Of a stretch of DNA of 64,000 bases, positions 1-64,000 are shown in pieces. The stretch comes from a virus (taxonomy: Duplodnaviria > Caudoviricetes). The stretch covers positions 224,001-288,000 of IMG/VR virus record IMGVR_UViG_3300028048_000038, one strand, 5' to 3'. Each line of letters opens with the position of its first letter. Within the stretch, counting starts at the first letter, position 1. The notes under the pieces are model-generated. The model ran no database searches. It saw only the letters and a program-made list of their open reading frames with translations, and was not told where the DNA came from. The translations under genes and the position numbers were made by a program.

Positions 1-1
1 A

Positions 2-970
2 GTCAAGGTTCATTGGTATTTGATAACACCAAACACCATCACTATCGATAAGTCTGTTTCCTTGTATTTGATAACTTTCAACTAATCCATCGACTGTCTT
101 ACGAATCATTTCAATAGTACCTTCACCAGCCACTAATTGATTATTCATACCGTTATCTTCATCTGGAGCACACTTATGCCCAATAGCATTAGCATCATTA
201 TCTGAAACAATAGAACCCATGAATATACAAGTTGGCTCGAACTTATAATCAACTTGCATATCGCATCTTGTAATCGCTGCGATACCGTTATTTATGTCAC
301 CCCAAAATGGATATACAAATATGCTCTTATCTTGTGAAATAATCTGTCTTAAGTTATCAAGATTGGTACTTTCCTTGAATTGGTTTGCATTATCAAATTC
401 AGTTATATTATAACCTTTATAGATAAAATCACGTGGTTTTTGTGACAAAATACCTATATCTGAAAGGTCTATATCAGTATGAACTTGCTGTGAACCAGTA
501 GGTACACCGAATATCATGTAGTCACCAGCTTTATTTGTGACTGTTGTGTACTTCCAATATTTTTCATAGACCTCAAGATATGTATTATCATCCAATAAAA
601 GTCTTTTACTAGGAAATGTTCCAACAATCCTATAACACTCGTCATCGCTATAATCTGGTAACAAATTATATCTAATGTTATTTCTATCCTTTGTTGTTAC
701 ATCTTTATATGGATAGATATTTTCAATTTCAGTGGTATCGGTTGTGTCTCTTTCAATAAACACAGATACCTTTGCATTTGGAATTCCAAATGCATCATTA
801 GCAAGAATTCTTCCAACTATAACGCCATAGTTGGAAGAATGTAATTTATAAGCATCCTTCTGTGCAAGTTTCAATGACAAGACTTCAAGAAAATCAAAAT
901 CTTGTTTCATATTTACATTGAGAACTGTGTCACTAGATATATTTGTATGTATTCTATATGATTTTTCCAT
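2..970 (-). CDS. Large conserved phage protein, probably structural (partial, runs off the left edge)
   Basis: Manual translation from ATG at 970 (MEKSYRIHTNISSDTVLNVNMKQDFDFLEVLSLKL...YGVIVGRILANDAFGIPNAKVSVF...) is open to the window edge; co-oriented downstream of the baseplate genes; missing from the ORF track because it has no stop. Confidence 0.75.
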   Translation of the reverse strand, partial: MEKSYRIHTNISSDTVLNVNMKQDFDFLEVLSLKLAQKDAYKLHSSNYGVIVGRILANDAFGIPNAKVSVFIERDTTDTTEIENIYPYKDVTTKDRNNIRYNLLPDYSDDECYRIVGTFPSKRLLLDDNTYLEVYEKYWKYTTVTNKAGDYMIFGVPTGSQQVHTDIDLSDIGILSQKPRDFIYKGYNITEFDNANQFKESTNLDNLRQIISQDKSIFVYPFWGDINNGIAAITRCDMQVDYKFEPTCIFMGSIVSDNDANAIGHKCAPDEDNGMNNQLVAGEGTIEMIRKTVDGLVESYQIQGNRLIDSDGVWCYQIPMNLD

Positions 971-973
971 AAA

Positions 974-1210
974 TTATCTCATATATTTTGACATGAACTC
1001 TGGTAATACTATTGGTTCACTATTTTTGAAAATCATTTTATATAACGCAATAAAAACTAGTGTTGGAGTTACTACCAAAGCAATTAATATTGCAATGGCA
1101 AATAATATACATCTGTATGTGTATCGATAACACTTTTCTAAAAAAGTCTCATTCACTGGGACACCATATTTATCTTCTATTTCTATCTTCTTTTTACAAT
1201 TACAAGCCAT
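974..1210 (-). CDS. Small membrane protein with N-terminal MACNCK motif
   Basis: One hydrophobic segment (CILFAIAILIALVVTPTLVFIALY); packed tightly in the operon. Confidence 0.7.
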   Translation of the reverse strand: MACNCKKKIEIEDKYGVPVNETFLEKCYRYTYRCILFAIAILIALVVTPTLVFIALYKMIFKNSEPIVLPEFMSKYMR

Positions 1211-1228
1211 AACACTTACATATTATCA

Positions 1229-3217
1229 TTAAACACTTTTACAACGTATTCTTATATCATCACCATCTGGGTTCTTAATCTCCCACATTGAATTGAAGTC
1301 ACTATAGAGCACCTTTTGGGTTGCGTCCAAATCCAATTGTTTCTGTCCGCTAAACAGTGACTCTTGAGCCGTATCACAACTGTTACCTTCTACTATCGTT
1401 GGAAGAGGACAAACATCTGTGCTGTATCCATTGCCACTGAGCGTATAGATTCTAAGGTTAATAATGCTTATGACACCATCTTGCATGTTGATTTCCTTTT
1501 CCAAATCACCAACAAATATATCCTCGCCCATATCGTGCTTGTTAACACTGAAATATTCAGAGATATTTGTTATGACATTTGATATTACATTGGCTGCATT
1601 ATAGTTCTTATCGATGAACAAATCAACAGCAACGCCAATATTATAGATTCTTCCACTCCTAATCTCAATATAATCATTTATCTGCTTATAGTGAGACATG
1701 TACTCAATTGTGTTATTTACTAGAGTTTGAGGTAGCAATGATGTAAGTTTACCATCGCCATCCAAACCAAGCATGTCAATTTCTATCTTATTGTTAGTTT
1801 CGATAACGCTGCTTCTGAATGGAGCACCATATTTAGGCGGCATCTGCATTAACTTAATCTTATAATCCTTTACAGTTACGGCACGATTCTGAGAAGAAGT
1901 ATTGTACTTCATAAGCGCCTTGATTTCCTCAGTTGATGGCTCATTCTTACCAGCCAATGCTGTTGAGATGTTAGTAACCTTCATGGAATTGATAACATCA
2001 CCTCGTATACTACCGTTAGTTCCTTCAGTATTACCCCAATCTATATTTGCTATTGTAAGTTTATTGATAGAACCAGGCCCTAAATTAGTGGATACACCAC
2101 CCCCTACTCTATATAGGACGAACATAGTCCACCCTTCTTTTGGAAGAATACCTAACATATCGTTGTTTATTATCTTTGAAGCAGCATACTCACCATATTT
2201 GGTAGTGCCAGTTGGAACGCTGTCATAAACGTTTCCAGCACCAAATATTATCTTCATATACCCATTATCAGTAAATTCTGTAATGAATTTTTGAGTTAGT
2301 GGTTTCCATTTACCACAATAATATCTAGTTGTTCTAGTTGATGTGCCACCACTGCCTTGTGTGACATCTGTATATACATCTGGATTGTATATATCCTTAA
2401 CAACATTGTTATCAACCTTATTGAATTCACTGCCAAATCTCCATTGGTCTGCCAACGAATCACATTCAAAGAAACGGTATGTCATAACAGCTTCCTTGGT
2501 TATTCTATATTCTTCAGAATCAATATAATATTCATATATCTCAGGATTCTCATTAAAATCAGAACTCTCCTTAAATATAATTGATTCGATGTTCATCACA
2601 TTAGACTCTGGCAACACAAATTCCATAAATGGCTGTAAATCACTTGAATATATGACTTTCTTATATACTTTGGTATTACCATTGATTACAATGGTAGATT
2701 TTGTGACGGTATATCCAGTTATGTTACCATTATTATCTCTAGATGGAACAATCTTTCTGTTCGAATAGCCATCACTATTGAACTGTTGTTTGAAATCTAT
2801 ATTCTCAGTAAGCTCAAAGTTATAGGCGCCAGCAGAAACAATACTAGTTCTCTGTAATATAGGGGCATATCTCCAATCTGGCAATGATATATTATCAGAA
2901 CTAACTGGCAATTCACAACTAATTTCAACTTCACAAGAAGATGCTTTGCGTCCAGGGATTTTCAAACCATTGGTTCTTGCCATATTCAATACAGTACTTC
3001 TAAGATTCGCACTATCAATATTTGTCTCTTGATACTGTCTGTCGATATGATAAGAAAGTGAATCGCCTACGTCAGAAACAAGGTCAATCATCCAAGAACC
3101 AATGCTTGAATCATTGAAGTCATCAAATAACTCAGGATAGTATTTATTGCTAAACTTTATCAGCTCTTCTTTAATTGATTCAAAATCACGAGCTAAATAA
3201 TTAATCTTACGATTCAT
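1229..3217 (-). CDS. Baseplate wedge subunit (T4 gp6 / baseplate J-like)
   Basis: N-terminal YLARDFESIKEEL...DSLSYHID...ETNIDSA, later RAVTVKDY motif; downstream of the gp25-like gene. Confidence 0.85.
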   Translation of the reverse strand: MNRKINYLARDFESIKEELIKFSNKYYPELFDDFNDSSIGSWMIDLVSDVGDSLSYHIDRQYQETNIDSANLRSTVLNMARTNGLKIPGRKASSCEVEISCELPVSSDNISLPDWRYAPILQRTSIVSAGAYNFELTENIDFKQQFNSDGYSNRKIVPSRDNNGNITGYTVTKSTIVINGNTKVYKKVIYSSDLQPFMEFVLPESNVMNIESIIFKESSDFNENPEIYEYYIDSEEYRITKEAVMTYRFFECDSLADQWRFGSEFNKVDNNVVKDIYNPDVYTDVTQGSGGTSTRTTRYYCGKWKPLTQKFITEFTDNGYMKIIFGAGNVYDSVPTGTTKYGEYAASKIINNDMLGILPKEGWTMFVLYRVGGGVSTNLGPGSINKLTIANIDWGNTEGTNGSIRGDVINSMKVTNISTALAGKNEPSTEEIKALMKYNTSSQNRAVTVKDYKIKLMQMPPKYGAPFRSSVIETNNKIEIDMLGLDGDGKLTSLLPQTLVNNTIEYMSHYKQINDYIEIRSGRIYNIGVAVDLFIDKNYNAANVISNVITNISEYFSVNKHDMGEDIFVGDLEKEINMQDGVISIINLRIYTLSGNGYSTDVCPLPTIVEGNSCDTAQESLFSGQKQLDLDATQKVLYSDFNSMWEIKNPDGDDIRIRCKSV

Positions 3218-3220
3218 ATA

Positions 3221-4135
3221 TTAATGTCTTTTAATTTCATTTATTAATAAATCTTTATTTGTATATACGCCATCATATTCAAATGTTGAATAATATAGTA
3301 AGAAGATGTTATTTTTCTCACATAGGATTTTTTTCTTTTTATCTCTTTCAATTCTTTTTTCAAGTCCTCTCTCCCCACCAAAAAAATCGACAACCTCAAA
3401 ATGTTGTATACCTTGGCACTCTATTGCTGCGTTATATTCTGGCAGATAAAAATCCAAGTGTTGTTGTCCTAGCCAATCAAATGTTTTTTTGTGAATATAA
3501 TTAATGCTAAGTTTATCCAAAAATACTCTAATTTCTTTTTCCAAACTACTCTCTGAACAAATTGGGCAACCACATCCTCTCAAATGGTGATGTGGTGTTT
3601 GTAAAAACTCTCCGTGTTTAGGACAAATAATACAAACATTTGTATCTCTATTAATGTATTTTACTTTTGAATAATCATACTTATTGTCATGGATTTTTAT
3701 AGCCTCTGCAATGAAATTTTCTTTTGTTTTTCTTTGCTTATTGTGGCTTGAAATCTGTCCGCATTTTTTACATCCATGACCATTTAGTAAATGATATGGC
3801 TTAATCTCAAATTTTCCATGAATAGGACAAATCAATTTAATCTTTGTATGCATACCAATATAATTCACTAAAGAGTAATCATATTGTGGAAAAATTGTTT
3901 TGGCTTTTTCAATAAAATGTTCTTGAGAAATAAGTTTCTTTTTACTCCTAGTCTCTATTCCACATTTTCCGCACATATGTCCACTTAGAAAATCGTTTGG
4001 TCTTATCCAAAACTCTCCGTGTTTTGGGCATATAATACATACTTTAGTTTTATTGTCTTTATATTCAACTTTTGAATAATCGTATTCTTTGTCTTGAACT
4101 AATTTGGCTTTAACAATGAATTCCTCTTTAGTCAT
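3221..4135 (-). CDS. Free-standing homing endonuclease: 3 CPxHG/CxxC zinc repeats (DUF723-like) plus Vsr/PD-(D/E)XK-like C-terminal nuclease
   Basis: Repeats YDYSKVxY...KVCIICPKHGEF...HLxGxGCxxC; C-terminal DFYLPEYNAAIECQGIQH; AT-richer than neighbours; sits between the gp25 and gp6 genes. Confidence 0.75.
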   Translation of the reverse strand: MTKEEFIVKAKLVQDKEYDYSKVEYKDNKTKVCIICPKHGEFWIRPNDFLSGHMCGKCGIETRSKKKLISQEHFIEKAKTIFPQYDYSLVNYIGMHTKIKLICPIHGKFEIKPYHLLNGHGCKKCGQISSHNKQRKTKENFIAEAIKIHDNKYDYSKVKYINRDTNVCIICPKHGEFLQTPHHHLRGCGCPICSESSLEKEIRVFLDKLSINYIHKKTFDWLGQQHLDFYLPEYNAAIECQGIQHFEVVDFFGGERGLEKRIERDKKKKILCEKNNIFLLYYSTFEYDGVYTNKDLLINEIKRH

Positions 4136-4524
4136 TATACTCGTACTACTATACTATCATTAGTTGTTTTATTTCCTTCTGAAACACTGTAATCCAATCT
4201 TACATATATCTCAGCTTCATCCTCTTCATTCTTAACCACTTGTATATTGTTAAGAGTTATGTCCCTAGACCATCTTCTTACAGATTCACTAACCTCATTT
4301 TTAACAGCTTCCCAAGTGATATTCTCATTTGGGTCGAATATGAACTTAATGAGGTCTGTTCCAAACTCTGGATTTCTGATTCTTTGTCCCTTTGGTGTAA
4401 AGACAATATGCATCAGCTCACTTCTAGCCTTGTCTTTAGTGCTACCATTGGCGTTGACAAAAAAATGTTGAAACCCATCACTGCGAAATGGATATGTTAT
4501 GCCAAAGTATTGTTTCTTGTTCAT
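4135..4524 (-). CDS. Baseplate protein, gp25/GPW family
   Basis: TPKGQRIRNPEFGTDLIKFIFDP is a typical gp25 motif. Confidence 0.9.
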   Translation of the reverse strand: MNKKQYFGITYPFRSDGFQHFFVNANGSTKDKARSELMHIVFTPKGQRIRNPEFGTDLIKFIFDPNENITWEAVKNEVSESVRRWSRDITLNNIQVVKNEEDEAEIYVRLDYSVSEGNKTTNDSIVVRV

Positions 4525-4586
4525 TTGAAAAATGTTTTATATAAGTATTTAAAAAATAAGTTTTTTTATCTAAAAAATAAATAAAA

Positions 4587-4611
4587 AAAGTGCAAGACCA
4601 ACTTGCACTTT
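4587..4611 (-). terminator. Rho-independent terminator
   Basis: AAAGTGCAAG-accaa-CTTGCACTTT hairpin, U-tract on minus strand right after the peptidase stop. Confidence 0.75.
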
Positions 4612-5238
4612 CTATTCTATAATTGTCCATATTTCTGTGAAATAATTGAAATCATCATATTCTAGAAGAACATATCCACTCTCCCCAAAATTCTTACCCC
4701 AAGAATTCCTTATGATGAATCCCTTGTCATTATAGCCTACAATTGAGATGGCATGCCCACCTTGGAATTCTGAATAATCATTCTTCTTCCAAAATTGCCA
4801 TTTCCTATCGTCATATACTAGCAATCCACCAACACATGGGCCATTCATTATCAAAGCTTGTTTTAATGCCAATTCAGAAGGAATCTTAGCGTATCTGTTT
4901 ATCTTGTATATACCACTTTCGGTTTTAACGCCTTCATGTCTCAAGAAATAAAAAGCATCCTTAAACGACATCCCATCATTACTCTCGTTGGTTCTGTTAT
5001 TGAATATCTGCATAAGGTCAACCTTATTATCACGATGGTTGTCACCGTCTGATAGGTTCTTATTCCAATTTATATAGGCTGAAACTGAGCAAGGAACACA
5101 TATCGGCTTCTGACCTTGATTAATCACGTCAGGGAGAAACTTCTTATATGAATATTCCTTTGGTATATCAAAATCCTTAAACTCATTAAATTCTTGTTCA
5201 CTACCATCTATCTTAGATGCTACAAATCCATAATTCAT
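4612..5238 (-). CDS. Papain-like (C1) cysteine peptidase
   Basis: NQG...ICVPC (Gln, Cys), GGHAISIVGY (His), IRNSWG (Asn). Confidence 0.9.
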   Translation of the reverse strand: MNYGFVASKIDGSEQEFNEFKDFDIPKEYSYKKFLPDVINQGQKPICVPCSVSAYINWNKNLSDGDNHRDNKVDLMQIFNNRTNESNDGMSFKDAFYFLRHEGVKTESGIYKINRYAKIPSELALKQALIMNGPCVGGLLVYDDRKWQFWKKNDYSEFQGGHAISIVGYNDKGFIIRNSWGKNFGESGYVLLEYDDFNYFTEIWTIIE

Positions 5239-5240
5239 AC

Positions 5241-5576
5241 TTACTCAACAATTATTCTTTTAATTATTTTTACACTATCATCCATAGTATCTTCTGCCCT
5301 ATATACAGACTCAGTAAGACTATCCCTCTTCATGTACATGAATAATGAAACCCTTTGATTAGACTCATATTCCTTAAGTCCAAGGAATTTCCAATCAGAC
5401 AACTTCCTTGGCAAAGTGTCTGCAATACACAGAGAATCAAACTGCTGCATTGAAAATTTCTTATTTATAGAATTTAACATTGTATTTCCAACATTCTCTT
5501 CTCCACCATTAGTAGTTATCTTATAAGAGCACCCTAGAATGGTAAACGCAAATAAAAGATAAAGTATTTTTCTCAT
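5241..5576 (-). CDS. Putative lipoprotein
   Basis: Signal peptide with lipobox MRKILYLLFAFTILG-C. Confidence 0.7.
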   Translation of the reverse strand: MRKILYLLFAFTILGCSYKITTNGGEENVGNTMLNSINKKFSMQQFDSLCIADTLPRKLSDWKFLGLKEYESNQRVSLFMYMKRDSLTESVYRAEDTMDDSVKIIKRIIVE

Positions 5577-5607
5577 AGTTCTTTTTACTATAAATATAAA
5601 AAGGTGA

Positions 5608-6102
5608 CTATTTAGCCACCTTTTTCTTACAAAATAACTTCGTTATATCTTCGAAATCAATTTTTAAAACACCATCCTCTAATTTATTATGCACTAACTT
5701 AAACAGTTTCTGATTCGTAGTTTCTTTATCCAAACCGCCTAAACTTTCGTCATAATGTCCTATCTTGATATAATCAAACCATTTAAAATTTATGTTTTTA
5801 TAGAAATTATCCATTCCACTATACCAACCAACCTTAAGTTCTCTTATCTCGTGAACATATTCTGCCAAAGTGTTTATTGCTTCTGGAGTAGCATCACCTC
5901 CCATAAAACATACTGTTGTGATACCATCGTTCTTGTCAATCAGTCTATTTAACTCATCTATCGTAAGTTCTGTACCTACATCTTCCCAAAGGAACTTTGA
6001 ATGACAACCCTTACAGTGACACGGACAATTCGTTATGTTAATCGCCAACGTTATTTCATTCGGTATTTCCTCGAATACCACCATTGCATTATAATACTTC
6101 AT
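5608..6102 (-). CDS. nrdG: Anaerobic ribonucleotide reductase activating radical-SAM protein
   Basis: CPCHCKGC (CxxxCxxC), VCFMGG, DYIKIGHY...TTNQ; start placed at the TAATG overlap at 6102. Confidence 0.9.
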   Translation of the reverse strand: MKYYNAMVVFEEIPNEITLAINITNCPCHCKGCHSKFLWEDVGTELTIDELNRLIDKNDGITTVCFMGGDATPEAINTLAEYVHEIRELKVGWYSGMDNFYKNINFKWFDYIKIGHYDESLGGLDKETTNQKLFKLVHNKLEDGVLKIDFEDITKLFCKKKVAK

Positions 6103-6335
6103 TATCTCTTCGTTATATAATCCCAATTAGAATCTTTAATATAAAGTCCACATTCACATTTATTTCTCATTGTGTAATCAGTGCAAGGACAGTGCAAATC
6201 TTTGCCCTCATAGTCCTCAGAATCGTGTATACAAGGACATATACCCTCACATTTCTCACACCTCTTAAGAATTGCATTCACAACCTTATCATTTGGGTTA
6301 AGAACCCAGCCTTCTTTCCTATATATTTGTATCAT
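6102..6335 (-). CDS. Ferredoxin:thioredoxin reductase catalytic-subunit-like Fe-S protein
   Basis: LNP...CPC-x13-CPC-x8-CECGLY matches the FTR/FDR CPC...CPC...CxC signature; start moved to ATG 6335 because the ORF extension overlaps a hairpin. Confidence 0.8.
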   Translation of the reverse strand: MIQIYRKEGWVLNPNDKVVNAILKRCEKCEGICPCIHDSEDYEGKDLHCPCTDYTMRNKCECGLYIKDSNWDYITKR

Positions 6336-6356
6336 ATCAATTGTCTTTAGATTAAA

Positions 6357-6388
6357 ATTGGGTACTGCGAGAGTACCCAATCTTTTTT
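6357..6388 (-). terminator. Hairpin/terminator directly after nrdD
   Basis: ATTGGGTACT-gcgag-AGTACCCAAT with T/A tracts on both sides. Confidence 0.6.
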
Positions 6389-8580
6389 TATTCTTCATTA
6401 TAATGTCTCATATGTTCTTCTACTTGTCTTGCTTCGTTGAAAGAGCTTACACGTTTCAAGTAGCCGATAATTCTAGTTAAGTAGTCAACGTTATGGCTTC
6501 CACACTTAGGGCAAACCTCAAGGGTATCCTTGCTTATGTATCCACAATCGTTACATACTGTGTTCTTACAGTTGAATGTGAAGTAACTACAGCCATATTC
6601 TGAAGCGACTCTTAGCAACTGTCTGTACTGGTCAAATGAAAGATGCTCATTGATGTTCAAGTGTGCTGCTTGTCCTCCATCAAGATACTTCACATAGTTG
6701 TTGCCATGTAGCTTCATCTTATCAAGGATTGAAAGCTCTGTATCCTCTGGATTGAAGAAATAGCTACTGTACATCACGTGCTTTGGTGATACGTAGTATC
6801 CATCTTTCTTATCCCAATTATAGTTCTTGTTTGAAAGGTTCTCACCTGGAACGAACTCAGTATTGTACATACAATCTCTTGTCTTATCTTTCTTGTTAGA
6901 AATGTTGATAGTCTCAAGAATTAAGTTTACAAACTCCTCATACTTGTCGTTAAGGTTTGTGTCAATTGACAAGAACTCTGCTGCATCTGTAAGACCATTC
7001 ACACCGATGGTTAGATACTGTTTCTTCATGTTGATGAATCCAGCTCTATAGATGTCAAGCATATTAGCGTTAAGGAAGTCCTTAATAATCTCATTGAATG
7101 CTCTCTGGTACTTGTGTACCCTCTCGGTCATATTAGTGATACCGTTTGAGATATATTGATAAAGTAGTTTCTTATCCTTTACCTTGTCAATATCCACTTG
7201 TTGACCTTCTTTAAGGATGATTCCTTCGTATTCCTCGAAATATTCTCTTGTGGCATTCTGTATTACACGGTTAAGGTTAATTGTCATAACTGACTTAGAA
7301 CCAGTTGCAACAGATGCTGTACCCATTGAGAATTGGTGTGTTGTGTGGTTGTGTTCATCGTCTTCTCCGTCCTTAAGAGAGTTTCTGAGTCTGCAACAAG
7401 AACTCAAAGAGTCTGGTGAGTCACTCAAATAGCAGAAGAATGAATGTCCCTCAGACCACATTTCTGCTGTAAAATCGGCATATTCCTTGTCAACAACGTC
7501 ATGTCCATCAGTAAGCATGGCCATTGTCTCTACTGGGAATGTTAATACATATTTGGTTCTTTCCTCATTGAACCACTTCATGAATTTCTTCTGAAGCCAA
7601 GATAGTGTTTCCCACTTTGGTGCTGTTCCATCAGGGAACTTGAACTCTCCAAATACTCCATCGAAATAGTTTTTATCAAAATAGCCAACGTTCCAGAATA
7701 CGGTTTGGTATCCTCTGTTACCAGCTGGCATATTCATAGAGTGTACTACTTGTTGGAATGCATTCTCTATTACTTGTTCAAGTGTTCTACCCTTCTTGTT
7801 TAGCTCAACTTGCTTATCAAGTATTGTGAGATAATCATCGCCATAATCCTTTCTTATAAAGTAGTCCATATACATAAGGAACTCTGGGGTGGCAACTGCA
7901 CCCATGAATTGTGAAGATACTGAATAAACGAGATTGATGAATTCACCACAATATGATTTAAGGTCTGTTGGTGCTTTAGATTGTCCTCCAATTTTAGTTA
8001 AACCATCGATGAGGAATGGATACATTGTGATTGCAACGCAATATGGGTATCCTGGTGTTCCACTTTCATCGTGTTTGTACAATACATGTGATTCGAGGTC
8101 TTTAATGTATTGGTCTGCAAGCTTCTTAGTGTACAATACTTTGATTTTATTCTGCATAATGTACCTATTCTGCATGATGTTCTTTCCCTTATGTAACTCT
8201 TGACCCAACGTTACAACGTTCTTATTCTCAACGTTTGCGTTGGAATCGTACTTAGAACCTGTTGATGCATTTGAAGCGTTAATGTAATCCTTTATGAAGT
8301 CGCTATCCTTTTTAAGAGTACTGCTCTTTCCTTCCTTTTCCTCATACTTCTTTATATACTCTCTAGCTACCTTCTTATTTACAGACATAAGGGCTTCCTC
8401 TACTTGTCTTCGTATCTCATTAGAAGATATTTTATCGTAGATAAACAAGTTTCTAATTAAAGACTCAATCAATCCATCAGGACATACTTCACCAGTTGCT
8501 GCATACGCTTCACAGATTCCATGTTTCACCTTCGAAGGGGCATATTCTTCGAAGGAACTATCGCTCTTTCTTACTTCCAT
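6388..8580 (-). CDS. nrdD: Class III (anaerobic) ribonucleoside-triphosphate reductase with ATP cone
   Basis: ATP-cone-like N-terminus, YPYC, SSCCRL finger loop, CxxC...CPKCGS zinc site, glycyl-radical RIIGYL. Confidence 0.95.
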   Translation of the reverse strand: MEVRKSDSSFEEYAPSKVKHGICEAYAATGEVCPDGLIESLIRNLFIYDKISSNEIRRQVEEALMSVNKKVAREYIKKYEEKEGKSSTLKKDSDFIKDYINASNASTGSKYDSNANVENKNVVTLGQELHKGKNIMQNRYIMQNKIKVLYTKKLADQYIKDLESHVLYKHDESGTPGYPYCVAITMYPFLIDGLTKIGGQSKAPTDLKSYCGEFINLVYSVSSQFMGAVATPEFLMYMDYFIRKDYGDDYLTILDKQVELNKKGRTLEQVIENAFQQVVHSMNMPAGNRGYQTVFWNVGYFDKNYFDGVFGEFKFPDGTAPKWETLSWLQKKFMKWFNEERTKYVLTFPVETMAMLTDGHDVVDKEYADFTAEMWSEGHSFFCYLSDSPDSLSSCCRLRNSLKDGEDDEHNHTTHQFSMGTASVATGSKSVMTINLNRVIQNATREYFEEYEGIILKEGQQVDIDKVKDKKLLYQYISNGITNMTERVHKYQRAFNEIIKDFLNANMLDIYRAGFINMKKQYLTIGVNGLTDAAEFLSIDTNLNDKYEEFVNLILETINISNKKDKTRDCMYNTEFVPGENLSNKNYNWDKKDGYYVSPKHVMYSSYFFNPEDTELSILDKMKLHGNNYVKYLDGGQAAHLNINEHLSFDQYRQLLRVASEYGCSYFTFNCKNTVCNDCGYISKDTLEVCPKCGSHNVDYLTRIIGYLKRVSSFNEARQVEEHMRHYNEE

Positions 8581-8765
8581 TAAAGCAAAACTTTATTTGT
8601 TCATTAATTTATTATTTTCGATTCGGTTAACCATTAATTTTACATCTGATGTTAAAATAAATATGGAATTAAATCACAAAAAAAACATCAAAAATTAAAA
8701 AAATTGGTCATCAAAATTGCAACTATCTGATAACCAACTTATACTAAAATGAAAAAATTTTTTTT

Positions 8766-10172
8766 TTATTTTTTCTCATTTCTAACGCTCATAAAAATCT
8801 CTTTTTGTGTATTTAGTCTTATATCTTCTTGCTTCTTTTTAAGCTCGAACAAACTATCCAATTCATCAACATTATCAGTACTTATACGACATGTTCCGTT
8901 ATTGAATTCTACATTATTAAAGACCTTTCCACTCTTTCCCGCACGATTTTTGAGAATAGCTATTGTTGCTTTATTATTGGCTATATCATCCACTGTTCTT
9001 GCAATAGACATAATAACATGTGCAATCTGAGCTTTCTTAACCGAACCACCAATCTTATCCATTGTAACTAGTTCTAGGTTGATTGAATCTTTAGTACCTT
9101 GTGATGGAATCCAAATAGCCATATCAAGTTCACCAGCCATCGCTTCAAACCTACGCATAGTTTTACCCTCTTGTGAGAACTCATTACTCGTTGTTCTATC
9201 AGTTTCATGTTCAAGACACTCGAAATAATCAATAATCGTCAAATCTGGCTTAAAGCCACTATTAATCAGTTTCTTGATAAACCTCTCAAGTTGTCTTGCT
9301 GTCTTCTCACCACTTGGGAATTTAACAATTCTAAGATTCTCATTAAGTTTGTCCTTATCTGGAAAATTCTCAATTGTTTCCCTTACCCTATCAATATTCT
9401 CTGGCTTTGATAAATCTTTTGCTTCAATTCCAGTGATACGCCCAAGGTGTTTTCTCTGAATCTGCTTAATTCTATCCTCAAATACGATTTGTAATACCTT
9501 ATAACCGCAGCAAGCTGCATGTGAAGCCATTGCTGTGGTAAGGCTTGTCTTTCCGAATGAGGTAGGTCCAATAATAACACCTAACTCTCCCTTACCAAGT
9601 CCACCTTCTAATGCTTCGTCAATTTTTCCTATGCCTGTTGGAATTGGTATTCTATAATCATCTGACAAAGTTTCACCTATATGGTCAAAAGGTTTTTCTC
9701 CAAAATCATTGTGTATTCCTTGCGTCATGGCATCGTTTAATAATCCCACGCAAGTATCATACTTTTCCACATCGCCATTTCCTGCGATTCTAAGTATCTC
9801 GTTGGCTGTTCTGACAATATTTTGTTGTCTAAAGAACTTCTCAGCCAAGTCCTTTATTCTATCCACACCGTCACTTGGGGTATTCTTAACTTTTTCAATA
9901 ATTGCGAGATATGTTTCAATCTCTTTTTCAGAGTGTGAAATATCTCGCAATTCAATCTCCATCATATCATACGATGGTACGTTACCCTCTCTTTCGAAAA
10001 AGTTCTTCATTACACCAACAAATGTCTTGAGGTTTGGGTCGGTAAACATGTTTTGGTCTATGATACTGCTCAAATCCTCAAAGAAAGTGTGGTTTTCCAT
10101 GAACTCATGGGTGAGCTTATATTGAAATTTCTCACCTAGGAATCCTAAATCTTTTTTATTATTTTGAGCCAT
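8766..10172 (-). CDS. Replicative DnaB-like helicase (T4 gp41-like)
   Basis: Walker A GPTSFGKTS, Walker B IIDY, LKNRAG; start placed at ATG 10172. Confidence 0.92.
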   Translation of the reverse strand: MAQNNKKDLGFLGEKFQYKLTHEFMENHTFFEDLSSIIDQNMFTDPNLKTFVGVMKNFFEREGNVPSYDMMEIELRDISHSEKEIETYLAIIEKVKNTPSDGVDRIKDLAEKFFRQQNIVRTANEILRIAGNGDVEKYDTCVGLLNDAMTQGIHNDFGEKPFDHIGETLSDDYRIPIPTGIGKIDEALEGGLGKGELGVIIGPTSFGKTSLTTAMASHAACCGYKVLQIVFEDRIKQIQRKHLGRITGIEAKDLSKPENIDRVRETIENFPDKDKLNENLRIVKFPSGEKTARQLERFIKKLINSGFKPDLTIIDYFECLEHETDRTTSNEFSQEGKTMRRFEAMAGELDMAIWIPSQGTKDSINLELVTMDKIGGSVKKAQIAHVIMSIARTVDDIANNKATIAILKNRAGKSGKVFNNVEFNNGTCRISTDNVDELDSLFELKKKQEDIRLNTQKEIFMSVRNEKK

Positions 10173-10208
10173 CAAAAAAACCACTCTTTGAAATCTGTTA
10201 TTTTCCTA

Positions 10209-10982
10209 TTAAAGATTCTTGAAATAGCGATTGGTCTTGTTCATGACTGCACGTTCCCAATCCTTTTCAATTTTCTTGTTTGCTAGGCGCAAACTATAAG
10301 CATATTTCTTATCCTTACCATTTGCGTCCTTGCCATAATCGTCAATTACGGTGTACTTGCTGAGATATTTTCCATTTTCTCTAGGGTCAAAATACCCCTT
10401 TTCCTTAATCTCCTCCTTTGAGGGGGAACAAGCCTCGCAAATCTTCTTTGTAATCTGAAGCAATACGTCTGGCTTGTCGATTATCATTCTCTTCAGAACC
10501 TCATGTTCAAATGAAAGTCTTCCCTCATTTGCTTTGAAAAATGCTTCCTTCTCGTATGAGAATGTTTGACCATCCTTATTTGTGACCTTTACATTCTTAT
10601 TACTTAGGTCAACCTTGTCACGGATGTACTTAGGATAGGCATAACCATCCCAGATTTTAGTGATTACGTCTCTCTTGTTGTCAGATATTACAATCTTAAA
10701 TGTACAAGCCCAAGGCTCAATGAGTTTTGTATTGAATTCATCATTCTCATCTGGTGCTTGTGGATTGTAATAATACCAAGTATAAACACGACTCTTAGAC
10801 TTTAAATCATTGTCAATTAACTTAACGATTTCATCAAGTTTCTCCTTAAACTCCAATGTGTTCATACTGTTCTCAATGAAATTGTAGATTCTGAAATTTC
10901 TCTTACAGATAATGTTGTCATTAACATACACGGTAAATTCAAACCTCTCCTCTTTGTAATCCTTAATTTCCTTATTTTCCAT
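10209..10982 (-). CDS. Hypothetical protein, first gene of the helicase operon
   Basis: 257-aa ORF with phage-like codon use, downstream of a host-type promoter. Confidence 0.8.
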   Translation of the reverse strand: MENKEIKDYKEERFEFTVYVNDNIICKRNFRIYNFIENSMNTLEFKEKLDEIVKLIDNDLKSKSRVYTWYYYNPQAPDENDEFNTKLIEPWACTFKIVISDNKRDVITKIWDGYAYPKYIRDKVDLSNKNVKVTNKDGQTFSYEKEAFFKANEGRLSFEHEVLKRMIIDKPDVLLQITKKICEACSPSKEEIKEKGYFDPRENGKYLSKYTVIDDYGKDANGKDKKYAYSLRLANKKIEKDWERAVMNKTNRYFKNL

Positions 10983-11025
10983 AAATTAAATTGTTAAAAG
11001 TTAAACATATTTGTTGAATTGTGTT

Positions 11026-11057
11026 GCAAAGATATTAAAAAAATGTTAAAACTCCAA
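11026..11057 (-). promoter_or_regulatory. Bacteroidota primary-sigma promoter (-33/-7)
   Basis: TTTG-N20-TATCTTTG on the minus strand. Confidence 0.75.
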
Positions 11058-11085
11058 ATTTTTAAGTTAAAATTTTTAAAAAAAA

Positions 11086-11421
11086 TCATAACCCAAAATT
11101 GATAAATACATCTTCCAATGTTACATATCTGATGTCCACACACGTGGTAGCCTCAAATTCCTTCCCATTTTTCTTTTCATATATATCATCAAATACCTTA
11201 TACCTATTATCTTCCATACCAAGGCAGATATAAGTATCCTCTGGTCTTGAAACCGCCAATTCAAAGTTACTTTTTGATAACCCATTAACTATCTGCGGAA
11301 AGTAATAAATAAGGTTCTTAACTCTATTATATGTTTTTATATCCTTTGTTTTTAACAAATTCTTAAGATATCCTTCAAGCCAATCACAATTATTCTCTTG
11401 TATTCTTTCTTTCAGTCTCAT
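11086..11421 (-). CDS. Hypothetical protein
   Basis: 111-aa ORF overlapping the end of the exonuclease gene. Confidence 0.7.
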   Translation of the reverse strand: MRLKERIQENNCDWLEGYLKNLLKTKDIKTYNRVKNLIYYFPQIVNGLSKSNFELAVSRPEDTYICLGMEDNRYKVFDDIYEKKNGKEFEATTCVDIRYVTLEDVFINFGL

Positions 11422-12571
11422 ACGCCTTAAATCTTTTGTGCTCCATTAAAATAACTCTTCCGAATGGTTCAAGTATATTACCAAACTTTTCCTCATCTAA
11501 AATCTCGTTCACCTTATTCTCCTTAACTATCTCATAGATATTTTTAATGCTCCTATCACTTATATCTATAGGAGCATAAGATTCTTCATCCATTGTCTCT
11601 CTTGCCTCATCGGTCAATAGTGGCTTCGATAGGTCAATGATTTTCTCATTGATTTCATATAGCCTATCCCCTTGGCATCCATCTGTAACTCCATTAATGA
11701 TGTTTTCAAGCGATTTAAGCGGTTTTTTCTTACTTGCCTTCCTCTCATCAAGCAACTCCCTAGAACGCCTCAGAATGAAGCCCAAATCAATTTTCTTCTC
11801 CTTTATCTCTGGGAACAATTTCCCCAGTGTTTCATTACCAACACCCTTAACACCTTTTATATTATCAGACACATCACCGCATATCATTTTTTCAAGAACC
11901 ACATTCTCAGATAAGACACCTATCTCCTTTACTGCATTATCCTTTGTTATGAATTCCTTTTTTCTTGGGTTATATATTACAACAGTATCGGATATTAATT
12001 GCGTGAGGTCTTTATCTGAAGAAACAATAACTACCTTTTCATCTTGTTTTTTTGATGCAACATAGTAACTTATAATATCATCACCTTCAACATTCTCAAA
12101 CTCATATTGTCTTATACAAAGCTCATCTAATATATGTTGAATAATAGATTTCTGCCTAGCAAAACTTTCGTCATCACTTTCTTTTGTTTGATTTTTTTCC
12201 CTAGAGTACTTCAAGATGTTCCTTGCATAGTTCTCTATGTATTTATCATATTCACTCTTATTCGGATTATGTAGTTCATAGTTCTTATCCCTATTGGCTT
12301 TATAGTCCTTATATAACTCCCATCTAAGGACTCCACTTCCCTCGCCATCGTATGCAGCAATGCAATAGTTAAAGTCCTTCTTTCTAAGAACGTCACCTAT
12401 CATCTTGATAGATGTGAGTATTATTCCATATTCTTTGCCATCATTGTTCATTTTATGGTCTACTGAAGCCATTTTCATAATGTTGTTCATATCGAAAATA
12501 ACTGTGTAACCGCCACTCTTAGACTTTATTCCATTGGCTTCTGCTACTCTTTTCCTAATTGGTTGTATCAT
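11390..12571 (-). CDS. 5'-3' exonuclease / T4 RNase H-like (PIN domain plus H3TH)
   Basis: YKDYKANR, EGDDII, SSDKDLTQL, GDVSDNIKGVKGVG. Confidence 0.92.
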   Translation of the reverse strand: MIQPIRKRVAEANGIKSKSGGYTVIFDMNNIMKMASVDHKMNNDGKEYGIILTSIKMIGDVLRKKDFNYCIAAYDGEGSGVLRWELYKDYKANRDKNYELHNPNKSEYDKYIENYARNILKYSREKNQTKESDDESFARQKSIIQHILDELCIRQYEFENVEGDDIISYYVASKKQDEKVVIVSSDKDLTQLISDTVVIYNPRKKEFITKDNAVKEIGVLSENVVLEKMICGDVSDNIKGVKGVGNETLGKLFPEIKEKKIDLGFILRRSRELLDERKASKKKPLKSLENIINGVTDGCQGDRLYEINEKIIDLSKPLLTDEARETMDEESYAPIDISDRSIKNIYEIVKENKVNEILDEEKFGNILEPFGRVILMEHKRFKAYETERKNTRE

Positions 12572-12588
12572 TTGAATGTTATTTAATG

Positions 12589-12619
12589 CAAAGATATATA
12601 AAAAAAGTTAAATTTCAAA
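12589..12619 (-). promoter_or_regulatory. Bacteroidota primary-sigma promoter
   Basis: TTTG-N19-TATCTTTG upstream of the exonuclease. Confidence 0.75.
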
Positions 12620-12654
12620 ATAAAAAGGTATTTATTGTTATAAAATATGTAAAA

Positions 12655-13911
12655 ATGAAAGTAAATATTACAGAAAATCAATATAATAAACTAAAATTGA
12701 TAGAGGATGAGAACCCATATTATAATGACCAAAAAATAAATGGGGAAAATCTTAATGTTCTATGGGCTGCGATTAAAAAGAAACAGCAAGAACTATTCCA
12801 AGAAACCTTCAATGATTTAGATGAATTGACTAGAAGCAAAGCTGAAATATACGGAGAAGAAAAACTCGATGTTCCAAGAGTAATTGCTTTAGCTGGTAAT
12901 GCGAAAGTACCTCAGAATGTTCTTATGATTAATATTACATCTGCTTTGGCTTGCCCTTCATACTATCTTGGTATCTGTACAATTAAGAATGGAGCTTGTT
13001 ATGCACAAAGAGGTGAAAACCAGTATCCAAATTCAAGAAACAGAAATCTTCAAAATGACTTGATGAATACTGAACTATTAAGGAAGTATCAAAAAGGTAA
13101 TAAGAAACCAATGAGAGATTATTTCAGTCTTGTTGAAATGTATATCCAAATTGGTAATGCAGCAGCAAAAAATATATATACTCAAACAATAGATTCCTTA
13201 AGAAGAAGAGGAAAAGTAATAACTCCAGAGGTAGAACAAACAGTAAAAGACATTTCAGAAGAACCAAAAATAACTGATATAAGACTTAATGAAGCTGGAG
13301 ACTTCCCTTGCCAATTATCAGTTGACCTTTGGAGTAAATTCGCTAAAAAAGTCGGTGCTAAATACGGAATAAAAGTACATGCTTATACTGCAAGAAATCT
13401 AGATTTCTCAAATAGACCAGAGAATTTCTCTGTTCTTCCTTCACATGAAGGTATCAATATAGGTGAAGAACCAAATAGAAGATTCCATGCTGTAAATGAT
13501 AACCTCTATGACTCATTACAAGGTGGAGACCAAGTAGATAATAATTTCCAACCTATACTTGGTGAACATAATGGTAAATTCTTCTATAAATGCCCTTGTG
13601 GCGAGGGAGAGCCACATTGTGACTTGTGTAGAGTATGCTTTAACCGTAATAAAACTGGAAAACCATATACTATCTTTGTTAGGTATCATGGCTTAACAGC
13701 AGCCAATGGCTTAAAGCATCTATTCAAAAAAGATGAGATTGATAAGTCCATTAAGTTAGCTATTCAAAACGGATGGGCTAGCCCAAGTGAAATCAAATCA
13801 TATAATTCTCAGAAGAATCAAAAACGTTTAAATACTATGTCAGATAAAATTGACAATATGAGGGCAAAAGCCCAAAAACCATTAGGAAAAAGAAAAAAGG
13901 CTAAGATTTGA
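12655..13911 (+). CDS. Gp88-like Cys-rich (radical-SAM-like) protein with N-terminal leader motif
   Basis: GNAK, ACPS...C...CYA, IRLNEAGDF, AYTAR, C-terminal CPC...CDLCRVC; start at ATG 12655 after TATTTATT (12629-12636). Confidence 0.6.
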   Translation: MKVNITENQYNKLKLIEDENPYYNDQKINGENLNVLWAAIKKKQQELFQETFNDLDELTRSKAEIYGEEKLDVPRVIALAGNAKVPQNVLMINITSALACPSYYLGICTIKNGACYAQRGENQYPNSRNRNLQNDLMNTELLRKYQKGNKKPMRDYFSLVEMYIQIGNAAAKNIYTQTIDSLRRRGKVITPEVEQTVKDISEEPKITDIRLNEAGDFPCQLSVDLWSKFAKKVGAKYGIKVHAYTARNLDFSNRPENFSVLPSHEGINIGEEPNRRFHAVNDNLYDSLQGGDQVDNNFQPILGEHNGKFFYKCPCGEGEPHCDLCRVCFNRNKTGKPYTIFVRYHGLTAANGLKHLFKKDEIDKSIKLAIQNGWASPSEIKSYNSQKNQKRLNTMSDKIDNMRAKAQKPLGKRKKAKI

Positions 13912-13927
13912 TTTCTTAGCCTTTTTT
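13893..13927. terminator. Bidirectional terminator
   Basis: AAAAAAGGCTAAGA-loop-TCTTAGCCTTTTTT between convergent genes. Confidence 0.85.
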
Positions 13928-13947
13928 ATTTCCTCAAGTACCATATT

Positions 13948-14235
13948 TTATCTATTCTTACTTAACTCTACAAGTCTTTGCTTATATTTCTCTCTATCCT
14001 CTTGAGTTAAAACATGTGGTGTCCTCCCAATGTGCCATTTTCCGCAAGACCAACACTTGTAAGCCGATAACTTATGTATGGTGTTTCCATAGGCATTGTA
14101 ATAGCAAGCTTGCTTAAACGCTTCTTCCTCGCTATTAAACTGCTTCTTTGGTTTCTCAACCTTCTCGCCATTCTCACCAATATACTTAAATGTAGTACAT
14201 TTCATATTGGTTGGTTTGAATTTGTTACCACTCAT
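13948..14235 (-). CDS. Small Zn-ribbon protein
   Basis: AYKCWSCGKWHIG motif; start uncertain (ATG 14235 overlaps the upstream stop). Confidence 0.65.
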   Translation of the reverse strand: MSGNKFKPTNMKCTTFKYIGENGEKVEKPKKQFNSEEEAFKQACYYNAYGNTIHKLSAYKCWSCGKWHIGRTPHVLTQEDREKYKQRLVELSKNR

Positions 14236-14404
14236 ACCCATACCACTGCTTTTTACCGTGTCCACCAGAATCGTCTTCGCCAATCTTCTTGTTCTTGATA
14301 CGAAGCCACTTGTTCATCTGTTTCTTAGCCCACTTATAGGACTTACGCTTACGTCTCTTCTCAGAGTACATGTAAGGCTCTAACTGTTCTCTATATAATG
14401 CCAT
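14225..14404 (-). CDS. Small basic hypothetical protein
   Basis: MALYREQ... begins 15 nt after the -7 element. Confidence 0.6.
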   Translation of the reverse strand: MALYREQLEPYMYSEKRRKRKSYKWAKKQMNKWLRIKNKKIGEDDSGGHGKKQWYGYEW

Positions 14405-14419
14405 AACTTCTTTTTCTTG

Positions 14420-14470
14420 TAAAGATATGAAAAAAAATTGAGCTGACAAAATATCAGCCCAAATTTTAAC
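14420..14470 (-). promoter_or_regulatory. Fused terminator-promoter cassette, copy 1
   Basis: Hairpin TTGGGCTGA-tattttg-TCAGCTCAA, U-tract, then TATCTTTA; TTTG in the loop lies 19 nt upstream of the -7. Confidence 0.7.
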
Positions 14471-14475
14471 ATTTT

Positions 14476-15627
14476 TTATCTTACATAAAAGCCTAGTGGC
14501 TTATTCTTTAACACCTTCATCAATTGGTCATTCAACTCAGCTTGATTCTTCATTAAGTTCCAAGGCAACATCCTATCCAAACGTTCCTTTAACTCATTAA
14601 GTACTGTCTCCTTCTCTTTTTCGCCTTGCTGAAGCAACATGTTATAGTCCATCTGCGCCTCTGCCTCTGGAATCTTTATCTGGCCACTAAATGTACCCCT
14701 TATAATGCCAAGCAATATCTTAGCCTCTGCAACAAGCAAACGTCTTATAATCTGCTGAGTTGGGTTGTTCATCAACTCATACCTCATCTTATCCAATGGC
14801 ACTTGGTCTGGCGTTATAATCACATCATCCTTATTCTCAAGTCTGCAAAGGTCTGCTGCATCATCACCACCACTTACATCATAGTATGTATACCAACAGA
14901 TACAGTTAGCATAACGATTCCATCCCCAAGTATCATCAGCAGCAATACCGCCAACCATATTTGGAGAACCAGGAACTGACATCAAGTGTACAAGGTGTGT
15001 ACCCTCTGGACCAGCAGTTACCTTATAAGCCAAGTCACCTCTCAATAGAGAATTCTTATATTTCAAGTCAACTGACATCAACGCTGTGTCATATGCAGAA
15101 CCAACATAGAAACCAGTGATACCCATACCATTACCCATGTTACCATACTGTCCGAAACCGCCACCGATACCTGTATCAAGTGTACCTAAGTTTCCATACA
15201 ATGCTGCCTTGGTAGTAGATGGGGTTATATACATTACCTTATTAATCTCACGACCAGCTGGAATGACATATACTTGCTTTCCCTTTTCGATTCTAAAGAA
15301 ATCCTTCTTAAGCTCGTAGTTACCTCTCTGCTGCAAACCAACTTCACGAGAGAACCAATATGAGTAATCACGTGACCAATCCATAGTTCTAACAGTCATA
15401 GCGTATGCCAATTCGTTGGCATTTTGAAACTGTATAGCATTCTTATTCTGTATATTAAGCCATTGTGTCTCTAATACCCAATTCTGAACCTTCTCAGAAT
15501 AATCACCGATTGCCACATCTAGAAGGTCACAAAGCTGCTCATCCTCAAGCTGAACCTTTCTCAATGGAGCACCAAGCATCGTTCTTACAGTTCTGAATAG
15601 AGATTGTATATCTTCAGATAAAACCAT
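14476..15627 (-). CDS. Neck / head-tail adaptor protein (T4 gp13-like)
   Basis: N-terminal LGAPLRKVQLEDEQL...AI, C-terminal LGIIRG.FSG.I.IP...MDY..LL..G..EKE; preceded by TATTTATA. Confidence 0.65.
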   Translation of the reverse strand: MVLSEDIQSLFRTVRTMLGAPLRKVQLEDEQLCDLLDVAIGDYSEKVQNWVLETQWLNIQNKNAIQFQNANELAYAMTVRTMDWSRDYSYWFSREVGLQQRGNYELKKDFFRIEKGKQVYVIPAGREINKVMYITPSTTKAALYGNLGTLDTGIGGGFGQYGNMGNGMGITGFYVGSAYDTALMSVDLKYKNSLLRGDLAYKVTAGPEGTHLVHLMSVPGSPNMVGGIAADDTWGWNRYANCICWYTYYDVSGGDDAADLCRLENKDDVIITPDQVPLDKMRYELMNNPTQQIIRRLLVAEAKILLGIIRGTFSGQIKIPEAEAQMDYNMLLQQGEKEKETVLNELKERLDRMLPWNLMKNQAELNDQLMKVLKNKPLGFYVR

Positions 15628-15663
15628 ATTAATTTATTTATTTACTATAAATATTATGGTTAT

Positions 15664-15696
15664 AAAAAAAGCAGCAATATTTCTATTGTTGCTTTT
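15664..15696 (-). terminator. Rho-independent terminator
   Basis: AAAAGCAGCAATA-loop-TATTGTTGCTTTT. Confidence 0.75.
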
Positions 15697-15865
15697 ATGT
15701 TTCTTCATTTATTTCTTCTTCGGCTTCCCTCTGTATAAAACGTCTCATACTACGTTTCTTACACTTGGTAAGCAAATGCTTCCTATCTGACTTGTCATCC
15801 CTTTCATTGGGAAAAAAGTAACCAAGAGCATACTTAATCTTTCTTTTCATTGGAAATCTTTTCAT
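15695..15865 (-). CDS. Small hypothetical protein (56 aa)
   Basis: Manual translation MKRFPMKRKIKYALGYFFPNERDDK...EET*; fills the gap before the terminator. Confidence 0.55.
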   Translation of the reverse strand: MKRFPMKRKIKYALGYFFPNERDDKSDRKHLLTKCKKRSMRRFIQREAEEEINEET

Positions 15866-16226
15866 TTTTCTTCCTTTCTTCCATTTTTTCCTTTATTAGC
15901 TTCCTTTGTAATCTATCGGCAATCACATCACCATGACATGCCTTTGGTTTGCAGAAACATTGAAGGTATATATCTTCCCCATTTTTGTAATGTTCATATA
16001 TTTCATCGAAAGCCCTAGTAAACCATTCATCCTTTCCATAGACTTCATCGAAATACTTTTCATAGGCTTCGATAGCTTGTTCCCTAGTCTTGAATGACAT
16101 GGTTTTGAATATGCTTCTGACACCATTATGAGTGAATGGATTTCCTAATGGGCTACCTCTGCCGATATAGAAATTATTTTCTTTACTTGTATAATCCTCT
16201 TGATGACTATTATAAACGTATATCAT
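15834..16226 (-). CDS. DUF4326-family protein
   Basis: YIGRGSPLGNPF...LQCFCKPKACHGDVI. Confidence 0.85.
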   Translation of the reverse strand: MIYVYNSHQEDYTSKENNFYIGRGSPLGNPFTHNGVRSIFKTMSFKTREQAIEAYEKYFDEVYGKDEWFTRAFDEIYEHYKNGEDIYLQCFCKPKACHGDVIADRLQRKLIKEKMEERKKNEKISNEKKD

Positions 16227-16732
16227 AGTTCAACTCCATTCCTTAACATCCATTTATTGTATGAAACATACCAATGATTGACATACCTATCATATCTTGC
16301 AATGTTTTCTTTGAGAAAATTATGCCACTTCTTTATCAATCTAGTTTCCCAATATCGTCTATATCCAATCTTATCTGGAATCTCAGTCGCCTCTCTTCCA
16401 AGAAATCTATTCTTATTTTTTGATGTTCCAATAATTGATGGCATATAAAATAAAAGATATCTCATAAATGATGATAAAGACGTACAAGTAGATGATTCAC
16501 CATATCTTCCAAGATGATTCGATAAATACATACTATTATACATAATTCTCTCTGCAAAAGAATTCTCTATTTCAAATATTTCTTTTTCTTTCTCAGAATA
16601 AAATCTTTTTCTCCATATATAAAGATTCTTCTTATCACGTATCTTGGTACGTATTTCCGTCATTAGTGCTAATCTCTCGTTTGGAGTAACCCCATGTTTT
16701 AAAAACAGTTTAAAAATTTCAGTTGGTGTCAT
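16223..16732 (-). CDS. Hypothetical protein, tandem paralog 3
   Basis: MTPTEIFKLFLK...LSSFMRYL...KWHNFLKENI. Confidence 0.75.
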   Translation of the reverse strand: MTPTEIFKLFLKHGVTPNERLALMTEIRTKIRDKKNLYIWRKRFYSEKEKEIFEIENSFAERIMYNSMYLSNHLGRYGESSTCTSLSSFMRYLLFYMPSIIGTSKNKNRFLGREATEIPDKIGYRRYWETRLIKKWHNFLKENIARYDRYVNHWYVSYNKWMLRNGVEL

Positions 16733-17231
16733 TGGTCTTTAATTTAAAATCGTAACACTCACCCTTCTTGAATGGGCTGTTAAACTTTTTCTCACTCTCT
16801 ATCCTTTCCCTTAAAAACTGATTCCATTTCCTTTTATAGTAGTTGATGTACATTCCAGCATTATAATATTGAAATGTCACAAAATAGTCCTTAACCTCTC
16901 CAGTATAGTTACCAAGCCAATCCTTAATTCTAAACTTTCTATCCTTACCCTCATTTTTAACCTTAAAATCATTCGCTATCCGCATCCATCTAGGATTTTT
17001 ATGTCTGTTTTTCTTCAGATTAGGGGCAAGGATGAATAACCTAGTCATGTAGTTATTCAATGCCCTTTTATTCCTAGCTAGATAGTCTTCAACAAATGTT
17101 GGGGTATATAGAGGTCTTTTCCTAAAATACTTATTACCATTGTCCTTCAATATCGTATACTTGAAGAATCTCATTTCATCGATGGTACAGCATTCCTTGA
17201 GGAAAAGAAATAATACTTGAGTCGCTGTCAT
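16719..17231 (-). CDS. Hypothetical protein, tandem paralog 2
   Basis: MTATQVLFLFLKE...FVEDYL.R..R.L..YMTRLFIL.P.L...KWNQFL...SEKKFNS. Confidence 0.78.
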   Translation of the reverse strand: MTATQVLFLFLKECCTIDEMRFFKYTILKDNGNKYFRKRPLYTPTFVEDYLARNKRALNNYMTRLFILAPNLKKNRHKNPRWMRIANDFKVKNEGKDRKFRIKDWLGNYTGEVKDYFVTFQYYNAGMYINYYKRKWNQFLRERIESEKKFNSPFKKGECYDFKLKTNDTN

Positions 17232-17686
17232 TATTTATATTCGTAACTATACGTTTCACCTTCCTTATAGACACTATTGAATTTCTTCTCACTTGTTATG
17301 TGTTTCTCTAGAAATACATGCCACTTATCACGATAAATCGAAACACATTTTGAGTTTACATGTGCCTTGAAAAAATATTCATCCTCTTCTCTAGGATTCG
17401 CATGCCAACCGAAATAGCGAGGTCTTATGTCACTATAAATCTTCTTATATGTTGGATTGTCTAACCCACACACTAGAAGACTAGGACAAAGGACAAACAC
17501 TCTTGTCATAAACCCACCAAGAGTCCTTCTTGTCCTACAGAGGTATTCCTCAACAAATCCTTTTCCCAATACTGGTCTTATCTTACCCCCTCTTCTTCTC
17601 CTTGATAAATGGTGCATGAAAAAGAGATATTCGTTCACGGAAAGTTCCTTCTTGAGAAAGAGCATGAATACTTGAGTTGCTGTCAT
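17231..17686 (-). CDS. Hypothetical protein, tandem paralog 1
   Basis: MTATQVFMLFLKK...FVEEYL.R..R.L..FMTRVFVL.P.L...KWHVFL...SEKKFNS. Confidence 0.78.
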   Translation of the reverse strand: MTATQVFMLFLKKELSVNEYLFFMHHLSRRRRGGKIRPVLGKGFVEEYLCRTRRTLGGFMTRVFVLCPSLLVCGLDNPTYKKIYSDIRPRYFGWHANPREEDEYFFKAHVNSKCVSIYRDKWHVFLEKHITSEKKFNSVYKEGETYSYEYK

Positions 17687-17889
17687 TGGAAATTCTTATC
17701 TACGTACCTCAGAATCTCGTTGATTTCCTTTGGATTCTTCTTTGAAAACTTGTCGAACAACTTAATCGCAAGATTACGGTCAATCTCGTTACTCTTAAAT
17801 GCCTCGACAGCATTCAAGATGCCTTCTACTTGGTCACTAGGCATGTTCAACATTGATGCCATAGTTTTCTTCAAAAACATATTTGCCAT
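17683..17889 (-). CDS. Small hypothetical protein
   Basis: MANMFLKK... follows the promoter; ATGA overlap with the next gene. Confidence 0.7.
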   Translation of the reverse strand: MANMFLKKTMASMLNMPSDQVEGILNAVEAFKSNEIDRNLAIKLFDKFSKKNPKEINEILRYVDKNFQ

Positions 17890-17907
17890 AACATTAATCC
17901 ATTTCTG

Positions 17908-17939
17908 CAAAGATATACAAAAAAATCCTAATTAACAAA
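17908..17939 (-). promoter_or_regulatory. Bacteroidota primary-sigma promoter
   Basis: TTTG-N20-TATCTTTG. Confidence 0.75.
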
Positions 17940-17941
17940 TT

Positions 17942-18112
17942 TTAGAACGTGTTTTTTACAGAATCTAACCCTTCATAAAGTTCTTTAACCTCTTCACTTG
18001 TCAATACAACATCATCAATGTAATGACCATGCTTATCATACACAGTGAGCGTGTAACTTCTCTCGTACTTATCGTACTTCAACTCAATTTTATCATTACT
18101 AATTATATTCAT
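17942..18112 (-). CDS. Small hypothetical protein (56 aa)
   Basis: Manual translation MNIISNDKIELKYDKYERSYTLTVYDKHGHY...; TATTTATT upstream at 18129-18136. Confidence 0.6.
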   Translation of the reverse strand: MNIISNDKIELKYDKYERSYTLTVYDKHGHYIDDVVLTSEEVKELYEGLDSVKNTF

Positions 18113-18150
18113 ATCATTTAAATTTTAGAATAAATATAACAGTAATTTCA

Positions 18151-18188
18151 AAAAGAAAAATGCTGACTATCTTCACAGACAATCAGCA
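18151..18188 (-). terminator. Terminator with GNRA (GUGA)-capped hairpin
   Basis: Minus strand TGCTGATTGTCT-GTGA-AGATAGTCAGCA followed by a U-tract. Confidence 0.75.
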
Positions 18189-18205
18189 CTCTCAAACTAT
18201 GAAAA

Positions 18206-18409
18206 CTAATCCCATCCCCAAATCTCATGGGAAAAGGGTTTTCTCATGGACATCTTTTTCAAATCTTCATCGGTAAACCACTTTTTCTTTCGGAAGAACC
18301 ACTTGAATTTTTTATGTTTACTTCCCATCACATGTGCTTTCCAAGCTTTCTTATGTGGCATTTTATTCCAAAATCTTTTTGGGGTTTTGAATTTCTTACC
18401 TTTTGACAT
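18206..18409 (-). CDS. Small Lys/Trp-rich hypothetical protein
   Basis: 67-aa ORF overlapping the HNH stop. Confidence 0.55.
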   Translation of the reverse strand: MSKGKKFKTPKRFWNKMPHKKAWKAHVMGSKHKKFKWFFRKKKWFTDEDLKKMSMRKPFSHEIWGWD

Positions 18410-19427
18410 ATTTGAACACTTTTTTATGATGTGTTTTTAATTCTCCTCTGCACACTCTATATACATTTTTGGGGTCAAATCCATCATCTAATAATTCTTT
18501 GACTGATGTATACCTTTTTTCAATTTCCCCAGTTTCTCCAATTCTATCCAAAATTCTAAATTTTTTCTTTTGGTACTCCCTTAATGTTTTAGAATTTCCA
18601 TTTGAAAATCTCCATTTTATATCTCCGAAAATACTTCTTATATAATTTCTCATTTCTTTTGCGTTTGTTGGCAATAAATGCTTTTCACACCATTTTACAA
18701 TAGTTTTATCACTAACATTATGTTTACTACCAACGGCTTTAAAAGAGCCTAACACTCTAAAATCATTAATTAATTCTTCTTTTGAAACCATTTTACTAGC
18801 CCTAACAACTTTCGTTTTTTCTTTCTTAACTTTTAACTTTCTACCGCAGTAATTGTCGGTTAAAGCGTGACAATTTGGGCAAAGTAATTGGATATTTTCT
18901 AGCCTATTATCAGTTCTATCTCCATTTATATGATGTAACTGTAATGGAATAATTTCTCCTTCCCACTCAGTTCTACCGCATTTTTCGCATTTATGCTCTT
19001 TTACTCCTTCTTTTATAAGCCTATTTCTTAATTTAGATATTGTAATTGCAGAACCAACCACTAAATAATCAGATAATGATTTTTTTTCTTCTATCCCATT
19101 AGGTTTGTATTTTTCATTATACGTAAAATGAGAAATATCTACATTATTTTCCTCAAGAATTTTTTTTATTTGTTTATAATATTCATTTGTACTTTTTTTA
19201 CCAAGTATTTTCAATATCTGATTTATATTAGAACACTTTTTTGCCAAAGCACAAACAGTATCTATATATTTATCTCTTGATGCCATTTTAGCATCATACT
19301 TATTTAAATCAATCTTACTACAATAACTAGCATTTGATTTTGTAATTAATAATTCTTTGGAAATTTCACCAAAACTTTTGCCTTCGTTTCTTAAATTTTG
19401 TACTTTTTCAATTAAAATTCTGTCCAT
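18396..19427 (-). CDS. HNH homing endonuclease next to the tRNA cluster
   Basis: CEKCG...LQLHHINGDRTDNRLENIQLLCPNCH; HTH-like N-terminus, NUMOD1-like C-terminus; very AT-rich. Confidence 0.85.
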   Translation of the reverse strand: MDRILIEKVQNLRNEGKSFGEISKELLITKSNASYCSKIDLNKYDAKMASRDKYIDTVCALAKKCSNINQILKILGKKSTNEYYKQIKKILEENNVDISHFTYNEKYKPNGIEEKKSLSDYLVVGSAITISKLRNRLIKEGVKEHKCEKCGRTEWEGEIIPLQLHHINGDRTDNRLENIQLLCPNCHALTDNYCGRKLKVKKEKTKVVRASKMVSKEELINDFRVLGSFKAVGSKHNVSDKTIVKWCEKHLLPTNAKEMRNYIRSIFGDIKWRFSNGNSKTLREYQKKKFRILDRIGETGEIEKRYTSVKELLDDGFDPKNVYRVCRGELKTHHKKVFKYVKR

Positions 19428-19496
19428 TAGTATAATCGTTTATTATAAATATAATAAACTTTTAAAAAATATCAATATACTAAAGGGAAAAATATG

Positions 19497-19584
19497 TTAG
19501 GGGTGTGAGATTCGAACTCACGATGTGGTATTAGCACATACAGGGACCAAAATCCTGCGCCTTAAACCTCTCGGCCAACCCCCA
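19497..19584 (-). tRNA. tRNA-Gln(UUG) with atypical long variable arm
   Basis: Acceptor UGGGGGU/ACCCCUA, D-loop GG, anticodon arm CAGGA-UUUUGGU-CCCUG, variable stem AUGUG/CACAU, T arm GUGAG-UUCGAAU-CUCAC. Confidence 0.8.
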
Positions 19585-19610
19585 ATAAAGGTATAAATAA
19601 TTTTTGTAGC

Positions 19611-19671
19611 TCTGATGCTCTAGCCAGTTGCGCTACTCACCAATGTTGTGCTACCATTACACCATACCCCA
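19611..19671 (-). pseudogene. Two fused 5' tRNA half remnants
   Basis: TGGGGTATGGTGTAATGGTAGCACAACA then TGGTGAGTAGCGCAACTGGCTAGAGCATCAGA: acceptor 5' strand plus D-arm each, no anticodon loop or T arm. Confidence 0.6.
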
Positions 19672-19687
19672 ATGATATTATGATAGT

Positions 19688-19954
19688 TCATACTTCATTA
19701 TTTTCAAATGGTAATGGTGGTATTTCCATCCAATACTTGACCCAAACTTTTTCCCAACGTTTATTTTTCCAATGATTGTTTCCATAGTAATAGACAATAT
19801 CCATTTCTAAATCTTCATCTGTATATGGTTCATCATCGTCACAAATATCATTTGGGTCTTCACTCCAAAATGCAGCCAAATATCCAATTTCTCCCAAATC
19901 GTCATAATTTTTGACAATTGGTAATTCATTTTTTTCAGTATTATTCCAATTCAT
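19688..19954 (-). CDS. Hypothetical protein (DUF551-like C-terminus)
   Basis: MNWNN...ELP...VKYWMEIPPLP; start moved out of the tRNA. Confidence 0.7.
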   Translation of the reverse strand: MNWNNTEKNELPIVKNYDDLGEIGYLAAFWSEDPNDICDDDEPYTDEDLEMDIVYYYGNNHWKNKRWEKVWVKYWMEIPPLPFENNEV

Positions 19955-19974
19955 AACATCTAAGTATTTTGTTG

Positions 19975-20053
19975 TACCCTCGGTGGGACTCGAACCCACA
20001 CTCCGAAGAACTGACCCCTTAAATCAGCGTGTCTACCGTTCCACCACGAGGGC
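19975..20053 (-). tRNA. tRNA-Leu(AAG)
   Basis: Acceptor GCCCUCG/CGAGGGU plus A73, anticodon arm CUGAU-UUAAGGG-GUCAG, UUCG-capped variable arm, T arm GUGGG-UUCGAGU-CCCAC. Confidence 0.85.
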
Positions 20054-20059
20054 ATATCA

Positions 20060-20260
20060 TTATTGTTTAAATATTTCCACAAATTTCTTTCCCAAGTCTG
20101 TTAACTCAAAAGAGCCATTGCTTTCCTTAATAACGTCAAGCCCTATTAATCTTTCAACGTTATTCTCACCAATGATTTCAGATAGTTTATTAATGTCACC
20201 ACTACCATCAACAATCATTGGTTCATGCATAATGGTCTTAAAAGCAACATTTTTATCCAT
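20060..20260 (-). CDS. Small hypothetical protein between tRNAs (winged-helix-like end)
   Basis: 66-aa ORF filling the inter-tRNA gap, ...FELTDLGKKF. Confidence 0.6.
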   Translation of the reverse strand: MDKNVAFKTIMHEPMIVDGSGDINKLSEIIGENNVERLIGLDVIKESNGSFELTDLGKKFVEIFKQ

Positions 20261-20261
20261 G

Positions 20262-20342
20262 TAGCTAGAGAGGGACTTGAACCCTCATTCCGAAGAACTA
20301 CATTTTGAGTGTAGCGTGTATACCAAATTCCACCATCTAGCC
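20262..20342 (-). tRNA. tRNA-Leu(CAA)
   Basis: Acceptor GGCUAGA/UCUAGCU plus A73, anticodon arm CUACA-CUCAAAA-UGUAG, T arm GAGGG-UUCAAGU-CCCUC. Confidence 0.92.
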
Positions 20343-20349
20343 ATTTAAA

Positions 20350-20448
20350 AGGTACAGACGTTTTTATCTCGAATAAACTACACGTGGCATTGCCCTTCGT
20401 TGACAATCACAGTCGATGGTTGGGGGTTCACGCTCGTCTTCTGTACCT
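20350..20448 (-). ncRNA. Unclassified structured ncRNA (~99 nt), 6S-like candidate
   Basis: GC-rich island closed by AGGUACAGA/UCUGUACCU and GACG/CGUC, internal GCGUG/CACGU stem; first element of the tRNA operon. Confidence 0.55.
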
Positions 20449-20467
20449 ATTCTTTCGCATAAAAAAT

Positions 20468-20532
20468 TGCATTATGAATCGAGGATATCAACTCATAATG
20501 CAAAGATATGAAAAATTTTTGAAATAACCAAA
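20468..20532 (-). promoter_or_regulatory. Host-type promoter for the tRNA operon, overlapped by a terminator hairpin
   Basis: TTTG(20529-32)-N20-TATCTTTG(20501-08); hairpin TGCATTATGA...TCATAATGCA (20468-20502) plus U-tract. Confidence 0.65.
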
Positions 20533-20546
20533 TTTATTAAGAAGAT

Positions 20547-20675
20547 TTAACGAATAATTCTCTTTTCAATTCTTCTTCCACCAACGCTTCCGTTGTTTAA
20601 TGGATTACTTGGTTTTTGTACCGCTGGCTTACTTTGAGCAGCAGCATTTTGTTTATTCTTACATCCACATGCCAT
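20547..20675 (-). CDS. Small protein with MACGCK N-terminus
   Basis: 42 aa from ATG 20675. Confidence 0.65.
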   Translation of the reverse strand: MACGCKNKQNAAAQSKPAVQKPSNPLNNGSVGGRRIEKRIIR

Positions 20676-20703
20676 AGCTTTTATATATTTTTTAATAACG
20701 TTA

Positions 20704-21162
20704 TTAATACTCAGAAAAATAATCTTGTTCACTTGGAATATCAAAATCGGTATAATCGACATTAATAACACTTTCCAATGCTCTCTTTACAATTCCATTA
20801 TCGTGAATTTGGATGCAGCCTTCACCATCACGGTTGCAGAACTCAATGCTTCCAACCTCCACTGTCGGTTTGTCAATTATTTGGTCATCGTCATTTGGCA
20901 CATCGTAAGAATTACTTCTCATACCTTGTTGCATATATGGGTCACATTCCACATTATATGTTATATATGCGTAATCGCCACCTTGCAAATAGAATTCACC
21001 TTCATTTTCTCCAGCTGTAACATCTAGTTGTCCTTGGCTTGCAATGGATTGGGCGATATTTTGCAAGAGCAAGTTGTTATCTTGTTCATGCAGTATTCTC
21101 AGCACACTGCGTTGGACAAGATTGTGCAAATCTGACTCAGTTAATCTAATTATTTTCCTCAT
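20704..21162 (-). CDS. Leader-motif protein (putative internal virion protein)
   Basis: MRKIIRLTESDLHNLVQRSVLRILHE; TATTTATA at 21188-21195. Confidence 0.75.
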   Translation of the reverse strand: MRKIIRLTESDLHNLVQRSVLRILHEQDNNLLLQNIAQSIASQGQLDVTAGENEGEFYLQGGDYAYITYNVECDPYMQQGMRSNSYDVPNDDDQIIDKPTVEVGSIEFCNRDGEGCIQIHDNGIVKRALESVINVDYTDFDIPSEQDYFSEY

Positions 21163-21239
21163 TATATTTTTTTTTATATATTTCTATTATAAATATAATG
21201 AGTTAACAAAAACTATTAAACAAATAACGTTAAAATTAC

Positions 21240-21665
21240 TTATAAGCCAAGATAATCCAAAATTGGATAACAATTCTTTCTTATTTCCTCCTTTTCATCT
21301 GCGGTATATTTGGATTTATTGCTGATTAGATAGTCAACCTCTTCCCTACCGTTTCTCTCAGCCACACACTTCGTTAAGTGTGAGCATTCCCAATCAATTA
21401 CAGCACCAAGCCAATCAATCTTATTCATACCATGACTTCTGCCATAAAACACATGATGGCTATTATGGTACTTATGCCATTTTCTTACACGGAGATAATC
21501 ACCCCATATTAACTTAAGCCAAGGCTTTTCAATGTCATGCAATAGCCACTTTGGTTTCCATACACCTAGCTTCCACGCTGTATAGTTAAAAGCTAGCCAA
21601 TGATAAAACCAATAGCTGAATGTACTCTTCTGTTTTACTGTGAATTTCTTAAAATTTATCTTCAT
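21240..21665 (-). CDS. HD-like His-rich protein (DUF5662-like)
   Basis: LLHDIEK, HKYHNSHH, VIDWEC; promoter TTTG-N20-TATATTTG at 21672-21703. Confidence 0.6.
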   Translation of the reverse strand: MKINFKKFTVKQKSTFSYWFYHWLAFNYTAWKLGVWKPKWLLHDIEKPWLKLIWGDYLRVRKWHKYHNSHHVFYGRSHGMNKIDWLGAVIDWECSHLTKCVAERNGREEVDYLISNKSKYTADEKEEIRKNCYPILDYLGL

Positions 21666-21704
21666 ACTTAGCAAATATATAAAAAAATCCGATATTTTCC
21701 AAAC

Positions 21705-22388
21705 TTATTTCTCTTTTTTAGTAGATATTAACACTTTATCAGCTATGCACAAATCCTCCACTGCTTCTGCACCTATATACCATTTGTCTCTATCGCATAA
21801 TTCTTCTATCTCTTCGTATGTCTTTCCACAATTGTCTGAAAGAATCTTATACAAGTCATCTTGGCATCTTAATGTTTGTTCCATTTCAATCTTAATATCG
21901 GCAGTATGTCCTTGAAAACCACTTGAAACAGAATGTATCATTACCCTACTATGTGGCAATACAAACCTTTTACCCTTTGTACCACAGCTTAATAATACAG
22001 CACCCATAGAAGCTGCCATCCCAAGACAAGTTGTTGAAATATCTGACTCAATGAAGTTCATGGTATCAATCAATGATAGCCCAGCTAAGACATCACCACC
22101 TGGACTTGATATATAAAGACTTATATCCCTATTATCAACTGAGTTTAAGTAAAGCATTTGTGCTATCATGGTATCCATTGATAAACTATCTACTTGCCCG
22201 CTTAGAAACAGTATTCTGTCTTGTATCAATCTAGAAAATACATTCATTTCTGAAACTCTCATTGCTGAATCACGTTCCTCAATAATGGTTGGATATACCA
22301 TGTCCTTAATCTTATCGTCAATTACTGAAGGTGACATACCCACCTTATCAATCGCAAAATGTCTAAAATCCTTTGTAATAATATCCAT
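21705..22388 (-). CDS. clpP: ATP-dependent Clp protease proteolytic subunit
   Basis: SRLIQDRILFL, YISSPGG, GMAASMG (Ser), MIH (His), DRD (Asp). Confidence 0.95.
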   Translation of the reverse strand: MDIITKDFRHFAIDKVGMSPSVIDDKIKDMVYPTIIEERDSAMRVSEMNVFSRLIQDRILFLSGQVDSLSMDTMIAQMLYLNSVDNRDISLYISSPGGDVLAGLSLIDTMNFIESDISTTCLGMAASMGAVLLSCGTKGKRFVLPHSRVMIHSVSSGFQGHTADIKIEMEQTLRCQDDLYKILSDNCGKTYEEIEELCDRDKWYIGAEAVEDLCIADKVLISTKKEK

Positions 22389-22389
22389 G

Positions 22390-22755
22390 TTAATTTAAAA
22401 ATTTGTTATGTTCTTCTTTATAATTTTCTGCAATGAATTTTCCTAGTTTTTTCCTATATGCAAGTATGTAATCTTTATTTTGCACTTTTAAACTGTTTAT
22501 ATTTACAACTTCAAAAGGTTCTTTATTCTCTATAAAATCAAATTTCAAACCATTTATTAGATATTTTTTGGTTCTATTCATTCTAATTTTACGAGTCAAA
22601 GGCAATTCTTTATATGGCAAATTTATAGAATCAATATTATCAACGATAATATCTACATCATGATATGATTTACTATAACCTTGTAAATAAAGCCCATAAG
22701 AGCCTCCAATAGCTCTATAATCAACATTATTTAATACATTTAAAAGTATTTTCAT
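22390..22755 (-). CDS. Minimal nucleotidyltransferase-like protein
   Basis: GGS...HDVDII pol-beta-type GS/DxD motif; AT-rich. Confidence 0.55.
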   Translation of the reverse strand: MKILLNVLNNVDYRAIGGSYGLYLQGYSKSYHDVDIIVDNIDSINLPYKELPLTRKIRMNRTKKYLINGLKFDFIENKEPFEVVNINSLKVQNKDYILAYRKKLGKFIAENYKEEHNKFLN

Positions 22756-22758
22756 ATA

Positions 22759-22965
22759 TTAATTTAAATTTAAATCATCAAATCTAACATACTCTCCAGT
22801 ACGTATATACCAATTTTCCAAGACAAATTGGATTCTTTGCCTAGTCACTTCATTATTAACCTCGCCCTCAAACTGACTTAATACCTCATCTAATGTTTGC
22901 GGTTCATACATTGGCATGTAATTGCCAAATACAATCTGATTCCTCGGTAACTCTAAACTTGCCAT
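22759..22965 (-). CDS. Hypothetical protein
   Basis: 68-aa ORF in operon. Confidence 0.6.
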   Translation of the reverse strand: MASLELPRNQIVFGNYMPMYEPQTLDEVLSQFEGEVNNEVTRQRIQFVLENWYIRTGEYVRFDDLNLN

Positions 22966-23859
22966 TTATTTTCCTCTTTCCTTTGGATAATCGTATATTT
23001 TATTCAACTCTAAGAATCTCTTCCTAAGAGCCTTTGTTTCTCGTTTATCTCTTCCAAGTACAAATGCATATTTGTGTTTCGATGGAAAAGATATTTTTTC
23101 AGCCTTCGCATACATTTCCTTGGAATAATTTCTAAGTTTCTGCTCTATTTCATCTGGTACATTTTCCCATAACATACATTGGTCTGTGTTCCAATTCTTT
23201 TGCCATTCAATTCCCAAGTCCTTTGCATATCTTTTATAGAAACTCCTTGCTCTAAATGCTCTATCTGTGACAATCTTCTCTTGGTTGTATGGATTAATGC
23301 ACCTTACAGTAGTACCGCTACCTTGTCCTAGATAGAAGAAATTAAGCCCTTGATAGATACTTCCAACCTCTTTTGCTTGTGGGTCACTATAACAAGTGAA
23401 CAAACGGTATCTAGTATTTTCGACCATCCATTTCATTGCCCACATAAGAAACTTACTACCAAGATTGAATGGGCACCAGCTTGCGCTTGCACCTCTCGCA
23501 ATTAGTCTTTCTAGATTCTTCGTTTCTTCACCCAATAGTTTACTAAATGCATTTGGCATGCCCATTATGATAACACCGCCTAATATACCCTTATATCTTG
23601 CCGTAAACCAATGTGTTGGAAAAGAGCCAATTGTTCCTAACCATTCGTAACGTTTGATGAATTCGGTTGCTTCTTTTTTTTCATTTGTTGAATCAATATA
23701 AGAAAACACAAAATCATCTAATGAAATATTATTAATATCTTCTTGAGACCATCCGTATTTCTCCATGTCCTCTTGTAATGTATCCAATCTCTTCTGATAT
23801 TGGTAACACCAAGGTTTATCATAATTCTTTATTTTCTCAAGTAACTTAATATCACTCAT
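22966..23859 (-). CDS. Mom-like GNAT-fold DNA modification protein
   Basis: FIKRYEWLG...LERL...CYSDP...GSIYQGLNFFYLG resembles the Mu Mom family motif. Confidence 0.7.
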   Translation of the reverse strand: MSDIKLLEKIKNYDKPWCYQYQKRLDTLQEDMEKYGWSQEDINNISLDDFVFSYIDSTNEKKEATEFIKRYEWLGTIGSFPTHWFTARYKGILGGVIIMGMPNAFSKLLGEETKNLERLIARGASASWCPFNLGSKFLMWAMKWMVENTRYRLFTCYSDPQAKEVGSIYQGLNFFYLGQGSGTTVRCINPYNQEKIVTDRAFRARSFYKRYAKDLGIEWQKNWNTDQCMLWENVPDEIEQKLRNYSKEMYAKAEKISFPSKHKYAFVLGRDKRETKALRKRFLELNKIYDYPKERGK

Positions 23860-24163
23860 CCTTCTTCCTATCTATACCAATTGTACAATAAAATATATCA
23901 TCTAAGCAATCGTTATCTAACTTAATTACCCATACATTGAAACCATTATTCTCTAATTCTTCAAATATTCTTGATAAATCAGTAAAATAATTTTTCCATT
24001 CTCCATGCCCATTCAAGCCTCCGCATAATGTAATTGTCTTAATGCTATCTTTATCAACCTCACTCTCCAAAACAGCGATTTTGCTTTTATCGCTTCCTAC
24101 AGAGTTAATTATTGGTTTAATCTCTCCAACAATCTCACTAAGAATTTTCTCGTTATCTTCCAT
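23852..24163 (-). CDS. Hypothetical protein
   Basis: 103-aa ORF overlapping the start of the Mom-like gene. Confidence 0.7.
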   Translation of the reverse strand: MEDNEKILSEIVGEIKPIINSVGSDKSKIAVLESEVDKDSIKTITLCGGLNGHGEWKNYFTDLSRIFEELENNGFNVWVIKLDNDCLDDIFYCTIGIDRKKDE

Positions 24164-24179
24164 AATAATAATAAACGTT

Positions 24180-24204
24180 AAAAGGGGATTGCACTAATCC
24201 CCTT
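24180..24204 (-). terminator. Rho-independent terminator
   Basis: AAGGGGATT-gcact-AATCCCCTT. Confidence 0.7.
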
Positions 24205-24208
24205 GTTA

Positions 24209-24913
24209 TTAATCATTGGTAATCTTCTTACCAATCTCAGCCTCATAATCTGATGTGTTCTTAGTGGCTGCTTCATCAAGGGTTGCACAGAACAAAGCAC
24301 TAGTTGCTGCCAATGATGCATCAGTCTTAGCCATTGTTCTATATGCCGTAGTTGCACAGTTAATGACATCATAATTATTAGTCATATGCTTTCTTGATGA
24401 ATAAGTCTTGAACTTAAAGCCAAGGTCATCTGCAACTTTGGTAGAAGTTATATCTACACCTTGGTAGATAAACTCCCAAGAATACTTTTCACTTTGTTCC
24501 TTAATTTTATCTTGAACCTCCTTCAATGTATATTCATTTGAAGCATTCTCCATACCATCAGTCATAACAACGACAAGCGTCTTTCCTGGAAGTTCTTCAC
24601 CATTCTTATCCTTTTTGTAAAGCCATTCTCCAACGTTATCAATGGCAGTACAAATACCATCATTCATGGCTGTCATACCACCTGGTAAATAATTAAACTT
24701 TGCAATATCATTGATGTCAATGCCAAGATATTCTTGATTTACTTTTTCATTGAATGTGAAAAGTGATACAGTCACCTTACCATCCTTATCCTTCTTTTGT
24801 TCCTCGATTATCTTATGGAAGCCACCAACAACATCCTCTTTTGAAGAGTACATGCTTCCACTTTTGTCAATAACAAATACAAGGTTAATCCAATTTTTGT
24901 TAAGATTGCTCAT
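24209..24913 (-). CDS. von Willebrand factor A domain protein
   Basis: MIDAS DKSGSM, GMTAMND, VVMTDGMENAS. Confidence 0.9.
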   Translation of the reverse strand: MSNLNKNWINLVFVIDKSGSMYSSKEDVVGGFHKIIEEQKKDKDGKVTVSLFTFNEKVNQEYLGIDINDIAKFNYLPGGMTAMNDGICTAIDNVGEWLYKKDKNGEELPGKTLVVVMTDGMENASNEYTLKEVQDKIKEQSEKYSWEFIYQGVDITSTKVADDLGFKFKTYSSRKHMTNNYDVINCATTAYRTMAKTDASLAATSALFCATLDEAATKNTSDYEAEIGKKITND

Positions 24914-24914
24914 T

Positions 24915-25136
24915 TTACTTTAAATTTTTTAAATTGTCATTAGGTTCATATATAATCTGTAATTCTCCATTTGCATCAACTGCTACATTAGCATTATCAA
25001 TTGCAGCAAATGTTCTCTTTCTCATTTCCTCATCTTCCATGAGTTTAGGATATTCCTTAAGCACCATTCTCTTAGCCTTTTCTCTAAGTTTATTGCTCTT
25101 CTTATTCATTATCCTATTATAAGAACTTTTAGTCAT
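24915..25136 (-). CDS. Hypothetical protein
   Basis: 73-aa ORF in operon. Confidence 0.65.
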   Translation of the reverse strand: MTKSSYNRIMNKKSNKLREKAKRMVLKEYPKLMEDEEMRKRTFAAIDNANVAVDANGELQIIYEPNDNLKNLK

Positions 25137-25142
25137 ATCGAT

Positions 25143-25613
25143 TTATTGTTTTTTCTTAGCAGCCCTCTCTTCTGCTTTCTTTAGTTTCTCTTCTTCCTTG
25201 CGTCTGCGCTCTTCATCCTCAATTTCCTCAATTACGATGTAAGATGCCTCCATGATATCAACATAATTTTCATACTTTTTACGCATTCTGAAAAGTTCCT
25301 TTGCAATATCGCCATCAACATTCAACTTATCCTTTTCGGTATCATAAGAAATGTTGCTGATAGCACCTTCCATAAGTTTATCCTTATATTCATCTGTAAG
25401 TCTATCAAAAGCCTCTTCATAAATCACAAGGATTGCGTCTTTCTTTGTTAGATAATGAATGGTTGCGCCAGCCTTAGTTGCTTTTAATACATTCTTAGAT
25501 TTTGTAACTGATATAACCTTTAAATCAATTCCCATTTGTGGAAGACCAGTCTCTTCGAACTTGGCTTGAGCCAACTCTGCAATGTCTTGACTTGTTTCAA
25601 AAAATTTTGCCAT
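25143..25613 (-). CDS. Hypothetical protein
   Basis: MAKFFETS..., charged C-terminal helix; downstream of the promoter at 25662-25693. Confidence 0.75.
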   Translation of the reverse strand: MAKFFETSQDIAELAQAKFEETGLPQMGIDLKVISVTKSKNVLKATKAGATIHYLTKKDAILVIYEEAFDRLTDEYKDKLMEGAISNISYDTEKDKLNVDGDIAKELFRMRKKYENYVDIMEASYIVIEEIEDEERRRKEEEKLKKAEERAAKKKQ

Positions 25614-25661
25614 AATTCTATTTGTTAAGTTATTTATTTCATTGAAATGTATTTCATGTTG

Positions 25662-25701
25662 CAAAGATATATAAAAAAAGTTAAAATTCCAAATATTTAT
25701 T
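25662..25701. promoter_or_regulatory. Divergent promoters: host-type (minus) and TATTTATT motif (plus)
   Basis: Minus TTTG-N20-TATCTTTG (25662-25693); plus TATTTATT at 25694-25701. Confidence 0.65.
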
Positions 25702-25740
25702 TAATTAAATTTAAAAAATAATTAACTTTTAAAGAAAAAC

Positions 25741-26079
25741 ATGAATACAAAAGAAGTAGTGACAATATTAAACAATTTAACAATAGATGACAAATTAGAT
25801 ATACGTGAGAGAGCTGCCATCGATGAAGCTCTACTATTTTTATCTAGGATAGAACACAGAGGTGAACAACAATATGATTTTCAAGGGCAGCTAGTTAAAC
25901 AATTAACAATGAAGGAATTAAGGAAATTTGTTAGGGATAATGGAACATTGGATGACACTGTAAAGCTATTGGTGCTTGAAGATGACGGCATGGCTTATGG
26001 AGCAAACAATGGTTATTGTTCTGACTTATGTGTTTCAGAAGATGAGAACGGAAAAAAAGAGGTACAAATTTGGTTTTAA
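25741..26079 (+). CDS. Hypothetical protein
   Basis: 112-aa ORF. Confidence 0.7.
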   Translation: MNTKEVVTILNNLTIDDKLDIRERAAIDEALLFLSRIEHRGEQQYDFQGQLVKQLTMKELRKFVRDNGTLDDTVKLLVLEDDGMAYGANNGYCSDLCVSEDENGKKEVQIWF

Positions 26080-26082
26080 GAT

Positions 26083-26778
26083 ATGGCTCGTAGGAATAAA
26101 AAGAAAATATATAGTATTATATTAATCAATCACGGCAAACAGTTACATACAATATATTCAGATACAACAGAAGAAAAGATATATAAGAAGTTTGAAAAGT
26201 TATTAAAGGAAAATAAGAAAATAATGTTTCCAATAAGATATAACAACCACAAACATGTAATGATTGAATCTGAATACGAACTTGTCATCATCAAATGTAG
26301 GGATGATAATGAGAGTTTGGTTAATAAAGTTAGAACTGACTCTGGTGAATTCATTGATTATGCCACAACTGATGAAGATTGGATTGTCATTGACCGTGCT
26401 CCATATGACATTGAAGAGACATTTTGGGTATATGGCTATCATCCAAGACTTCAAAGAAAAGATTTTAAATGGATATTTGATAATTTTATCTCAACAGATG
26501 TCAAGAATAAATACATGTTTAAAACAGTGCAAGTATATAAGAACAAACTATTGGTGGATTGTAATGGAAAACTTGAGATGGTAATCTGTAAAAACAGACA
26601 AGATGGAATAAGACTATATAACAAAATTGAGGATGAAACAGTAAAGAATAAATTCAAGTATATTGCTTTTATGGGCGATGTTGGTAAAAGCAGATATAAA
26701 GACGATTGGATTAAAAGAATAAAAGAACTAACCCATTGGAGCGATGAGAAAATTAAAAGACGCAACACAAGACCATGA
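26083..26778 (+). CDS. Hypothetical protein
   Basis: 231-aa ORF ending at a bidirectional terminator. Confidence 0.8.
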   Translation: MARRNKKKIYSIILINHGKQLHTIYSDTTEEKIYKKFEKLLKENKKIMFPIRYNNHKHVMIESEYELVIIKCRDDNESLVNKVRTDSGEFIDYATTDEDWIVIDRAPYDIEETFWVYGYHPRLQRKDFKWIFDNFISTDVKNKYMFKTVQVYKNKLLVDCNGKLEMVICKNRQDGIRLYNKIEDETVKNKFKYIAFMGDVGKSRYKDDWIKRIKELTHWSDEKIKRRNTRP

Positions 26779-26814
26779 AAAAGAGTGAGGATTGTTCCTC
26801 ACTCTTTTTTTTTT
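26778..26814. terminator. Bidirectional terminator
   Basis: AAAAGAGTGAGGA-ttgt-TCCTCACTCTTTT. Confidence 0.85.
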
Positions 26815-27379
26815 ACCACATGCCCAAAACTAGGAATGGTGTATTGAAATCTTTCAACGTTGGATGTTTTGTATCCTTTTCAGATAATATAGCCTTATCC
26901 ATAGGTATTCTCCAATCAATACCAAGAGATTCATCCAAGATGTTTATACCGCCATCTGCTTCTGGGTGATAGAACTCATCACACTTATATTGGAATATTG
27001 CTGTATCTGATAGAACTGAAAATCCGTGTGCAAATCCCTTTGGGATGAATAATTGTCTGTGATTATCTTCTGTAAGTTCTACAGCAACGTGTTTTCCGTA
27101 TGTTGGACTGCCCTCTCTTATGTCTACGGCAACATCCAATACCGACCCCTTAACACACCTTACTAACTTACTCTGTGTATATGGCGGCTTCTGAAAATGT
27201 AAGCCTCTCATGACTCCATAAGATGACTTGCTTTCATTATCTTGAACGAAATTTATCTTTCCTACCTTTTCTTCAAATTCTCTCTGTGAGAAAGATTCAA
27301 AGAAATATCCCCTTGAATCCTCAAAAATCTTAGGTTCTATAATTACAACACCCTCAATATCAGTCTTTATTACATTCAT
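26813..27379 (-). CDS. rfbC: dTDP-4-dehydrorhamnose 3,5-epimerase
   Basis: FEDSRGYFFESF, FVQDNESKS, RGLHFQ, DVAVDIREGSPTYGKH, PKGFAHGF, YKCD. Confidence 0.95.
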   Translation of the reverse strand: MNVIKTDIEGVVIIEPKIFEDSRGYFFESFSQREFEEKVGKINFVQDNESKSSYGVMRGLHFQKPPYTQSKLVRCVKGSVLDVAVDIREGSPTYGKHVAVELTEDNHRQLFIPKGFAHGFSVLSDTAIFQYKCDEFYHPEADGGINILDESLGIDWRIPMDKAILSEKDTKHPTLKDFNTPFLVLGMW

Positions 27380-27621
27380 CTTTGCTTTATAATAACTTTA
27401 ACCAAATCAATATTTATGTCTATTTCTCCTTCAGATGGTATAAACTCTTCATCTTCGCTCTTTCTGTTTCTCAAGAACAAATCTTCATCAACTTTCTTAA
27501 ATTCATTCTCATTAAGATACACGTAAAGTTCAGATTGATTTGCAACACCATCTTCCTTTAGTTTCTCCGAAATCATTTGACCAAGCTCAAATATGCTAAA
27601 AGTTCCAAACTTAAATTCCAT
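27376..27621 (-). CDS. Hypothetical protein
   Basis: 81-aa ORF with ATGA overlap. Confidence 0.7.
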   Translation of the reverse strand: MEFKFGTFSIFELGQMISEKLKEDGVANQSELYVYLNENEFKKVDEDLFLRNRKSEDEEFIPSEGEIDINIDLVKVIIKQR

Positions 27622-27622
27622 T

Positions 27623-27844
27623 TCAATTGAACATTTTCAAGAAATTATTAATCTTAAACTTTACTTTTGTCCAGAAAGTAAACTCAACTTTCTTATTGCC
27701 ACTTAAAACCTCATCCATGTCTTTGCCCATTGTCCCTTTCAATTGTTCTGCGATATTCCATTGATGTCCCTTTAGGGCTAGTCTATCCATTTTCTTCTCG
27801 CTATTGTAAGTGACTAGTTCTCTTTCAAACTCATTCATTTGCAT
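27623..27844 (-). CDS. Hypothetical protein
   Basis: 73-aa ORF. Confidence 0.65.
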   Translation of the reverse strand: MQMNEFERELVTYNSEKKMDRLALKGHQWNIAEQLKGTMGKDMDEVLSGNKKVEFTFWTKVKFKINNFLKMFN

Positions 27845-28193
27845 TACTCCTTTCTAAAGCCTCTTGAAAAGTATGTATCAACCATACAATGCCGCTTGCA
27901 AAAAAGCCATCTAGAATCATTATTACCCACCAAGGAGAATAGCCAGCAAGTAACAGCATCATTGGAGTAAGTGCAAGTTCTGGTAAGAAAAATGAATTTG
28001 TTATACTAAGAATAAATCCTACCCAAGTAGGAAAACATATCATACATGAGAACAGCTCTCCAAGATTAGGACTAAGTTTATTAGCTAAATCTCTAATTTT
28101 ATCATACACATGAGCTGGACCGTGGGCATACACAAAATGATTTGAAATAGCATATGCAACAATTGAAAAAACAAAAACAACAATCCACTCCAT
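27831..28193 (-). CDS. Membrane protein (DUF1360-like)
   Basis: Three hydrophobic segments, GELFSCMICFPTWVG. Confidence 0.65.
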   Translation of the reverse strand: MEWIVVFVFSIVAYAISNHFVYAHGPAHVYDKIRDLANKLSPNLGELFSCMICFPTWVGFILSITNSFFLPELALTPMMLLLAGYSPWWVIMILDGFFASGIVWLIHTFQEALERSNANE

Positions 28194-28669
28194 TACTGTT
28201 CCTCCGTTATTTCTTCTACAGTATTATTTTCTTCAATTTGAGACTCTTCTTGTGGCTTCTCAGCCTCTTTCTTCTTCTTGGTGTACTTCCTCTTAGGTTT
28301 CTCAGTTTTAACCTTCTCAGTGACAAATTTAAGTGTTGTCAACTCGTCATATGAAAGCTCTGAGAATAGTTCCTTCAATTCAGTAACCTTATCCTTAAGA
28401 AGCTTGAGTTTAAGCACAATATCGTTATTTGCCTTGATTGTTTCCTCAACCAAGTCAAACATGTCTTCATAACTAGTATCCTTTGAATCTGCATAGTAAT
28501 AGGTTAAAGCGCCATCATCTGATGGAGTAACCTTTATCCTACCGTCATTGGAAGGATATGCTTTCCAGTTTCTTGGATATACGACCTTGACCATGAGTGC
28601 CTCATTGTACATTTCTATGCCACGAAAATAAGGCTTCATGTCATTCATTCTTTCTTGTAATGTCTTCAT
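28193..28669 (-). CDS. Hypothetical protein
   Basis: 158-aa ORF with coiled coil and charged tail. Confidence 0.8.
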   Translation of the reverse strand: MKTLQERMNDMKPYFRGIEMYNEALMVKVVYPRNWKAYPSNDGRIKVTPSDDGALTYYYADSKDTSYEDMFDLVEETIKANNDIVLKLKLLKDKVTELKELFSELSYDELTTLKFVTEKVKTEKPKRKYTKKKKEAEKPQEESQIEENNTVEEITEEQ

Positions 28670-28861
28670 TTAAAATCCGCAAATCAACATTGTTAGTATA
28701 TATGATAATGCAACACCGAAAACGATAAGCTCGTTCTGTGTAGCTAGTTTTCCACTCTTAAGACGGAAAACACTTATAACATGGAATATATCGACAATCA
28801 ATGTCAATATAGCCATTATAAACAAAAATACTTTTAACTGTAATAATAAAGTTGCAATCAT
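28670..28861 (-). CDS. Small two-TM membrane protein
   Basis: Two hydrophobic helices. Confidence 0.65.
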   Translation of the reverse strand: MIATLLLQLKVFLFIMAILTLIVDIFHVISVFRLKSGKLATQNELIVFGVALSYILTMLICGF

Positions 28862-29058
28862 GGTTCTACCATATTTTCTGTGTGATTATTCTTAACTGTA
28901 ATGATTTCATCACCATTGACAGCACGTTCAACCCCATCAACATCAACCAAATACATATTAGCTGGTTTGAATGTAAATGGATTGACCAATTTCATCATGT
29001 CTTTTACAACATAATCACCATCCTTTGTGGTAATTATACTACCCTTCTTTATCTCCAT
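28858..29058 (-). CDS. Small hypothetical protein
   Basis: 66-aa ORF with ATGA overlap. Confidence 0.65.
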   Translation of the reverse strand: MEIKKGSIITTKDGDYVVKDMMKLVNPFTFKPANMYLVDVDGVERAVNGDEIITVKNNHTENMVEP

Positions 29059-29137
29059 AATTATATTAAATATTACATTCTTTATAAAAGATAAAAAAAA
29101 TGCTCAAAAACTAAATAGTTTTCAAGCATTTTATATT

Positions 29138-29614
29138 TTAATATCCACTTTCGGCATCATTAGCGAAATCTCCAACTTCTATCTTCTTATATATCACCCT
29201 TGCAAGATGGTCTCCAAGTGTTGTATTAAACCATTCGTCAAATTGTAATGACTGAACATCACTTCGATTCATTTGTCTACCAAAGCCACTATGTCCCAAT
29301 ACAACGTTATCTATAGTGAAATCACCATCAAAACTACCTCTTATAGATACTGCTTCACTCATTCCTTCACCATAATCGGCTTCGAATTCATAATATGAAT
29401 CTCCAGTTTCCCAGACATATACATTCCTTAAATCTTGAGGTGTTATATGTTCAACTTCACTTATTGGATTATAAGTGTCAAGCTCATTTGGATTTCCAGT
29501 ACTTGCAAAGTCTTCATCTGAGAACTGATTAAAATCTTCTTTCAAGATTCTAGTTACAGATTCTTTTACAATGTTATGGAGTTCGCCTTCTGTTAATCTA
29601 ATTATCTTTTTCAT
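29138..29614 (-). CDS. Leader-motif protein (putative internal virion protein)
   Basis: MKKIIRLTEGELHNIVKESVTRILKE. Confidence 0.75.
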   Translation of the reverse strand: MKKIIRLTEGELHNIVKESVTRILKEDFNQFSDEDFASTGNPNELDTYNPISEVEHITPQDLRNVYVWETGDSYYEFEADYGEGMSEAVSIRGSFDGDFTIDNVVLGHSGFGRQMNRSDVQSLQFDEWFNTTLGDHLARVIYKKIEVGDFANDAESGY

Positions 29615-29615
29615 A

Positions 29616-30317
29616 TTACTTTAAATCTAATGTTACTGAAGCGCCAACCATTATACCCCATTGTTTATTGATTGGGTCATAACCAACAGTGACACCAGGC
29701 CCGAATGAGAATCTGTCCAAGAAGTTTCTCTTCTCTTTCTTTTTCCAAACGGTTGGGTTTGTTACCGTTCCACCATTATCTGGTTTAATCGTTATCTCGT
29801 TAGCTCCACCTTCTTCTTTATTAACTATCGTAAACTTATTCTTCACCTTTGCTTGTATTGAATACCAATTTGGTTCTGTAAACGAATTTACATTCAACTT
29901 ATATTGGAATGTGTCATTTGGCTCGCTTGCATATTCATATGTCTTCGCAACTGAAGGAATAACCATAGGAATTGTATCATATACGGCACTATCCTTTATA
30001 ATTGGCTTACTACTGCTTTGACCAGTATTATATTCCTTTTCATGATAGAACTGTACAATATAGTCTATTTTGTCCTTGTATTGTTTCAAGGAATCATATA
30101 GTTCTCTGTTTTCTTTCTTTAGTTCCTTGAATTTCTTCTCATAGTACACCTTGTGATATGTTCCAGTGGTGTCGGTGAACTCTATTTCATCTATATGTTT
30201 CTGTTTTTCATGAAGTTTATAGTTGAAATATGCCACCAATCCTATTATCAAAACAATCAATAGTGCAATTATCCATGAAGAATATTTCTCGTAAAACTTT
30301 TTAAAAAATTCTTTCAT
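29616..30317 (-). CDS. Membrane-anchored protein, spanin candidate
   Basis: N-terminal TM, coiled coil, C-terminal amphipathic beta hairpin FSFGPGVTVGYD...WGIMVGASVTLDLK; adjacent to the holin-like gene. Confidence 0.45.
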   Translation of the reverse strand: MKEFFKKFYEKYSSWIIALLIVLIIGLVAYFNYKLHEKQKHIDEIEFTDTTGTYHKVYYEKKFKELKKENRELYDSLKQYKDKIDYIVQFYHEKEYNTGQSSSKPIIKDSAVYDTIPMVIPSVAKTYEYASEPNDTFQYKLNVNSFTEPNWYSIQAKVKNKFTIVNKEEGGANEITIKPDNGGTVTNPTVWKKKEKRNFLDRFSFGPGVTVGYDPINKQWGIMVGASVTLDLK

Positions 30318-30320
30318 ACG

Positions 30321-31079
30321 TTAATGGTTTTTCATAACTATATCCAAGTCCAACAATTGTGTCAACGTCTTGTCGTGCTCAGTAAGTTTCTTTTCTATCA
30401 ATGAAGGGTCTGGAACATCTTCGTATCTATGGTATGACACGCACAAGAAGCCAAGTGGTGTACCACCGCTGCTTATATAAATCATTCCAAGATATACGCC
30501 CCCAACACTCTTAATGTGATTAGCGAATTCGCAGTCAATCTTCTCTATCTCATCAACAGTTCCGATAATCATCTTCTGCTTTTGCAGATAATGAGGATAT
30601 TTGTAAAGTGTCAACGGAATATCTTGAAACTGCATTGCAATTCTGTCAACCTTTTTTTCTTCATTGACCTCTTCATATGACATATCTGCAAACCTGAAAG
30701 GAAGCCCACTTGTATTTCTCTTACCGTTGTGCAGTTCAAACAAGAATGCTCTATCTGCATTAAGTGTATATGTAAGTAATTGGAGGTCATGTTGTATCTT
30801 AGGTGTTACAACAAAATCCCTTATATTCTCCTCTTTCTGGCTTTTAACCAAATTCATCGATGTCTCATGCATCGCATCTTTATCGCTTATGAACTTGTAA
30901 GCGAAAAATCCTCCTAATAGTGTGGCTAGAAAGAAAAACATAACTAAATAAACTTTAACAATCCTTGTCCACTTTGCATTTGCGATAGTATTTGCAACAT
31001 TGTTCAATGCTTTTGTGATTGAAGAAACTTTCTCTCCGCTAGGTTGATTTAAATTAATATTTATGTCCTTGTTTTCCAT
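30321..31079 (-). CDS. T4 T-holin-like protein (single TM plus GAF-like domain)
   Basis: Amphipathic N-terminus, one TM, then LNADRAFLFELHNG...PLGFLCVSY GAF-like pattern. Confidence 0.55.
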   Translation of the reverse strand: MENKDININLNQPSGEKVSSITKALNNVANTIANAKWTRIVKVYLVMFFFLATLLGGFFAYKFISDKDAMHETSMNLVKSQKEENIRDFVVTPKIQHDLQLLTYTLNADRAFLFELHNGKRNTSGLPFRFADMSYEEVNEEKKVDRIAMQFQDIPLTLYKYPHYLQKQKMIIGTVDEIEKIDCEFANHIKSVGGVYLGMIYISSGGTPLGFLCVSYHRYEDVPDPSLIEKKLTEHDKTLTQLLDLDIVMKNH

Positions 31080-31108
31080 TTCTACCTTTATACTAAATTA
31101 AATCGTTA

Positions 31109-31933
31109 TTAATCCTTCATTAACTTTCTAGCCTTATTTACCATATCGGCAAATTCCTTGTCCTCTTGTACCCTAAAACTAGAAGTTGATGTCTTAGCCT
31201 CTGCGTATTTATAGTCCCAAAGCTGTTTCATTCTCTCCTTCTGTTCATTTACCAAGGTCATGTTAGGCTTCTTAGTAACTACTGGCTCTTTAGCATGCCA
31301 TTCAACAAGATACTGATTATCAGCACTGTCTTTCATTACGAATCTGTTACCTTCTGTCTTATACTCATCTGGAATTCTAGTCATCATGTGATTCTCAGAA
31401 ATAAATTGCGTATTCTTAAAGGTAAGCATCTTGATTTTCTTTGACTCTCCCATTGTTTTCCTATTTTTTTCTACTTCAGTTTTATTAAGTTCTCTACCCG
31501 TTAAACCAATTTCAACTGCTGCGTCCTTACCGTCCTTAACAGCTTCAGCATGGTCTACTGCTGCTTTATAAATATTGCCCTCATCATCAAATGTTGCATT
31601 TCCAAAAGGTTCACCTTTGTGTTTGGTCTCTGCATCTTTTGATGGGTAGCCCTTCATCTGAGACTTAACTCTGTCTTGGAAAGGCTTATTGATGCTATCA
31701 TAGGTCAAATCATGCATACCTTTGTTGTCAGTGGCTGCAATACCACCACCAAGTTTCTTCTTGTCCTTTGTAAGTCCACCGTCATATTTCTCGGTTTCCT
31801 TCTTGGTATCACTGTAAGCCTTGTCATTGATTTTTTTGCTTTCATCTGCCCCAAAAACAACAGGTTTAAACTCATTTTGGCTTTCCTTGATGATTTGCCT
31901 CAAATTACCTACATTTATTTTTACGATACTCAT
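31109..31933 (-). CDS. Hypothetical protein with degenerate leader motif
   Basis: MSIVKINVGNLRQIIKE. Confidence 0.75.
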   Translation of the reverse strand: MSIVKINVGNLRQIIKESQNEFKPVVFGADESKKINDKAYSDTKKETEKYDGGLTKDKKKLGGGIAATDNKGMHDLTYDSINKPFQDRVKSQMKGYPSKDAETKHKGEPFGNATFDDEGNIYKAAVDHAEAVKDGKDAAVEIGLTGRELNKTEVEKNRKTMGESKKIKMLTFKNTQFISENHMMTRIPDEYKTEGNRFVMKDSADNQYLVEWHAKEPVVTKKPNMTLVNEQKERMKQLWDYKYAEAKTSTSSFRVQEDKEFADMVNKARKLMKD

Positions 31934-31945
31934 AATTAATTAAAT

Positions 31946-32107
31946 TTATCTATATTGATTTATGTATAATCCCCTTAACATTTGCTCAAACATAAGTTGA
32001 GTAATTTTTTTTCTATTGGCAACCTCTTTTTCATCCTCTTCCTTGAGCTGTTCATCAATTTCTCGAACTTTCTTGATTGCCTCTTCATTTGCTTCGTAAT
32101 CTATCAT
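31946..32107 (-). CDS. Small hypothetical protein (53 aa)
   Basis: Manual translation MIDYEANEEAIKKVREIDEQLKEED...QYR*. Confidence 0.55.
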   Translation of the reverse strand: MIDYEANEEAIKKVREIDEQLKEEDEKEVANRKKITQLMFEQMLRGLYINQYR

Positions 32108-32113
32108 AATGCG

Positions 32114-32452
32114 CTACTTTTTGCGATTCATTGATATTGAACCACCTCTTTTCAATGCAGGACCCATATCAACTTGATTTGTCTTTGCTTGAGTCACATC
32201 ACCAAGATTATGTGCTTGACGCATGATAGGTTCACTAAATGCGTTTCCTCCTACTTTTTTTTTATTCTTTCCTCCAAAAGCAGGCGCATCAATATGGTTC
32301 TTAGCTTGTCCAGCAGCACCACCTACATTGATACCAACACAGTTTGTAGCACCACCACCGCCAATTTCGCCATCTTCTTTCAATATTCTATATACAGCTT
32401 CCTTTACAATATTATGTAAGTCGCTCTCTGTAAGTCTAATTATCTTGTTCAT
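32114..32452 (-). CDS. Leader-motif protein, Gly-rich
   Basis: MNKIIRLTESDLHNIVKEAVYRILKE; TATTTATA at 32474-32481. Confidence 0.75.
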   Translation of the reverse strand: MNKIIRLTESDLHNIVKEAVYRILKEDGEIGGGGATNCVGINVGGAAGQAKNHIDAPAFGGKNKKKVGGNAFSEPIMRQAHNLGDVTQAKTNQVDMGPALKRGGSISMNRKK

Positions 32453-32514
32453 ATATAAACACATTTATTTTAATATAAATATTACACTTATACCAAAATT
32501 TTTATTTAGATAAT

Positions 32515-32542
32515 AAAAAAGGGTGATTGACAATCACCCTTC
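32515..32542 (-). terminator. Rho-independent terminator
   Basis: AAGGGTGATT-gac-AATCACCCTT. Confidence 0.75.
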
Positions 32543-32564
32543 TCATTTATTGATAGATTTTATA

Positions 32565-32978
32565 TTACTGTTGACTGTAATTTTGTGTGCTAAACGTTCT
32601 TTGTTGAGCAGTTTGAAGTCTACCTTGAACTTTTTTCAATGTCATATCTAACTGTTGTTTAAGTTGTTCAATTGGGACTTCCAAATCTTGTGGGTCTAAT
32701 ACCTTTATTGCATTAAGAGAATTCTCTATATTTGCTTTATGCTTTTGCATCATAGAAAGATTGCGTCCTGCTTGAGCTGTATTTTGAATATTTTGCCCTA
32801 AATTTTGGATACCTTGTTTTGCTTGTGCAAATTTGTTTCCTACAGCTTGTTTTCCAGCTCCCCATAAAGCACTCCATGCCCCTTCATCCATACCATTTTC
32901 CTTAAGGTATACTCTCACTGCATCCTCAACAAGCATGTGAAGGTCTTGTTCTGTCAATTGAATTGGTTTCTTTTCCAT
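32565..32978 (-). CDS. Leader-motif protein, Gln-rich helical
   Basis: MEKKPIQLTEQDLHMLVEDAVRVYLKE...MDEG. Confidence 0.75.
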   Translation of the reverse strand: MEKKPIQLTEQDLHMLVEDAVRVYLKENGMDEGAWSALWGAGKQAVGNKFAQAKQGIQNLGQNIQNTAQAGRNLSMMQKHKANIENSLNAIKVLDPQDLEVPIEQLKQQLDMTLKKVQGRLQTAQQRTFSTQNYSQQ

Positions 32979-32983
32979 ATCTT

Positions 32984-33172
32984 TTATCCTTCTATTTGTT
33001 CGTTGTTAGTTTCAGTATCACCAGAGGTAATCGGTTCTTCCTCATCAGGTCTGATGTATTTCTTATTCTTAATTTCCTTAACGTCCGAAATAGAGTATGA
33101 GTTTACATCATACATTGTATTATCATCATCAAATCCATAAAAATCAAGAGTTCTTACATTATTTTTTGCCAT
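32984..33172 (-). CDS. Small acidic hypothetical protein
   Basis: 62-aa ORF in operon. Confidence 0.6.
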   Translation of the reverse strand: MAKNNVRTLDFYGFDDDNTMYDVNSYSISDVKEIKNKKYIRPDEEEPITSGDTETNNEQIEG

Positions 33173-33194
33173 TTTTTTTCTATTTTTATTAAGT

Positions 33195-33590
33195 TTATTT
33201 TACACTGAAATAGTCATTATATAGTTTCCTTATAAATGCTTTTTTCATTGGATTTCCAATCCTCTCCTTATCCTTCATTTCCTTCTTAATCCTCTCAGAC
33301 CAATCATATGTTACGTAATAACGAGATTCTTGCCTTCCAGTTGTTTCATCATATGGTTCATCAATCCTCTCATCCTTGGTGATAATCCCATAATCATAAA
33401 GTTTCTTTCTAAGTTCTCCATTATGAAGTCCACAGCCCTTTAAAAGCTCGTTTGGGACTGTTCCTATGGGGTCTTTGCGTATTCCCTCTATAAACGCAAC
33501 AACGCTGTCGTAAAAGTCTTGAAAAGGTGGTCTTCTGTTGTCCTCTAGGAGTCTGTTGAATACTGCCTCATTGATGTGTATTAACTTCAT
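33195..33590 (-). CDS. Protein with short leader motif
   Basis: MKLIHINEAVFNRLLE. Confidence 0.7.
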   Translation of the reverse strand: MKLIHINEAVFNRLLEDNRRPPFQDFYDSVVAFIEGIRKDPIGTVPNELLKGCGLHNGELRKKLYDYGIITKDERIDEPYDETTGRQESRYYVTYDWSERIKKEMKDKERIGNPMKKAFIRKLYNDYFSVK

Positions 33591-33796
33591 CTAGTTACTC
33601 CTCCCTTCCATGTGCTACTACGATTCCACAAGGTACGAAATAAGTCTTCAATTACATCTGCTGTTATGTCCTTAACTGCTTTCTTAAAGTCCCTTGAGTT
33701 ATAAGCAGAAGATAAGCGGTTGGATACAATTGATTCAACCTCAGTCTTGCTTATTTCCTCATTGATAATTTCTCTTATTCTGTTCTCTGAAATCAT
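33587..33796 (-). CDS. Small protein with short leader motif
   Basis: MISENRIREIINEE; TATTTATA at 33813-33820. Confidence 0.7.
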   Translation of the reverse strand: MISENRIREIINEEISKTEVESIVSNRLSSAYNSRDFKKAVKDITADVIEDLFRTLWNRSSTWKGGVTR

Positions 33797-33830
33797 ATAA
33801 CATTATTTTTTATATAAATATCATAATAAC

Positions 33831-33858
33831 AAAAAAAGGGTGCTATAGGTAGCACCCT
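33831..33858 (-). terminator. Rho-independent terminator
   Basis: AGGGTGCTA-tagg-TAGCACCCT plus U-tract. Confidence 0.75.
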
Positions 33859-33874
33859 ATATCCATTTTTTCTT

Positions 33875-34294
33875 CTAGCATCTTTCTAAGTCCTCTCCTT
33901 TAAGAATCCTACTGAGTATTTTGATTCTTTCTTTATCGTTTAAAGAAACTTGTTTTAAATGTTCGTTTATTGTTTTATCAACTAATTCATTATATTTTTT
34001 AAGGGCTTCTTTCAAATTTGTGAAAAGAAACTCTTCTTGACCTTTAAATTTCCCACCTATTTGTACTAAGCCATTTGAGTCTTTTGGTTTAGATGGAACA
34101 AAATATCCATTAGGGTGATAAGTGTGTACGTGTTGCCCTCGCAAAATTGGCATACCATCTAGACCACCTCCTTTTATAGTGTCTCTTTTGCAATCGGCAA
34201 ATACGTTAATGCCAACATAATCATTTTCTTGCGATTCAACTTCATAAACAGTTGGCAAACATTTTCCAATCGTAAGTTCTTCAATTTTAATCAT
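33875..34294 (-). CDS. Hypothetical protein
   Basis: 139-aa ORF. Confidence 0.7.
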   Translation of the reverse strand: MIKIEELTIGKCLPTVYEVESQENDYVGINVFADCKRDTIKGGGLDGMPILRGQHVHTYHPNGYFVPSKPKDSNGLVQIGGKFKGQEEFLFTNLKEALKKYNELVDKTINEHLKQVSLNDKERIKILSRILKGEDLERC

Positions 34295-34403
34295 AATTCT
34301 TTATTATTTAAAGTGTTGACCTATTTTGTGAATAAACGATTTATAAGTTCTCTCTTTTCCATGTAATAGGCATTGTTTTCATTTATTATCATAACTTTCT
34401 ATT

Positions 34404-34796
34404 TTATCTATTATCTAAGACCATCCAAGTGTAATACTTGTATTCGTCTTTCTGTTCATGAACCTTAAAACCAACTGACTTGTAGAATTCAACTAGCTTG
34501 TCATCTGGAAATTCTCTTTCATACGTAGAATGAACAATCAAATAGATGAACTGCCCCTTTGTCTCTTCCTTTATATGGTTAAGCAACTCCCTTCCATAGC
34601 CTTTGCGTCTATGATTTGACCTAAATTCACCTAGATAGAAAATATCATCAGTACTTGGAAACCCTAAACGTTCTCTTCGAGATTTCTCCATATATACCCT
34701 ATTGATTTCTAGACTAGAAAGGCAAGCCCCATCTTCATTCTCCAAACGGTATCGAGTGGTTCTAAGATTCAAATGCTTAACTGTTAATTTGTTCAT
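34404..34796 (-). CDS. GNAT family acetyltransferase
   Basis: HRRKGYGRELL acetyl-CoA motif A; LVEFYKSVGF. Confidence 0.8.
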   Translation of the reverse strand: MNKLTVKHLNLRTTRYRLENEDGACLSSLEINRVYMEKSRRERLGFPSTDDIFYLGEFRSNHRRKGYGRELLNHIKEETKGQFIYLIVHSTYEREFPDDKLVEFYKSVGFKVHEQKDEYKYYTWMVLDNR

Positions 34797-35542
34797 TATT
34801 TCTTGATGATAAAATGTTTCTCTTTGTTGTCAATTAAATCCTCATACTTACCATTGTAGTACTCAGCCTCCTTAATCTGGTACTCTGCATAATCCTTGCT
34901 ACCTCTCTCAGCAAATTCCTTTGCTCTCTCAGCATGGTACTTAGCACAGTCCCTATTCCATTCAGCAAGCTTATCAACTTCATCCTTATCGATAATTTGA
35001 ACTAATCTGTATGTACCATCACCATTCTCTAATGCTGTAAATGTCTTATAGGTACAAGAATCATAGGTATTTTCTTCATCATTCCAGTTAAGATGTGGGT
35101 CGTAACCCACAACATCCTTTTCACTATAAATGTTGTCGAGATAATGGTGTACCAACTGTAAAGCAGTCTGTAAGCAAAGAATATAATTACCGAATGCATT
35201 GGTCTCCATAATGGTTTTATGATGATACTTAGGCATAATCTTTGCCTTTAAGATACTATCAAAGATATTATGCATCAATTCAATCACAATAACAGCTTGA
35301 GGGCATCTTTCTAGGCTTTCTTGATTGAAATGTTCGATGAATGTATTAAGCATATCTTTCATCTTATCCGCACAATCAGCATGGAAATCATTTGAAAAGG
35401 TGCGCCAGAATGGGTGCTCCTTAACCTCATCATGCTTCTTTCTAAGATGTTCCTTGAACTTATCTTCCCACCAAGCATCTACTTCTTCATCTGAAAGAGT
35501 TAATGCCTTTTTAACTCTTTCCTCTTTAACCTTTTCATCCAT
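34796..35542 (-). CDS. Hypothetical protein
   Basis: 248-aa ORF downstream of the cassette promoter. Confidence 0.8.
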   Translation of the reverse strand: MDEKVKEERVKKALTLSDEEVDAWWEDKFKEHLRKKHDEVKEHPFWRTFSNDFHADCADKMKDMLNTFIEHFNQESLERCPQAVIVIELMHNIFDSILKAKIMPKYHHKTIMETNAFGNYILCLQTALQLVHHYLDNIYSEKDVVGYDPHLNWNDEENTYDSCTYKTFTALENGDGTYRLVQIIDKDEVDKLAEWNRDCAKYHAERAKEFAERGSKDYAEYQIKEAEYYNGKYEDLIDNKEKHFIIKK

Positions 35543-35565
35543 TTCTTCTGAATTATTTTACGGTG

Positions 35566-35617
35566 CAAAGGTACGAAAAAAAATTGGACTGACCAAATAA
35601 TCAATCCAATTTTTAAC
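35566..35617 (-). promoter_or_regulatory. Fused terminator-promoter cassette, copy 2
   Basis: AATTGGATTGA-ttatttgg-TCAGTCCAATT, U-tract, TACCTTTG; 20-nt spacer. Confidence 0.75.
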
Positions 35618-35622
35618 AATTA

Positions 35623-36198
35623 TTAATCCTTGTTTTCTGCTCCTTTCTTTAGTTTTTCCATCAAATCGCCATCTTGAGTGATTGAATCCTTCCAATTTGA
35701 GAATGCATCCCTAATTTTACCCAATGTTCTTGCATTAGTATCTGTAAGCTGCATTGCATCACACCAGAGATAGCACCCGTCACCACTTGGGTCATTATAT
35801 CTAAACTGAAAATCAAGATTCAATGAAGGTATCTTACCGTCCAATGTCATATCATCAGCCTTTGGATAGTACTTCAAAGCATTCTCTGAAAATTGTACGT
35901 TATTGTTGATAGCCTTTCTGATTGCTTCCTCTTGTGATACCCTAACGTCACCAAATTGTGGCGTATTCTTTGTAATCTCAAAAGAGTCTTGGTGACTTTC
36001 ATCAACTTCCTCTTCCTCAGTTAAGATTTTTTTTTTACTATCGTCAACAGCCTCTTTCATTAGGATTTTAGCCCTTGTAATGAAGTTGTCCTTCTCTTCA
36101 CTCTCATTGACAAATTGTTCTGCTGCCCATTTTGCTTGCTCAATTCTACCCTTTCTTAAAGTGTCGAGCATCTTTCTTGTCATACTGTTCTCGCTCAT
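35623..36198 (-). CDS. Hypothetical protein (probable late gene)
   Basis: MSENSMTRKMLD...; internal KKILTEEEE. Confidence 0.75.
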   Translation of the reverse strand: MSENSMTRKMLDTLRKGRIEQAKWAAEQFVNESEEKDNFITRAKILMKEAVDDSKKKILTEEEEVDESHQDSFEITKNTPQFGDVRVSQEEAIRKAINNNVQFSENALKYYPKADDMTLDGKIPSLNLDFQFRYNDPSGDGCYLWCDAMQLTDTNARTLGKIRDAFSNWKDSITQDGDLMEKLKKGAENKD

Positions 36199-36203
36199 TT
36201 TTA

Positions 36204-36647
36204 TTAATAGTCTATTTCTACACCATTCCAAGAATAGCCAAACAAATGGTCTATCCTCTTTGGCTTCTTATTTTCTAGTTTAACACTCTTAAATGTCTCC
36301 TTGAATGCAGTTTCCTCGATTTCATCAACCTTCTTAAACTCAATGTTGTTTGATGGAATAATAACGCTTGGGTCTCCATTCATAAACTCAATAGCCTTTT
36401 CAATTTGTTCTTCTGTTGACTCATATTCAAGTTTCTTATTCTCTATGAATGGTTCTGCTGCCATGTTCTCGGCAATTGCGTCTAGATATTCTTGCTCAAT
36501 TGGTGGGTCTTGCTCAACCAAATTCATTTCAATCTCTTGTGATTCAATTATACTGTTTGCCACTTCTTCAATAACCTTTTTAGGGGTTGTTTTCTTACTT
36601 GTGGCTTTCTTAGTAGTTTTTTTCTTTGTAGTTTCCTTTTTTACCAT
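36204..36647 (-). CDS. Hypothetical protein with Lys/Thr-rich N-terminus
   Basis: MVKKETTKKKTTKK...; TATTTATA at 36663-36670. Confidence 0.7.
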   Translation of the reverse strand: MVKKETTKKKTTKKATSKKTTPKKVIEEVANSIIESQEIEMNLVEQDPPIEQEYLDAIAENMAAEPFIENKKLEYESTEEQIEKAIEFMNGDPSVIIPSNNIEFKKVDEIEETAFKETFKSVKLENKKPKRIDHLFGYSWNGVEIDY

Positions 36648-36673
36648 AGCTCTCTTATTATTTATAAATATCA

Positions 36674-37399
36674 TTATCCTAGCAATTCTTCCATATCATC
36701 ATACATCATCATTGATGAACGAAGTTTTCTGATGGCTGTTAATTTCACTTGTCTCACCCTTTCAGAACTGAGATTATATTTCTTACCAATCTCATTCAAT
36801 GTCAATTCTCTCTTATTACTTAGTCCATAATAATGTTCAATAATTTCTTTTTCCCTTGAATTAAGTGAATTTAGGAGCTTTCCGATTATCTCTCTCTGGT
36901 TTGCTCCCAATTCCTTCTTATATTCATCGGCTTCATTTGAAAAACCAACATCACCAATACCATTAATCATTTCATCTTCCTCATCAGCTATCTTACGTTC
37001 AAAGATGCTATCATTGGATTCTGTTGGGTCAATCTCAACCATTGTGATTATTCTCTTTCTCTTAATAGCTTCCAACATTCCTTGTCTTATCCACCATACA
37101 GCATAAGAAATAAATTTGACATCCTTCTCCTCATCGAACTTTTCGATAGCTCTCAATAGTCCCATATTCCCCTCTGAAATTAGTTCCGAAATGGAAAGTC
37201 CACGACCAGTATAATGTTTTGCAACATCAAACACAAACTTCAAATTTGCCTCCAATAATTCATTCTTGGCTTTTAGATTACCCTTTCTTGATAGTTTAAG
37301 TAACCTTTTTTCCTTTGCCTTTGTTAATGGTTTATATTTCTTTAAATCATTATAATAGACTTGTGTCGTTCTATTAAAGTCATTTACATATTGATTCAT
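36674..37399 (-). CDS. Phage-encoded RNA polymerase sigma-70 factor (RpoD/SigA-like)
   Basis: ANLKFVFDVAKHY, ELISEGNMGLLRAIEKFD, KFISYAVWWIRQ, region 4 TLNEIG...LSSERVRQ. Confidence 0.93.
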   Translation of the reverse strand: MNQYVNDFNRTTQVYYNDLKKYKPLTKAKEKRLLKLSRKGNLKAKNELLEANLKFVFDVAKHYTGRGLSISELISEGNMGLLRAIEKFDEEKDVKFISYAVWWIRQGMLEAIKRKRIITMVEIDPTESNDSIFERKIADEEDEMINGIGDVGFSNEADEYKKELGANQREIIGKLLNSLNSREKEIIEHYYGLSNKRELTLNEIGKKYNLSSERVRQVKLTAIRKLRSSMMMYDDMEELLG

Positions 37400-37416
37400 A
37401 TCGATTGGTTAAACAC

Positions 37417-39786
37417 TCATTTCAAAACAACCTTTGAAATGTTATTTTCCTTAACTACTGATATATGATTCTCACACATATCACGTACCTCATCAGAGTG
37501 ACTTATCAAGAATACTGCATCGTATTGTTTTGCAACTTTCTCAATAAGGCTTTTCATATTATCATAATTTGCTTTCGCTACACGTCCCCACAGCTCATCT
37601 AACGTAAGTATACTTGCTTTTGGGATTGTCGAAAGTTCTGAAAGTACTGCTCTCAAAGCTATTCCACTAGCTGTAAGTTCAAATCCGCTACCACTACTTA
37701 AATTCGAATAAACCCCATCCTTGATTAGATAGAACATAACGTCATTCTTCTGGTTTATTGCTACCTCAACATCAAAATCACATACATCATTCAATAACTT
37801 GGATAACTTTGCGTTGATTATTGGTAATGTCTTTCTGAGAACCATCTTCGAAATACCATCCTTGCCAACAAGTTCAAGATAAATCTTCCAATTTCGAACA
37901 AGTTTCTCTTCTTCTTGTAATTTTTTGATTACCTCTCGTCTATCCTCAACTTGCCTATTGTAGTTCTTTATCTCTGTCTCATTCCTTGTAATAACGCTTG
38001 TATTGGTTTCTTTGGTATTTCTTTTATCTCGTATAAATACATCATTATTGCGAATCTGAATATCAATTGCGTTGTTTTTATCAATTGCCTCACTGTTCTT
38101 ATCATATTCAGTCTTTGCTGATTTGTATTCTTGATACTCCGCACGCAACTTCTCAACATTAACCTCCAATGCTGCTTTTTTAATGGTTAGATTCGACTTC
38201 TTGTTGTATTTCTCTCTATCAACCTTTAGTTTCTCAATCTTCGCTGTTAATTTCGCCTTTAATTCACTCTTTTTCTTTCCGTCAACAGAAAGTCTCTCAA
38301 GTTCCTTAGTAAACTCAGATATCTTAGCTGAATTATCCACATTATCTAGCTTTCTTCCGCATGTAGGACAAATCTCACTAGATTTAAGATGCTGTATGTT
38401 ATGCTCGGTATTCTTATATCTCTCTCGCATAACTGCAATTTCCCCAGTAAGTTTTGTTAGTTCAGTCTGAACTTCATCATATTCTTCAACTGAGAAATCA
38501 ATATCGCCAATACTTTTTAACTCCCTACCAATATCTTCAATTTCTTCTTTCTTTTTCTTACCATTGAATATACTATCTTCTATTTTCTTATTCAATGTGG
38601 TAATATCAATCTTAAGAATATTGTTATCAATCACAGACTTTGAAGCCAACAAGGTTTCCTTATTCTTCTCTAAAGTTGTTATCTCATTATCTAAGGTCTT
38701 ATTTTCTTTCTCTAGCTTCTTAATTTCTTCAGTTAAAACTTTCTTCTGCAATTCAAATGCCTCAATCTCTTGGAGCATTGTTTCCTCATTGTATCTATTG
38801 GATAACAACATTGGCTTGATTTCAGAGTTGAATTTTTCCCTTGCTAGTTTGTCTTTTTCCTCAAGGGGTAGTAATCCTATCCATCTTGATAAAAGTCTTC
38901 CCCTATCGGCTTCTTTTTTGTTTACAAGGTCATCTAAAGTGGACTCTGTGACTGACATAATTAGGTCAAAGTCGCTTTCAATTCCTATTGCATCCTTAAT
39001 AGACTTATTGGTTTGTATTCCGTTTTCCTCTTGTTGATTCTCAATATCGTATTCCTCAAGTTCCTCTTTGGAATCGCCTACAATCTTATAATATTCAACC
39101 CTTTGGGTCGTTTTACTCTTATCACTTCTTCTATTCAATGACGGTCTTGATAATGTTCTCTTGATGACATAATCAGTACCATCAATATTAATACACCCTT
39201 CTACCTCAACATTGGTTTCATTTGGTAAGTGTTTGTTGAATATTTTATCTTGAGTATCAACCTTTTCAGTCTTACCAAACAGCAAGAAATGAATCAAGTC
39301 AATTGATAACGTTGTCTTTCCACTTTGGTTTTCACCACTTAATGAAGTAAGACCATGAATGTTTGTAAAATCAAAATAATTGTCAGAGCCGTAACTTAGG
39401 AAGTTACTCCAGCGTATCCACTTAATAGAGTATCTTTTATATTTATCATACACTTGATAGTCAATTTTTCCATTAATTTCAGCATCTATCTTCTTTATTA
39501 AATCAAAGTCATAATTTGAAATATTCTTTGTCTTGAGATAAGATTCGAACAACTTAATCTGAAATTGTGGGTCTTGAACGTTCTGTATCACATCAGTATT
39601 AAGAGAAATCTCCTTGCCTTCGTCATCAACCATTAAGAATTCAGGTATTACCTTAATCTTCTCCTTTGGAAGATTGTATTTCTTACTGAACTTTGCAATG
39701 ATTGATTTTTCCTTTTCCTTGTTGTAGTCATAAGGCGATACATTCCAATGGACATTGATTTTACTCTTGCTCTTTATATCTATCAT
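37417..39786 (-). CDS. SbcC/Rad50/gp46-like recombination ATPase
   Basis: NFLSYG, Walker A GENQSGKTT, coiled coils with Zn-hook CPTCG, SGSGFE signature, LTLDE, ISH. Confidence 0.9.
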   Translation of the reverse strand: MIDIKSKSKINVHWNVSPYDYNKEKEKSIIAKFSKKYNLPKEKIKVIPEFLMVDDEGKEISLNTDVIQNVQDPQFQIKLFESYLKTKNISNYDFDLIKKIDAEINGKIDYQVYDKYKRYSIKWIRWSNFLSYGSDNYFDFTNIHGLTSLSGENQSGKTTLSIDLIHFLLFGKTEKVDTQDKIFNKHLPNETNVEVEGCINIDGTDYVIKRTLSRPSLNRRSDKSKTTQRVEYYKIVGDSKEELEEYDIENQQEENGIQTNKSIKDAIGIESDFDLIMSVTESTLDDLVNKKEADRGRLLSRWIGLLPLEEKDKLAREKFNSEIKPMLLSNRYNEETMLQEIEAFELQKKVLTEEIKKLEKENKTLDNEITTLEKNKETLLASKSVIDNNILKIDITTLNKKIEDSIFNGKKKKEEIEDIGRELKSIGDIDFSVEEYDEVQTELTKLTGEIAVMRERYKNTEHNIQHLKSSEICPTCGRKLDNVDNSAKISEFTKELERLSVDGKKKSELKAKLTAKIEKLKVDREKYNKKSNLTIKKAALEVNVEKLRAEYQEYKSAKTEYDKNSEAIDKNNAIDIQIRNNDVFIRDKRNTKETNTSVITRNETEIKNYNRQVEDRREVIKKLQEEEKLVRNWKIYLELVGKDGISKMVLRKTLPIINAKLSKLLNDVCDFDVEVAINQKNDVMFYLIKDGVYSNLSSGSGFELTASGIALRAVLSELSTIPKASILTLDELWGRVAKANYDNMKSLIEKVAKQYDAVFLISHSDEVRDMCENHISVVKENNISKVVLK

Positions 39787-39789
39787 TTC

Positions 39790-40137
39790 TTATTTCTTTT
39801 TAATAATTTGAATTTTTCGAACTGTTATCCCTTCTTTTCTTTCTTCAGTTGGTTTGCTTTCTTCTTTTTTAATTGTGGTTGGCTCTTCTCTTTTAGTTGT
39901 GGGTTGTTCTTCCACTCCTTTAATGTCAACTTCTTTTTTTCCATTTGTTCTCTTTATGTCTTTTATTCCCTTAGTTTCCCTTTCAACATTATCCTTTGGC
40001 GAAATACCAAATTTAACAATATTGAAGCCTTGAGATAAACATCGATTTGCAAACGCATTAATGTCCTCAATCTCATTTAATTCGCAATATTGACGAATCT
40101 GTCTCTCAAGCGTCTGGTTTACATACAATCTTCCCAT
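39790..40137 (-). CDS. Hypothetical protein (ribbon-helix-helix-like N-terminus)
   Basis: ATG lies 4 nt downstream of the -7 element. Confidence 0.7.
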   Translation of the reverse strand: MGRLYVNQTLERQIRQYCELNEIEDINAFANRCLSQGFNIVKFGISPKDNVERETKGIKDIKRTNGKKEVDIKGVEEQPTTKREEPTTIKKEESKPTEERKEGITVRKIQIIKKK

Positions 40138-40141
40138 AATG

Positions 40142-40173
40142 CAAAGATATAAAAAATATTTTAATTTAACAAA
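40142..40173 (-). promoter_or_regulatory. Bacteroidota primary-sigma promoter for the sbcC-sigma operon
   Basis: TTTG-N20-TATCTTTG. Confidence 0.75.
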
Positions 40174-40181
40174 TTTTAATG

Positions 40182-40254
40182 AATATTTTTTTAAATATTA
40201 TTTAAAATATTATTTTAAATTATTATTATTTTAATATATTATTTAATATTTTAT
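40182..40254. repeat. 73-bp A/T-only tract of degenerate TATTATTT(T)AA repeats
   Basis: No G or C from 40182 to 40254. Confidence 0.7.
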
Positions 40255-40258
40255 CATT

Positions 40259-41032
40259 ATGAATAAAGAAGGAAAAGAAGTATATTTGTCTTTGGACGTT
40301 TCGACTGCTTGTATAGGTATCAGCATCATAATTGACGATGGCTCTGATTACGGCAAAATCGTTGAATTAACCCATATAAGCCCAAAGGTTTCAAACAAGA
40401 TTAAGGGAATAGAACAATTGTTTTTAAAGAAAAAAATATTTGAAGAATTCCTTATCAAATATAAGGACTTTGGAATTGATTATGTGGTTATTGAAGAGCC
40501 TCTTCTGAGGTCAAATAATGTAAACACAGTATCAACATTATTACGTTTCAATGGAATGGTCTCAGATTGCGTTTATAACGTATTAGGGATTGTCCCAAAC
40601 TACATATCATCCTATGAAGCAAGAGAGTATGCATTTCCAGAACTTATGGCAATAAGAAAGTATGGAAAAGATGAAAAACAATATCCTTATTCAAAAATTT
40701 ATAAGGAAATTAAAGATTGTAAATTGGTTTTATTCGGAAGTTATCCTTGGACAATTGACAAAAAAACAGTTCTTCAAGATAAGGTAGCTGATATATTTCC
40801 AGATATTGAATGGTTATATAATAAAAAGGGAGAACTTAAGAAGGAAAACTTTGATGCATGTGACTCATATGTTGCTTTCTTAGGATTCTTGAATAAAAAA
40901 CGACATGGGGAACTATCATTTTCAAGTGAAATCAATGGTGAAGCTAATGACGGAAAAGGAACTAGAGAAATTGATTATGTTGTAAGATATTGGAATAAAA
41001 AAGAACAAAGAAAAACATATGTTAATGAATAA
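40259..41032 (+). CDS. RuvC-like Holliday junction resolvase
   Basis: LSLDVSTACIG, VVIEEP, FDACDS acidic RNase H-fold residues. Confidence 0.8.
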   Translation: MNKEGKEVYLSLDVSTACIGISIIIDDGSDYGKIVELTHISPKVSNKIKGIEQLFLKKKIFEEFLIKYKDFGIDYVVIEEPLLRSNNVNTVSTLLRFNGMVSDCVYNVLGIVPNYISSYEAREYAFPELMAIRKYGKDEKQYPYSKIYKEIKDCKLVLFGSYPWTIDKKTVLQDKVADIFPDIEWLYNKKGELKKENFDACDSYVAFLGFLNKKRHGELSFSSEINGEANDGKGTREIDYVVRYWNKKEQRKTYVNE

Positions 41033-41063
41033 AGCGAGACTCAACCAAGAATCTCGCTTTATT
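41028..41063. terminator. Bidirectional terminator
   Basis: AATAAAGCGAGA...TCTCGCTTTATT between convergent genes. Confidence 0.75.
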
Positions 41064-41065
41064 GT

Positions 41066-41428
41066 TTATTCGTTTCCAAATTCTTTTTTAAAATATTCAA
41101 TTTCTTTCTTATTGGCATGTCTACCAAACTCTAAAAGTGTCCAGAGTCTACACATTGGCTGCGGAGTATCATATTTACTAGCTTTATCCAAATTAGTTAA
41201 TATCAATTGCTTACTTGCAGCGTAGCCACCACACACTTGAATCTCGTCAAGTCTGAAAAGATACTTATCACGATGCATGATAATGTCACCAATCTTGTAC
41301 TTTTTCAAGACCTTTTTCTTCTCTATCTCATGGAGTTCAAAATCGAGCGAATAAAGTTCATTATTTGTATCCTCAATGAGCTTCTTTTTTTTCTCTATAA
41401 GATTGAGTATTTCTTGTTCCCTATCCAT
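41066..41428 (-). CDS. Hypothetical protein
   Basis: 120-aa ORF. Confidence 0.7.
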   Translation of the reverse strand: MDREQEILNLIEKKKKLIEDTNNELYSLDFELHEIEKKKVLKKYKIGDIIMHRDKYLFRLDEIQVCGGYAASKQLILTNLDKASKYDTPQPMCRLWTLLEFGRHANKKEIEYFKKEFGNE

Positions 41429-41622
41429 AAATTACTCCTAATGTTACAACAACTCCAAATAAAACCATAACAGCAAGTCCAGTTCCAATTTCACCAAAGT
41501 TGAAATTCAACTTGTAACTATGAAAGTTTCCACAAGTGGCAAGAATGCCCTTCAGTTCCTTACACATCTTCAGATGCTATAATGCATGCAATAATGATAA
41601 ATATAATTAATGTTGCACTCAT
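41421..41622 (-). pseudogene. Possibly frameshifted small membrane protein
   Basis: ORF 41560-41622 (MSATLIIFIIIACIIA...) and ORF 41421-41567 (MCKELKG...GLAVMVLFGVVVTLGVIYG) join after a 1-nt shift. Confidence 0.35.
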
Positions 41623-41623
41623 A

Positions 41624-42133
41624 TTAAATAGATTTTATAAGTTCTAAAATTTCATCAGTTATCTCATCAAAATAATCAATATCTTCAGAGTATAAGCAAT
41701 TATTTGCATAATCTTTAATGTTGTTAATTTTGTCAATTATAAGAGCCTTTGTATCAACTTGTTTAGTTGGTTTAATCGGATTAATCGCTTTCTCTGCATC
41801 TTCTCTTGTTAAAAAGAAATCCCCTTGAATTGTCATAGGCGCATTTGGAACATCAAATCCACCTTTTGTATAATCCGTAAGAATTAATTTTCCATTATCA
41901 TCTATTCCCATTACATCAATGAATGGAATTGCATAATCTGGTTTGAAAATTTTTTTATTATTTGGATTTTCAAAGCCAATTGTAAATGAATATGGCTCTG
42001 TTTCATAGATATCAGAGACATCTTTTTCTTTTTTAAATACCCTAATATCTAATTCATAGATTTTAGAGCCTTTCATTAGATAACAATGTGTCACATCATT
42101 TAAAACCTTTTTTCTTAATTCTTTTAAATCCAT
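41624..42133 (-). CDS. Hypothetical protein
   Basis: 169-aa ORF downstream of the cassette promoter. Confidence 0.75.
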   Translation of the reverse strand: MDLKELRKKVLNDVTHCYLMKGSKIYELDIRVFKKEKDVSDIYETEPYSFTIGFENPNNKKIFKPDYAIPFIDVMGIDDNGKLILTDYTKGGFDVPNAPMTIQGDFFLTREDAEKAINPIKPTKQVDTKALIIDKINNIKDYANNCLYSEDIDYFDEITDEILELIKSI

Positions 42134-42159
42134 ATTTTTTTATTTTAAAAACTTTGATG

Positions 42160-42210
42160 CAAAGATACGAAAAAAAATTGGATTGACCAAATAATCAATC
42201 CAATTTTAAC
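42160..42210 (-). promoter_or_regulatory. Fused terminator-promoter cassette, copy 3
   Basis: AATTGGATTGA-ttatttgg-TCAATCCAATT, U-tract, TATCTTTG; nearly identical to copy 2. Confidence 0.75.
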
Positions 42211-42216
42211 CTTTAT

Positions 42217-42546
42217 TTACCAAAACTTTAATTTATTTACCATTTCATTAATTTCATCATTCTTAAGTTCTTCCATAAGTTCACCAATAAATGATGCAAC
42301 ATCAACCCAATCATATTCGACCTCATCATTTAAAATCTTCTCATGAAACACTTTCATTTTTTCTTCATCATTGGTTTCCCTATAATATTCCTCTTGAATC
42401 TGAAATGAATAATTTGTTATTTTTCCAATCATCATAAGAAAATTATATAGTTTATAAGCTGAGTTGAAACTTAATTCAAATCTATGTTTTATATAAATCT
42501 CCAATAGAATTCTCTCTATTATCATTAAATTCTTAATTATAATCAT
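42217..42546 (-). CDS. Hypothetical protein
   Basis: 109-aa ORF. Confidence 0.65.
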   Translation of the reverse strand: MIIIKNLMIIERILLEIYIKHRFELSFNSAYKLYNFLMMIGKITNYSFQIQEEYYRETNDEEKMKVFHEKILNDEVEYDWVDVASFIGELMEELKNDEINEMVNKLKFW

Positions 42547-42557
42547 AACATTTTTAT

Positions 42558-44012
42558 TTAACTATTTGCCCAATTGTTATTATCATTAGGGTCGATTCCT
42601 TGACGGAGAAGGAACTTACTTGTAACAATCTTATAATCCTTTGGATTGAAGCCATAATCAGCCATGTCAACATCAAAATAGTCCTTCTTAAATTGTCTCA
42701 ACTCGCTTGGGTCATACTCAGCGTAATCCCAACCGTTAACTATCTTGTTTGTTGCCTTGTTTACAGCAAAGTGAGAGTAGTTCTGATTGTTTTGAAATGA
42801 CTCACCTTCTTCAGTTGGATAAGAACACTCGTCATCATCTTCTAGACTGTTTCCAGCCATCTTCTCTTCCCATTCTAACTCATCGCTACCATTCCATTCA
42901 TTTAATTCTTTTTTTTTAGAATTCTTGCTTTCAAAAATATCAATCATAGCTTCATACCACTCTTCAGATTTTCCAGGATATTTTTGTCTTAACCTTCTAT
43001 TTTTATCTAACCAATATTCTTCCCACTTCTTATCTCTTTCATTAGCTAAATCCTCTTGGTATGCTCTATCGTCAAGCATGTCTGTCATACGTCCTTCATA
43101 TTCATCAGCACCCCATTCCCTTAGAATGTTCTTAACAGATTCCATAACTAAGTTTCTTAAATCACCCTCAGTTAGTCTTAATATGTTTTTACCCATAGTT
43201 TTCTTAGTCATTTCTTGTAAATCATTCAAATCTATTTGATATCTTTCTCTCGCAATTGTTCTGAAATCTTGAGGATTTATATCAATACCATCAACTGCTC
43301 TATATAAATTATCGTTGATATAAACTATCTTTTCACCATTAATTGTTGCAGCAATCCAAAGAATTGAATTTGACTCAAAATTGATATACTTAAATTTTAA
43401 ATTGTTAATCTGATTTATATAATCTTGAATTCTTTCCTCTTCTACGCCCATCTTTCTCAATGCTGCAACTCCATCAATTTCACGTTTTGCTTTAAGGTAA
43501 GGTCTAACTTGTTCAGGAGAAAGCTCCTTAATAATATGTCCCTCCTTGTTAATTGCATAAACAACACCTTTTGGTTTAACTCCAAATATGTTTTGAGGAT
43601 TATAAGAGTGAGATTGCAAATCCGCATTTTGACCATTATAAATTTCTGGACCATTTGGACTCCAATTTGTACCTTGTTTGTAACCAACCTTATCAGCTAT
43701 TGGGTCAATACCAAAATTGGTTCTGATATCATTGGCTGAGGCTTTGAATTTGCCATATTTTTGTCCAACGGTAGTCCTGTTAAGATACCTCATGTTATAG
43801 CTAGTAATCTTAACTAAAGCCCCAATTTCTTCTTCACCTCCAAATACAGTGTAATCTGGATATTTCTTCATTCTATTAGTAGCTGGATTTCTTCTACTAA
43901 CAGTTGGAACGTCTAAGTTTGCTCCAGTCACATAACCGATGGTAACGAACTTTCCGTTACCAATCTTATCTAGTATATCAAAAAATTCACTTGATGATGC
44001 AACCCTTCTCAT
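42558..44012 (-). CDS. Multi-domain protein with internal leader motif
   Basis: Internal ILRLTEGDLRNLVMESVKNILRE at about aa 276-298. Confidence 0.8.
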   Translation of the reverse strand: MRRVASSSEFFDILDKIGNGKFVTIGYVTGANLDVPTVSRRNPATNRMKKYPDYTVFGGEEEIGALVKITSYNMRYLNRTTVGQKYGKFKASANDIRTNFGIDPIADKVGYKQGTNWSPNGPEIYNGQNADLQSHSYNPQNIFGVKPKGVVYAINKEGHIIKELSPEQVRPYLKAKREIDGVAALRKMGVEEERIQDYINQINNLKFKYINFESNSILWIAATINGEKIVYINDNLYRAVDGIDINPQDFRTIARERYQIDLNDLQEMTKKTMGKNILRLTEGDLRNLVMESVKNILREWGADEYEGRMTDMLDDRAYQEDLANERDKKWEEYWLDKNRRLRQKYPGKSEEWYEAMIDIFESKNSKKKELNEWNGSDELEWEEKMAGNSLEDDDECSYPTEEGESFQNNQNYSHFAVNKATNKIVNGWDYAEYDPSELRQFKKDYFDVDMADYGFNPKDYKIVTSKFLLRQGIDPNDNNNWANS

Positions 44013-44016
44013 ATCG

Positions 44017-44286
44017 TTAAAAATCCTTTAACCATTCAGCTTTCTGGAAGCTTTCAATCATTTTATCATCGTCTGTACGATATTTTGCTGCTGCCTCAGT
44101 TGAATCAGCAGCATCTATTGCGTCTTGGCTATTATAGTCCTTATCACCAAATACGCTATTTACTTTGGTGATGTCATAATATGCTCCAACAGCATAATGA
44201 CCATTTGCTCCGAATACAACTGAATCCTCGTCAAGATGCATCGCCATAGCCTTTAAAATGTCACTATCTTTGATTTTCTTTGCCAT
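44017..44286 (-). CDS. Hypothetical protein
   Basis: 89-aa ORF; TATTTATA at 44307-44314. Confidence 0.7.
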   Translation of the reverse strand: MAKKIKDSDILKAMAMHLDEDSVVFGANGHYAVGAYYDITKVNSVFGDKDYNSQDAIDAADSTEAAAKYRTDDDKMIESFQKAEWLKDF

Positions 44287-44324
44287 CTTACCTAAAATTT
44301 ATTTATTATAAATATCTGAAAATA

Positions 44325-44356
44325 TTTGTTTTTCTCGATTATTTAACATATCTTTG
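44325..44356 (+). promoter_or_regulatory. Bacteroidota primary-sigma promoter (primase locus)
   Basis: TTTG-N20-TATCTTTG on the plus strand. Confidence 0.75.
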
Positions 44357-44440
44357 CAATATAAAATAAAAATTACTTAGAAGTTTTAATAAATAAATAA
44401 CTTTTTAATTGCTGCAAATATTTATAAGAAAACAATTAAT

Positions 44441-45835
44441 ATGAAAGGTAAAAAATTAACAAACGAAGAATTTATCAAAAGAGTAAATGAATTATATAAC
44501 GCAAAATATGATTTGTCAAAAGCTGATGTGAATAATAGAGACGAAAAGGGTAGAGTGTGTATAATTTGTCCAATTCATGGTGAATTCTGGAAAACCCCTA
44601 ATAATGTATTACTTGGTCACGGATGTCCAAAATGTACTTTTGAAAAAATTGGACAAGATAAAACACAAACAACAGAGTGGTTTATAAATAAGTCCAACAA
44701 AATACATAATAACAAATATAATTATTCTAAAACCAAATACATAGGAAACAGATACAACGTAGAGATAATATGCCCAATTCATGGTTCTTTTATTCAGCAA
44801 GCAGATAATCATTTAAAAGGTATGGGATGCCCTAAATGTGCTTGTGAAAAAATAAGCAAATTAAGAAGTATCTCCACAAATGATTTTATAAAACGCTCAA
44901 AAGAAATATTTGGCGATAATAGATTTTCATATGAAAAAACCAATCTTGAAGAAAGAAGAGAAGACGGAAAAGTTTGTATAACTTGTCCTATTCATGGCGA
45001 CTTCTGGCAGTTACCATCAAGTCATCTTCAAGGTAATGGATGTCCCAAATGTGGCTTAGAAGAAATAAAAAAAATATTAACCAAAACTACAGAACAATTT
45101 ATAGAAGAAAGTAAAAATATTCATGGTGATAAATACGATTATTCAAAAGTTAAATATAAACATAGCTTAGATAAAGTTTGTATAATTTGTCCAAAACACG
45201 GCGAATTTTGGCAAACGCCATCAAGTCATTTAGATGGTAGTGGATGCCCAAAATGTGCAAATAATCAACCAATAAACACAGAAGAATTTATTAAAAGGTC
45301 AAAAGAAAAACACGGTGAATTATATGACTATTCTAAATCTGAGTATAAAAATAATAGAACTAAGATAGAAATAATATGTCATAAGAAAGATTCAAACGGA
45401 ATAGAACACGGCTCTTTTTTCACTACTCCTCATTCTCATATACAAGGAAGTGGCTGTCCGAAGTGTAAACAAAACTATCGTTTAGAAAATGAAGTTAGAT
45501 TGTTACTAACCAAAAATAATATAGATTTTGAAGAAAAGAAAACATTTGATGGATTAAAATATAAAAGCGCACTTAGACCTGATTTTTATTTACCAAAAGA
45601 AAATATAATAATAGAATGTCAAGGAGAACAACATTTTAAACCAATTAACTTTGGTGGAAAAGATACCAAAACGCTGCAAAAAGAATATGAATTAAATCAA
45701 ATAAGAGACAAAATTAAAAAGAAATATTGTGAAGAACATAATATCAAGTTATTAGAATATACACATTTAGATATTAAAAATAAAAATTTAATCAAAACAA
45801 AAGAGAGATTATTAAAAGAAATTAAAAAAAAATGA
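44441..45835 (+). CDS. Free-standing homing endonuclease: 5 CPxHG/GCPKC repeats plus Vsr-like nuclease
   Basis: Repeats IICPIHGEFW...GxGCPKC; DFYLPKENIIIECQGEQH; own TATTTATA at 44419-44426. Confidence 0.75.
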   Translation: MKGKKLTNEEFIKRVNELYNAKYDLSKADVNNRDEKGRVCIICPIHGEFWKTPNNVLLGHGCPKCTFEKIGQDKTQTTEWFINKSNKIHNNKYNYSKTKYIGNRYNVEIICPIHGSFIQQADNHLKGMGCPKCACEKISKLRSISTNDFIKRSKEIFGDNRFSYEKTNLEERREDGKVCITCPIHGDFWQLPSSHLQGNGCPKCGLEEIKKILTKTTEQFIEESKNIHGDKYDYSKVKYKHSLDKVCIICPKHGEFWQTPSSHLDGSGCPKCANNQPINTEEFIKRSKEKHGELYDYSKSEYKNNRTKIEIICHKKDSNGIEHGSFFTTPHSHIQGSGCPKCKQNYRLENEVRLLLTKNNIDFEEKKTFDGLKYKSALRPDFYLPKENIIIECQGEQHFKPINFGGKDTKTLQKEYELNQIRDKIKKKYCEEHNIKLLEYTHLDIKNKNLIKTKERLLKEIKKK

Positions 45836-46866
45836 TTGACGAAATTAAAAAAATTTACGACATATTAGTATTGATTCTAGGGGAATCAAAAAGTGGATTT
45901 GATAATGACAATTTTCAATATCAATTTCCTTGTCCAAAATGTATTGAAAGAAATGGAATAACAGAAGCTAGAAAATTTAATTTAGAACTCAATATCAAAT
46001 CTCAATTATTTAATTGTTGGTCTTGCTCATCAATGGATGAACACATGAGTGGTACTATTGTGAAGCTTATCAGAATGTACGGAAATGAAAAGCTACTACA
46101 AGAGTATAAGGACATCATTCGTGCCATTCGAGACAGTGAGTTATACAAACTTAACTTCAGCTCGAATGACTTCAATATCGACACGTCAATCATTGAGAAG
46201 GAAGACCTTAAGTTTCCACCTAGTTTCAGACCATTCAAGGAAGGTAAGTACTATAACAAGGGTGCAATGAGATACCTTAACGAAAGAGGTATCGGCTGGG
46301 ACATCATCAATCGTTATAATATCGGATTCACAGAAAAGGAAGAAGATAAGAAATGGAAGAAATCTTCATACAGAATAATCATACCATCGTATAATGAATA
46401 CGATGAACTCAATTATTGGGTCGGAAGAGACTACCTACCTAAGAAAGAGGGATTTACAAGGGTTAAGTATGACAATCCAGATGCTAAGAAAAAGGAAATC
46501 ATATTTAATGAAAATAAGGTACAATGGGATGCAGATATTACACTAGTCGAAGGTACATTTGACCACATCGTTGTGCCAAACTCTATTCCATTATTGGGTA
46601 AGTCACTCAATAAGGAATACAAGCTGTATTGGGAATTAATTACAAAGGCAAATGCCAATGTAAACATATTTCTTGATGCTGATGCATTTAGTACCGTAAA
46701 GGAAGTATACAAGTTCTTGAATCATGGAAACCTTTACGGCAAAGTGAGGTATATACCAATGGAGGGGGATGAAGACCCATCATCATTGTATGAGAAGGGT
46801 GGATATAAAGAAATTGCTAGGCATCTTGCGAATGCCCAGCAAATTGATGAAGTTTATCTACAATAG
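45832..46866 (+). CDS. DNA primase (DnaG/gp61-like)
   Basis: Zn-finger CPKC...CWSC, YL.ERGI, RIIIP, TOPRIM VEGTFD, FLDAD. Confidence 0.9.
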   Translation: MIDEIKKIYDILVLILGESKSGFDNDNFQYQFPCPKCIERNGITEARKFNLELNIKSQLFNCWSCSSMDEHMSGTIVKLIRMYGNEKLLQEYKDIIRAIRDSELYKLNFSSNDFNIDTSIIEKEDLKFPPSFRPFKEGKYYNKGAMRYLNERGIGWDIINRYNIGFTEKEEDKKWKKSSYRIIIPSYNEYDELNYWVGRDYLPKKEGFTRVKYDNPDAKKKEIIFNENKVQWDADITLVEGTFDHIVVPNSIPLLGKSLNKEYKLYWELITKANANVNIFLDADAFSTVKEVYKFLNHGNLYGKVRYIPMEGDEDPSSLYEKGGYKEIARHLANAQQIDEVYLQ

Positions 46867-47008
46867 TCTGCCACAAACTCTTTGATGGTAACTTTGGTAT
46901 AAATACACTCATAAACTGACAAGCAAATACTGCGAGTAAGACACATGGTATCAATATTATCACCAATACTACGATAGCCACAATAAGAATCCATTCAAGT
47001 GTTGTCAT
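46817..47008 (-). CDS. Small membrane protein
   Basis: Long hydrophobic N-terminal helix. Confidence 0.55.
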   Translation of the reverse strand: MTTLEWILIVAIVVLVIILIPCVLLAVFACQFMSVFIPKLPSKSLWQTIVDKLHQFAGHSQDA

Positions 47009-47367
47009 ATTTTATTTTCTAATTCGGAATAGAAGATGTTTCTTTTTATCGGTTTAAAAAGGAAATTACAAAACCAGACCACTAGTTTGCATATGGGATA
47101 GATAGTGATACTATATAATGGCTTAAGAAAGAACTTATACAGTAAAAATATCACTATAGCAATAGAAGGTATTATGCAATGTGGAGGTATGAAGAACCAC
47201 CAAAATGGTACGGTCTCTGGCTCACTACACCAACGGTCATCTTTCGTCATTAGCTCCTTTGTAAACTCTTTGAAAATACCAAATTTACTTGAAATATAGA
47301 GATACACATAGTTTATCACTACCATTATCAACCATACCAAACAAAGATTTAAAATTATTTCTTTCAT
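47005..47367 (-). CDS. Membrane protein
   Basis: Two to three hydrophobic segments. Confidence 0.65.
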   Translation of the reverse strand: MKEIILNLCLVWLIMVVINYVYLYISSKFGIFKEFTKELMTKDDRWCSEPETVPFWWFFIPPHCIIPSIAIVIFLLYKFFLKPLYSITIYPICKLVVWFCNFLFKPIKRNIFYSELENKI

Positions 47368-47639
47368 TATTCTTTAGTTATTTTTCTTAAAATCAATTCT
47401 CCATCAAAATGTTCAGTTCTCATTGCATAGCCACACTTGGGGCAGCGATAATGAGACACAACTGTTAATGCATCAATTTCTCTGTTATAGTTCGAAAAAG
47501 TGCAACCTACCTCTAGGGTGTAATGGCTACCACTACCATTTTTGCAGCCACAATACTGTTTTTCAATATTGGACTTGGCATATTTTTTTGCTTTTCTTCT
47601 CTGTTCCAATATCTCTTTTATAGTGTGTGATGTTTTCAT
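47367..47639 (-). CDS. Small Zn-ribbon protein
   Basis: CGC...H, CPKCG. Confidence 0.65.
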   Translation of the reverse strand: MKTSHTIKEILEQRRKAKKYAKSNIEKQYCGCKNGSGSHYTLEVGCTFSNYNREIDALTVVSHYRCPKCGYAMRTEHFDGELILRKITKE

Positions 47640-48241
47640 TCCTTAATTTTTAAAATTTCACCCTTAACCCATGCCTTTGTGACATCAAAGTTGCTAAAGT
47701 TATTACCCTCAATGAAATCATAAGACAGCATTGGGTAATCATTCTCAGTGTTATCGTCATGCTCAATCGAGATTGAAACGATAAGTGAACATGCGCCATC
47801 CTCTCCCTTATCCTTGTTATAGTCATCAAGAGCCTCCTTAAGTATTGCGGTATAGTCCATTTCCTTTGATGAAAGGCTTACCATGTCCTCACCCTTGACA
47901 CCAAGGGAATTAAAGAACTTGATTGCCTCCTTAATCTCCTTGTTGGAACAAAGCACACAACTAATCTTGGTATCGTTGCCCTTGAGGTAGTTGAAGAACA
48001 TCTTAGCCTTGCTTCTAAGAATCTGAAAGCGCACGATAATGTCGCTCTTATCCTCAGTATATGGCTTTGAATAACGTACAACAATATCTTCCTCGTCAAC
48101 TAGATGTCTTCCAGCTAACACCATTGAGTTGGCAAAGTCCATATCACTCTCAAAGTCTGTTAGATTGAAAGTAATTGGGTTTGCATCAACGGTTGCTAAG
48201 TCCAAACCGTCTAACCATTTAACAAAATCATCGTAAATCAT
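47636..48241 (-). CDS. Hypothetical protein
   Basis: 201-aa ORF. Confidence 0.8.
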   Translation of the reverse strand: MIYDDFVKWLDGLDLATVDANPITFNLTDFESDMDFANSMVLAGRHLVDEEDIVVRYSKPYTEDKSDIIVRFQILRSKAKMFFNYLKGNDTKISCVLCSNKEIKEAIKFFNSLGVKGEDMVSLSSKEMDYTAILKEALDDYNKDKGEDGACSLIVSISIEHDDNTENDYPMLSYDFIEGNNFSNFDVTKAWVKGEILKIKE

Positions 48242-48453
48242 AGATATCTCTTATTTCTTTCTACTATTTTCTCAACTCTCTCCTTTGACTCAAAATCGAG
48301 GAACTCGAAATTGAATCTCTCACCTTCCTTGTTATATACAGCAGAAGGTTTGCCACTTCTGAGAATACTAATCTCAGAGACTAATACAGTGCGATTGGTG
48401 AGAACACCCTCAAACACCACTCCAAACGGCTTGCTAAATGTTATTTTGCTCAT
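48238..48453 (-). CDS. Hypothetical protein
   Basis: MSKITFSKPF... after the cassette promoter. Confidence 0.7.
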   Translation of the reverse strand: MSKITFSKPFGVVFEGVLTNRTVLVSEISILRSGKPSAVYNKEGERFNFEFLDFESKERVEKIVERNKRYL

Positions 48454-48471
48454 ATCTTTTATTAATTGTTG

Positions 48472-48522
48472 TAAAGATACGAAAAAAAATTGGGATGACA
48501 AAATATCACCCCAATCTTTAAC
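48472..48522 (-). promoter_or_regulatory. Fused terminator-promoter cassette, copy 4
   Basis: ATTGGGGTGA-tattttg-TCATCCCAAT, U-tract, TATCTTTA; 19-nt spacer. Confidence 0.7.
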
Positions 48523-48534
48523 TATTATTAACTT

Positions 48535-48681
48535 TTAAACCTTAATTCTTTTTCCGTTTTCATCAAAAAACGTATATCTTGGTATTCCATTATTATCAGT
48601 TGACCAAACAACTGAATGATATATTATATCTTTTTCAATTGATGACCAAGTTACATCTATTTCACTAATTTTATTTCCCAT
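48535..48681 (-). CDS. Small hypothetical protein
   Basis: MGNKISEIDV... after the endolysin stop. Confidence 0.5.
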   Translation of the reverse strand: MGNKISEIDVTWSSIEKDIIYHSVVWSTDNNGIPRYTFFDENGKRIKV

Positions 48682-48688
48682 ATTACTA

Positions 48689-49189
48689 CTACTCGCCAAA
48701 TTTAAAGTCATTAAGTCTGTTAAGCCATCCAGCAAGAAATTTCTCCTTTCCATTCTTAGCTATATCTTGGAAATGCTTCTTTCTTCTGTTCCAGAGCTTA
48801 TTGAATAATTCCTTTTTATCTTTATAGTTATTAATGGCGGCAATGGTTTTAGAGCCTACAACGCCATCATCCTTAACACCAAGCACCCTTTGTGGTAGCT
48901 TGATACCATAAACGCCACTAGTCCAGCACCAATCTACAAGCAAATTGGCAATTGATTGATTATCAATCTCATCAGCTTTCCATCTATCCCAATATCCTTC
49001 CTTAAAGATTAAATCCCATTCAGCTTGCGTTATTCCTTTCAAGTCTTTGCAGTTCTTATCCTTTCCGAAGAATTTCCTATATGTAGCCAACGTAACACCC
49101 TTCATAGTACAAGTAGCCCCATCGATGTTGCCACAATAGCCACCTTCCCATTTAAGTACAATTGGCGTTAATTTTGTGTAAATTGCCAT
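48689..49189 (-). CDS. Endolysin, glycoside hydrolase 108 with peptidoglycan-binding domain
   Basis: WEGGY, T.KGVT, DW.W.SG, DGVVGSKT, KFLAGWLNR. Confidence 0.9.
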   Translation of the reverse strand: MAIYTKLTPIVLKWEGGYCGNIDGATCTMKGVTLATYRKFFGKDKNCKDLKGITQAEWDLIFKEGYWDRWKADEIDNQSIANLLVDWCWTSGVYGIKLPQRVLGVKDDGVVGSKTIAAINNYKDKKELFNKLWNRRKKHFQDIAKNGKEKFLAGWLNRLNDFKFGE

Positions 49190-49197
49190 AAATGTAA

Positions 49198-49581
49198 TTA
49201 TTTTTTATTTCCAGTATCTGTTAATACCTTATCGCTCTCCAAGAATACCTTCTTGAAAAATTCATATAATGAGCTAGTTGGATGGTCTGCATATTTCTTC
49301 AAACCCTCAATAGCTGTTTCTCTAATCTTACCGATAATTGGTTCATGTTGAATAACCTCTTGAGCATGCATTGCAATCTCTTCCTCAGAATCTCCATTTC
49401 CCATCATCTGTTGTGGTTGTTGCTGCATCATTAATGGGTCTTGTGGTGGCATTTGTTCACCCATTCCTTGAGGGTCTTCCATTGCTCCCTCATCACCGTT
49501 AAATAGATAGTCTTCTGAGAGTTGTGTTTTCAAAACCTTTAACTCTTCTACAATATTCTTAATATCTTTTTCCTTATTCAT
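49198..49581 (-). CDS. Hypothetical protein with Gln/Met-rich linker
   Basis: 127-aa ORF; TATTTATA at 49602-49609. Confidence 0.75.
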   Translation of the reverse strand: MNKEKDIKNIVEELKVLKTQLSEDYLFNGDEGAMEDPQGMGEQMPPQDPLMMQQQPQQMMGNGDSEEEIAMHAQEVIQHEPIIGKIRETAIEGLKKYADHPTSSLYEFFKKVFLESDKVLTDTGNKK

Positions 49582-49621
49582 AATAAAACGTTTTATTTCT
49601 ATATAAATATTACATAGGAAT

Positions 49622-49656
49622 AAAAAAAGAGGTTAGATTCGGTCTAACCTCTTTTC
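49622..49656 (-). terminator. Rho-independent terminator
   Basis: AAAAGAGGTTAGA-ttcgg-TCTAACCTCTTTT. Confidence 0.8.
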
Positions 49657-49664
49657 TTTTTTTA

Positions 49665-52600
49665 TCATGGATGTGGAACATCGCTTTGTCTTACATTATT
49701 CATGTAGTTATAGCCACTAGCCTCAGAAGATTCGTCTGTTGAGTAATTGGTCTTATAACCAGCTGCTTCTGCCTTTGCTTTAGCCTCTGTATCACTTGGA
49801 CTGTAGTACAAACCGCAATCCCAAATATTACTCAAATATAGACCATTCTGCATAGAATCTATTGATGGTGTAGTTCCACTAGGACCTTCTTGTACACATG
49901 CAATTCTAAGAACGTTGGTATCAGTGAATTCGTTGGTTGTTGGGTCAATGTAATCACCAGTCAAATCATCAATAATTACGTCATCATCGGTTTGTTCTGA
50001 GAATCTACCACGAGAAAGTCTTGCGTGAACTTGCATCTTTCTGTTTGCTCCATCCTCAACCCATTCTGATTCAGTTGAACAAGTCTTTCCGCTTACCCAC
50101 ATTGTGAGAAGTTCACAAATCTGGTCATTAAGCATTTGGTCAGCCTCGTTGAATGAAGTTGCAGCACTGATAATACAAGCGCCTACATATGGTTGATATC
50201 TTGCACCCTCTCCACACTCTGGTAACATTGAACCCTCGCCATAAAGCATTTCATATATCTTATTGGCTTTCTTGTCAATACATTCAACATCGTCTGAAGA
50301 TTCATCTATCTTTGATTCAACTCTAGCTAGATTTTGGTCTAAGATAAAGTCTGCATTACTGAAAGATGTTGCACTATTAGTGTATTTTCCTTGTGGATTT
50401 GGCTCGTATCTATATCCTTCTCCACACTCTTGTCCTATCTGATGACCTAAGACTACATTCTCAAGAACCTTAAGTTCGTTCTTGGTACATTCAGCAGTTT
50501 CCTCTGCTTCGCTCATTGCAGATGAAGAAACGTAGAGTCCGTTATTAACAATCTGAACAGCATTATCTGGTAGGTTTGTTAACAATATACGTCCGCTAAG
50601 TTTGTCTTGTCCTCCAGGTTCTACCGATGGGGTCTTTGTCAACTCTACAGCACTATTCTCAGATGCATTATATGTATCCCACTCATTGAACAACTCTGCT
50701 ACTGGGAAACTAACCGTATGTACACCACCATTACCGTCATGATAGGTTATCACTAAGGCTTTATTGGTTGAATCGTATACAAGACTATCAATTACAGTAG
50801 CACCAGCAAGTTGATACTCCTCTTCTCCTGCTGTTGTAGTAAGCTTAATCTTGTTTGTGCCAGTATCGTATGATAGATGAGCTGTTGCATACAAGCCTTG
50901 ACCAAGTTTGATTAAGTTGTCACCCCCTTGAATCTTCACATTTGCCTTAACCACGTTGTTTTCTTCACTTGGAATGTTGAAGTCGATTGATGTGGTGTCA
51001 TCAAATGTTAGGGTTGCATCGATAATCATCTGTTCAAGTTCGGCATCCTTTGCTTGTCTTGCTTGCGTTTCTGCTGTTAGAGCGTTTGACAAGTTCGTGT
51101 CAGCATTTTCTCTGTTGTTCTTTTCAGTCTCCAATGCCTCTGAAATGGTATTTTCAGCAACTTGTGCTCTTGAAACCTCTTGATTGATTCTTGATGATAA
51201 ATCTGCATCTGCAACTGTTCTGTCAGAAGTCTCGTCAGCAATCTTCTGATAAAGTTCATTATCAGCGTTCTGTGCTCTAAGTGTCTCAGTGACGATTGCT
51301 GCATTAAGTTCGCCTTCCTTGGTTTGCGCCCTAGAAATCTCAGCCTCAAGCCTTGTATCAAGTCTTTGTTCGGTTTCTCTTGCACGTGCCTCTTCGGAAT
51401 CAATCTTGGTGTCGAGTATTTCTTCAGCATTTTCAGCCCTTGATGTTTCATCATCAATAAGATGTGAAAGGTTGTTGATTGATGTCTGTAATGCAGTTTC
51501 AGCACTGATTGCACGAGTGACTTCAGTATCAATCTTAGAGTTAAGAGTGTTCTCTTCTGATTCTGCACGATTGATTTCGCTAGTCAAATCACTTCTCAAC
51601 TGTGCGATTGCACTCTTATTATCTTCAATCTGTTGACCAGATACATAAAGTGCGCCATGCTCATTTTTAAGTATATTGTCATCATGAGCTGTAGTTATAA
51701 CAACCTCACCAGATAGTTTATCCTTTCCGTCAATTACTCTCTGCCTATTGAGTTTAATTGCGCTGTTTGGGTCATTGTACACTTCCCACTCTTGGAAAAT
51801 CTCTCCAAGTGGAATACGGAGTTCCTTCTGTTCAGAACCACTATGATACTTAATGATAAGAGTCTCAGTGGTTGGGTCATATTCCATGCCATCGATTATT
51901 GACACGCTATTAAGCTGAATCTCTTTGCTAACATTCTCAGTAGAAGCATTATCAGATTTTGTAAGAGTCAACTTATTGGTATCAGGATTGTAATTCAAGT
52001 CGATGAAATTATACAAGCCATCATGTTCAAGTCTAAGGGTGTTATTAGGCTCAATTGCGCTTAAGTTAACCTTTACGACCTTTGTAATGTTATCTTCATC
52101 TGAAGAACCAGTAGTGGAAACATCAATTGAATTATCAGTGTTAATGACATCCTTTATACTCTTGTGTGCGCTATCCTTAACAGCATCAACTTCATCTCTT
52201 ACTGTATTACGAGCACCAAATCCATCGCCAATCTCTGTATCAATTGCATCAAGTCTTCCGTCATGCTCAGTATCCTTCGCTTCTGAACGGTCAATCTCAC
52301 CTTGAAGCTTGTCAGCCTCTGAATTAACTTGGTTTTGTAACTGTTCAAACTTGTATGTCACTGTCTCATGTGCATCTGTTGAGAAGCCATTGCCAATTGT
52401 GGTGTCAATTCTACCTTCCTCTCTAGTTGCACGAGCTGTCTCAGAATCAATTTTGTTGTTCAAGGTTTCTTCTGCATTCTCTGCTCTAGCAATTTCCAAG
52501 TTAATCTTATTGTCAAGAGCATAGTCAATTTCATGAAGAGTATCAATCTCTTTCTTAACATTTGAATCCTCACCATGTCTGATATTGTCAGAAGTACCCT

Positions 52601-54029
52601 TTACGAACAACTCATGATTTTTATCAACCAAGATGTTATCTGGGTCATTGAATATCTTTGCGTCTGCTGAAACCTTATCGTTTCCGCTAACCTTTCTAAC
52701 CTTAATGAGCTTAATGTTGTGACCTTCATTTTGAACTTCCCATTCCCAATCACGAATCATGTCACCAATTGGTATTTCAACAAACTGTGTAACTCCCTTG
52801 TTATCCTTATAGGTTACAATAAGAGCCTCCTTAGTTGGGTCATAGTAGATATGTTCAAAAAGCTCAACACTATTCAACAAGATTTCAGTTTTCTTTTCTC
52901 CGTTCTGTCCAGAAGTCTTAAAGACAAGCTTGTTGTCCTTAGATACATACTCTAGCTTAGATGAAGCGAAGAAACCATCTGTCTTTTCAGTGATTATATT
53001 GTCACTATCGCTTGAAAGTTTAATGTTTACAAGGTCATCGAGAGTATCTTTTACATTTGATAGCTCACCGTTTCTATAATAAACTATGTTAGATGCCTTA
53101 CCATCAACGTACAAGTATCTTCCATCACTTGTTCTCTGTAAGATGTTTGTTGATTTCTCCTTATCTAGAGGGAGTGGTTTGCCTTGCTCATCAAACTCTT
53201 CGTCCTTAATTCTTACGTTAGCTTTAAGAACGTCTTGCCAAGGTTCAAGTCTTGAATATTCTTCAGTACCATACTTAACCTCTTCCTTGGTAAGAATGAC
53301 TGGAGACTTAGCGGCATCGCCAATAACATCCCATTCAGCGATAAGGTATTTGCAGTCCACAACAATTTCATCACCCTTCTTCATGTTGAAATGAAGTGAC
53401 TCGTCTTGTACACTATATCTTCCACTGATTAGATGGTCATCTGAAATGTCAACTGTGGTGGCGGAAAGAGTGCCATCGCTGTTACTAACAGTAAATGTAA
53501 ACTCTTCATTTTCCTTATCATAGTCAAGGTTAACGTACATGAATATACCGTCTGGTGTCACCATCAAGTTATCCTTATATCTTACATCATTGAAAATGTA
53601 AGAATCTGCCACCTTAACATCGCCACTTACATAAGTGCCATCATCTGTTTTATTGGCATATAAATTCAATGTCTCACTATCAAGTGGTACAATAGTAAGT
53701 GATTTTAAAGCCTTTTCAAGCTCCTCTTGCAAATCAGCAATTTCTTCCTCTGTTTTATCAATGTCGATGATACAGAATCTGTTCTCACTGTATTGAGTTC
53801 CCTCATTTGTGACAGAACCAATTGCCAAAATGATATGTGGATTTGTCTCATCCTCTTCATTCTTATATCTGAGAACTGTTGGCTCTGAGAACAAAGAATA
53901 CCCAAGAGTTCTGTCATTTACAGAAAGACCACTATCAGCAAATCTTATCTGACTCTTAATGTATCCAATAGCATCTTCCCTAGTCTCGAATACATTGCTG
54001 TGATGTCTAAATTGTAATCTATTATTCAT
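49665..54029 (-). CDS. Long tail-fibre-like protein with repeated beta modules and ExxRA coiled-coil repeats
   Basis: Four copies of a YDPT...L.I.Y...IP...EW.V...DKLSG module separated by EI.RA..AE..L..KI repeats. Confidence 0.65.
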   Translation of the reverse strand: MNNRLQFRHHSNVFETREDAIGYIKSQIRFADSGLSVNDRTLGYSLFSEPTVLRYKNEEDETNPHIILAIGSVTNEGTQYSENRFCIIDIDKTEEEIADLQEELEKALKSLTIVPLDSETLNLYANKTDDGTYVSGDVKVADSYIFNDVRYKDNLMVTPDGIFMYVNLDYDKENEEFTFTVSNSDGTLSATTVDISDDHLISGRYSVQDESLHFNMKKGDEIVVDCKYLIAEWDVIGDAAKSPVILTKEEVKYGTEEYSRLEPWQDVLKANVRIKDEEFDEQGKPLPLDKEKSTNILQRTSDGRYLYVDGKASNIVYYRNGELSNVKDTLDDLVNIKLSSDSDNIITEKTDGFFASSKLEYVSKDNKLVFKTSGQNGEKKTEILLNSVELFEHIYYDPTKEALIVTYKDNKGVTQFVEIPIGDMIRDWEWEVQNEGHNIKLIKVRKVSGNDKVSADAKIFNDPDNILVDKNHELFVKGTSDNIRHGEDSNVKKEIDTLHEIDYALDNKINLEIARAENAEETLNNKIDSETARATREEGRIDTTIGNGFSTDAHETVTYKFEQLQNQVNSEADKLQGEIDRSEAKDTEHDGRLDAIDTEIGDGFGARNTVRDEVDAVKDSAHKSIKDVINTDNSIDVSTTGSSDEDNITKVVKVNLSAIEPNNTLRLEHDGLYNFIDLNYNPDTNKLTLTKSDNASTENVSKEIQLNSVSIIDGMEYDPTTETLIIKYHSGSEQKELRIPLGEIFQEWEVYNDPNSAIKLNRQRVIDGKDKLSGEVVITTAHDDNILKNEHGALYVSGQQIEDNKSAIAQLRSDLTSEINRAESEENTLNSKIDTEVTRAISAETALQTSINNLSHLIDDETSRAENAEEILDTKIDSEEARARETEQRLDTRLEAEISRAQTKEGELNAAIVTETLRAQNADNELYQKIADETSDRTVADADLSSRINQEVSRAQVAENTISEALETEKNNRENADTNLSNALTAETQARQAKDAELEQMIIDATLTFDDTTSIDFNIPSEENNVVKANVKIQGGDNLIKLGQGLYATAHLSYDTGTNKIKLTTTAGEEEYQLAGATVIDSLVYDSTNKALVITYHDGNGGVHTVSFPVAELFNEWDTYNASENSAVELTKTPSVEPGGQDKLSGRILLTNLPDNAVQIVNNGLYVSSSAMSEAEETAECTKNELKVLENVVLGHQIGQECGEGYRYEPNPQGKYTNSATSFSNADFILDQNLARVESKIDESSDDVECIDKKANKIYEMLYGEGSMLPECGEGARYQPYVGACIISAATSFNEADQMLNDQICELLTMWVSGKTCSTESEWVEDGANRKMQVHARLSRGRFSEQTDDDVIIDDLTGDYIDPTTNEFTDTNVLRIACVQEGPSGTTPSIDSMQNGLYLSNIWDCGLYYSPSDTEAKAKAEAAGYKTNYSTDESSEASGYNYMNNVRQSDVPHP

Positions 54030-54052
54030 TGCTTTATATTGTTTCTACATTA

Positions 54053-56347
54053 TTAAATTTCGCCAAAGTCCGCATCGAACTTAATCTTTACAAAGTGCTC
54101 ATCAATACCATCCTTTGACTTAAGAACTAGATTGTATTCATCCTTTTCAACTGCTGTTGAAAGGGTGTAGTCCTCACTAGTGTCGATGGTTTGACCAGAA
54201 ATTTCATCTTCAGCAGCCTTTGCTCTCTCAATTTCCTCGAAAAGCTCTTCCTCGATTTCATCCTCTCTAGCTGTTGCTCTCTCGGTTTCAGCTTCAATCT
54301 TCTCGTCAAGTATTGTTTCAGCACTGATAGCTCTCTCGATTTCAGCCTCAATCTTTTCATCAAGCATTGTCTCAGCACTGATGGCTCTTGCCGTTTCAGC
54401 TTCAATCTTCTCGTCAAGTATTGTTTCAGCACTGATAGCTCTCTCGATTTCAGCCTCAATCTTTTCATCAAGCATTGTTTCAGCACTGATAGCCCTTGCA
54501 ATCTCAGCATCTAGGTCTTCACGAAGTGTATCAACAGCTCCAGATATGAATCTATCAGCCTCAATACGTTCCATGCGCTCGTTGCTTATTCTGCGGCAAA
54601 GCATTTCATCAGCCCTCTCACGCTCATAACGTTCCTCATCAATCATAGGAACAATTATATGAAGAACTCTCTCTACAACAAGGTCATCTGTATTTTTCAA
54701 AACCTTATCACAGCCATCATCAGAAAGATATACTCTATACTCAATGTTTGTTTGTGAAACCTTTGGTATTTCAACTTCGATGCAACGCTCGATACCTTCT
54801 CCATCAACCCAACAAACAATTGTTGTATCACCACTAGTCTTATCAAAGCATGGATTCTCGATTACAATTGTAGTTCCTTCCTCCATAACCTTCTTTTCCC
54901 AATAAGTACCATTGAATTCATTAATGAACATTTCTACTCTCTTCTCGTTTGGAAGATTGCCATTATTAGGAACTAAAACCTCTGGTGTCTTGTTGCTCTC
55001 ATCGAGATTATCGATTGTTACAAATCCTTTCTTATCAGCAAAGTTGCTCGCAAGCCAAATCTGTCCACTCTGTGGGAAAAGGATAGCCTTATACATCACA
55101 CCATTGATGTATTCAGCATCACGATAGTTAGAGCCATCATAGTTCTTAACCAATCTCACTGAATAATATGGGTCTGGACATTCAGCAACTTGATATACGC
55201 CACTCTTGTCATAGTCAAATACCTTTACATAGGTATCTTGTCCTAGACCTAAATCAGTGGTTGTCCAAAAAGCAGTAGTTTCCTTAAAACCTTCTGAACG
55301 TTGACTACCCCTAACAAATGTAGAAACACCACTTGGCAATATTGTCATACCAAAGTTGTCAGTTCCAACTGGATTTATTTCTACCTCATTAGGCATGTCA
55401 TTAACCTCATCCCAATCGAATGGATAATCCTCGGTGGGCGTTTCATCTACGGTTGTGCAACCAGTGTATGGTCTCTTTCCAGTACAAGTGCATTCGTATT
55501 CAGAGTTAACCCATCCGCATTCTGACTTTAAGTACTTACCAGCAAGTTTACCCAACTCAATGTGGCACTGAGCTGATGTATGATTTCTATAATTACAAGG
55601 TTCAATTGAATTAAGAAGTGCATCCCAATCTGCCTTTGAAGGAACACGCCAATAGTTCTCCCTATCACCAACTTCCTTCCTAATCTCTTCTCTTTCATAC
55701 TCATTGTCAAGAATCTCTTGTATCTTCTTAACACCTTCACCATTGTAAAGATAACCGTAATCGTTAACATATTCCTTGGTAACAAATCTTGTTTGATATT
55801 TTGCATTCTTAGGCAGTTCACTACCATCTGTCAAGTCCAATACCTTGTCAGCTGGAGCCAACATACCAGTTTTCTCAACACCAGCAAGACCAAGAGGTGC
55901 TTTCATAGTACCTATACCCTTAAGCGAACTATCAGAAATAACCTTAGTGAGAATGTCATGACCAATAACATCAACAAGGTTGTCAGCCGTGATTATATTC
56001 TCAATAACAAGATTATGTTCACCTTCATCATCTTTATAAGATAATCTTAATGTTTTACCTTTCTGGTAATCTTTTTCACTTGCAACGAACTCATATGTAA
56101 GATTCTTACAATGTCCTGTATCAGTGTTAATGTCTACAATTATCTTTGCATCATCATTTGTTGTAATGATTAGTTTTCCTTCTGCTTTACATTCATCTTC
56201 CCTAACAAATGTAGCATCCTTAATATCTGCATTTTTTAAGTTAAGGAAATTCTGGTCAATTTGATTTATGGTCAATTTGCAGTTGGCAGTAAAGTCGTCC
56301 TTGTAAGGAGATACTAACTTGTAGTACACAAGACCTCTATCACTCAT
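54053..56347 (-). CDS. Tail-fibre-like protein with FISUMP (Fibrobacter succinogenes major paralogous) domain and 18-aa repeats
   Basis: YGYLYN, WRVPSKADW, GKYLKS..GW, GTDNFG.TILPSG, FWTTT, SVRLVK; C-terminal EIERAISAETMLDEKIEA repeats. Confidence 0.7.
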   Translation of the reverse strand: MSDRGLVYYKLVSPYKDDFTANCKLTINQIDQNFLNLKNADIKDATFVREDECKAEGKLIITTNDDAKIIVDINTDTGHCKNLTYEFVASEKDYQKGKTLRLSYKDDEGEHNLVIENIITADNLVDVIGHDILTKVISDSSLKGIGTMKAPLGLAGVEKTGMLAPADKVLDLTDGSELPKNAKYQTRFVTKEYVNDYGYLYNGEGVKKIQEILDNEYEREEIRKEVGDRENYWRVPSKADWDALLNSIEPCNYRNHTSAQCHIELGKLAGKYLKSECGWVNSEYECTCTGKRPYTGCTTVDETPTEDYPFDWDEVNDMPNEVEINPVGTDNFGMTILPSGVSTFVRGSQRSEGFKETTAFWTTTDLGLGQDTYVKVFDYDKSGVYQVAECPDPYYSVRLVKNYDGSNYRDAEYINGVMYKAILFPQSGQIWLASNFADKKGFVTIDNLDESNKTPEVLVPNNGNLPNEKRVEMFINEFNGTYWEKKVMEEGTTIVIENPCFDKTSGDTTIVCWVDGEGIERCIEVEIPKVSQTNIEYRVYLSDDGCDKVLKNTDDLVVERVLHIIVPMIDEERYERERADEMLCRRISNERMERIEADRFISGAVDTLREDLDAEIARAISAETMLDEKIEAEIERAISAETILDEKIEAETARAISAETMLDEKIEAEIERAISAETILDEKIEAETERATAREDEIEEELFEEIERAKAAEDEISGQTIDTSEDYTLSTAVEKDEYNLVLKSKDGIDEHFVKIKFDADFGEI
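54285..54492. repeat. In-frame tandem repeat (54-bp unit, 108-bp higher-order period)
   Basis: 54285-54370 is identical to 54393-54478. Confidence 0.9.
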
Positions 56348-56455
56348 AATTTACTAATTATTTTTAATTTATTATTTTCCTTAAAAATAAATAGCAAAAA
56401 CATCTCCTTTATTATTGTTATTTAACAAATATTTATTATAAATCTTACAAAAATT

Positions 56456-56782
56456 ATGAAGCATCCAAAAGGATATTGGAAAAATAGGGAAAATATAATG
56501 GCTGAAGCTAAAAAGTATTCGACCAAGGAAGAGTTTCAGAAGGGGAATTTAACTGCTTTCCTTGCGGCCCATCGCTATGGGTTTATAGATGAGATGGAGT
56601 GGCTCGTTAAGCAGAAGCAACACAAGAATGGGTATTGGACTTATGAGCATATTGAGGAAGAGGCGTTGAAGTACAATACTAAGACAGAGTTCTTCAAGGG
56701 AAACCAAACAGCATATAGAAAAGCATTGGAAATGGGTGTCATAGATGATTTCTTCATGTTGAATGGTTATGTAGAAATGTGA
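56456..56782 (+). CDS. Protein of two ~47-aa repeats (HEG-type DNA-binding repeats, no nuclease)
   Basis: H..GYW..E.I..EA.KY.TK.EF.KGN.TA...A...G.ID occurs twice. Confidence 0.7.
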   Translation: MKHPKGYWKNRENIMAEAKKYSTKEEFQKGNLTAFLAAHRYGFIDEMEWLVKQKQHKNGYWTYEHIEEEALKYNTKTEFFKGNQTAYRKALEMGVIDDFFMLNGYVEM

Positions 56783-56784
56783 AA

Positions 56785-56812
56785 AATGGAGATAGAATCG
56801 TCTATCTCCATT
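56785..56812. terminator. Bidirectional terminator
   Basis: AATGGAGATAGA-atcg-TCTATCTCCATT. Confidence 0.75.
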
Positions 56813-56819
56813 CAATGTT

Positions 56820-57296
56820 TTAAAATGGTATTTTCTTTAGATTTCCATTATTTTCATAGTAGAACATTTCTCCGTTTTTAACAACAATGTTTGGCCACTT
56901 CTTATCATATCCGTGATAGTTTGCTCTACGAGCACGAACCCACATTCCAGCGTTTAGAACCTTCTGCTGTATTGGACTCAACTTGTCTTGGTTATCATAA
57001 AGCCACTGCATTTCCTTCTCAGAGAAGATATGGTCTTGTGACTCATGTTCTTTTAGAATATTCTTTACAGCTTCCATCACCATTCTGTGAAGGTCGTTCT
57101 CGGTCAATCTTATGATATTTTCCTCAACTTTCTCTGGAAGTCCCTTATGCTTTGTCTCAGCAAAATCCTTGACATCACTCATTGACATTCCATCTGCTGC
57201 TTTCTTTATCTTGCTGCTAGCATCCTTCATTTCACCCTTCTTATAGGCATCTACCATTCCGAAGAATCTCTGTTGCGCTTTACTTTTGCTTGGCAT
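56820..57296 (-). CDS. DUF3008-like N-terminal domain plus internal leader motif
   Basis: MPSKSKAQQR...MS..DVKDFAETKHKGLPEKV followed by IIRLTENDLHRMVMEAVKNILKE. Confidence 0.7.
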   Translation of the reverse strand: MPSKSKAQQRFFGMVDAYKKGEMKDASSKIKKAADGMSMSDVKDFAETKHKGLPEKVEENIIRLTENDLHRMVMEAVKNILKEHESQDHIFSEKEMQWLYDNQDKLSPIQQKVLNAGMWVRARRANYHGYDKKWPNIVVKNGEMFYYENNGNLKKIPF

Positions 57297-57323
57297 ATTA
57301 ATCTATTATTTTTATTTTTGTAA

Positions 57324-57938
57324 TTATTTAAGCTTAACTCTTATTAAAAAATCTTTCAAACAAGCATTCACATCATAATCTATATCTCTTACTATTGAAT
57401 ATAAATCATCACAGTCCAAATTCTGCGTCTTCAAGAATTCAACATCTTCATCATCACCATTTCCAAATGCTCTCTTTAGTTTCCTATTAAATGCATTCCC
57501 ATATGTAGGTATATACCCTCTGAAACGTTTTCCATCCCAATATATGAAAAACAATATAGGACACTCCCAATCACCGCCAGCGTAGCATTTCAGATATGTT
57601 ATACCTTTCCGTGTTTCCACTTTACCGATTGCACCAAGATTTTCGCAATCATAGTCTATCTTAGATATATCGTCTAGCAATGTTGACAATTCTTTAGGCT
57701 TATTGTTCTTGTAATTGTTACAAAACCTATATACAAAACTATCTAAGGAAAATTTTCTATCATCTTCTTTATTTCGTTCATAAATCTCTTTAATTTTTTC
57801 CTCAAATTCTTTTGCTGAAATCTTTGCTGCCGTTCTACCGCCATTAGGAAGTTCAACATCTAGATTAACAACATACCTTTTTCTACCGCCCTCTATAATT
57901 AATCTCAACTGAGATTCATTTAACATTATTCTTTTCAT
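57324..57938 (-). CDS. Protein with short leader motif
   Basis: MKRIMLNESQLRLIIE; GGDWECPILFFIYWDGK.FRGYIP..GN. Confidence 0.75.
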   Translation of the reverse strand: MKRIMLNESQLRLIIEGGRKRYVVNLDVELPNGGRTAAKISAKEFEEKIKEIYERNKEDDRKFSLDSFVYRFCNNYKNNKPKELSTLLDDISKIDYDCENLGAIGKVETRKGITYLKCYAGGDWECPILFFIYWDGKRFRGYIPTYGNAFNRKLKRAFGNGDDEDVEFLKTQNLDCDDLYSIVRDIDYDVNACLKDFLIRVKLK

Positions 57939-59901
57939 ACTTGTAATTATTCTCAATTATAAGTTGTTCCATAAAACAGTTATAAATTTTGAATGAAGAA
58001 ATATAACCGATAAAGGTTCCAGCAAAGTTCTTCTCAAGTGGATAAACCCTCGTTGGGTTTAACATATAGTTATACTGTATTGTTTCTGCAAGTCCTTGTG
58101 TTCCACCTCCAAGTGATATGTTATATGGTACACCTTCTTGCTTATCATATATCTCATTGAGAGCCTTTAGATTAAGCATCGGTAGTTCTTTAGAGATATA
58201 AACCAATTTTCCATTGACATAGAACATCAATTTCATCTTTCCGAATATAAATGAGATTCTCACATTAACCGTTGTCCATTCACAATTTGGTATTACATTC
58301 TCAAATGAATATCCCTCAATGATGCTTGTTTTGTCTCTTCCTTCCTTTTCACAGTCTATTGTAAGCATCCTATAACCTATTTCACCGTTATCTGTGATTC
58401 TAAAGGCTAGAGCGTTGTTATAGATATCATCATAAGGATTATATTCGTTTGCTGATTGGTCACGAAGTTCGTCTATGTTTGAAACGGTATAACCAGTCTT
58501 GGTGCGATTCATTAAGATGAATAGATTACCCTTAAATTTACTCTTGCGTCCAGCAAACATAAACTGTGTTCCTTCAACCCAGTTTGATACAGTCTTACCA
58601 GTCTTTGTTCTATCGAAGAAAAGGAATTTATTATCTGTATAGAAATAATATTGATTTGCTTCTGATAATTTAAAGCCATTGTCAGTGTAATATTCAAAGT
58701 CTGTAATATCAAGTTCTGGCTCAATATAAACCACAGCCTCTTCAAGTGACATTACCTCTCCGTTATCGAATATATAATCCTCACCAAATTCAGTTCCCAT
58801 CTTCAATGGGTTTGGGTCAAATACGTTTTTCTCTTTTGGTATCCTCTTATATGAGATTGGACAGCCACACCCATGAAACCAAGGCTTCAATATATATTCT
58901 TCCTCATCTGATTCTTCTCCACAGCACCAAGTAAGTCTCTTAAACGGAAGGTCACTATCACAAGGTATAACCTTTTGTTTCTTATCTGATACAACTTCAA
59001 TATAATATGACATATCATCCCAATCACATGGGTCATCCTCATAATATGAAGGGTCATAGTATTTGTAGTCGGTATAATCGCCAAGTTCGAATGGGTCATA
59101 CCCATCAAACTCTGGATTTGGGTCATAAAAATTTCCTATAATATAATCCTTTTTATCAATTTTACCATCTTCCACGAAGTCATCAACGCCTAGTTCATAG
59201 CAATCCTCAAGACCATCTACATCATCCTTATCATAGAGATAAATCCATTTATTTTCTGCCCTAGTGCCAACATAGAAGAATATACCCTTATTTTGAGGAT
59301 ACTTGTCATTCAATGTCTTGTCAGATTCCTTCTCCAAGTCGCATCTTTTCAAGGTGAACTCTAGATTAAGTGTATCTCCATGCTCAAATATTGTTGGAAG
59401 TATTTGGTATTTATCACATTCAGTCTTGAAAAAGCCTTGATAGAAGCCTCCATTAAGCTTTACGCATCCATTTTCCTTGTACAGTGGATAATCATACTGT
59501 AAGGTACTTCCACTAACGGCATGAAGCTTTAATCTGTAGTCATTCTCTTTTATCTTGAAATTGTTTTCTTGGAATATCTCCAAGAAATCTTTATTGGTTA
59601 TTCTGTCTTTTCTGAAGGTGAAGAGTCCGTTATCAACCCCAAGATATGTTATATTATATAAGGTATAACCAAGTGCCAATGATTTGTCCCACACATATCT
59701 GCTTTTACCATAAATCCAATTATCAGAATCGAAACATTCTTCATCTGACAAATCTATATATGATATAAGACATTTATCATACAAACCATCGTTAATCTTA
59801 AATGAGCCATAAGAATCCTTGTTAACGAAAAAGTCCCAATACTCATCCTCGTTAATTCTCAAATATAGATTATTGTAATTGTTTACCTTTAAATTTGCCA
59901 T
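57916..59901 (-). CDS. Structural protein with concanavalin/LamG-like C-terminal part
   Basis: W..V.V...LMFYVNGKL...ISLGGG...F.G.IS.FKIYN; upstream of the tail-fibre genes. Confidence 0.6.
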   Translation of the reverse strand: MANLKVNNYNNLYLRINEDEYWDFFVNKDSYGSFKINDGLYDKCLISYIDLSDEECFDSDNWIYGKSRYVWDKSLALGYTLYNITYLGVDNGLFTFRKDRITNKDFLEIFQENNFKIKENDYRLKLHAVSGSTLQYDYPLYKENGCVKLNGGFYQGFFKTECDKYQILPTIFEHGDTLNLEFTLKRCDLEKESDKTLNDKYPQNKGIFFYVGTRAENKWIYLYDKDDVDGLEDCYELGVDDFVEDGKIDKKDYIIGNFYDPNPEFDGYDPFELGDYTDYKYYDPSYYEDDPCDWDDMSYYIEVVSDKKQKVIPCDSDLPFKRLTWCCGEESDEEEYILKPWFHGCGCPISYKRIPKEKNVFDPNPLKMGTEFGEDYIFDNGEVMSLEEAVVYIEPELDITDFEYYTDNGFKLSEANQYYFYTDNKFLFFDRTKTGKTVSNWVEGTQFMFAGRKSKFKGNLFILMNRTKTGYTVSNIDELRDQSANEYNPYDDIYNNALAFRITDNGEIGYRMLTIDCEKEGRDKTSIIEGYSFENVIPNCEWTTVNVRISFIFGKMKLMFYVNGKLVYISKELPMLNLKALNEIYDKQEGVPYNISLGGGTQGLAETIQYNYMLNPTRVYPLEKNFAGTFIGYISSFKIYNCFMEQLIIENNYKYEKNNVK

Positions 59902-59923
59902 TATTTATAGATTATTTGCTTAA

Positions 59924-59937
59924 TATAAATATTTATA
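59924..59937. promoter_or_regulatory. Palindromic bidirectional TATTTATA promoter motif
   Basis: TATAAATATTTATA lies 22 nt and 20 nt from the two divergent start codons. Confidence 0.65.
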
Positions 59938-59957
59938 GCAAATAAAAGAATGGAATT

Positions 59958-60206
59958 ATGAAAATAATTAATTTGAATGAATCTCAGTACAGTAGGTTGT
60001 TTGAAAGCGTTACAGACCAAGACTTTGGAACTAGTACAGTTCCAGAATATGATGGTTTGGATAAGGTTGAGCTTCAGCCAACAATAACTGACAAAGATGG
60101 AAGTCCTAAGAAGGCTAATCCAATGGATACTGAGAAATTCGCAGATACACAATCTCCACAACAATGGGGTGCTGTAGGTGGTAGGAAATCATCAAATACA
60201 ATTTAA
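59958..60206 (+). CDS. Small protein with short leader motif
   Basis: MKIINLNESQYSRLFE. Confidence 0.75.
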   Translation: MKIINLNESQYSRLFESVTDQDFGTSTVPEYDGLDKVELQPTITDKDGSPKKANPMDTEKFADTQSPQQWGAVGGRKSSNTI

Positions 60207-60208
60207 CA

Positions 60209-61627
60209 ATGGCATTATTTTTAGAGGATTCACAGAAAGTAACTAGAAGGAAGGCTCCAGTTCCATTGAAGGATAGACAATACTATAGTGCATGGTATAA
60301 TGCGCTAGAGAAAGTCATGCCTAAAAATAACCTTAAAAACCTTAAGAGTCTTGCATCTACCAAGGCATATAATAAAAAAGGTAACGATAATTTGAACGGT
60401 AAGAAACAAAATACTAGCTATGTTAGCGTTGAGGATGCAAAGAAGAGAATGCAGAGAATGAATCCTAACGATATAACACAAGGTGGACAAAAGGCTTATA
60501 ATTTCTACAAGAAGACTATAGAGAGGGCTAGAAGCCAAGCAGAGGTATCTCCAATAGAGCCTCCAAAGCCTACCGCAAGTGTTAAGCCTAGCAATGTTAA
60601 CATCACAAAACAAAGCGTCCCTACTGCAAAAATTAAGACTGAGGGCAGAATTATAAAGGAAGAATTTGACAACAATCATATATTTTGGGATTATCTAAAT
60701 GATTACGGTGCTAATTACGTTTTTAATGAATTTTTGCAAAATCCAAATGGTAAGGAGAGTTGGGGCGTATTGATTAACCCAGATATGTATGCAAAGGCAT
60801 TAAGGGAATTCACACGTTTTGGTAAATTAACAACCTTTCCTACTAAATACATCTATCAATGGATGGGAATTATCATGAAGAATACTGCGATATTAAATGC
60901 TAACACTGAAATAGCAGGTCACAGTAGTAATTTCCCATTTGAGGAGTTTGAAGATTTCTTAGTCAGTTACTATGGCACTGATAGGGACATAGATGTGAAT
61001 TACGACCATACGGTGAGGATAGAGATAACACCAGAGGAAGTTGTTAAATTATGTAATGACGAGCCTATCCGTATAAATGAAGATGCTGTTGATAAATACG
61101 GACAAACGTATTTCCCTTGGGTAACTCAAGGTGAGGCTGAATTAATGGTAAAAAATCAAGAGTTACAACGTCAAAGAGAAAAGTTCCAGCAAATGTATGG
61201 CGATTTGGGAACATATGTTGAAAATTATAACAAAGAAAACAAGAATCGTGAGCAAATAACGATTGACTACCAAACAAACAAGATTTATTGGGAATTGGAT
61301 ATGTTTGAATTGTTATATCAAATTGGAATAACAGATGAGTGGATGCAGATGCCAGATGGAAGTGATGCGTTTTCTGACTTTGGCATTGAGCCAATTGTAA
61401 ACATTATTTCAGAATATGATGAGGACTTGCCACCAGAGAAGGTATTGGTTTTGGTTAACAAGGTATTGGATGTATATCACCAGAGAGGTGATTTAAGTTC
61501 AATATTTGTGCAAGGTGGTTCTAAGGCACTTGATAGGATTGCCGAGGAAATTAAGAGAAATAATAAGAAGGTGTATATCACCGAAAAACAAATATTAAGG
61601 TTACAAGATGGCAAACACAATCGATAA
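60209..61627 (+). CDS. Hypothetical multi-domain protein
   Basis: 472 aa; RIIKEE linker; C-terminal KKVYITEKQILRLQ motif. Confidence 0.8.
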   Translation: MALFLEDSQKVTRRKAPVPLKDRQYYSAWYNALEKVMPKNNLKNLKSLASTKAYNKKGNDNLNGKKQNTSYVSVEDAKKRMQRMNPNDITQGGQKAYNFYKKTIERARSQAEVSPIEPPKPTASVKPSNVNITKQSVPTAKIKTEGRIIKEEFDNNHIFWDYLNDYGANYVFNEFLQNPNGKESWGVLINPDMYAKALREFTRFGKLTTFPTKYIYQWMGIIMKNTAILNANTEIAGHSSNFPFEEFEDFLVSYYGTDRDIDVNYDHTVRIEITPEEVVKLCNDEPIRINEDAVDKYGQTYFPWVTQGEAELMVKNQELQRQREKFQQMYGDLGTYVENYNKENKNREQITIDYQTNKIYWELDMFELLYQIGITDEWMQMPDGSDAFSDFGIEPIVNIISEYDEDLPPEKVLVLVNKVLDVYHQRGDLSSIFVQGGSKALDRIAEEIKRNNKKVYITEKQILRLQDGKHNR

Positions 61628-62009
61628 TACATTTAGAAAGATTGGTAATACCATAGAGAATATTATGGGTGGGTCAAGTACCCAACAGTCATCTTCTAAT
61701 GGAACTACCAATGGTAAACAAACTTGTCTTGAAAAATTTGGTATTGAAGCAAGGAAAGAACATCTATATAGAAATGAATGGAAGGTTGACTTGCAATACA
61801 CAAAGGCATTGGTAGATGCTGAGTATATGGTACAGACTGAATTCCCAGTTGGAAGTACAGACCAATCTGTTCAAGACCAAATGGAAACAGCTAAAAAGAA
61901 AGAAGAGAAAGCCAATAAGACTAAATTGGACAAGCTAAGAGAGAAAAGAGATAAATTAAATACAAAAATTGAAACTTTAGAAGGTAAATCTAAGGTTGAG
62001 GAACTATAA
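61608..62009 (+). CDS. Hypothetical protein, paralog of the downstream gene
   Basis: MANT...NGKQTCLEKFGIEAR. Confidence 0.7.
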   Translation: MANTIDNTFRKIGNTIENIMGGSSTQQSSSNGTTNGKQTCLEKFGIEARKEHLYRNEWKVDLQYTKALVDAEYMVQTEFPVGSTDQSVQDQMETAKKKEEKANKTKLDKLREKRDKLNTKIETLEGKSKVEEL

Positions 62010-62065
62010 TATTTACAATTAACTATTTATAATAGAAAATAAATTACTTAAATTTTATAAAGAAT

Positions 62066-62500
62066 ATGGCAAATACAGTTCAGAACGGACAGACTTGTCT
62101 TGAAAAAGCTGGAATAACTGAACGTCATAATGAAATAACTCGTTCAGATTATAATATTGAAAACCAATACAGTTCTTTACATCAAGACGCAATAAGTGAT
62201 GGTGATGCACAAGGTAAAGGGCATCCTACTGTAAAAGGGCATACACATTGGCTTCCAACGTGTGACGGAACAGCAAATAATGGAATAAATTATAGTAATT
62301 TTGCAACGAGTCCAGAAGACCAAATTGGCGGTAAATATGATATTGATGGATATCAAGACAGGCCTGGGCGCAAAACACAAATGGCTCGTTCAATATATAA
62401 TTATCAAGAACAATATGGTGCAAATCTTGTAAATACAGAACAGAACCAGCAAGAAGGACAATATGTTATGGGTCAACAGATTGGTAATAAAAATATTTAA
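62066..62500 (+). CDS. Hypothetical protein (probably structural)
   Basis: MANTVQNGQTCLEKAGITER; TATTTATA at 62024-62031. Confidence 0.75.
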   Translation: MANTVQNGQTCLEKAGITERHNEITRSDYNIENQYSSLHQDAISDGDAQGKGHPTVKGHTHWLPTCDGTANNGINYSNFATSPEDQIGGKYDIDGYQDRPGRKTQMARSIYNYQEQYGANLVNTEQNQQEGQYVMGQQIGNKNI

Positions 62501-62537
62501 AAATTTAGAAGCATCTAGATTCTTAATACATTTACAT

Positions 62538-62641
62538 AAATGTGGATAGGTGGGAGTAGCTACCCACTGATAAGGTTTTCGCTTCAATCTTCCACATTTT
62601 TTGTTTTAAAATTAGAAGCGATTATAATAGAAGCGAATATG
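62538..62641 (+). promoter_or_regulatory. Structured 5' leader of the homing endonuclease gene
   Basis: Stem AAATGTGGA/TCCACATTT, inner GTGGG/CCCAC hairpin, TTCGCTTC complementary to GAAGCGAA ending 1 nt before the ATG. Confidence 0.55.
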
Positions 62642-63625
62642 GCAAAAAGAATAACACAAGAAGAATTTTTAAACAAAGTTACAAGTATATGCGGAGATAA
62701 TATTGATTTTTCTAAGTCAGTTTATATTAATGATGCAACAAAAGTAATGTGTATATGCAAAAAATGTGACAACATTTGGTGGGTGACTCCTAACAATCTT
62801 AAACACGGAAAAGGATGCCCTAGTTGTAAACATAAATCAAAAAAATATACATTAGATGAGTGGTTTAAAATGGCTGAAAAAGCACACAACGGAAAATATG
62901 ATTTATCCTTGATAAATGAATATCATTCTAGAGAACAAAAAATGAAGATTATTTGTCATGAAAAACATCTAGATGGAAAAGAACATGGCGTTTTTGAAAT
63001 ATCTAGCAGTTCGTTTTTACATGGTAGAGGATGTCCATATTGTGCTATTAATGTTATAAAAGAAAAACAAAAGAAACCATTTGACCAAATGGTCAAGGAT
63101 GCAAGAAAAATTCATGGTGACAAGTATGAATATAATGAAGATACATACGTAAACGCACAAACACCAATGAAAATCTTTTGTAAGGTTCATGGCGAGTTCT
63201 GGCAAACGCCTCATAAGCATATAAATGGAAAACATGGATGTCCTAAATGTAAAGAAAGTAAACTAGAAGGAGAAATATCAAAATTGTTGTCAAAAAATAA
63301 CGTTAAATATGTAGAAAAAAAGCATTTTGAGTGGCTAGGATTACAGCATCTTGATTTCTATCTACCAGAATATAATGTCGCAATAGAATGTCAAGGAGAA
63401 CAACATTATGAAGGAAAAAGTTTCAGTTCTGATAAAACAAAGAAAACTTTAACAGAGAATCTTAAGATACAACAAGAACGTGATTCAAGAAAGAAGAAAC
63501 TTTGTAAAAGAAATAATGTAAAATTGTTATATTTCACACATTATAAAAATATCAGTGAAGATGAAGTAACGTTTAAAAATAAAGAAAAATTATTAAACAA
63601 AATATTTACTTATGAGAAGTTATGA
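62639..63625 (+). CDS. Free-standing homing endonuclease: 3 zinc repeats plus Vsr-like nuclease
   Basis: GCPxC repeats; FEWLGLQHLDFYLPEYNVAIECQGEQH; start at ATG 62639. Confidence 0.75.
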   Translation: MAKRITQEEFLNKVTSICGDNIDFSKSVYINDATKVMCICKKCDNIWWVTPNNLKHGKGCPSCKHKSKKYTLDEWFKMAEKAHNGKYDLSLINEYHSREQKMKIICHEKHLDGKEHGVFEISSSSFLHGRGCPYCAINVIKEKQKKPFDQMVKDARKIHGDKYEYNEDTYVNAQTPMKIFCKVHGEFWQTPHKHINGKHGCPKCKESKLEGEISKLLSKNNVKYVEKKHFEWLGLQHLDFYLPEYNVAIECQGEQHYEGKSFSSDKTKKTLTENLKIQQERDSRKKKLCKRNNVKLLYFTHYKNISEDEVTFKNKEKLLNKIFTYEKL

Positions 63626-63953
63626 TAATGATAGATTACATAAGCTAGCGAAGAACATCCTCATCGGCATGGAACTTGTTGACAAGAGGGTAGATTCAAT
63701 CAAGAAGGCTAATGTAAAGAAGGAATTAAACGAGGAAGAGACAAGGCAAGCAATTGCTGAGACCAACGCTTTCTTCGCTGATAGAAAGATGCAGAGAAAG
63801 CTAGAAGCATTGAAATCATTGATTGTTGATAACACATACCAAAACCAACTTAATGAAATATATGGCAATCAAAGTATGAATATCATGCCTCAGAGTCGTT
63901 TGGATGAAATGAACATGAAGGTTAATTATAACCCATATAACGAAAAAGATTAA
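63612..63953 (+). CDS. Hypothetical protein
   Basis: 113-aa ORF with core-type (AAG/GAG-rich) codons. Confidence 0.75.
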   Translation: MRSYDNDRLHKLAKNILIGMELVDKRVDSIKKANVKKELNEEETRQAIAETNAFFADRKMQRKLEALKSLIVDNTYQNQLNEIYGNQSMNIMPQSRLDEMNMKVNYNPYNEKD

Positions 63954-63955
63954 AA

Positions 63956-64000
63956 ATGAAAATAACTCTACAAGATAGAATTAAACCATTCTTAAATGAG
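63956..64000 (+). CDS. Partial ORF at the right edge
   Basis: MKITLQDRIKPFLNE..., 2 nt after the previous stop. Confidence 0.5.
   Translation, partial: MKITLQDRIKPFLNE

Follow-up and report, generated by a model that had tools for sequence, protein, structure and literature searches.

What is a 77-residue, cysteine-rich protein doing between the genes for a class III ribonucleotide reductase (RNR) and its activase in a phage, and from where might that reductase draw its electrons? The locus lies in a 64-kb stretch of DNA, here called the window, from a 409.5-kb phage genome recovered from cattle gut; the phage probably infects Bacteroidales. All elements of the operon are on the minus strand (Table 1). 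Coordinates and sequence bear out the arrangement described in an earlier note on this DNA, in which a small CPC...CPC...CEC protein sits between nrdD and nrdG and is joined to nrdG by TAATG, its stop codon (TAA, 6104-6102) overlapping the nrdG start (ATG, 6102-6100). A mechanically called 98-aa reading frame (6102-6398), which overlaps the end of nrdD, was rejected because most homologues begin at the MIxI methionine that gives the 77-aa product.

Table 1. Elements of the nrdD operon, in window coordinates
Feature	Position	Strand	Description
nrdD	6388-8580	-	class III (glycyl-radical) ribonucleoside-triphosphate reductase, 730 aa
stem-loop	6357-6381	-	nrdD/mini-FTR intergenic hairpin, followed by UUUU
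mini-FTR	6102-6335	-	77 aa, homologue of the ferredoxin:thioredoxin reductase (FTR) catalytic chain / ferredoxin:disulfide reductase (FDR)
nrdG	5608-6102	-	radical-SAM activase of NrdD, 164 aa
terminator-like hairpin	5598-5625	-	12 pairs and a T-rich tail at the nrdG end (terminator scan)

The operon is the phage's only ribonucleotide reductase module: the genome encodes one NrdD, and no class I/II enzyme (PF02867) was found in its 409.5 kb. The nrdG product scores just below the TIGR02826 cut-off (1.1e-42, 145.4 bits against 151.7), matches PF13353 and phrog_626 and carries the CxxxCxxC radical-SAM motif (C-P-C-H-C-K-G-C), and its position beside nrdD fits an activase. Contigs in one bovine-gut RNA library are identical to the phage over 6393-8717 (nrdD) and 5677-6113 (nrdG), with none over the mini-FTR gene and the intergenic hairpin; DNA may be present in that library, and such contigs cannot reveal transcript ends, so that they are evidence neither for termination at the hairpin nor against expression of mini-FTR.

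NrdD is identified by PF13597 (2.9e-89) and TIGR02827 (762 bits against a cut-off of 568), and has an N-terminal ATP-cone (PF03477), the glycyl-radical site RIIG706Y and a Zn ribbon formed by C676/C679/C690/C693 (CNDC and CPKC). Its best solved relative in a PDB search is the Thermotoga maritima enzyme (4COI/4U3E; E 5e-65). Y180-C181 aligns with Y124-C125 of that protein, which holds the bottom-face cysteine, and E575 (NTEFVPGE) with the glutamate of FNIEQVPAE, which we take to be the active-site residue E495 (E438 in Neisseria bacilliformis) of Wei et al. 2014. The adjacent finger-loop cysteines that the earlier note had set against the MGCR of T4-type enzymes (SSCCRL, S394-C395-C396-R397) align with T. 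maritima 328-SCCR-331. In the RNRdb2 analysis the SCCR motif was found only in subclass NrdDh, while NrdD2 is defined by a third cysteine plus a glutamate (PMC4493059), and the N. bacilliformis enzyme of the same subclass is reduced by thioredoxin (PMC4493059, PMC4390871). These residues support assignment of the phage enzyme to the SCCR-plus-Glu thiol type (NrdDh/NrdD2), not the MGCR formate type, and turnover with thioredoxin, independent of formate, would be expected of it. Leucine stands at the E575 position in Prevotella copri NrdD and in the NrdDs of two Bacteroidales/Prevotellaceae MAGs; since the chromosomal enzymes of these two MAGs combine that leucine with an MGCR loop (formate type), the phage would bring a different reductant logic.

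The small protein, here called mini-FTR, is present as a single copy in the genome and carries its cysteines as C33-P-C35, C49-P-C51 and C60-E-C62. Its proposed kinship with FTR was only partly recovered by Pfam: the single protein has no match at E <= 0.1, PF02943 included, while 24 of 32 family members match PF02943 (best 8e-8) and the family profile finds FTR/FDR chains as its only matches in the PDB (E 3.8e-6). A phmmer search of the PDB with mini-FTR likewise matches FTR catalytic chains only (E 0.003), all six cysteines aligning in order with C55/C57, C74/C76 and C85/C87 of 1DJ7, and these cysteines are invariant or nearly so among 32-34 homologues. The AF2 model is of moderate confidence only (pLDDT 69.6); with it, the top ten Foldseek matches are all FTR/FDR, yet at E 0.5-3.4 they are not significant. 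Of 48,161 chains compared by VIA-align, just 4 score Z >= 2, led by 1DJ7 (Z 4.8 over 71 residues), 7PWE (4.2) and 4TPU (4.0), the next scoring 2.0. The family profile, the cysteine pattern and the ranking of modelled folds support placing the protein in the FTR-catalytic/FDR family.

By alignment, C33, C49, C51 and C60 are predicted to be cluster ligands and C35/C62 the redox-active pair, and from this kinship we infer Fe-S binding and ferredoxin as the donor. Mini-FTR shares with the cyanobacterial and chloroplast catalytic chains (PF02943; 1DJ7, 2PU9, 7C3F) the CPC...CPC...CxC pattern and the nine-residue spacing that separates the last two pairs. It is about 40 residues shorter, however, with a shorter loop between the first two cysteine pairs; it has Glu61 in place of the catalytically important His86 of FTR; no variable chain (PF02941) of a classical heterodimer was found in the 409.5-kb genome; and its setting is a non-photosynthetic anaerobe rather than a cyanobacterium or chloroplast. 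Relatives of about 185 aa carry the FTR domain at the C-terminus; a check of the N-terminal remainder gave neither a thioredoxin nor a glutaredoxin domain. One apparent combination of FTR with HNH/NUMOD domains (P0093) was set aside, as it resembles an artifact of gene calling in which a homing endonuclease has been fused on.

The earlier note had also reported no thioredoxin or NrdH gene in the window. This holds for that span, where a search with PF00085 and PF00462 gave no match, but a redoxin is not missing from the phage: its one thioredoxin is encoded about 157 kb from the operon (PF00085, 45 bits; WCVPC), with a score against PF00462 of 15 bits, under the cut-off. The same 409.5 kb yielded no PF07992 (TrxR-type) flavoprotein and, for the two ferredoxin/flavodoxin families searched, no PF00037 (Fer4) ferredoxin and no PF00258 flavodoxin. 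A predicted complex of mini-FTR, a 4Fe-4S cluster and the phage thioredoxin scored 0.19 against a mark of 0.32, which weighs neither way on binding.

Gene identities, motifs, synteny and genome content are the observed parts of the explanation we favor; the order of the carriers and the donor are what we infer. It seems to us somewhat probable that electrons run from host ferredoxin through mini-FTR and the phage thioredoxin to NrdD. Once NrdG had installed the glycyl radical in NrdD, each turnover would leave an active-site disulfide between Cys181 and either Cys395 or Cys396, to be re-reduced by a protein dithiol. As a minimal form of the FTR-catalytic/FDR family that works with a single subunit, mini-FTR would hold its [4Fe-4S] cluster with four cysteines beside the C35-C62 disulfide; reduced host ferredoxin (e.g., from pyruvate:ferredoxin oxidoreductase) would donate to it, and it would pass electrons to the WCVPC thioredoxin, which would deliver them to NrdD. 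Host ferredoxin, not formate, would then pay for phage DNA precursors.

The arrangement of these genes in related phages is consistent with such a chain. The FTR gene adjoins nrdD or nrdG in 9 of 18 FTR clusters (80% identity), beside NrdD clades less than 45% identical and with varying gene order (L033, L035/L090, L091, L094, L104, L114). On the other side, the window-clade loci are close relatives, so that most synteny counts do not stand as independent observations, and 32 of 47 GenBank phage records with this NrdD type have no FTR gene. Eight related loci, seven of them distinct in sequence (L028 and L031 are identical across the operon region), combine thioredoxin with nrdD, FTR and nrdG: the order is nrdD-trx-FTR-nrdG in L007, L011, L036 and L037 and nrdD-FTR-trx-nrdG in L026, L028 and L031, and in L056 trx lies within 5 kb. 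These thioredoxins are 41-50% identical to the distal thioredoxin of the window phage. Both that distal gene and its in-operon homologues are additions to the earlier note. In a set of 35 phage records with FTR, 9 of the 18 that carry NrdD also have a phage thioredoxin, as do none of the 17 that lack NrdD.

The last figure also bears on the foremost alternative, which we judge unlikely though worth serious weight: that mini-FTR is a general redox auxiliary linking the ferredoxin pool to host thioredoxins or other disulfides, in thiol homeostasis, oxidative-stress protection or the activation of many targets, with NrdD one beneficiary and the operon site a convenience. NrdD and thioredoxin are both absent from about half of the FTR-bearing crAss-like genomes (17 of 35 records, 16 of 32 near-complete ones), and because the family occurs in phages without any NrdD, mini-FTR is not an obligate NrdD partner. 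In crAss001, one of these, the homologue gp5 is placed within a tRNA array, with a Dps-like gene close by, and was regarded by its authors as an auxiliary metabolic gene unrelated to replication (PMC6235969). Nor could a thiol-type NrdD be the target in NrdD-less phages, the NrdDs of the two Bacteroidales/Prevotellaceae MAGs being of the formate type. The FTR gene lies about 80 kb from NrdD in Lak phages. Two observations speak against a purely general role. Several diverged lineages have FTR set between nrdD and nrdG, and thioredoxin has come to share that operon. The last cysteine pair also differs: NrdD-linked forms read CEC, CIC, CCC or CVC, while in the three His-type clusters all 48 of 48 members read CHC and nrdD lies within 5 kb only in L094. 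This split hints at two sub-functions.

That mini-FTR might instead reduce the NrdD disulfide directly, as a ferredoxin:NrdD reductase that makes thioredoxin dispensable, strikes us as improbable. In most window-clade operons, the window's own among them, thioredoxin does not intervene between nrdD and nrdG, and the 9 of 18 NrdD-positive crAss-like records that lack a phage thioredoxin would fit such a shortcut. However, known FTR/FDR proteins act on redoxins (the FTR-Trx complexes 2PU9 and 7C3F; the Grx-FDR fusion 7PWE), the window phage has retained a homologue of the in-operon thioredoxins, and host thioredoxins are available. Least probable of all is that the small protein serves NrdG by supplying one electron to its radical-SAM cluster, as flavodoxin does for the activase in E. 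coli, or that it binds Zn and has a structural or regulatory role: the TAATG coupling to nrdG and the want of a PF00258 flavodoxin or PF00037 ferredoxin among the phage genes would suit the former, but the coupling is broken in relatives with an intervening trx or an nrdG-FTR order, the redox-active pair and four ligands conserved family-wide would be unneeded in a simple carrier or Zn finger, and the FTR cluster is not known as a low-potential one-electron carrier of the conventional kind.

The proposed ferredoxin-mini-FTR-thioredoxin chain has a close cellular analogue. In Methanosarcina barkeri the class III RNR is reported to be fed by FDR and NrdH (Wei et al. 2015, Biochemistry 54:7019, cited in PMC9176816). 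The logic is alike: by way of an FTR-family [4Fe-4S] reductase and then a small redoxin, electrons from ferredoxin reach an NrdD that does not use formate, and there is genetic linkage to the RNR operon. The M. barkeri FDR structure is 4TPU, one of only three fold matches of the phage protein (its chain was named "Rubredoxin" by the depositors). The parallel invoked in the earlier note stands as one of logic and not of identical families. The M. barkeri enzyme is NrdD3, with the third cysteine and no glutamate, whereas the phage's has the glutamate and SCCR; its redoxin is NrdH-like, where the phages have thioredoxin (WCVPC/WCGPC); its FDR has about 170 aa against 65-77 aa in the phage proteins; and it is a cellular system, not a viral one.

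The N. bacilliformis and T. maritima NrdDs share with the phage's SCCR, the bottom-face Tyr-Cys, the glutamate and a protein reductant in place of formate (Wei et al. 2014, PNAS; PMC4493059), the last being the expected one for the phage enzyme. Their thioredoxin is recharged by NADPH-thioredoxin reductase, whereas the phage, with no PF07992 flavoprotein found in its genome, has an FTR-like gene instead. Phage T4 also carries an nrdD-nrdG pair, but with an MGCR, formate-dependent NrdD1 (PMC4493059) and no FTR-like gene involved. Of the same family as mini-FTR is crAss001 gp5 (NC_049977.1, 2271-2468), 61% identical to it over 67 residues and annotated as a "putative ferredoxin-thioredoxin reductase" (PMC6235969). 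That phage infects Bacteroidales, the probable host range of the window phage as well; its gp5 is of the CHC form, and the phage has neither NrdD nor thioredoxin. A search for FTR, phage and RNR together turned up no paper joining them within the literature searched.

We tentatively suggest, as a wider proposal that may well prove too broad, that these proteins, at 65-77 aa, are the smallest ferredoxin:disulfide reductases known to be self-sufficient, working without a variable subunit or extra domain, and that together with a thioredoxin of the phage they constitute a full chain, encoded by the virus, from the host low-potential ferredoxin pool to a thiol-type NrdD, bypassing both formate and NADPH/TrxR; the non-His forms (CEC/CIC/CCC) would be specialized for RNR and the crAss001-like CHC forms otherwise employed. 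If the chain works, it would parallel, in a virus, the M. barkeri system, the one class III RNR for which drive by ferredoxin has been shown biochemically. It would be built of different parts (NrdD2/NrdDh, thioredoxin, a minimal FTR) and would widen the known reductant systems of these enzymes. Giant gut and rumen phages would then import an RNR whose reductant is unlike that of the formate-type NrdDs of Bacteroidales MAGs, making the choice of electron source a part of host takeover in anaerobes. The crAss001 gp5 family would gain a concrete, testable function, and an FTR of 65-77 residues would offer enzymology an appealing minimal system in which to study Fe-S-assisted disulfide reduction.

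Two hairpins punctuate the operon. The terminator-like one at the nrdG end closes it. For the other, within the 52 nt that separate nrdD from mini-FTR, the earlier note had given a span of 6357-6388 and a possible influence on the ratio of nrdD to its accessory genes; the structure is real, but ends at 6381. As a candidate partial terminator or attenuator, it would probably reduce read-through from nrdD into the two accessory genes. Built on a GGGTAC/GTACCC core, it folds at -16.2 kcal/mol (z -3.7; none of 200 shuffles as good) and is unique within the 64-kb window. Of 15 related loci inspected, 12 have it in the corresponding position; their loops vary, and the flanking base pairs show compensatory changes.

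The virus record that contains the window (as its positions 224,001-288,000) is 409,537 bp long with inverted terminal repeats at its ends, and 13 studies of bovine-gut metagenomes contain the same DNA. Within the window, nrdD, the small cysteine-rich gene (mini-FTR) and nrdG form an operon in which the mini-FTR TAA and the nrdG ATG overlap as TAATG. When the open frames, this coupling and the SSCCRL motif of NrdD were re-examined, the sequence statements of the earlier note were all correct apart from one end of a hairpin, which is present as described but stops at 6381 and not at 6388. A mechanical reading of the small frame as 98 aa was rejected, as most homologues begin at an internal MIxI methionine. 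The observation is real, coherent and open to biochemical testing.

Features of the operon and the distal thioredoxin gene of the same phage
Feature	Coordinates	Strand	Properties
nrdD	6388-8580	minus	730 aa; PF13597 2.9e-89; ATP-cone; TIGR02827 762 bits vs cut-off 568
stem-loop	6357-6381	minus	in 52-nt spacer between nrdD and mini-FTR gene
mini-FTR gene	6102-6335	minus	77 aa; start chosen by homologues
nrdG	5608-6102	minus	TIGR02826 145.4 bits, just under cut-off 151.7; PF13353; phrog_626
terminator-like hairpin	5598-5625	minus	end of operon region
phage thioredoxin	G000:C1:388509-388799 (L003:1507-1809), outside window		PF00085; WCVPC

Judged by its sequence, the phage NrdD is of the thiol type. 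Among solved structures the best match is T. maritima NrdD (4COI/4U3E; E 5e-65), whose ASCCRL aligns with the phage SSCCRL (C395/C396); the SCCR motif is restricted to subclass NrdDh (PMC4493059). Y180-C181 aligns with T. maritima Y124-C125, and E575 lies in NTEFVPGE (T. maritima counterpart FNIEQVPAE), a third Cys and an active-site Glu being the marks of Wei's NrdD2 subtype (PMC4493059). The glycyl-radical site (RIIG706Y) and Zn ribbon are present. These residues uphold the earlier claim that the enzyme is not of the T4-like MGCR type, which takes formate as reductant (PMC4493059); P. copri NrdD (8P23), a formate-type enzyme, aligns over the C-terminal portion alone, with Leu in place of the Glu. 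The reductant of N. bacilliformis NrdD (NrdDh3) is thioredoxin (PMC4493059). Chromosomal NrdDs of Prevotellaceae and Bacteroidales MAGs carry ATMGCRTR and SVLATPAE and are therefore of the formate type; if such hosts are infected, the phage enzyme would not duplicate the host's and would have a different reductant requirement. Five other mini-FTR-bearing phages (G001, G003, G019, G022, G028) have split or enlarged NrdDs with open frames of 948-1067 aa and piecewise matches, likely owing to inteins or inserts; TGA/TAG in frame within the G019 match could be a recoded stop codon or indicate a broken gene.

The 77-aa protein is, from alignments and a predicted structure, a putative minimal FTR or ferredoxin:disulfide reductase (FDR). 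In the PDB its sequence matched nothing but FTR catalytic chains (E 0.003), with its three Cys pairs aligned to FTR C55/C57, C74/C76 and C85/C87, and a profile built from 32 homologues matched only FTR/FDR chains (E 3.8e-6). The proposed membership of the FTR catalytic-chain family holds for the family, 24 of the 32 homologues individually matching PF02943, but not for the window's protein on its own, which has no Pfam match. JGI names several homologues 'ferredoxin-thioredoxin reductase catalytic subunit'. With an AF2 model (pLDDT 69.6), the ten best Foldseek rows were all FTR/FDR, without significance; in an exhaustive VIA-align search just 4 of 48,161 chains reached Z 2: 1DJ7, the Grx-FDR fusion 7PWE and the M. 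acetivorans FDR 4TPU lead with Z 4.8-4.0, ahead of a fourth chain at 2.0. The family comprises 639 representatives (50% identity, E <= 0.001), mostly of 55-130 aa. Compared with classical FTR, the phage protein is ~40 residues shorter, has a shorter first inter-Cys loop and Glu at the position of His86, and no variable-chain gene was found in the phage genome.

No thioredoxin gene lies in the window, as the earlier note stated, but its corollary that a host redoxin or direct reduction would be needed fails, since the phage encodes its own at 388.5 kb. This single thioredoxin of the genome (100 aa, PF00085 45 bits), ~157 kb from the operon, directly follows a UvrD/PcrA-like helicase frame, with a 286-aa frame next. 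Mini-FTR and NrdD are likewise present once each, and PF00037, PF00258, PF07992 and PF02867 have no match in the genome. The most economical reading, to which we lean slightly, is that host reduced ferredoxin would hand electrons to mini-FTR, which, through a [4Fe-4S] cluster and a C35-C62 disulfide, would pass them to the phage thioredoxin for reduction of the NrdD disulfide, NrdG serving as activase.

The gene arrangement recurs in phages: 142 viral contigs encode a mini-FTR relative, and nrdD and/or nrdG lies <=5 kb away in 41 of 106 loci examined. Grouping of the FTR proteins at 80% identity gives 18 clusters, of which 9 show linkage to nrdD or nrdG. In the window's clade (NrdD 88-98% identical) the order is always nrdD-FTR-nrdG, at times with a 0.7-1.7 kb insertion, seen between nrdD and mini-FTR in L010, L014, L018, L019, L025, L027, L029 and L030. 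A thioredoxin (WCGPC or WCMPC) is added within the operon at eight loci of seven distinct sequences (L028 equals L031 across the region): nrdD-trx-FTR-nrdG in L007, L011, L036 and L037, nrdD-FTR-trx-nrdG in L026, L028 and L031, and <=5 kb away, gene order not resolved, in L056. These are homologues of the distal thioredoxin (41-50% identity), and no other single observation speaks as strongly for joint action of FTR, thioredoxin and NrdD. Adjacency extends, in other gene orders, to NrdDs <45% identical to the window's (L033, L035/L090, L091, L094, L104, L114), all with the CCR (SCCR-type) motif and all except L094 with the Glu pattern.

Other placements argue against a strict mini-FTR/NrdD partnership. 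The crAss-like genomes carry the gene away from nrdD/nrdG; NrdD is encoded somewhere in 18 of 35 mini-FTR-bearing records and absent from 17 (16 of 32 near-complete ones), and a phage thioredoxin occurs in nine, every one NrdD-positive. The crAss001 homologue gp5 (65 aa, CHC, in a tRNA array with a Dps gene nearby) was published as an auxiliary gene without relation to bacteriophage replication. GenBank has the mini-FTR gene in 49 phage records, every one from a Bacteroides or Prevotella phage or a gut virome, and the window's NrdD type in 47; only 15 Lak megaphages have both. It is possible, if rather less probable, that mini-FTR is a general ferredoxin-driven thiol-reducing auxiliary, a role compatible with the thioredoxin route and probably true of the CHC forms in NrdD-less phages. 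All 48 members of three crAss001-like clusters are CHC, and just one (L094) has nrdD <=5 kb away; forms beside nrdD/nrdG are mostly CEC, CIC, CCC or CVC, and some non-His clusters are without linkage. The residue between the last two Cys may mark two sub-functions. Family matches in cellular genomes are rare (25 in 185,579 species genomes), most of them on contigs of Bacteroidales MAGs, possibly of phage origin. In crAss-like cr112_1 and cr106_1, the gene is unannotated in the tRNA array or lies under a tRNA-Ser annotation (L002:4001-4187 = NC_055881.1 64113-64298; NC_055871.1 23334-23528).

Direct reduction of NrdD by mini-FTR would suit operons that have no thioredoxin of their own; set beside the phage's own thioredoxin, a homologue of the in-operon ones, it is improbable. 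That the Cys-rich protein is an electron donor for NrdG, its coupled neighbour, or a Zn protein is more improbable still.

The thioredoxin route has the same logic as that of M. barkeri (FDR, NrdH, NrdD3), although each phage component is of another subtype and the genes belong to a virus. The NrdD enzyme type is shared with N. bacilliformis and T. maritima, but in those an NADPH flavoprotein recharges the thioredoxin, and a profile search of the phage genome found no such flavoprotein. Annotations of the small-protein family in crAss001-like phages date back to 2018 and make no link to ribonucleotide reductase, and our literature search, in a limited collection, returned no paper tying the two. 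New here are the phage thioredoxin and its in-operon homologues, the contrast with the formate-type NrdDs of Bacteroidales MAGs, and the His/non-His split.

The hairpin after nrdD is stable (z -3.7) and has no second of its kind in the window. It occurs at the equivalent place in 12 of 15 related loci examined, with variable loops, a GGGTAC/GTACCC core, compensatory flanking pairs (ATT/AAT to AAA/TTT or G/C) and a run of 4-6 T directly after it. As a candidate partial terminator it would yield more NrdD than accessory proteins, in keeping with the earlier note's idea that it may set their ratio; this is plausible, the chances being about equal. When window positions 5400-8800 were compared with a bovine-gut metatranscriptome library, contigs identical to nrdD (6393-8717) and nrdG (5677-6113) were found; they give no verdict on termination and are compatible with expression in the rumen or with DNA carry-over.

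Downstream of the operon lie genes for a 111-aa lipoprotein-like protein (5241-5576, minus; by eye, an N-terminal hydrophobic segment then Cys, LGCSY) and a papain-family C1 cysteine peptidase (4612-5238, minus; PF00112 2e-11); finding these two together is unusual in a replication/baseplate region of a phage. Further on, a 304-aa protein with three CPxHG...C treble-clef zinc modules (DUF723/DUF4379; 3221-4135, minus), possibly a homing-endonuclease-like insert, is flanked by a gp25-like baseplate gene (4135-4524) and a 662-aa frame that has no Pfam match and by eye resembles baseplate protein J.

Follow-up and report, generated by a model that had tools for sequence, protein, structure and literature searches.

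The capsid-targeting signal of bacteriophage T4 is the textbook case of the loading of accessory proteins into a phage head, and to our knowledge only a few proteins, in a small set of coliphages, are known to have it. The cargo-loading peptide of encapsulins is a short and portable sequence that docks varied cargo inside an HK97-fold shell; in most cases it is at the C-terminus, stays on the cargo, and binds the shell protein. The T4 head genes are arranged in the order 20-67-68-21-22-23. The capsid targeting sequence (CTS) of T4 is present in the internal proteins IPI-III and in Alt (Mullaney and Black, 1996, as reviewed in PMC9026906). The propeptides of the internal proteins, which are 10-19 residues long, target the core and are removed by gp21, while Alt loses propeptides at both termini (PMC9026906). 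Of the neighbouring gene products, gp67 is cut by the protease and gp68 is listed as uncleaved (PMC9026906). The jumbo phages phiKZ and SPN3US have S77-family proteases, together with inner-body or ejection proteins that carry propeptides (PMC5694885, PMC10052503).

Here we analyse a stretch of 64,000 nucleotides (positions 224,001 to 288,000 of IMG/VR record IMGVR_UViG_3300028048_000038; hereafter the window) from a phage that is a distant T4 relative, this being a jumbo phage of rumen bacteria with a genome of 409,537 bp. The original prediction was that at least 12 unrelated proteins in the window share a tag that addresses them to the prohead.

Sequence and distribution of the tag

The genome and its relatives were scanned with a profile HMM built from instances of the tag, as had been suggested. 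The whole genome contains 11 copies, scoring 44.6-57.8 bits, the runner-up ORF in the same scan reaching 6.2 bits. Six copies are in the window, four N-terminal and two internal, at the same six loci where a near-identical long motif had been described:

20704-21162, minus strand: 152 aa, N-terminal tag (21085-21162), acidic body (pI 4.1); 50.8 bits
29138-29614, minus strand: 158 aa, N-terminal tag (29537-29614), acidic body; 53.3 bits
32114-32452, minus strand: 112 aa, N-terminal tag (32375-32452), Gly-rich basic body; 57.8 bits
32565-32978, minus strand: 137 aa, N-terminal tag (32898-32978), Gln-rich helical body; 47.4 bits
42558-44012, minus strand: 484 aa, internal tag (43116-43193, aa 274-299); 47.1 bits
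56820-57296, minus strand: 158 aa, DUF3008 (aa 4-57), internal tag (57048-57125, aa 58-83), variable C-terminal part; 52.5 bits

The true start of 32114-32452 is the Met at 32452. The tagged genes beyond the window are, in C1 coordinates:

291182-291556
298665-298946
358084-358482
358495-358740
358806-359135

The tag is N-terminal in 9 of the 11 copies. In this form it has the 26-residue consensus MKK-IIRLTESDLHNIVKESVxRILxE, and AF2 predicts a helix of 24-26 residues. It ends in I/V-L-x-E, and this end is an abrupt edge in conservation: over 292 distinct copies, Glu26 carries 3.8 bits of information and the residue after it about 0.5 bits. Among N-terminal copies, column 24 is L, I or V in 95% and column 26 is Glu in 94%, with conservation collapsing at column 27, and in internal copies conservation starts at Glu9. 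As judged from these alignments, the conserved core is the 18 residues from Glu9 to Glu26.

The 292 distinct copies come from the top database matches, and 134 of them (about 45%) are internal or C-terminal. Proteins with two or three copies also occur, including a database protein of 667 aa that has one tag at each end. In metagenomes of gut and rumen, at least 6,609 protein clusters have the tag. There are 7-19 tags in each genome or large fragment, and each of the 25 viral contigs with the tag that were tested is a jumbo-phage genome or a piece of one. The tag has no Pfam or PHROG family; literature searches with the motif strings and DUF3008 found no paper, and no such tag is mentioned in the survey papers on Jug-phages and jumbo phages. 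A scan of 50,697 phage records gave a single weak match, in an uncultured 484-kb phage, and found no cultured phage with the tag. Matches in cellular genomes occur only in contigs of MAGs, binned mostly as Prevotella or Bacteroidaceae and in two cases elsewhere, and these contigs are probably phage DNA.

Architecture of the tagged proteins

When tagged proteins are compared with each other using BLAST, the matches are confined to the tag, and the bodies match no Pfam or PHROG family, in agreement with the earlier description of the bodies as unrelated. About 160 tagged proteins were examined, and none has a recognisable domain. The suggestion that they form a set of injected effectors is thus not upheld, and neither ejection of the cargo nor action on the host is supported.

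In the window, 20704-21162 has orthologues in two relatives (57-65% identical) and 29138-29614 has orthologues in G001 and G002 (88-97% identical), while the body of 32565-32978 is conserved in relatives over half its length only. The two proteins with internal tags are more complex. The DUF3008 domain of 56820-57296 is Pfam PF11450 (E 1.9e-7); the protein matches its relatives at 85% over the first 84 aa, and the homology stops at the end of the tag. In 42558-44012 a conserved N-domain (aa 1-272) is followed by the tag, a variable middle and a conserved C-domain. The tag follows the N-domain in 119 of 120 homologues, with variable C-terminal parts after it, and in G002 the C-terminal module is a separate tagged gene. 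The tag sharply bounds exchangeable modules.

Packaged ADP-ribosyltransferases, such as T4 Alt, and polyvalent proteins have been described (Iyer et al., 2017, PMC5512222). For the full-length model of 42558-44012, the top BFVD match is named PolyVal ART (E 2e-7, TM 0.15), but the match disappears with the model of the N-domain, and structure searches of the PDB gave a Z of at most 6.4. An ADP-ribosyltransferase is therefore unsupported for this domain. No Pfam family was found for the protein, and a PDB sequence profile search and the protein atlas returned nothing for the N-domain.

Candidate short forms

Shorter versions of the tag, for which support is weak, had been counted towards the total of 12. 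A loose short-tag pattern gives 24 matches, compared to 3.4 in shuffled sequences. With the strong copies removed, five loose matches are by a possible start codon, where 0.93 would be expected (p = 0.003), and these include the matches in 12655, 33195-33590 and 57324-57938. The candidates in the window are:

12655-12711, plus strand: candidate short tag, 19 aa, at the start of 12655-13911; loose pattern only
33540-33590, minus strand: candidate short tag, 17 aa, at the start of 33195-33590; loose pattern; in the unit headed by 33813-33821
57888-57938, minus strand: candidate short tag, 17 aa, at the start of 57324-57938; loose pattern; in the unit headed by 59924-59932
59958-60008, plus strand: candidate short tag, 17 aa, at the start of 59958-60206; loose pattern; ATATTTATA at 59929-59937

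An HMM of half the tag showed no N-terminal enrichment, which argues against the short forms being truncated long tags. The C-terminus of 60209-61627, proposed as a further copy, fits the loose pattern and nothing stricter, and the proposed versions at 33587-33796 and 31109-31933 fit none of the patterns tested. The count for the window is six firm copies and about four plausible short ones, which is below the 12 first put forward.

Promoter-like motif and head genes

The operons of the tagged genes were said to be preceded by TATTTAT(A/T). This holds, and the motif can be sharpened to ATATTTAT[AT]: units headed by it hold 10 of the 11 tagged genes, as against 33% of all genes (Fisher p = 1e-4). 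In the window the relevant sites are:

21188-21196, minus strand: promoter-like ATATTTATA, upstream of 20704-21162
32474-32482, minus strand: ATATTTATA, heading the unit that runs from 32452 to about 28858, with two tagged genes
33813-33821, minus strand: ATATTTATA, heading the unit 33796-32565
44307-44315, minus strand: ATATTTAT[AT], heading the unit 44286-42558
59924-59937: two overlapping divergent copies of ATATTTATA, for 59901-56820 (minus strand) and 59958-61627 (plus strand)

For the 12655 gene, the exact 9-mer is absent from 12-75 nt upstream, and a looser GGTATTTATTG is present there. The motif ATATTTAT[AT] also precedes the genes for the capsid protein, scaffold-like protein, protease, candidate portal and candidate terminase, as well as sheath-sized and neck genes. 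The tagged genes would then be expressed late, a timing read solely from the genes that the motif precedes. Some tagged genes share operons with genes for membrane proteins and fibres.

The head genes are of the T4 type. An S77 prohead protease is encoded at C1 356351-357055 (PF03420, E 7.8e-24, at C1 356501-356953; also phrog_207, head maturation protease, E 3e-39), and an acidic scaffold-like protein is encoded between it and a gp23-like capsid protein (PF07068, E 6.6e-64). The closest cultured capsid proteins, at 40-41% identity, are those of Microcystis phage Mel-JY01 and Flavobacterium phage immuto. The protease was found in 16 of the 25 tag-bearing contigs, including all three complete ones. 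The gene order consisting of a 144-aa gene, one to three tagged genes, protease, scaffold and capsid protein is kept in G000, G001, G002, G006 and G012. In G009 and G010 a tagged gene is directly beside the protease, giving a total of seven out of nine genomes, these being related and thus non-independent samples; G003 has short-form tags in the protease-adjacent slot.

The N-terminal delta-domain of the capsid protein was aligned by eye with that of T4 gp23. Its end in eight relatives is L-I-Y-E/A, L-L-K-E/A or L-L-N-E/S, compared to F-L-T-E/A in T4 (the slash marks the end of the domain). The maturation cut of the capsid protein would be located here, and would follow the same pattern as the I/V-L-x-E end of the tag.

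A tag-like segment in the scaffold was also considered, and was rejected: the full tag HMM gave -2 to 1.5 bits with nine scaffold-like proteins, as it does with shuffled sequences and other genes. The full tag model has no match in the scaffold or any other candidate partner. A pentapeptide, [IVL][KR]ES[IVLM], noticed post hoc, is common to the tag, the scaffold and the N-termini of the capsid proteins.

Possible functions of the tag

The reading of the tag as a capsid address label agrees with several circumstantial observations, namely the T4-type head genes, the promoter motif, the synteny with the protease and the aliphatic-L-x-E end, but requires modification in that the tag is not purely an N-terminal label. 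Judging from these sequence comparisons, the most likely function of the tag is to load proteins into the forming capsid, and we put the probability that it represents the T4 capsid-targeting principle in a new variant at roughly 0.5. In the mechanism that we propose, a clade of jumbo phages that are related to T4 and infect Bacteroidales of gut and rumen would use the tag as a portable amphipathic docking helix, functional at N-termini, between domains and at C-termini, which would bring variable, mostly small proteins into the assembling prohead core. The S77 (gp21-type) prohead protease would cut at the aliphatic-L-x-E edge, and further cleavage sites may be Glu9-Ser10 and Glu18-Ser19. Cleavage would free the cargo within the head, and would split proteins with several tags into separate pieces. 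Binding to the core, cleavage of the tag and the presence of tagged proteins in the virion are all steps that we infer, and the features at Thr8/Glu9/Ser10/Asp11 and Glu26-Gly could be plain helix caps and not protease sites. Because the tag is also found internally, repeated and at the C-terminus, it is, as far as its placement indicates, a docking module that does not depend on position, and not a strictly N-terminal signal. More tentatively, it may amount to a code for capsid loading, independent of position and legible in the sequence, in which a tagged protein or polyprotein piece is docked to the core and cut after Glu.

Not all of the tagged proteins need be cargo. Three of them are conserved, two of these beside the protease, and because of this conservation they may be parts of the core or scaffold. 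The two protease-adjacent genes are 83-95% identical across three genomes and occupy the place of T4 67 and 68. This leads to an alternative that we regard as unlikely, in which the tag is a head-assembly helix of transient core or scaffold-accessory proteins, comparable to T4 gp67 and gp68, which are chopped by the protease and expelled before DNA packaging, so that nothing is delivered to the next host. As in T4 core proteins, several of the bodies are strongly acidic and have many disorder-prone residues; three aliphatic-x-E motifs are spaced about 9 residues apart inside the tag, as they would be for cutting into short peptides; and no enzyme domain was found in the cargo among the proteins examined. 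However, near-identical genomes differ in about half of their tagged proteins, which would not be expected of structural parts of the core, some other bodies are basic, as in the T4 internal proteins, and the bodies of the 6,609 clusters are very varied.

It is also improbable that the tag serves late proteins as a general helix for interaction or oligomerisation, by which they reach another hub, unrelated to the capsid interior. The hub might belong to the assembly of the tail or baseplate or to a site of assembly on a membrane, or it might be a chaperone, a Clp adaptor or a target in the host. Docking modules in general can be in any position and in several copies, 8 of the 11 tagged genes of G000 are not adjacent to head genes, and the membrane-protein and fibre genes in some operons would fit such a role, as would a bona fide ClpP gene, which is conserved and has a tagged gene 1-3 kb away in five out of five genomes. 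On the other hand, the sharp edge of the tag has the pattern of capsid-protein maturation, tagged genes keep their place by the S77 protease, known Clp degrons are short and terminal, unlike a 24-residue helix that has internal copies, and the lack of a match between the full tag model and any candidate partner leaves this explanation without a hub either. A Clp degron in the strict sense, that is, a short unstructured terminal peptide for ClpX/ClpA, is unlikely, the tag being a predicted helix that is also found between domains.

Finally, homology between relatives often breaks exactly at the tag, as at a recombination junction, but the idea that DNA-level processes (a recombination or cassette-exchange site, or gene conversion) maintain a functionless peptide is very hard to sustain and is rejected by a codon comparison of the 11 copies, whose mean nucleotide identity is 61% and in which the same amino acid has the same codon with a frequency of 0.43, against 0.39 expected from codon usage; since synonymous sites are randomised, selection is on the protein and not on the DNA.

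If capsid loading is correct, the proteins that thousands of uncultured phages package, and possibly eject, could be predicted from sequence (at least 6,609 clusters), and the tag could be reused for loading foreign proteins into large capsids. Confirmation would provide a simple sequence rule for listing the head-carried proteins of uncultured phages, and would explain a large block of 'hypothetical' genes. Should the tag not target the capsid, it nevertheless represents a peptide module that is very common in phages and previously undescribed.

Comparison with known systems

Like the T4 CTS, the tag is a short peptide found in a T4-type phage on proteins that are otherwise unrelated and poorly conserved; its end has the Glu-specific motif of a gp21-type protease, and the set of cargo varies between related phages. 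From the promoter motif, the tagged proteins may be expressed late, as those of T4 are. The protein with a tag at each end might be trimmed at both ends, as Alt is. In contrast to the T4 CTS, the tag is known from sequence alone. It has no sequence similarity to the 10-residue T4 signal, is 2-3 times longer (18-26 residues compared to 10-19 for the T4 propeptides), is predicted to form a defined amphipathic helix, is also internal, repeated and C-terminal, and has 7-19 copies per genome and thousands of clusters.

The protease-adjacent proteins resemble T4 gp67 and gp68 in being small helical or acidic proteins, with their genes beside those of the protease and scaffold. T4 gp67, gp68 and the internal proteins have no common tag among them, whereas here the protease-adjacent proteins share theirs with scattered accessory genes. 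phiKZ and SPN3US are likewise jumbo phages, and load dozens of proteins into the head that are trimmed after Glu; they belong to a different phage lineage, their sites are Ser/Ala/Gly-x-Glu, unlike the tag, and they are not known to share a portable tag. Encapsulin peptides, like the tag, are short and portable, and are unrelated to it in sequence. The loading logic of T4 appears to operate here at a far greater scale, in jumbo phages that are abundant and infect Bacteroidales of animal guts.

The tag and its distribution

An HMM was built from instances of the tag, a 26-residue predicted helix, and run over the whole genome. It identifies 11 copies, at 44.6-57.8 bits, the next open reading frame scoring 6.2 bits. 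All six long copies originally predicted in the window are recovered where they had been placed, four of them N-terminal and the other two internal:

42558-44012, aa 276-299: internal tag (HMM)
56820-57296, aa 60-83: internal tag (HMM), behind a DUF3008 domain

Five further copies are found outside the window, three of them directly adjoining the prohead protease gene. The tagged proteins have only the tag in common and their bodies matched no Pfam or PHROG family, in agreement with the claim that these bodies are unrelated.

A profile search run exhaustively over 1.84 billion cluster representatives gave 6,609 proteins with E <= 1e-3, of which 877 have E <= 1e-10; the best matches mostly have two or three copies each. 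All come from metagenomes except for one NCBI-sourced protein, and none carries a functional name. The cellular records with the tag are exclusively MAG contigs, mostly binned as Prevotella or Bacteroidaceae, from ruminant guts. No Pfam family, PHROG family or paper with the motif was found. IMG/VR contains 264 confirmed tag places, and the 25 larger tag-bearing contigs tested are all complete jumbo genomes or fragments thereof. An S77 protease is present in 16 of them, among which are the three complete genomes. Tags number 7-19 apiece in ten relatives, of which three are complete genomes and seven are large fragments.

The anatomy of the tag was derived from distinct copies among the database matches, 158 of them N-terminal and 134 internal. 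Lys2, Ile5, Leu7, Thr8, Glu9, Leu12, Ser19, Val20 and Glu26 are near-invariant, and the information content, 3.8 bits at Glu26, is down to about 0.5 bits one position on. In the internal copies conservation starts only at Glu9, and the core of the tag is therefore an 18-residue helix with a Glu at either end. The third Glu of the core is at position 18, and an aliphatic residue stands two positions ahead of every one of these Glu (L-T-E, V/I-K-E, L/I-x-E). In the AlphaFold model, an internal copy is a helix of moderate confidence flanked by two folded domains. The 11 copies have a DNA identity of 61%, and amino acids that agree between copies are encoded by the same codon in 43% of cases, as against 39% expected; selection thus acts on the peptide, and DNA-level explanations of the conservation were rejected.

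The original prediction also included shorter versions, for which the case is weaker. A loose pattern, composed after examples had been seen, gives 24 matches compared to 3.4 in shuffles, and near possible start codons 5 compared to 0.93 expected (p = 0.003). A half-tag HMM shows no enrichment, and 33587-33796 and 31109-31933 match none of the models or patterns tested. In the more distant genome G003, the slot adjacent to the protease, which in other genomes holds long-form genes, is occupied by two short-form genes, an occupancy that favours the short forms. It is worth adding that some open frames of 44-60 aa contain barely more than the tag (G012:C1:158382-158471, G009:C1:1224-1307 and G003:C1:386395-386478, in three related genomes); these may be remnants, small peptides or mis-called genes.

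Modular organisation of the tagged proteins

Of 120 homologues of 42558-44012, 119 retain its N-terminal domain together with the tag and diverge afterwards, and in the related genome G002 the C-terminal module is a gene of its own, tagged at its N-terminus. Similarly, 56820-57296 is 85% identical to its relatives up to the end of the tag, with no match past it. The database proteins P0049, P0064, P0068 and P0115 contain the same modules in differing orders, with a tag or half-tag ahead of each. Related phage genomes contain multi-tag open frames free of stop codons, among them a protein of 667 aa tagged at both termini and a conserved family of 600-711 aa with two internal tags some 165-190 residues apart, whose N-terminal domain has a weak, below-cutoff match to DUF5856 (E 0.0045).

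Multi-tag proteins (667-aa protein and 600-711-aa family)
L116:1365-3368, locus in G010
L117:808-2631, locus in G007
L120:540-2489, locus in G001
C1 20535-22670, whole-record coordinates in G000, the genome under study

A comparison of three near-identical genomes shows three of the tagged proteins to be conserved (83-97% identity), the others being divergent, half-swapped or unique. The bodies divide into very acidic ones (pI 4.1) and basic ones (pI 9.6-9.9), all with an abundance of polar residues prone to disorder. The N-terminal domain of 42558-44012 has a confident predicted fold (pLDDT 82), whose structural matches are uncharacterised phage proteins only, with none in the PDB above about Z 6. 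No credible Pfam domain is present in any of 123 tagged proteins or 37 longer ones, and the 'PolyVal ART' match of 42558-44012 with the full-length model was lost in a domain-only search. The proposal that these are injected effectors is therefore left without support.

Several other genes in the window were noted. In the first group below the bodies are alike too, so that it is a small gene family and not a set of unrelated proteins with a common tag.

16223-17686 (-): three tandem paralogues (169, 170 and 151 aa) starting MT(A/P)T(Q/E)(V/I)F.LFLK
54053-56347 (-): large fibre-like protein, tandem AISAET.LDEKIEAE.ER repeats close to the C-terminus
49665-54029 (-): large fibre-like protein
48689-49189: GH108-like lysozyme, after the fibre-like genes

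Association with head genes

The window takes up bases 224,001-288,000 of the record, which is a single sequence of 409,537 bp with inverted terminal repeats and about 33% GC, and judged by sequence the phage is a distant relative of T4. It encodes a gp23-like capsid protein (PF07068, E 7e-64), the nearest cultured capsid proteins being just 40-41% identical, and, at C1 356351-357055, a prohead protease of the S77 family, gp21 type (PF03420, E 8e-24; PHROG annotation, head maturation protease), with a very acidic scaffold-like protein of 492 aa encoded between them.

The motif ATATTTAT[AT] is found 14-75 nt upstream of the capsid, scaffold-like, protease, candidate portal and terminase genes, and also of sheath-sized, neck and fibre-sized genes; from the genes that it precedes, we infer a late motif. 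Units headed by it contain 10 of the 11 tagged genes, compared to 33% of all genes (p = 1e-4), or 16 of 18 when weak tags are included (p = 1e-6), which bears out the promoter-like motif predicted ahead of the tagged operons. The ATATTTATA motif stands on both strands at window 59924-59937, where the two copies overlap and make up a divergent, promoter-like pair for operons both ways.

The order 144-aa gene, one to three tagged genes, protease, scaffold, capsid protein is kept in G000, G001, G002, G006 and G012, which, being related, do not count as independent samples. Further upstream, where the locus extends far enough, are the candidate portal, at C1 362085-364130 in the whole record, and a 769-aa gene, and in G009 and G010 a tagged gene is directly beside the protease. 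HNH/homing-endonuclease-like genes with repeated Zn-ribbon units (CPxHGxF..P..HL.G.GCP.C) occur at the following positions, one copy separating the prohead protease from tagged genes (phrog_559, E 2e-68):

44441-45835 (+), window
62540-63625 (+), window
C1 357096-358109, whole record

Possible function of the tag

The delta-domain of the capsid protein resembles that of T4 gp23, and ends in L-I-Y-E/A, L-L-K-E/A or L-L-N-E/S in eight relatives, the T4 domain ending in F-L-T-E/A at the corresponding place (the slash marks the end). In T4, exchanging the Glu for Asp blocks cutting. The tag ends in the same pattern, aliphatic-L-x-E, and every S77 protease characterised so far cuts after Glu (PMC9026906). 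The best reading of the evidence, all of which comes from comparison, is at roughly even odds (about 0.5) a T4-like capsid-targeting and processing system built on the tag.

At the centre of the tag is the pentapeptide [IVL][KR]ES[IVLM], which the proteome contains only 7 times, compared to 3.2 expected. Two of its six non-tag matches, both outside the window and both kept in relatives, are in the capsid-protein delta-domain (C1 352613-354631, aa 21-25) and the scaffold N-terminus (C1 354703-356181, aa 10-14). This post hoc observation could reflect a protease site or a contact that these proteins have in common with the tag.

In T4, the protease-adjacent genes 67 and 68 encode small core proteins, and here it is tagged genes that adjoin the protease. 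On a close variant of the targeting reading, possible but improbable, the tagged proteins would be transient parts of the core and not cargo for delivery. We consider it similarly doubtful that the tag serves some other hub as a general docking helix. A Clp-related role is kept alive by a bona fide ClpP gene (window 21705-22388 (-), PF00574, E 9e-57), conserved in all five genomes checked with a tagged gene within about 0.1-3 kb in each, but in its appearance the tag is unlike a degron.

The principle of capsid targeting is already known from the T4 CTS (PMC9026906). What is new is this tag, its scale, its use within proteins as well as at their ends, and the arrangements that resemble polyproteins. 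Compared to the T4 CTS, the principle would be alike, whereas the tag, as known here from sequence comparison, is a different one, longer, helical and independent of position.
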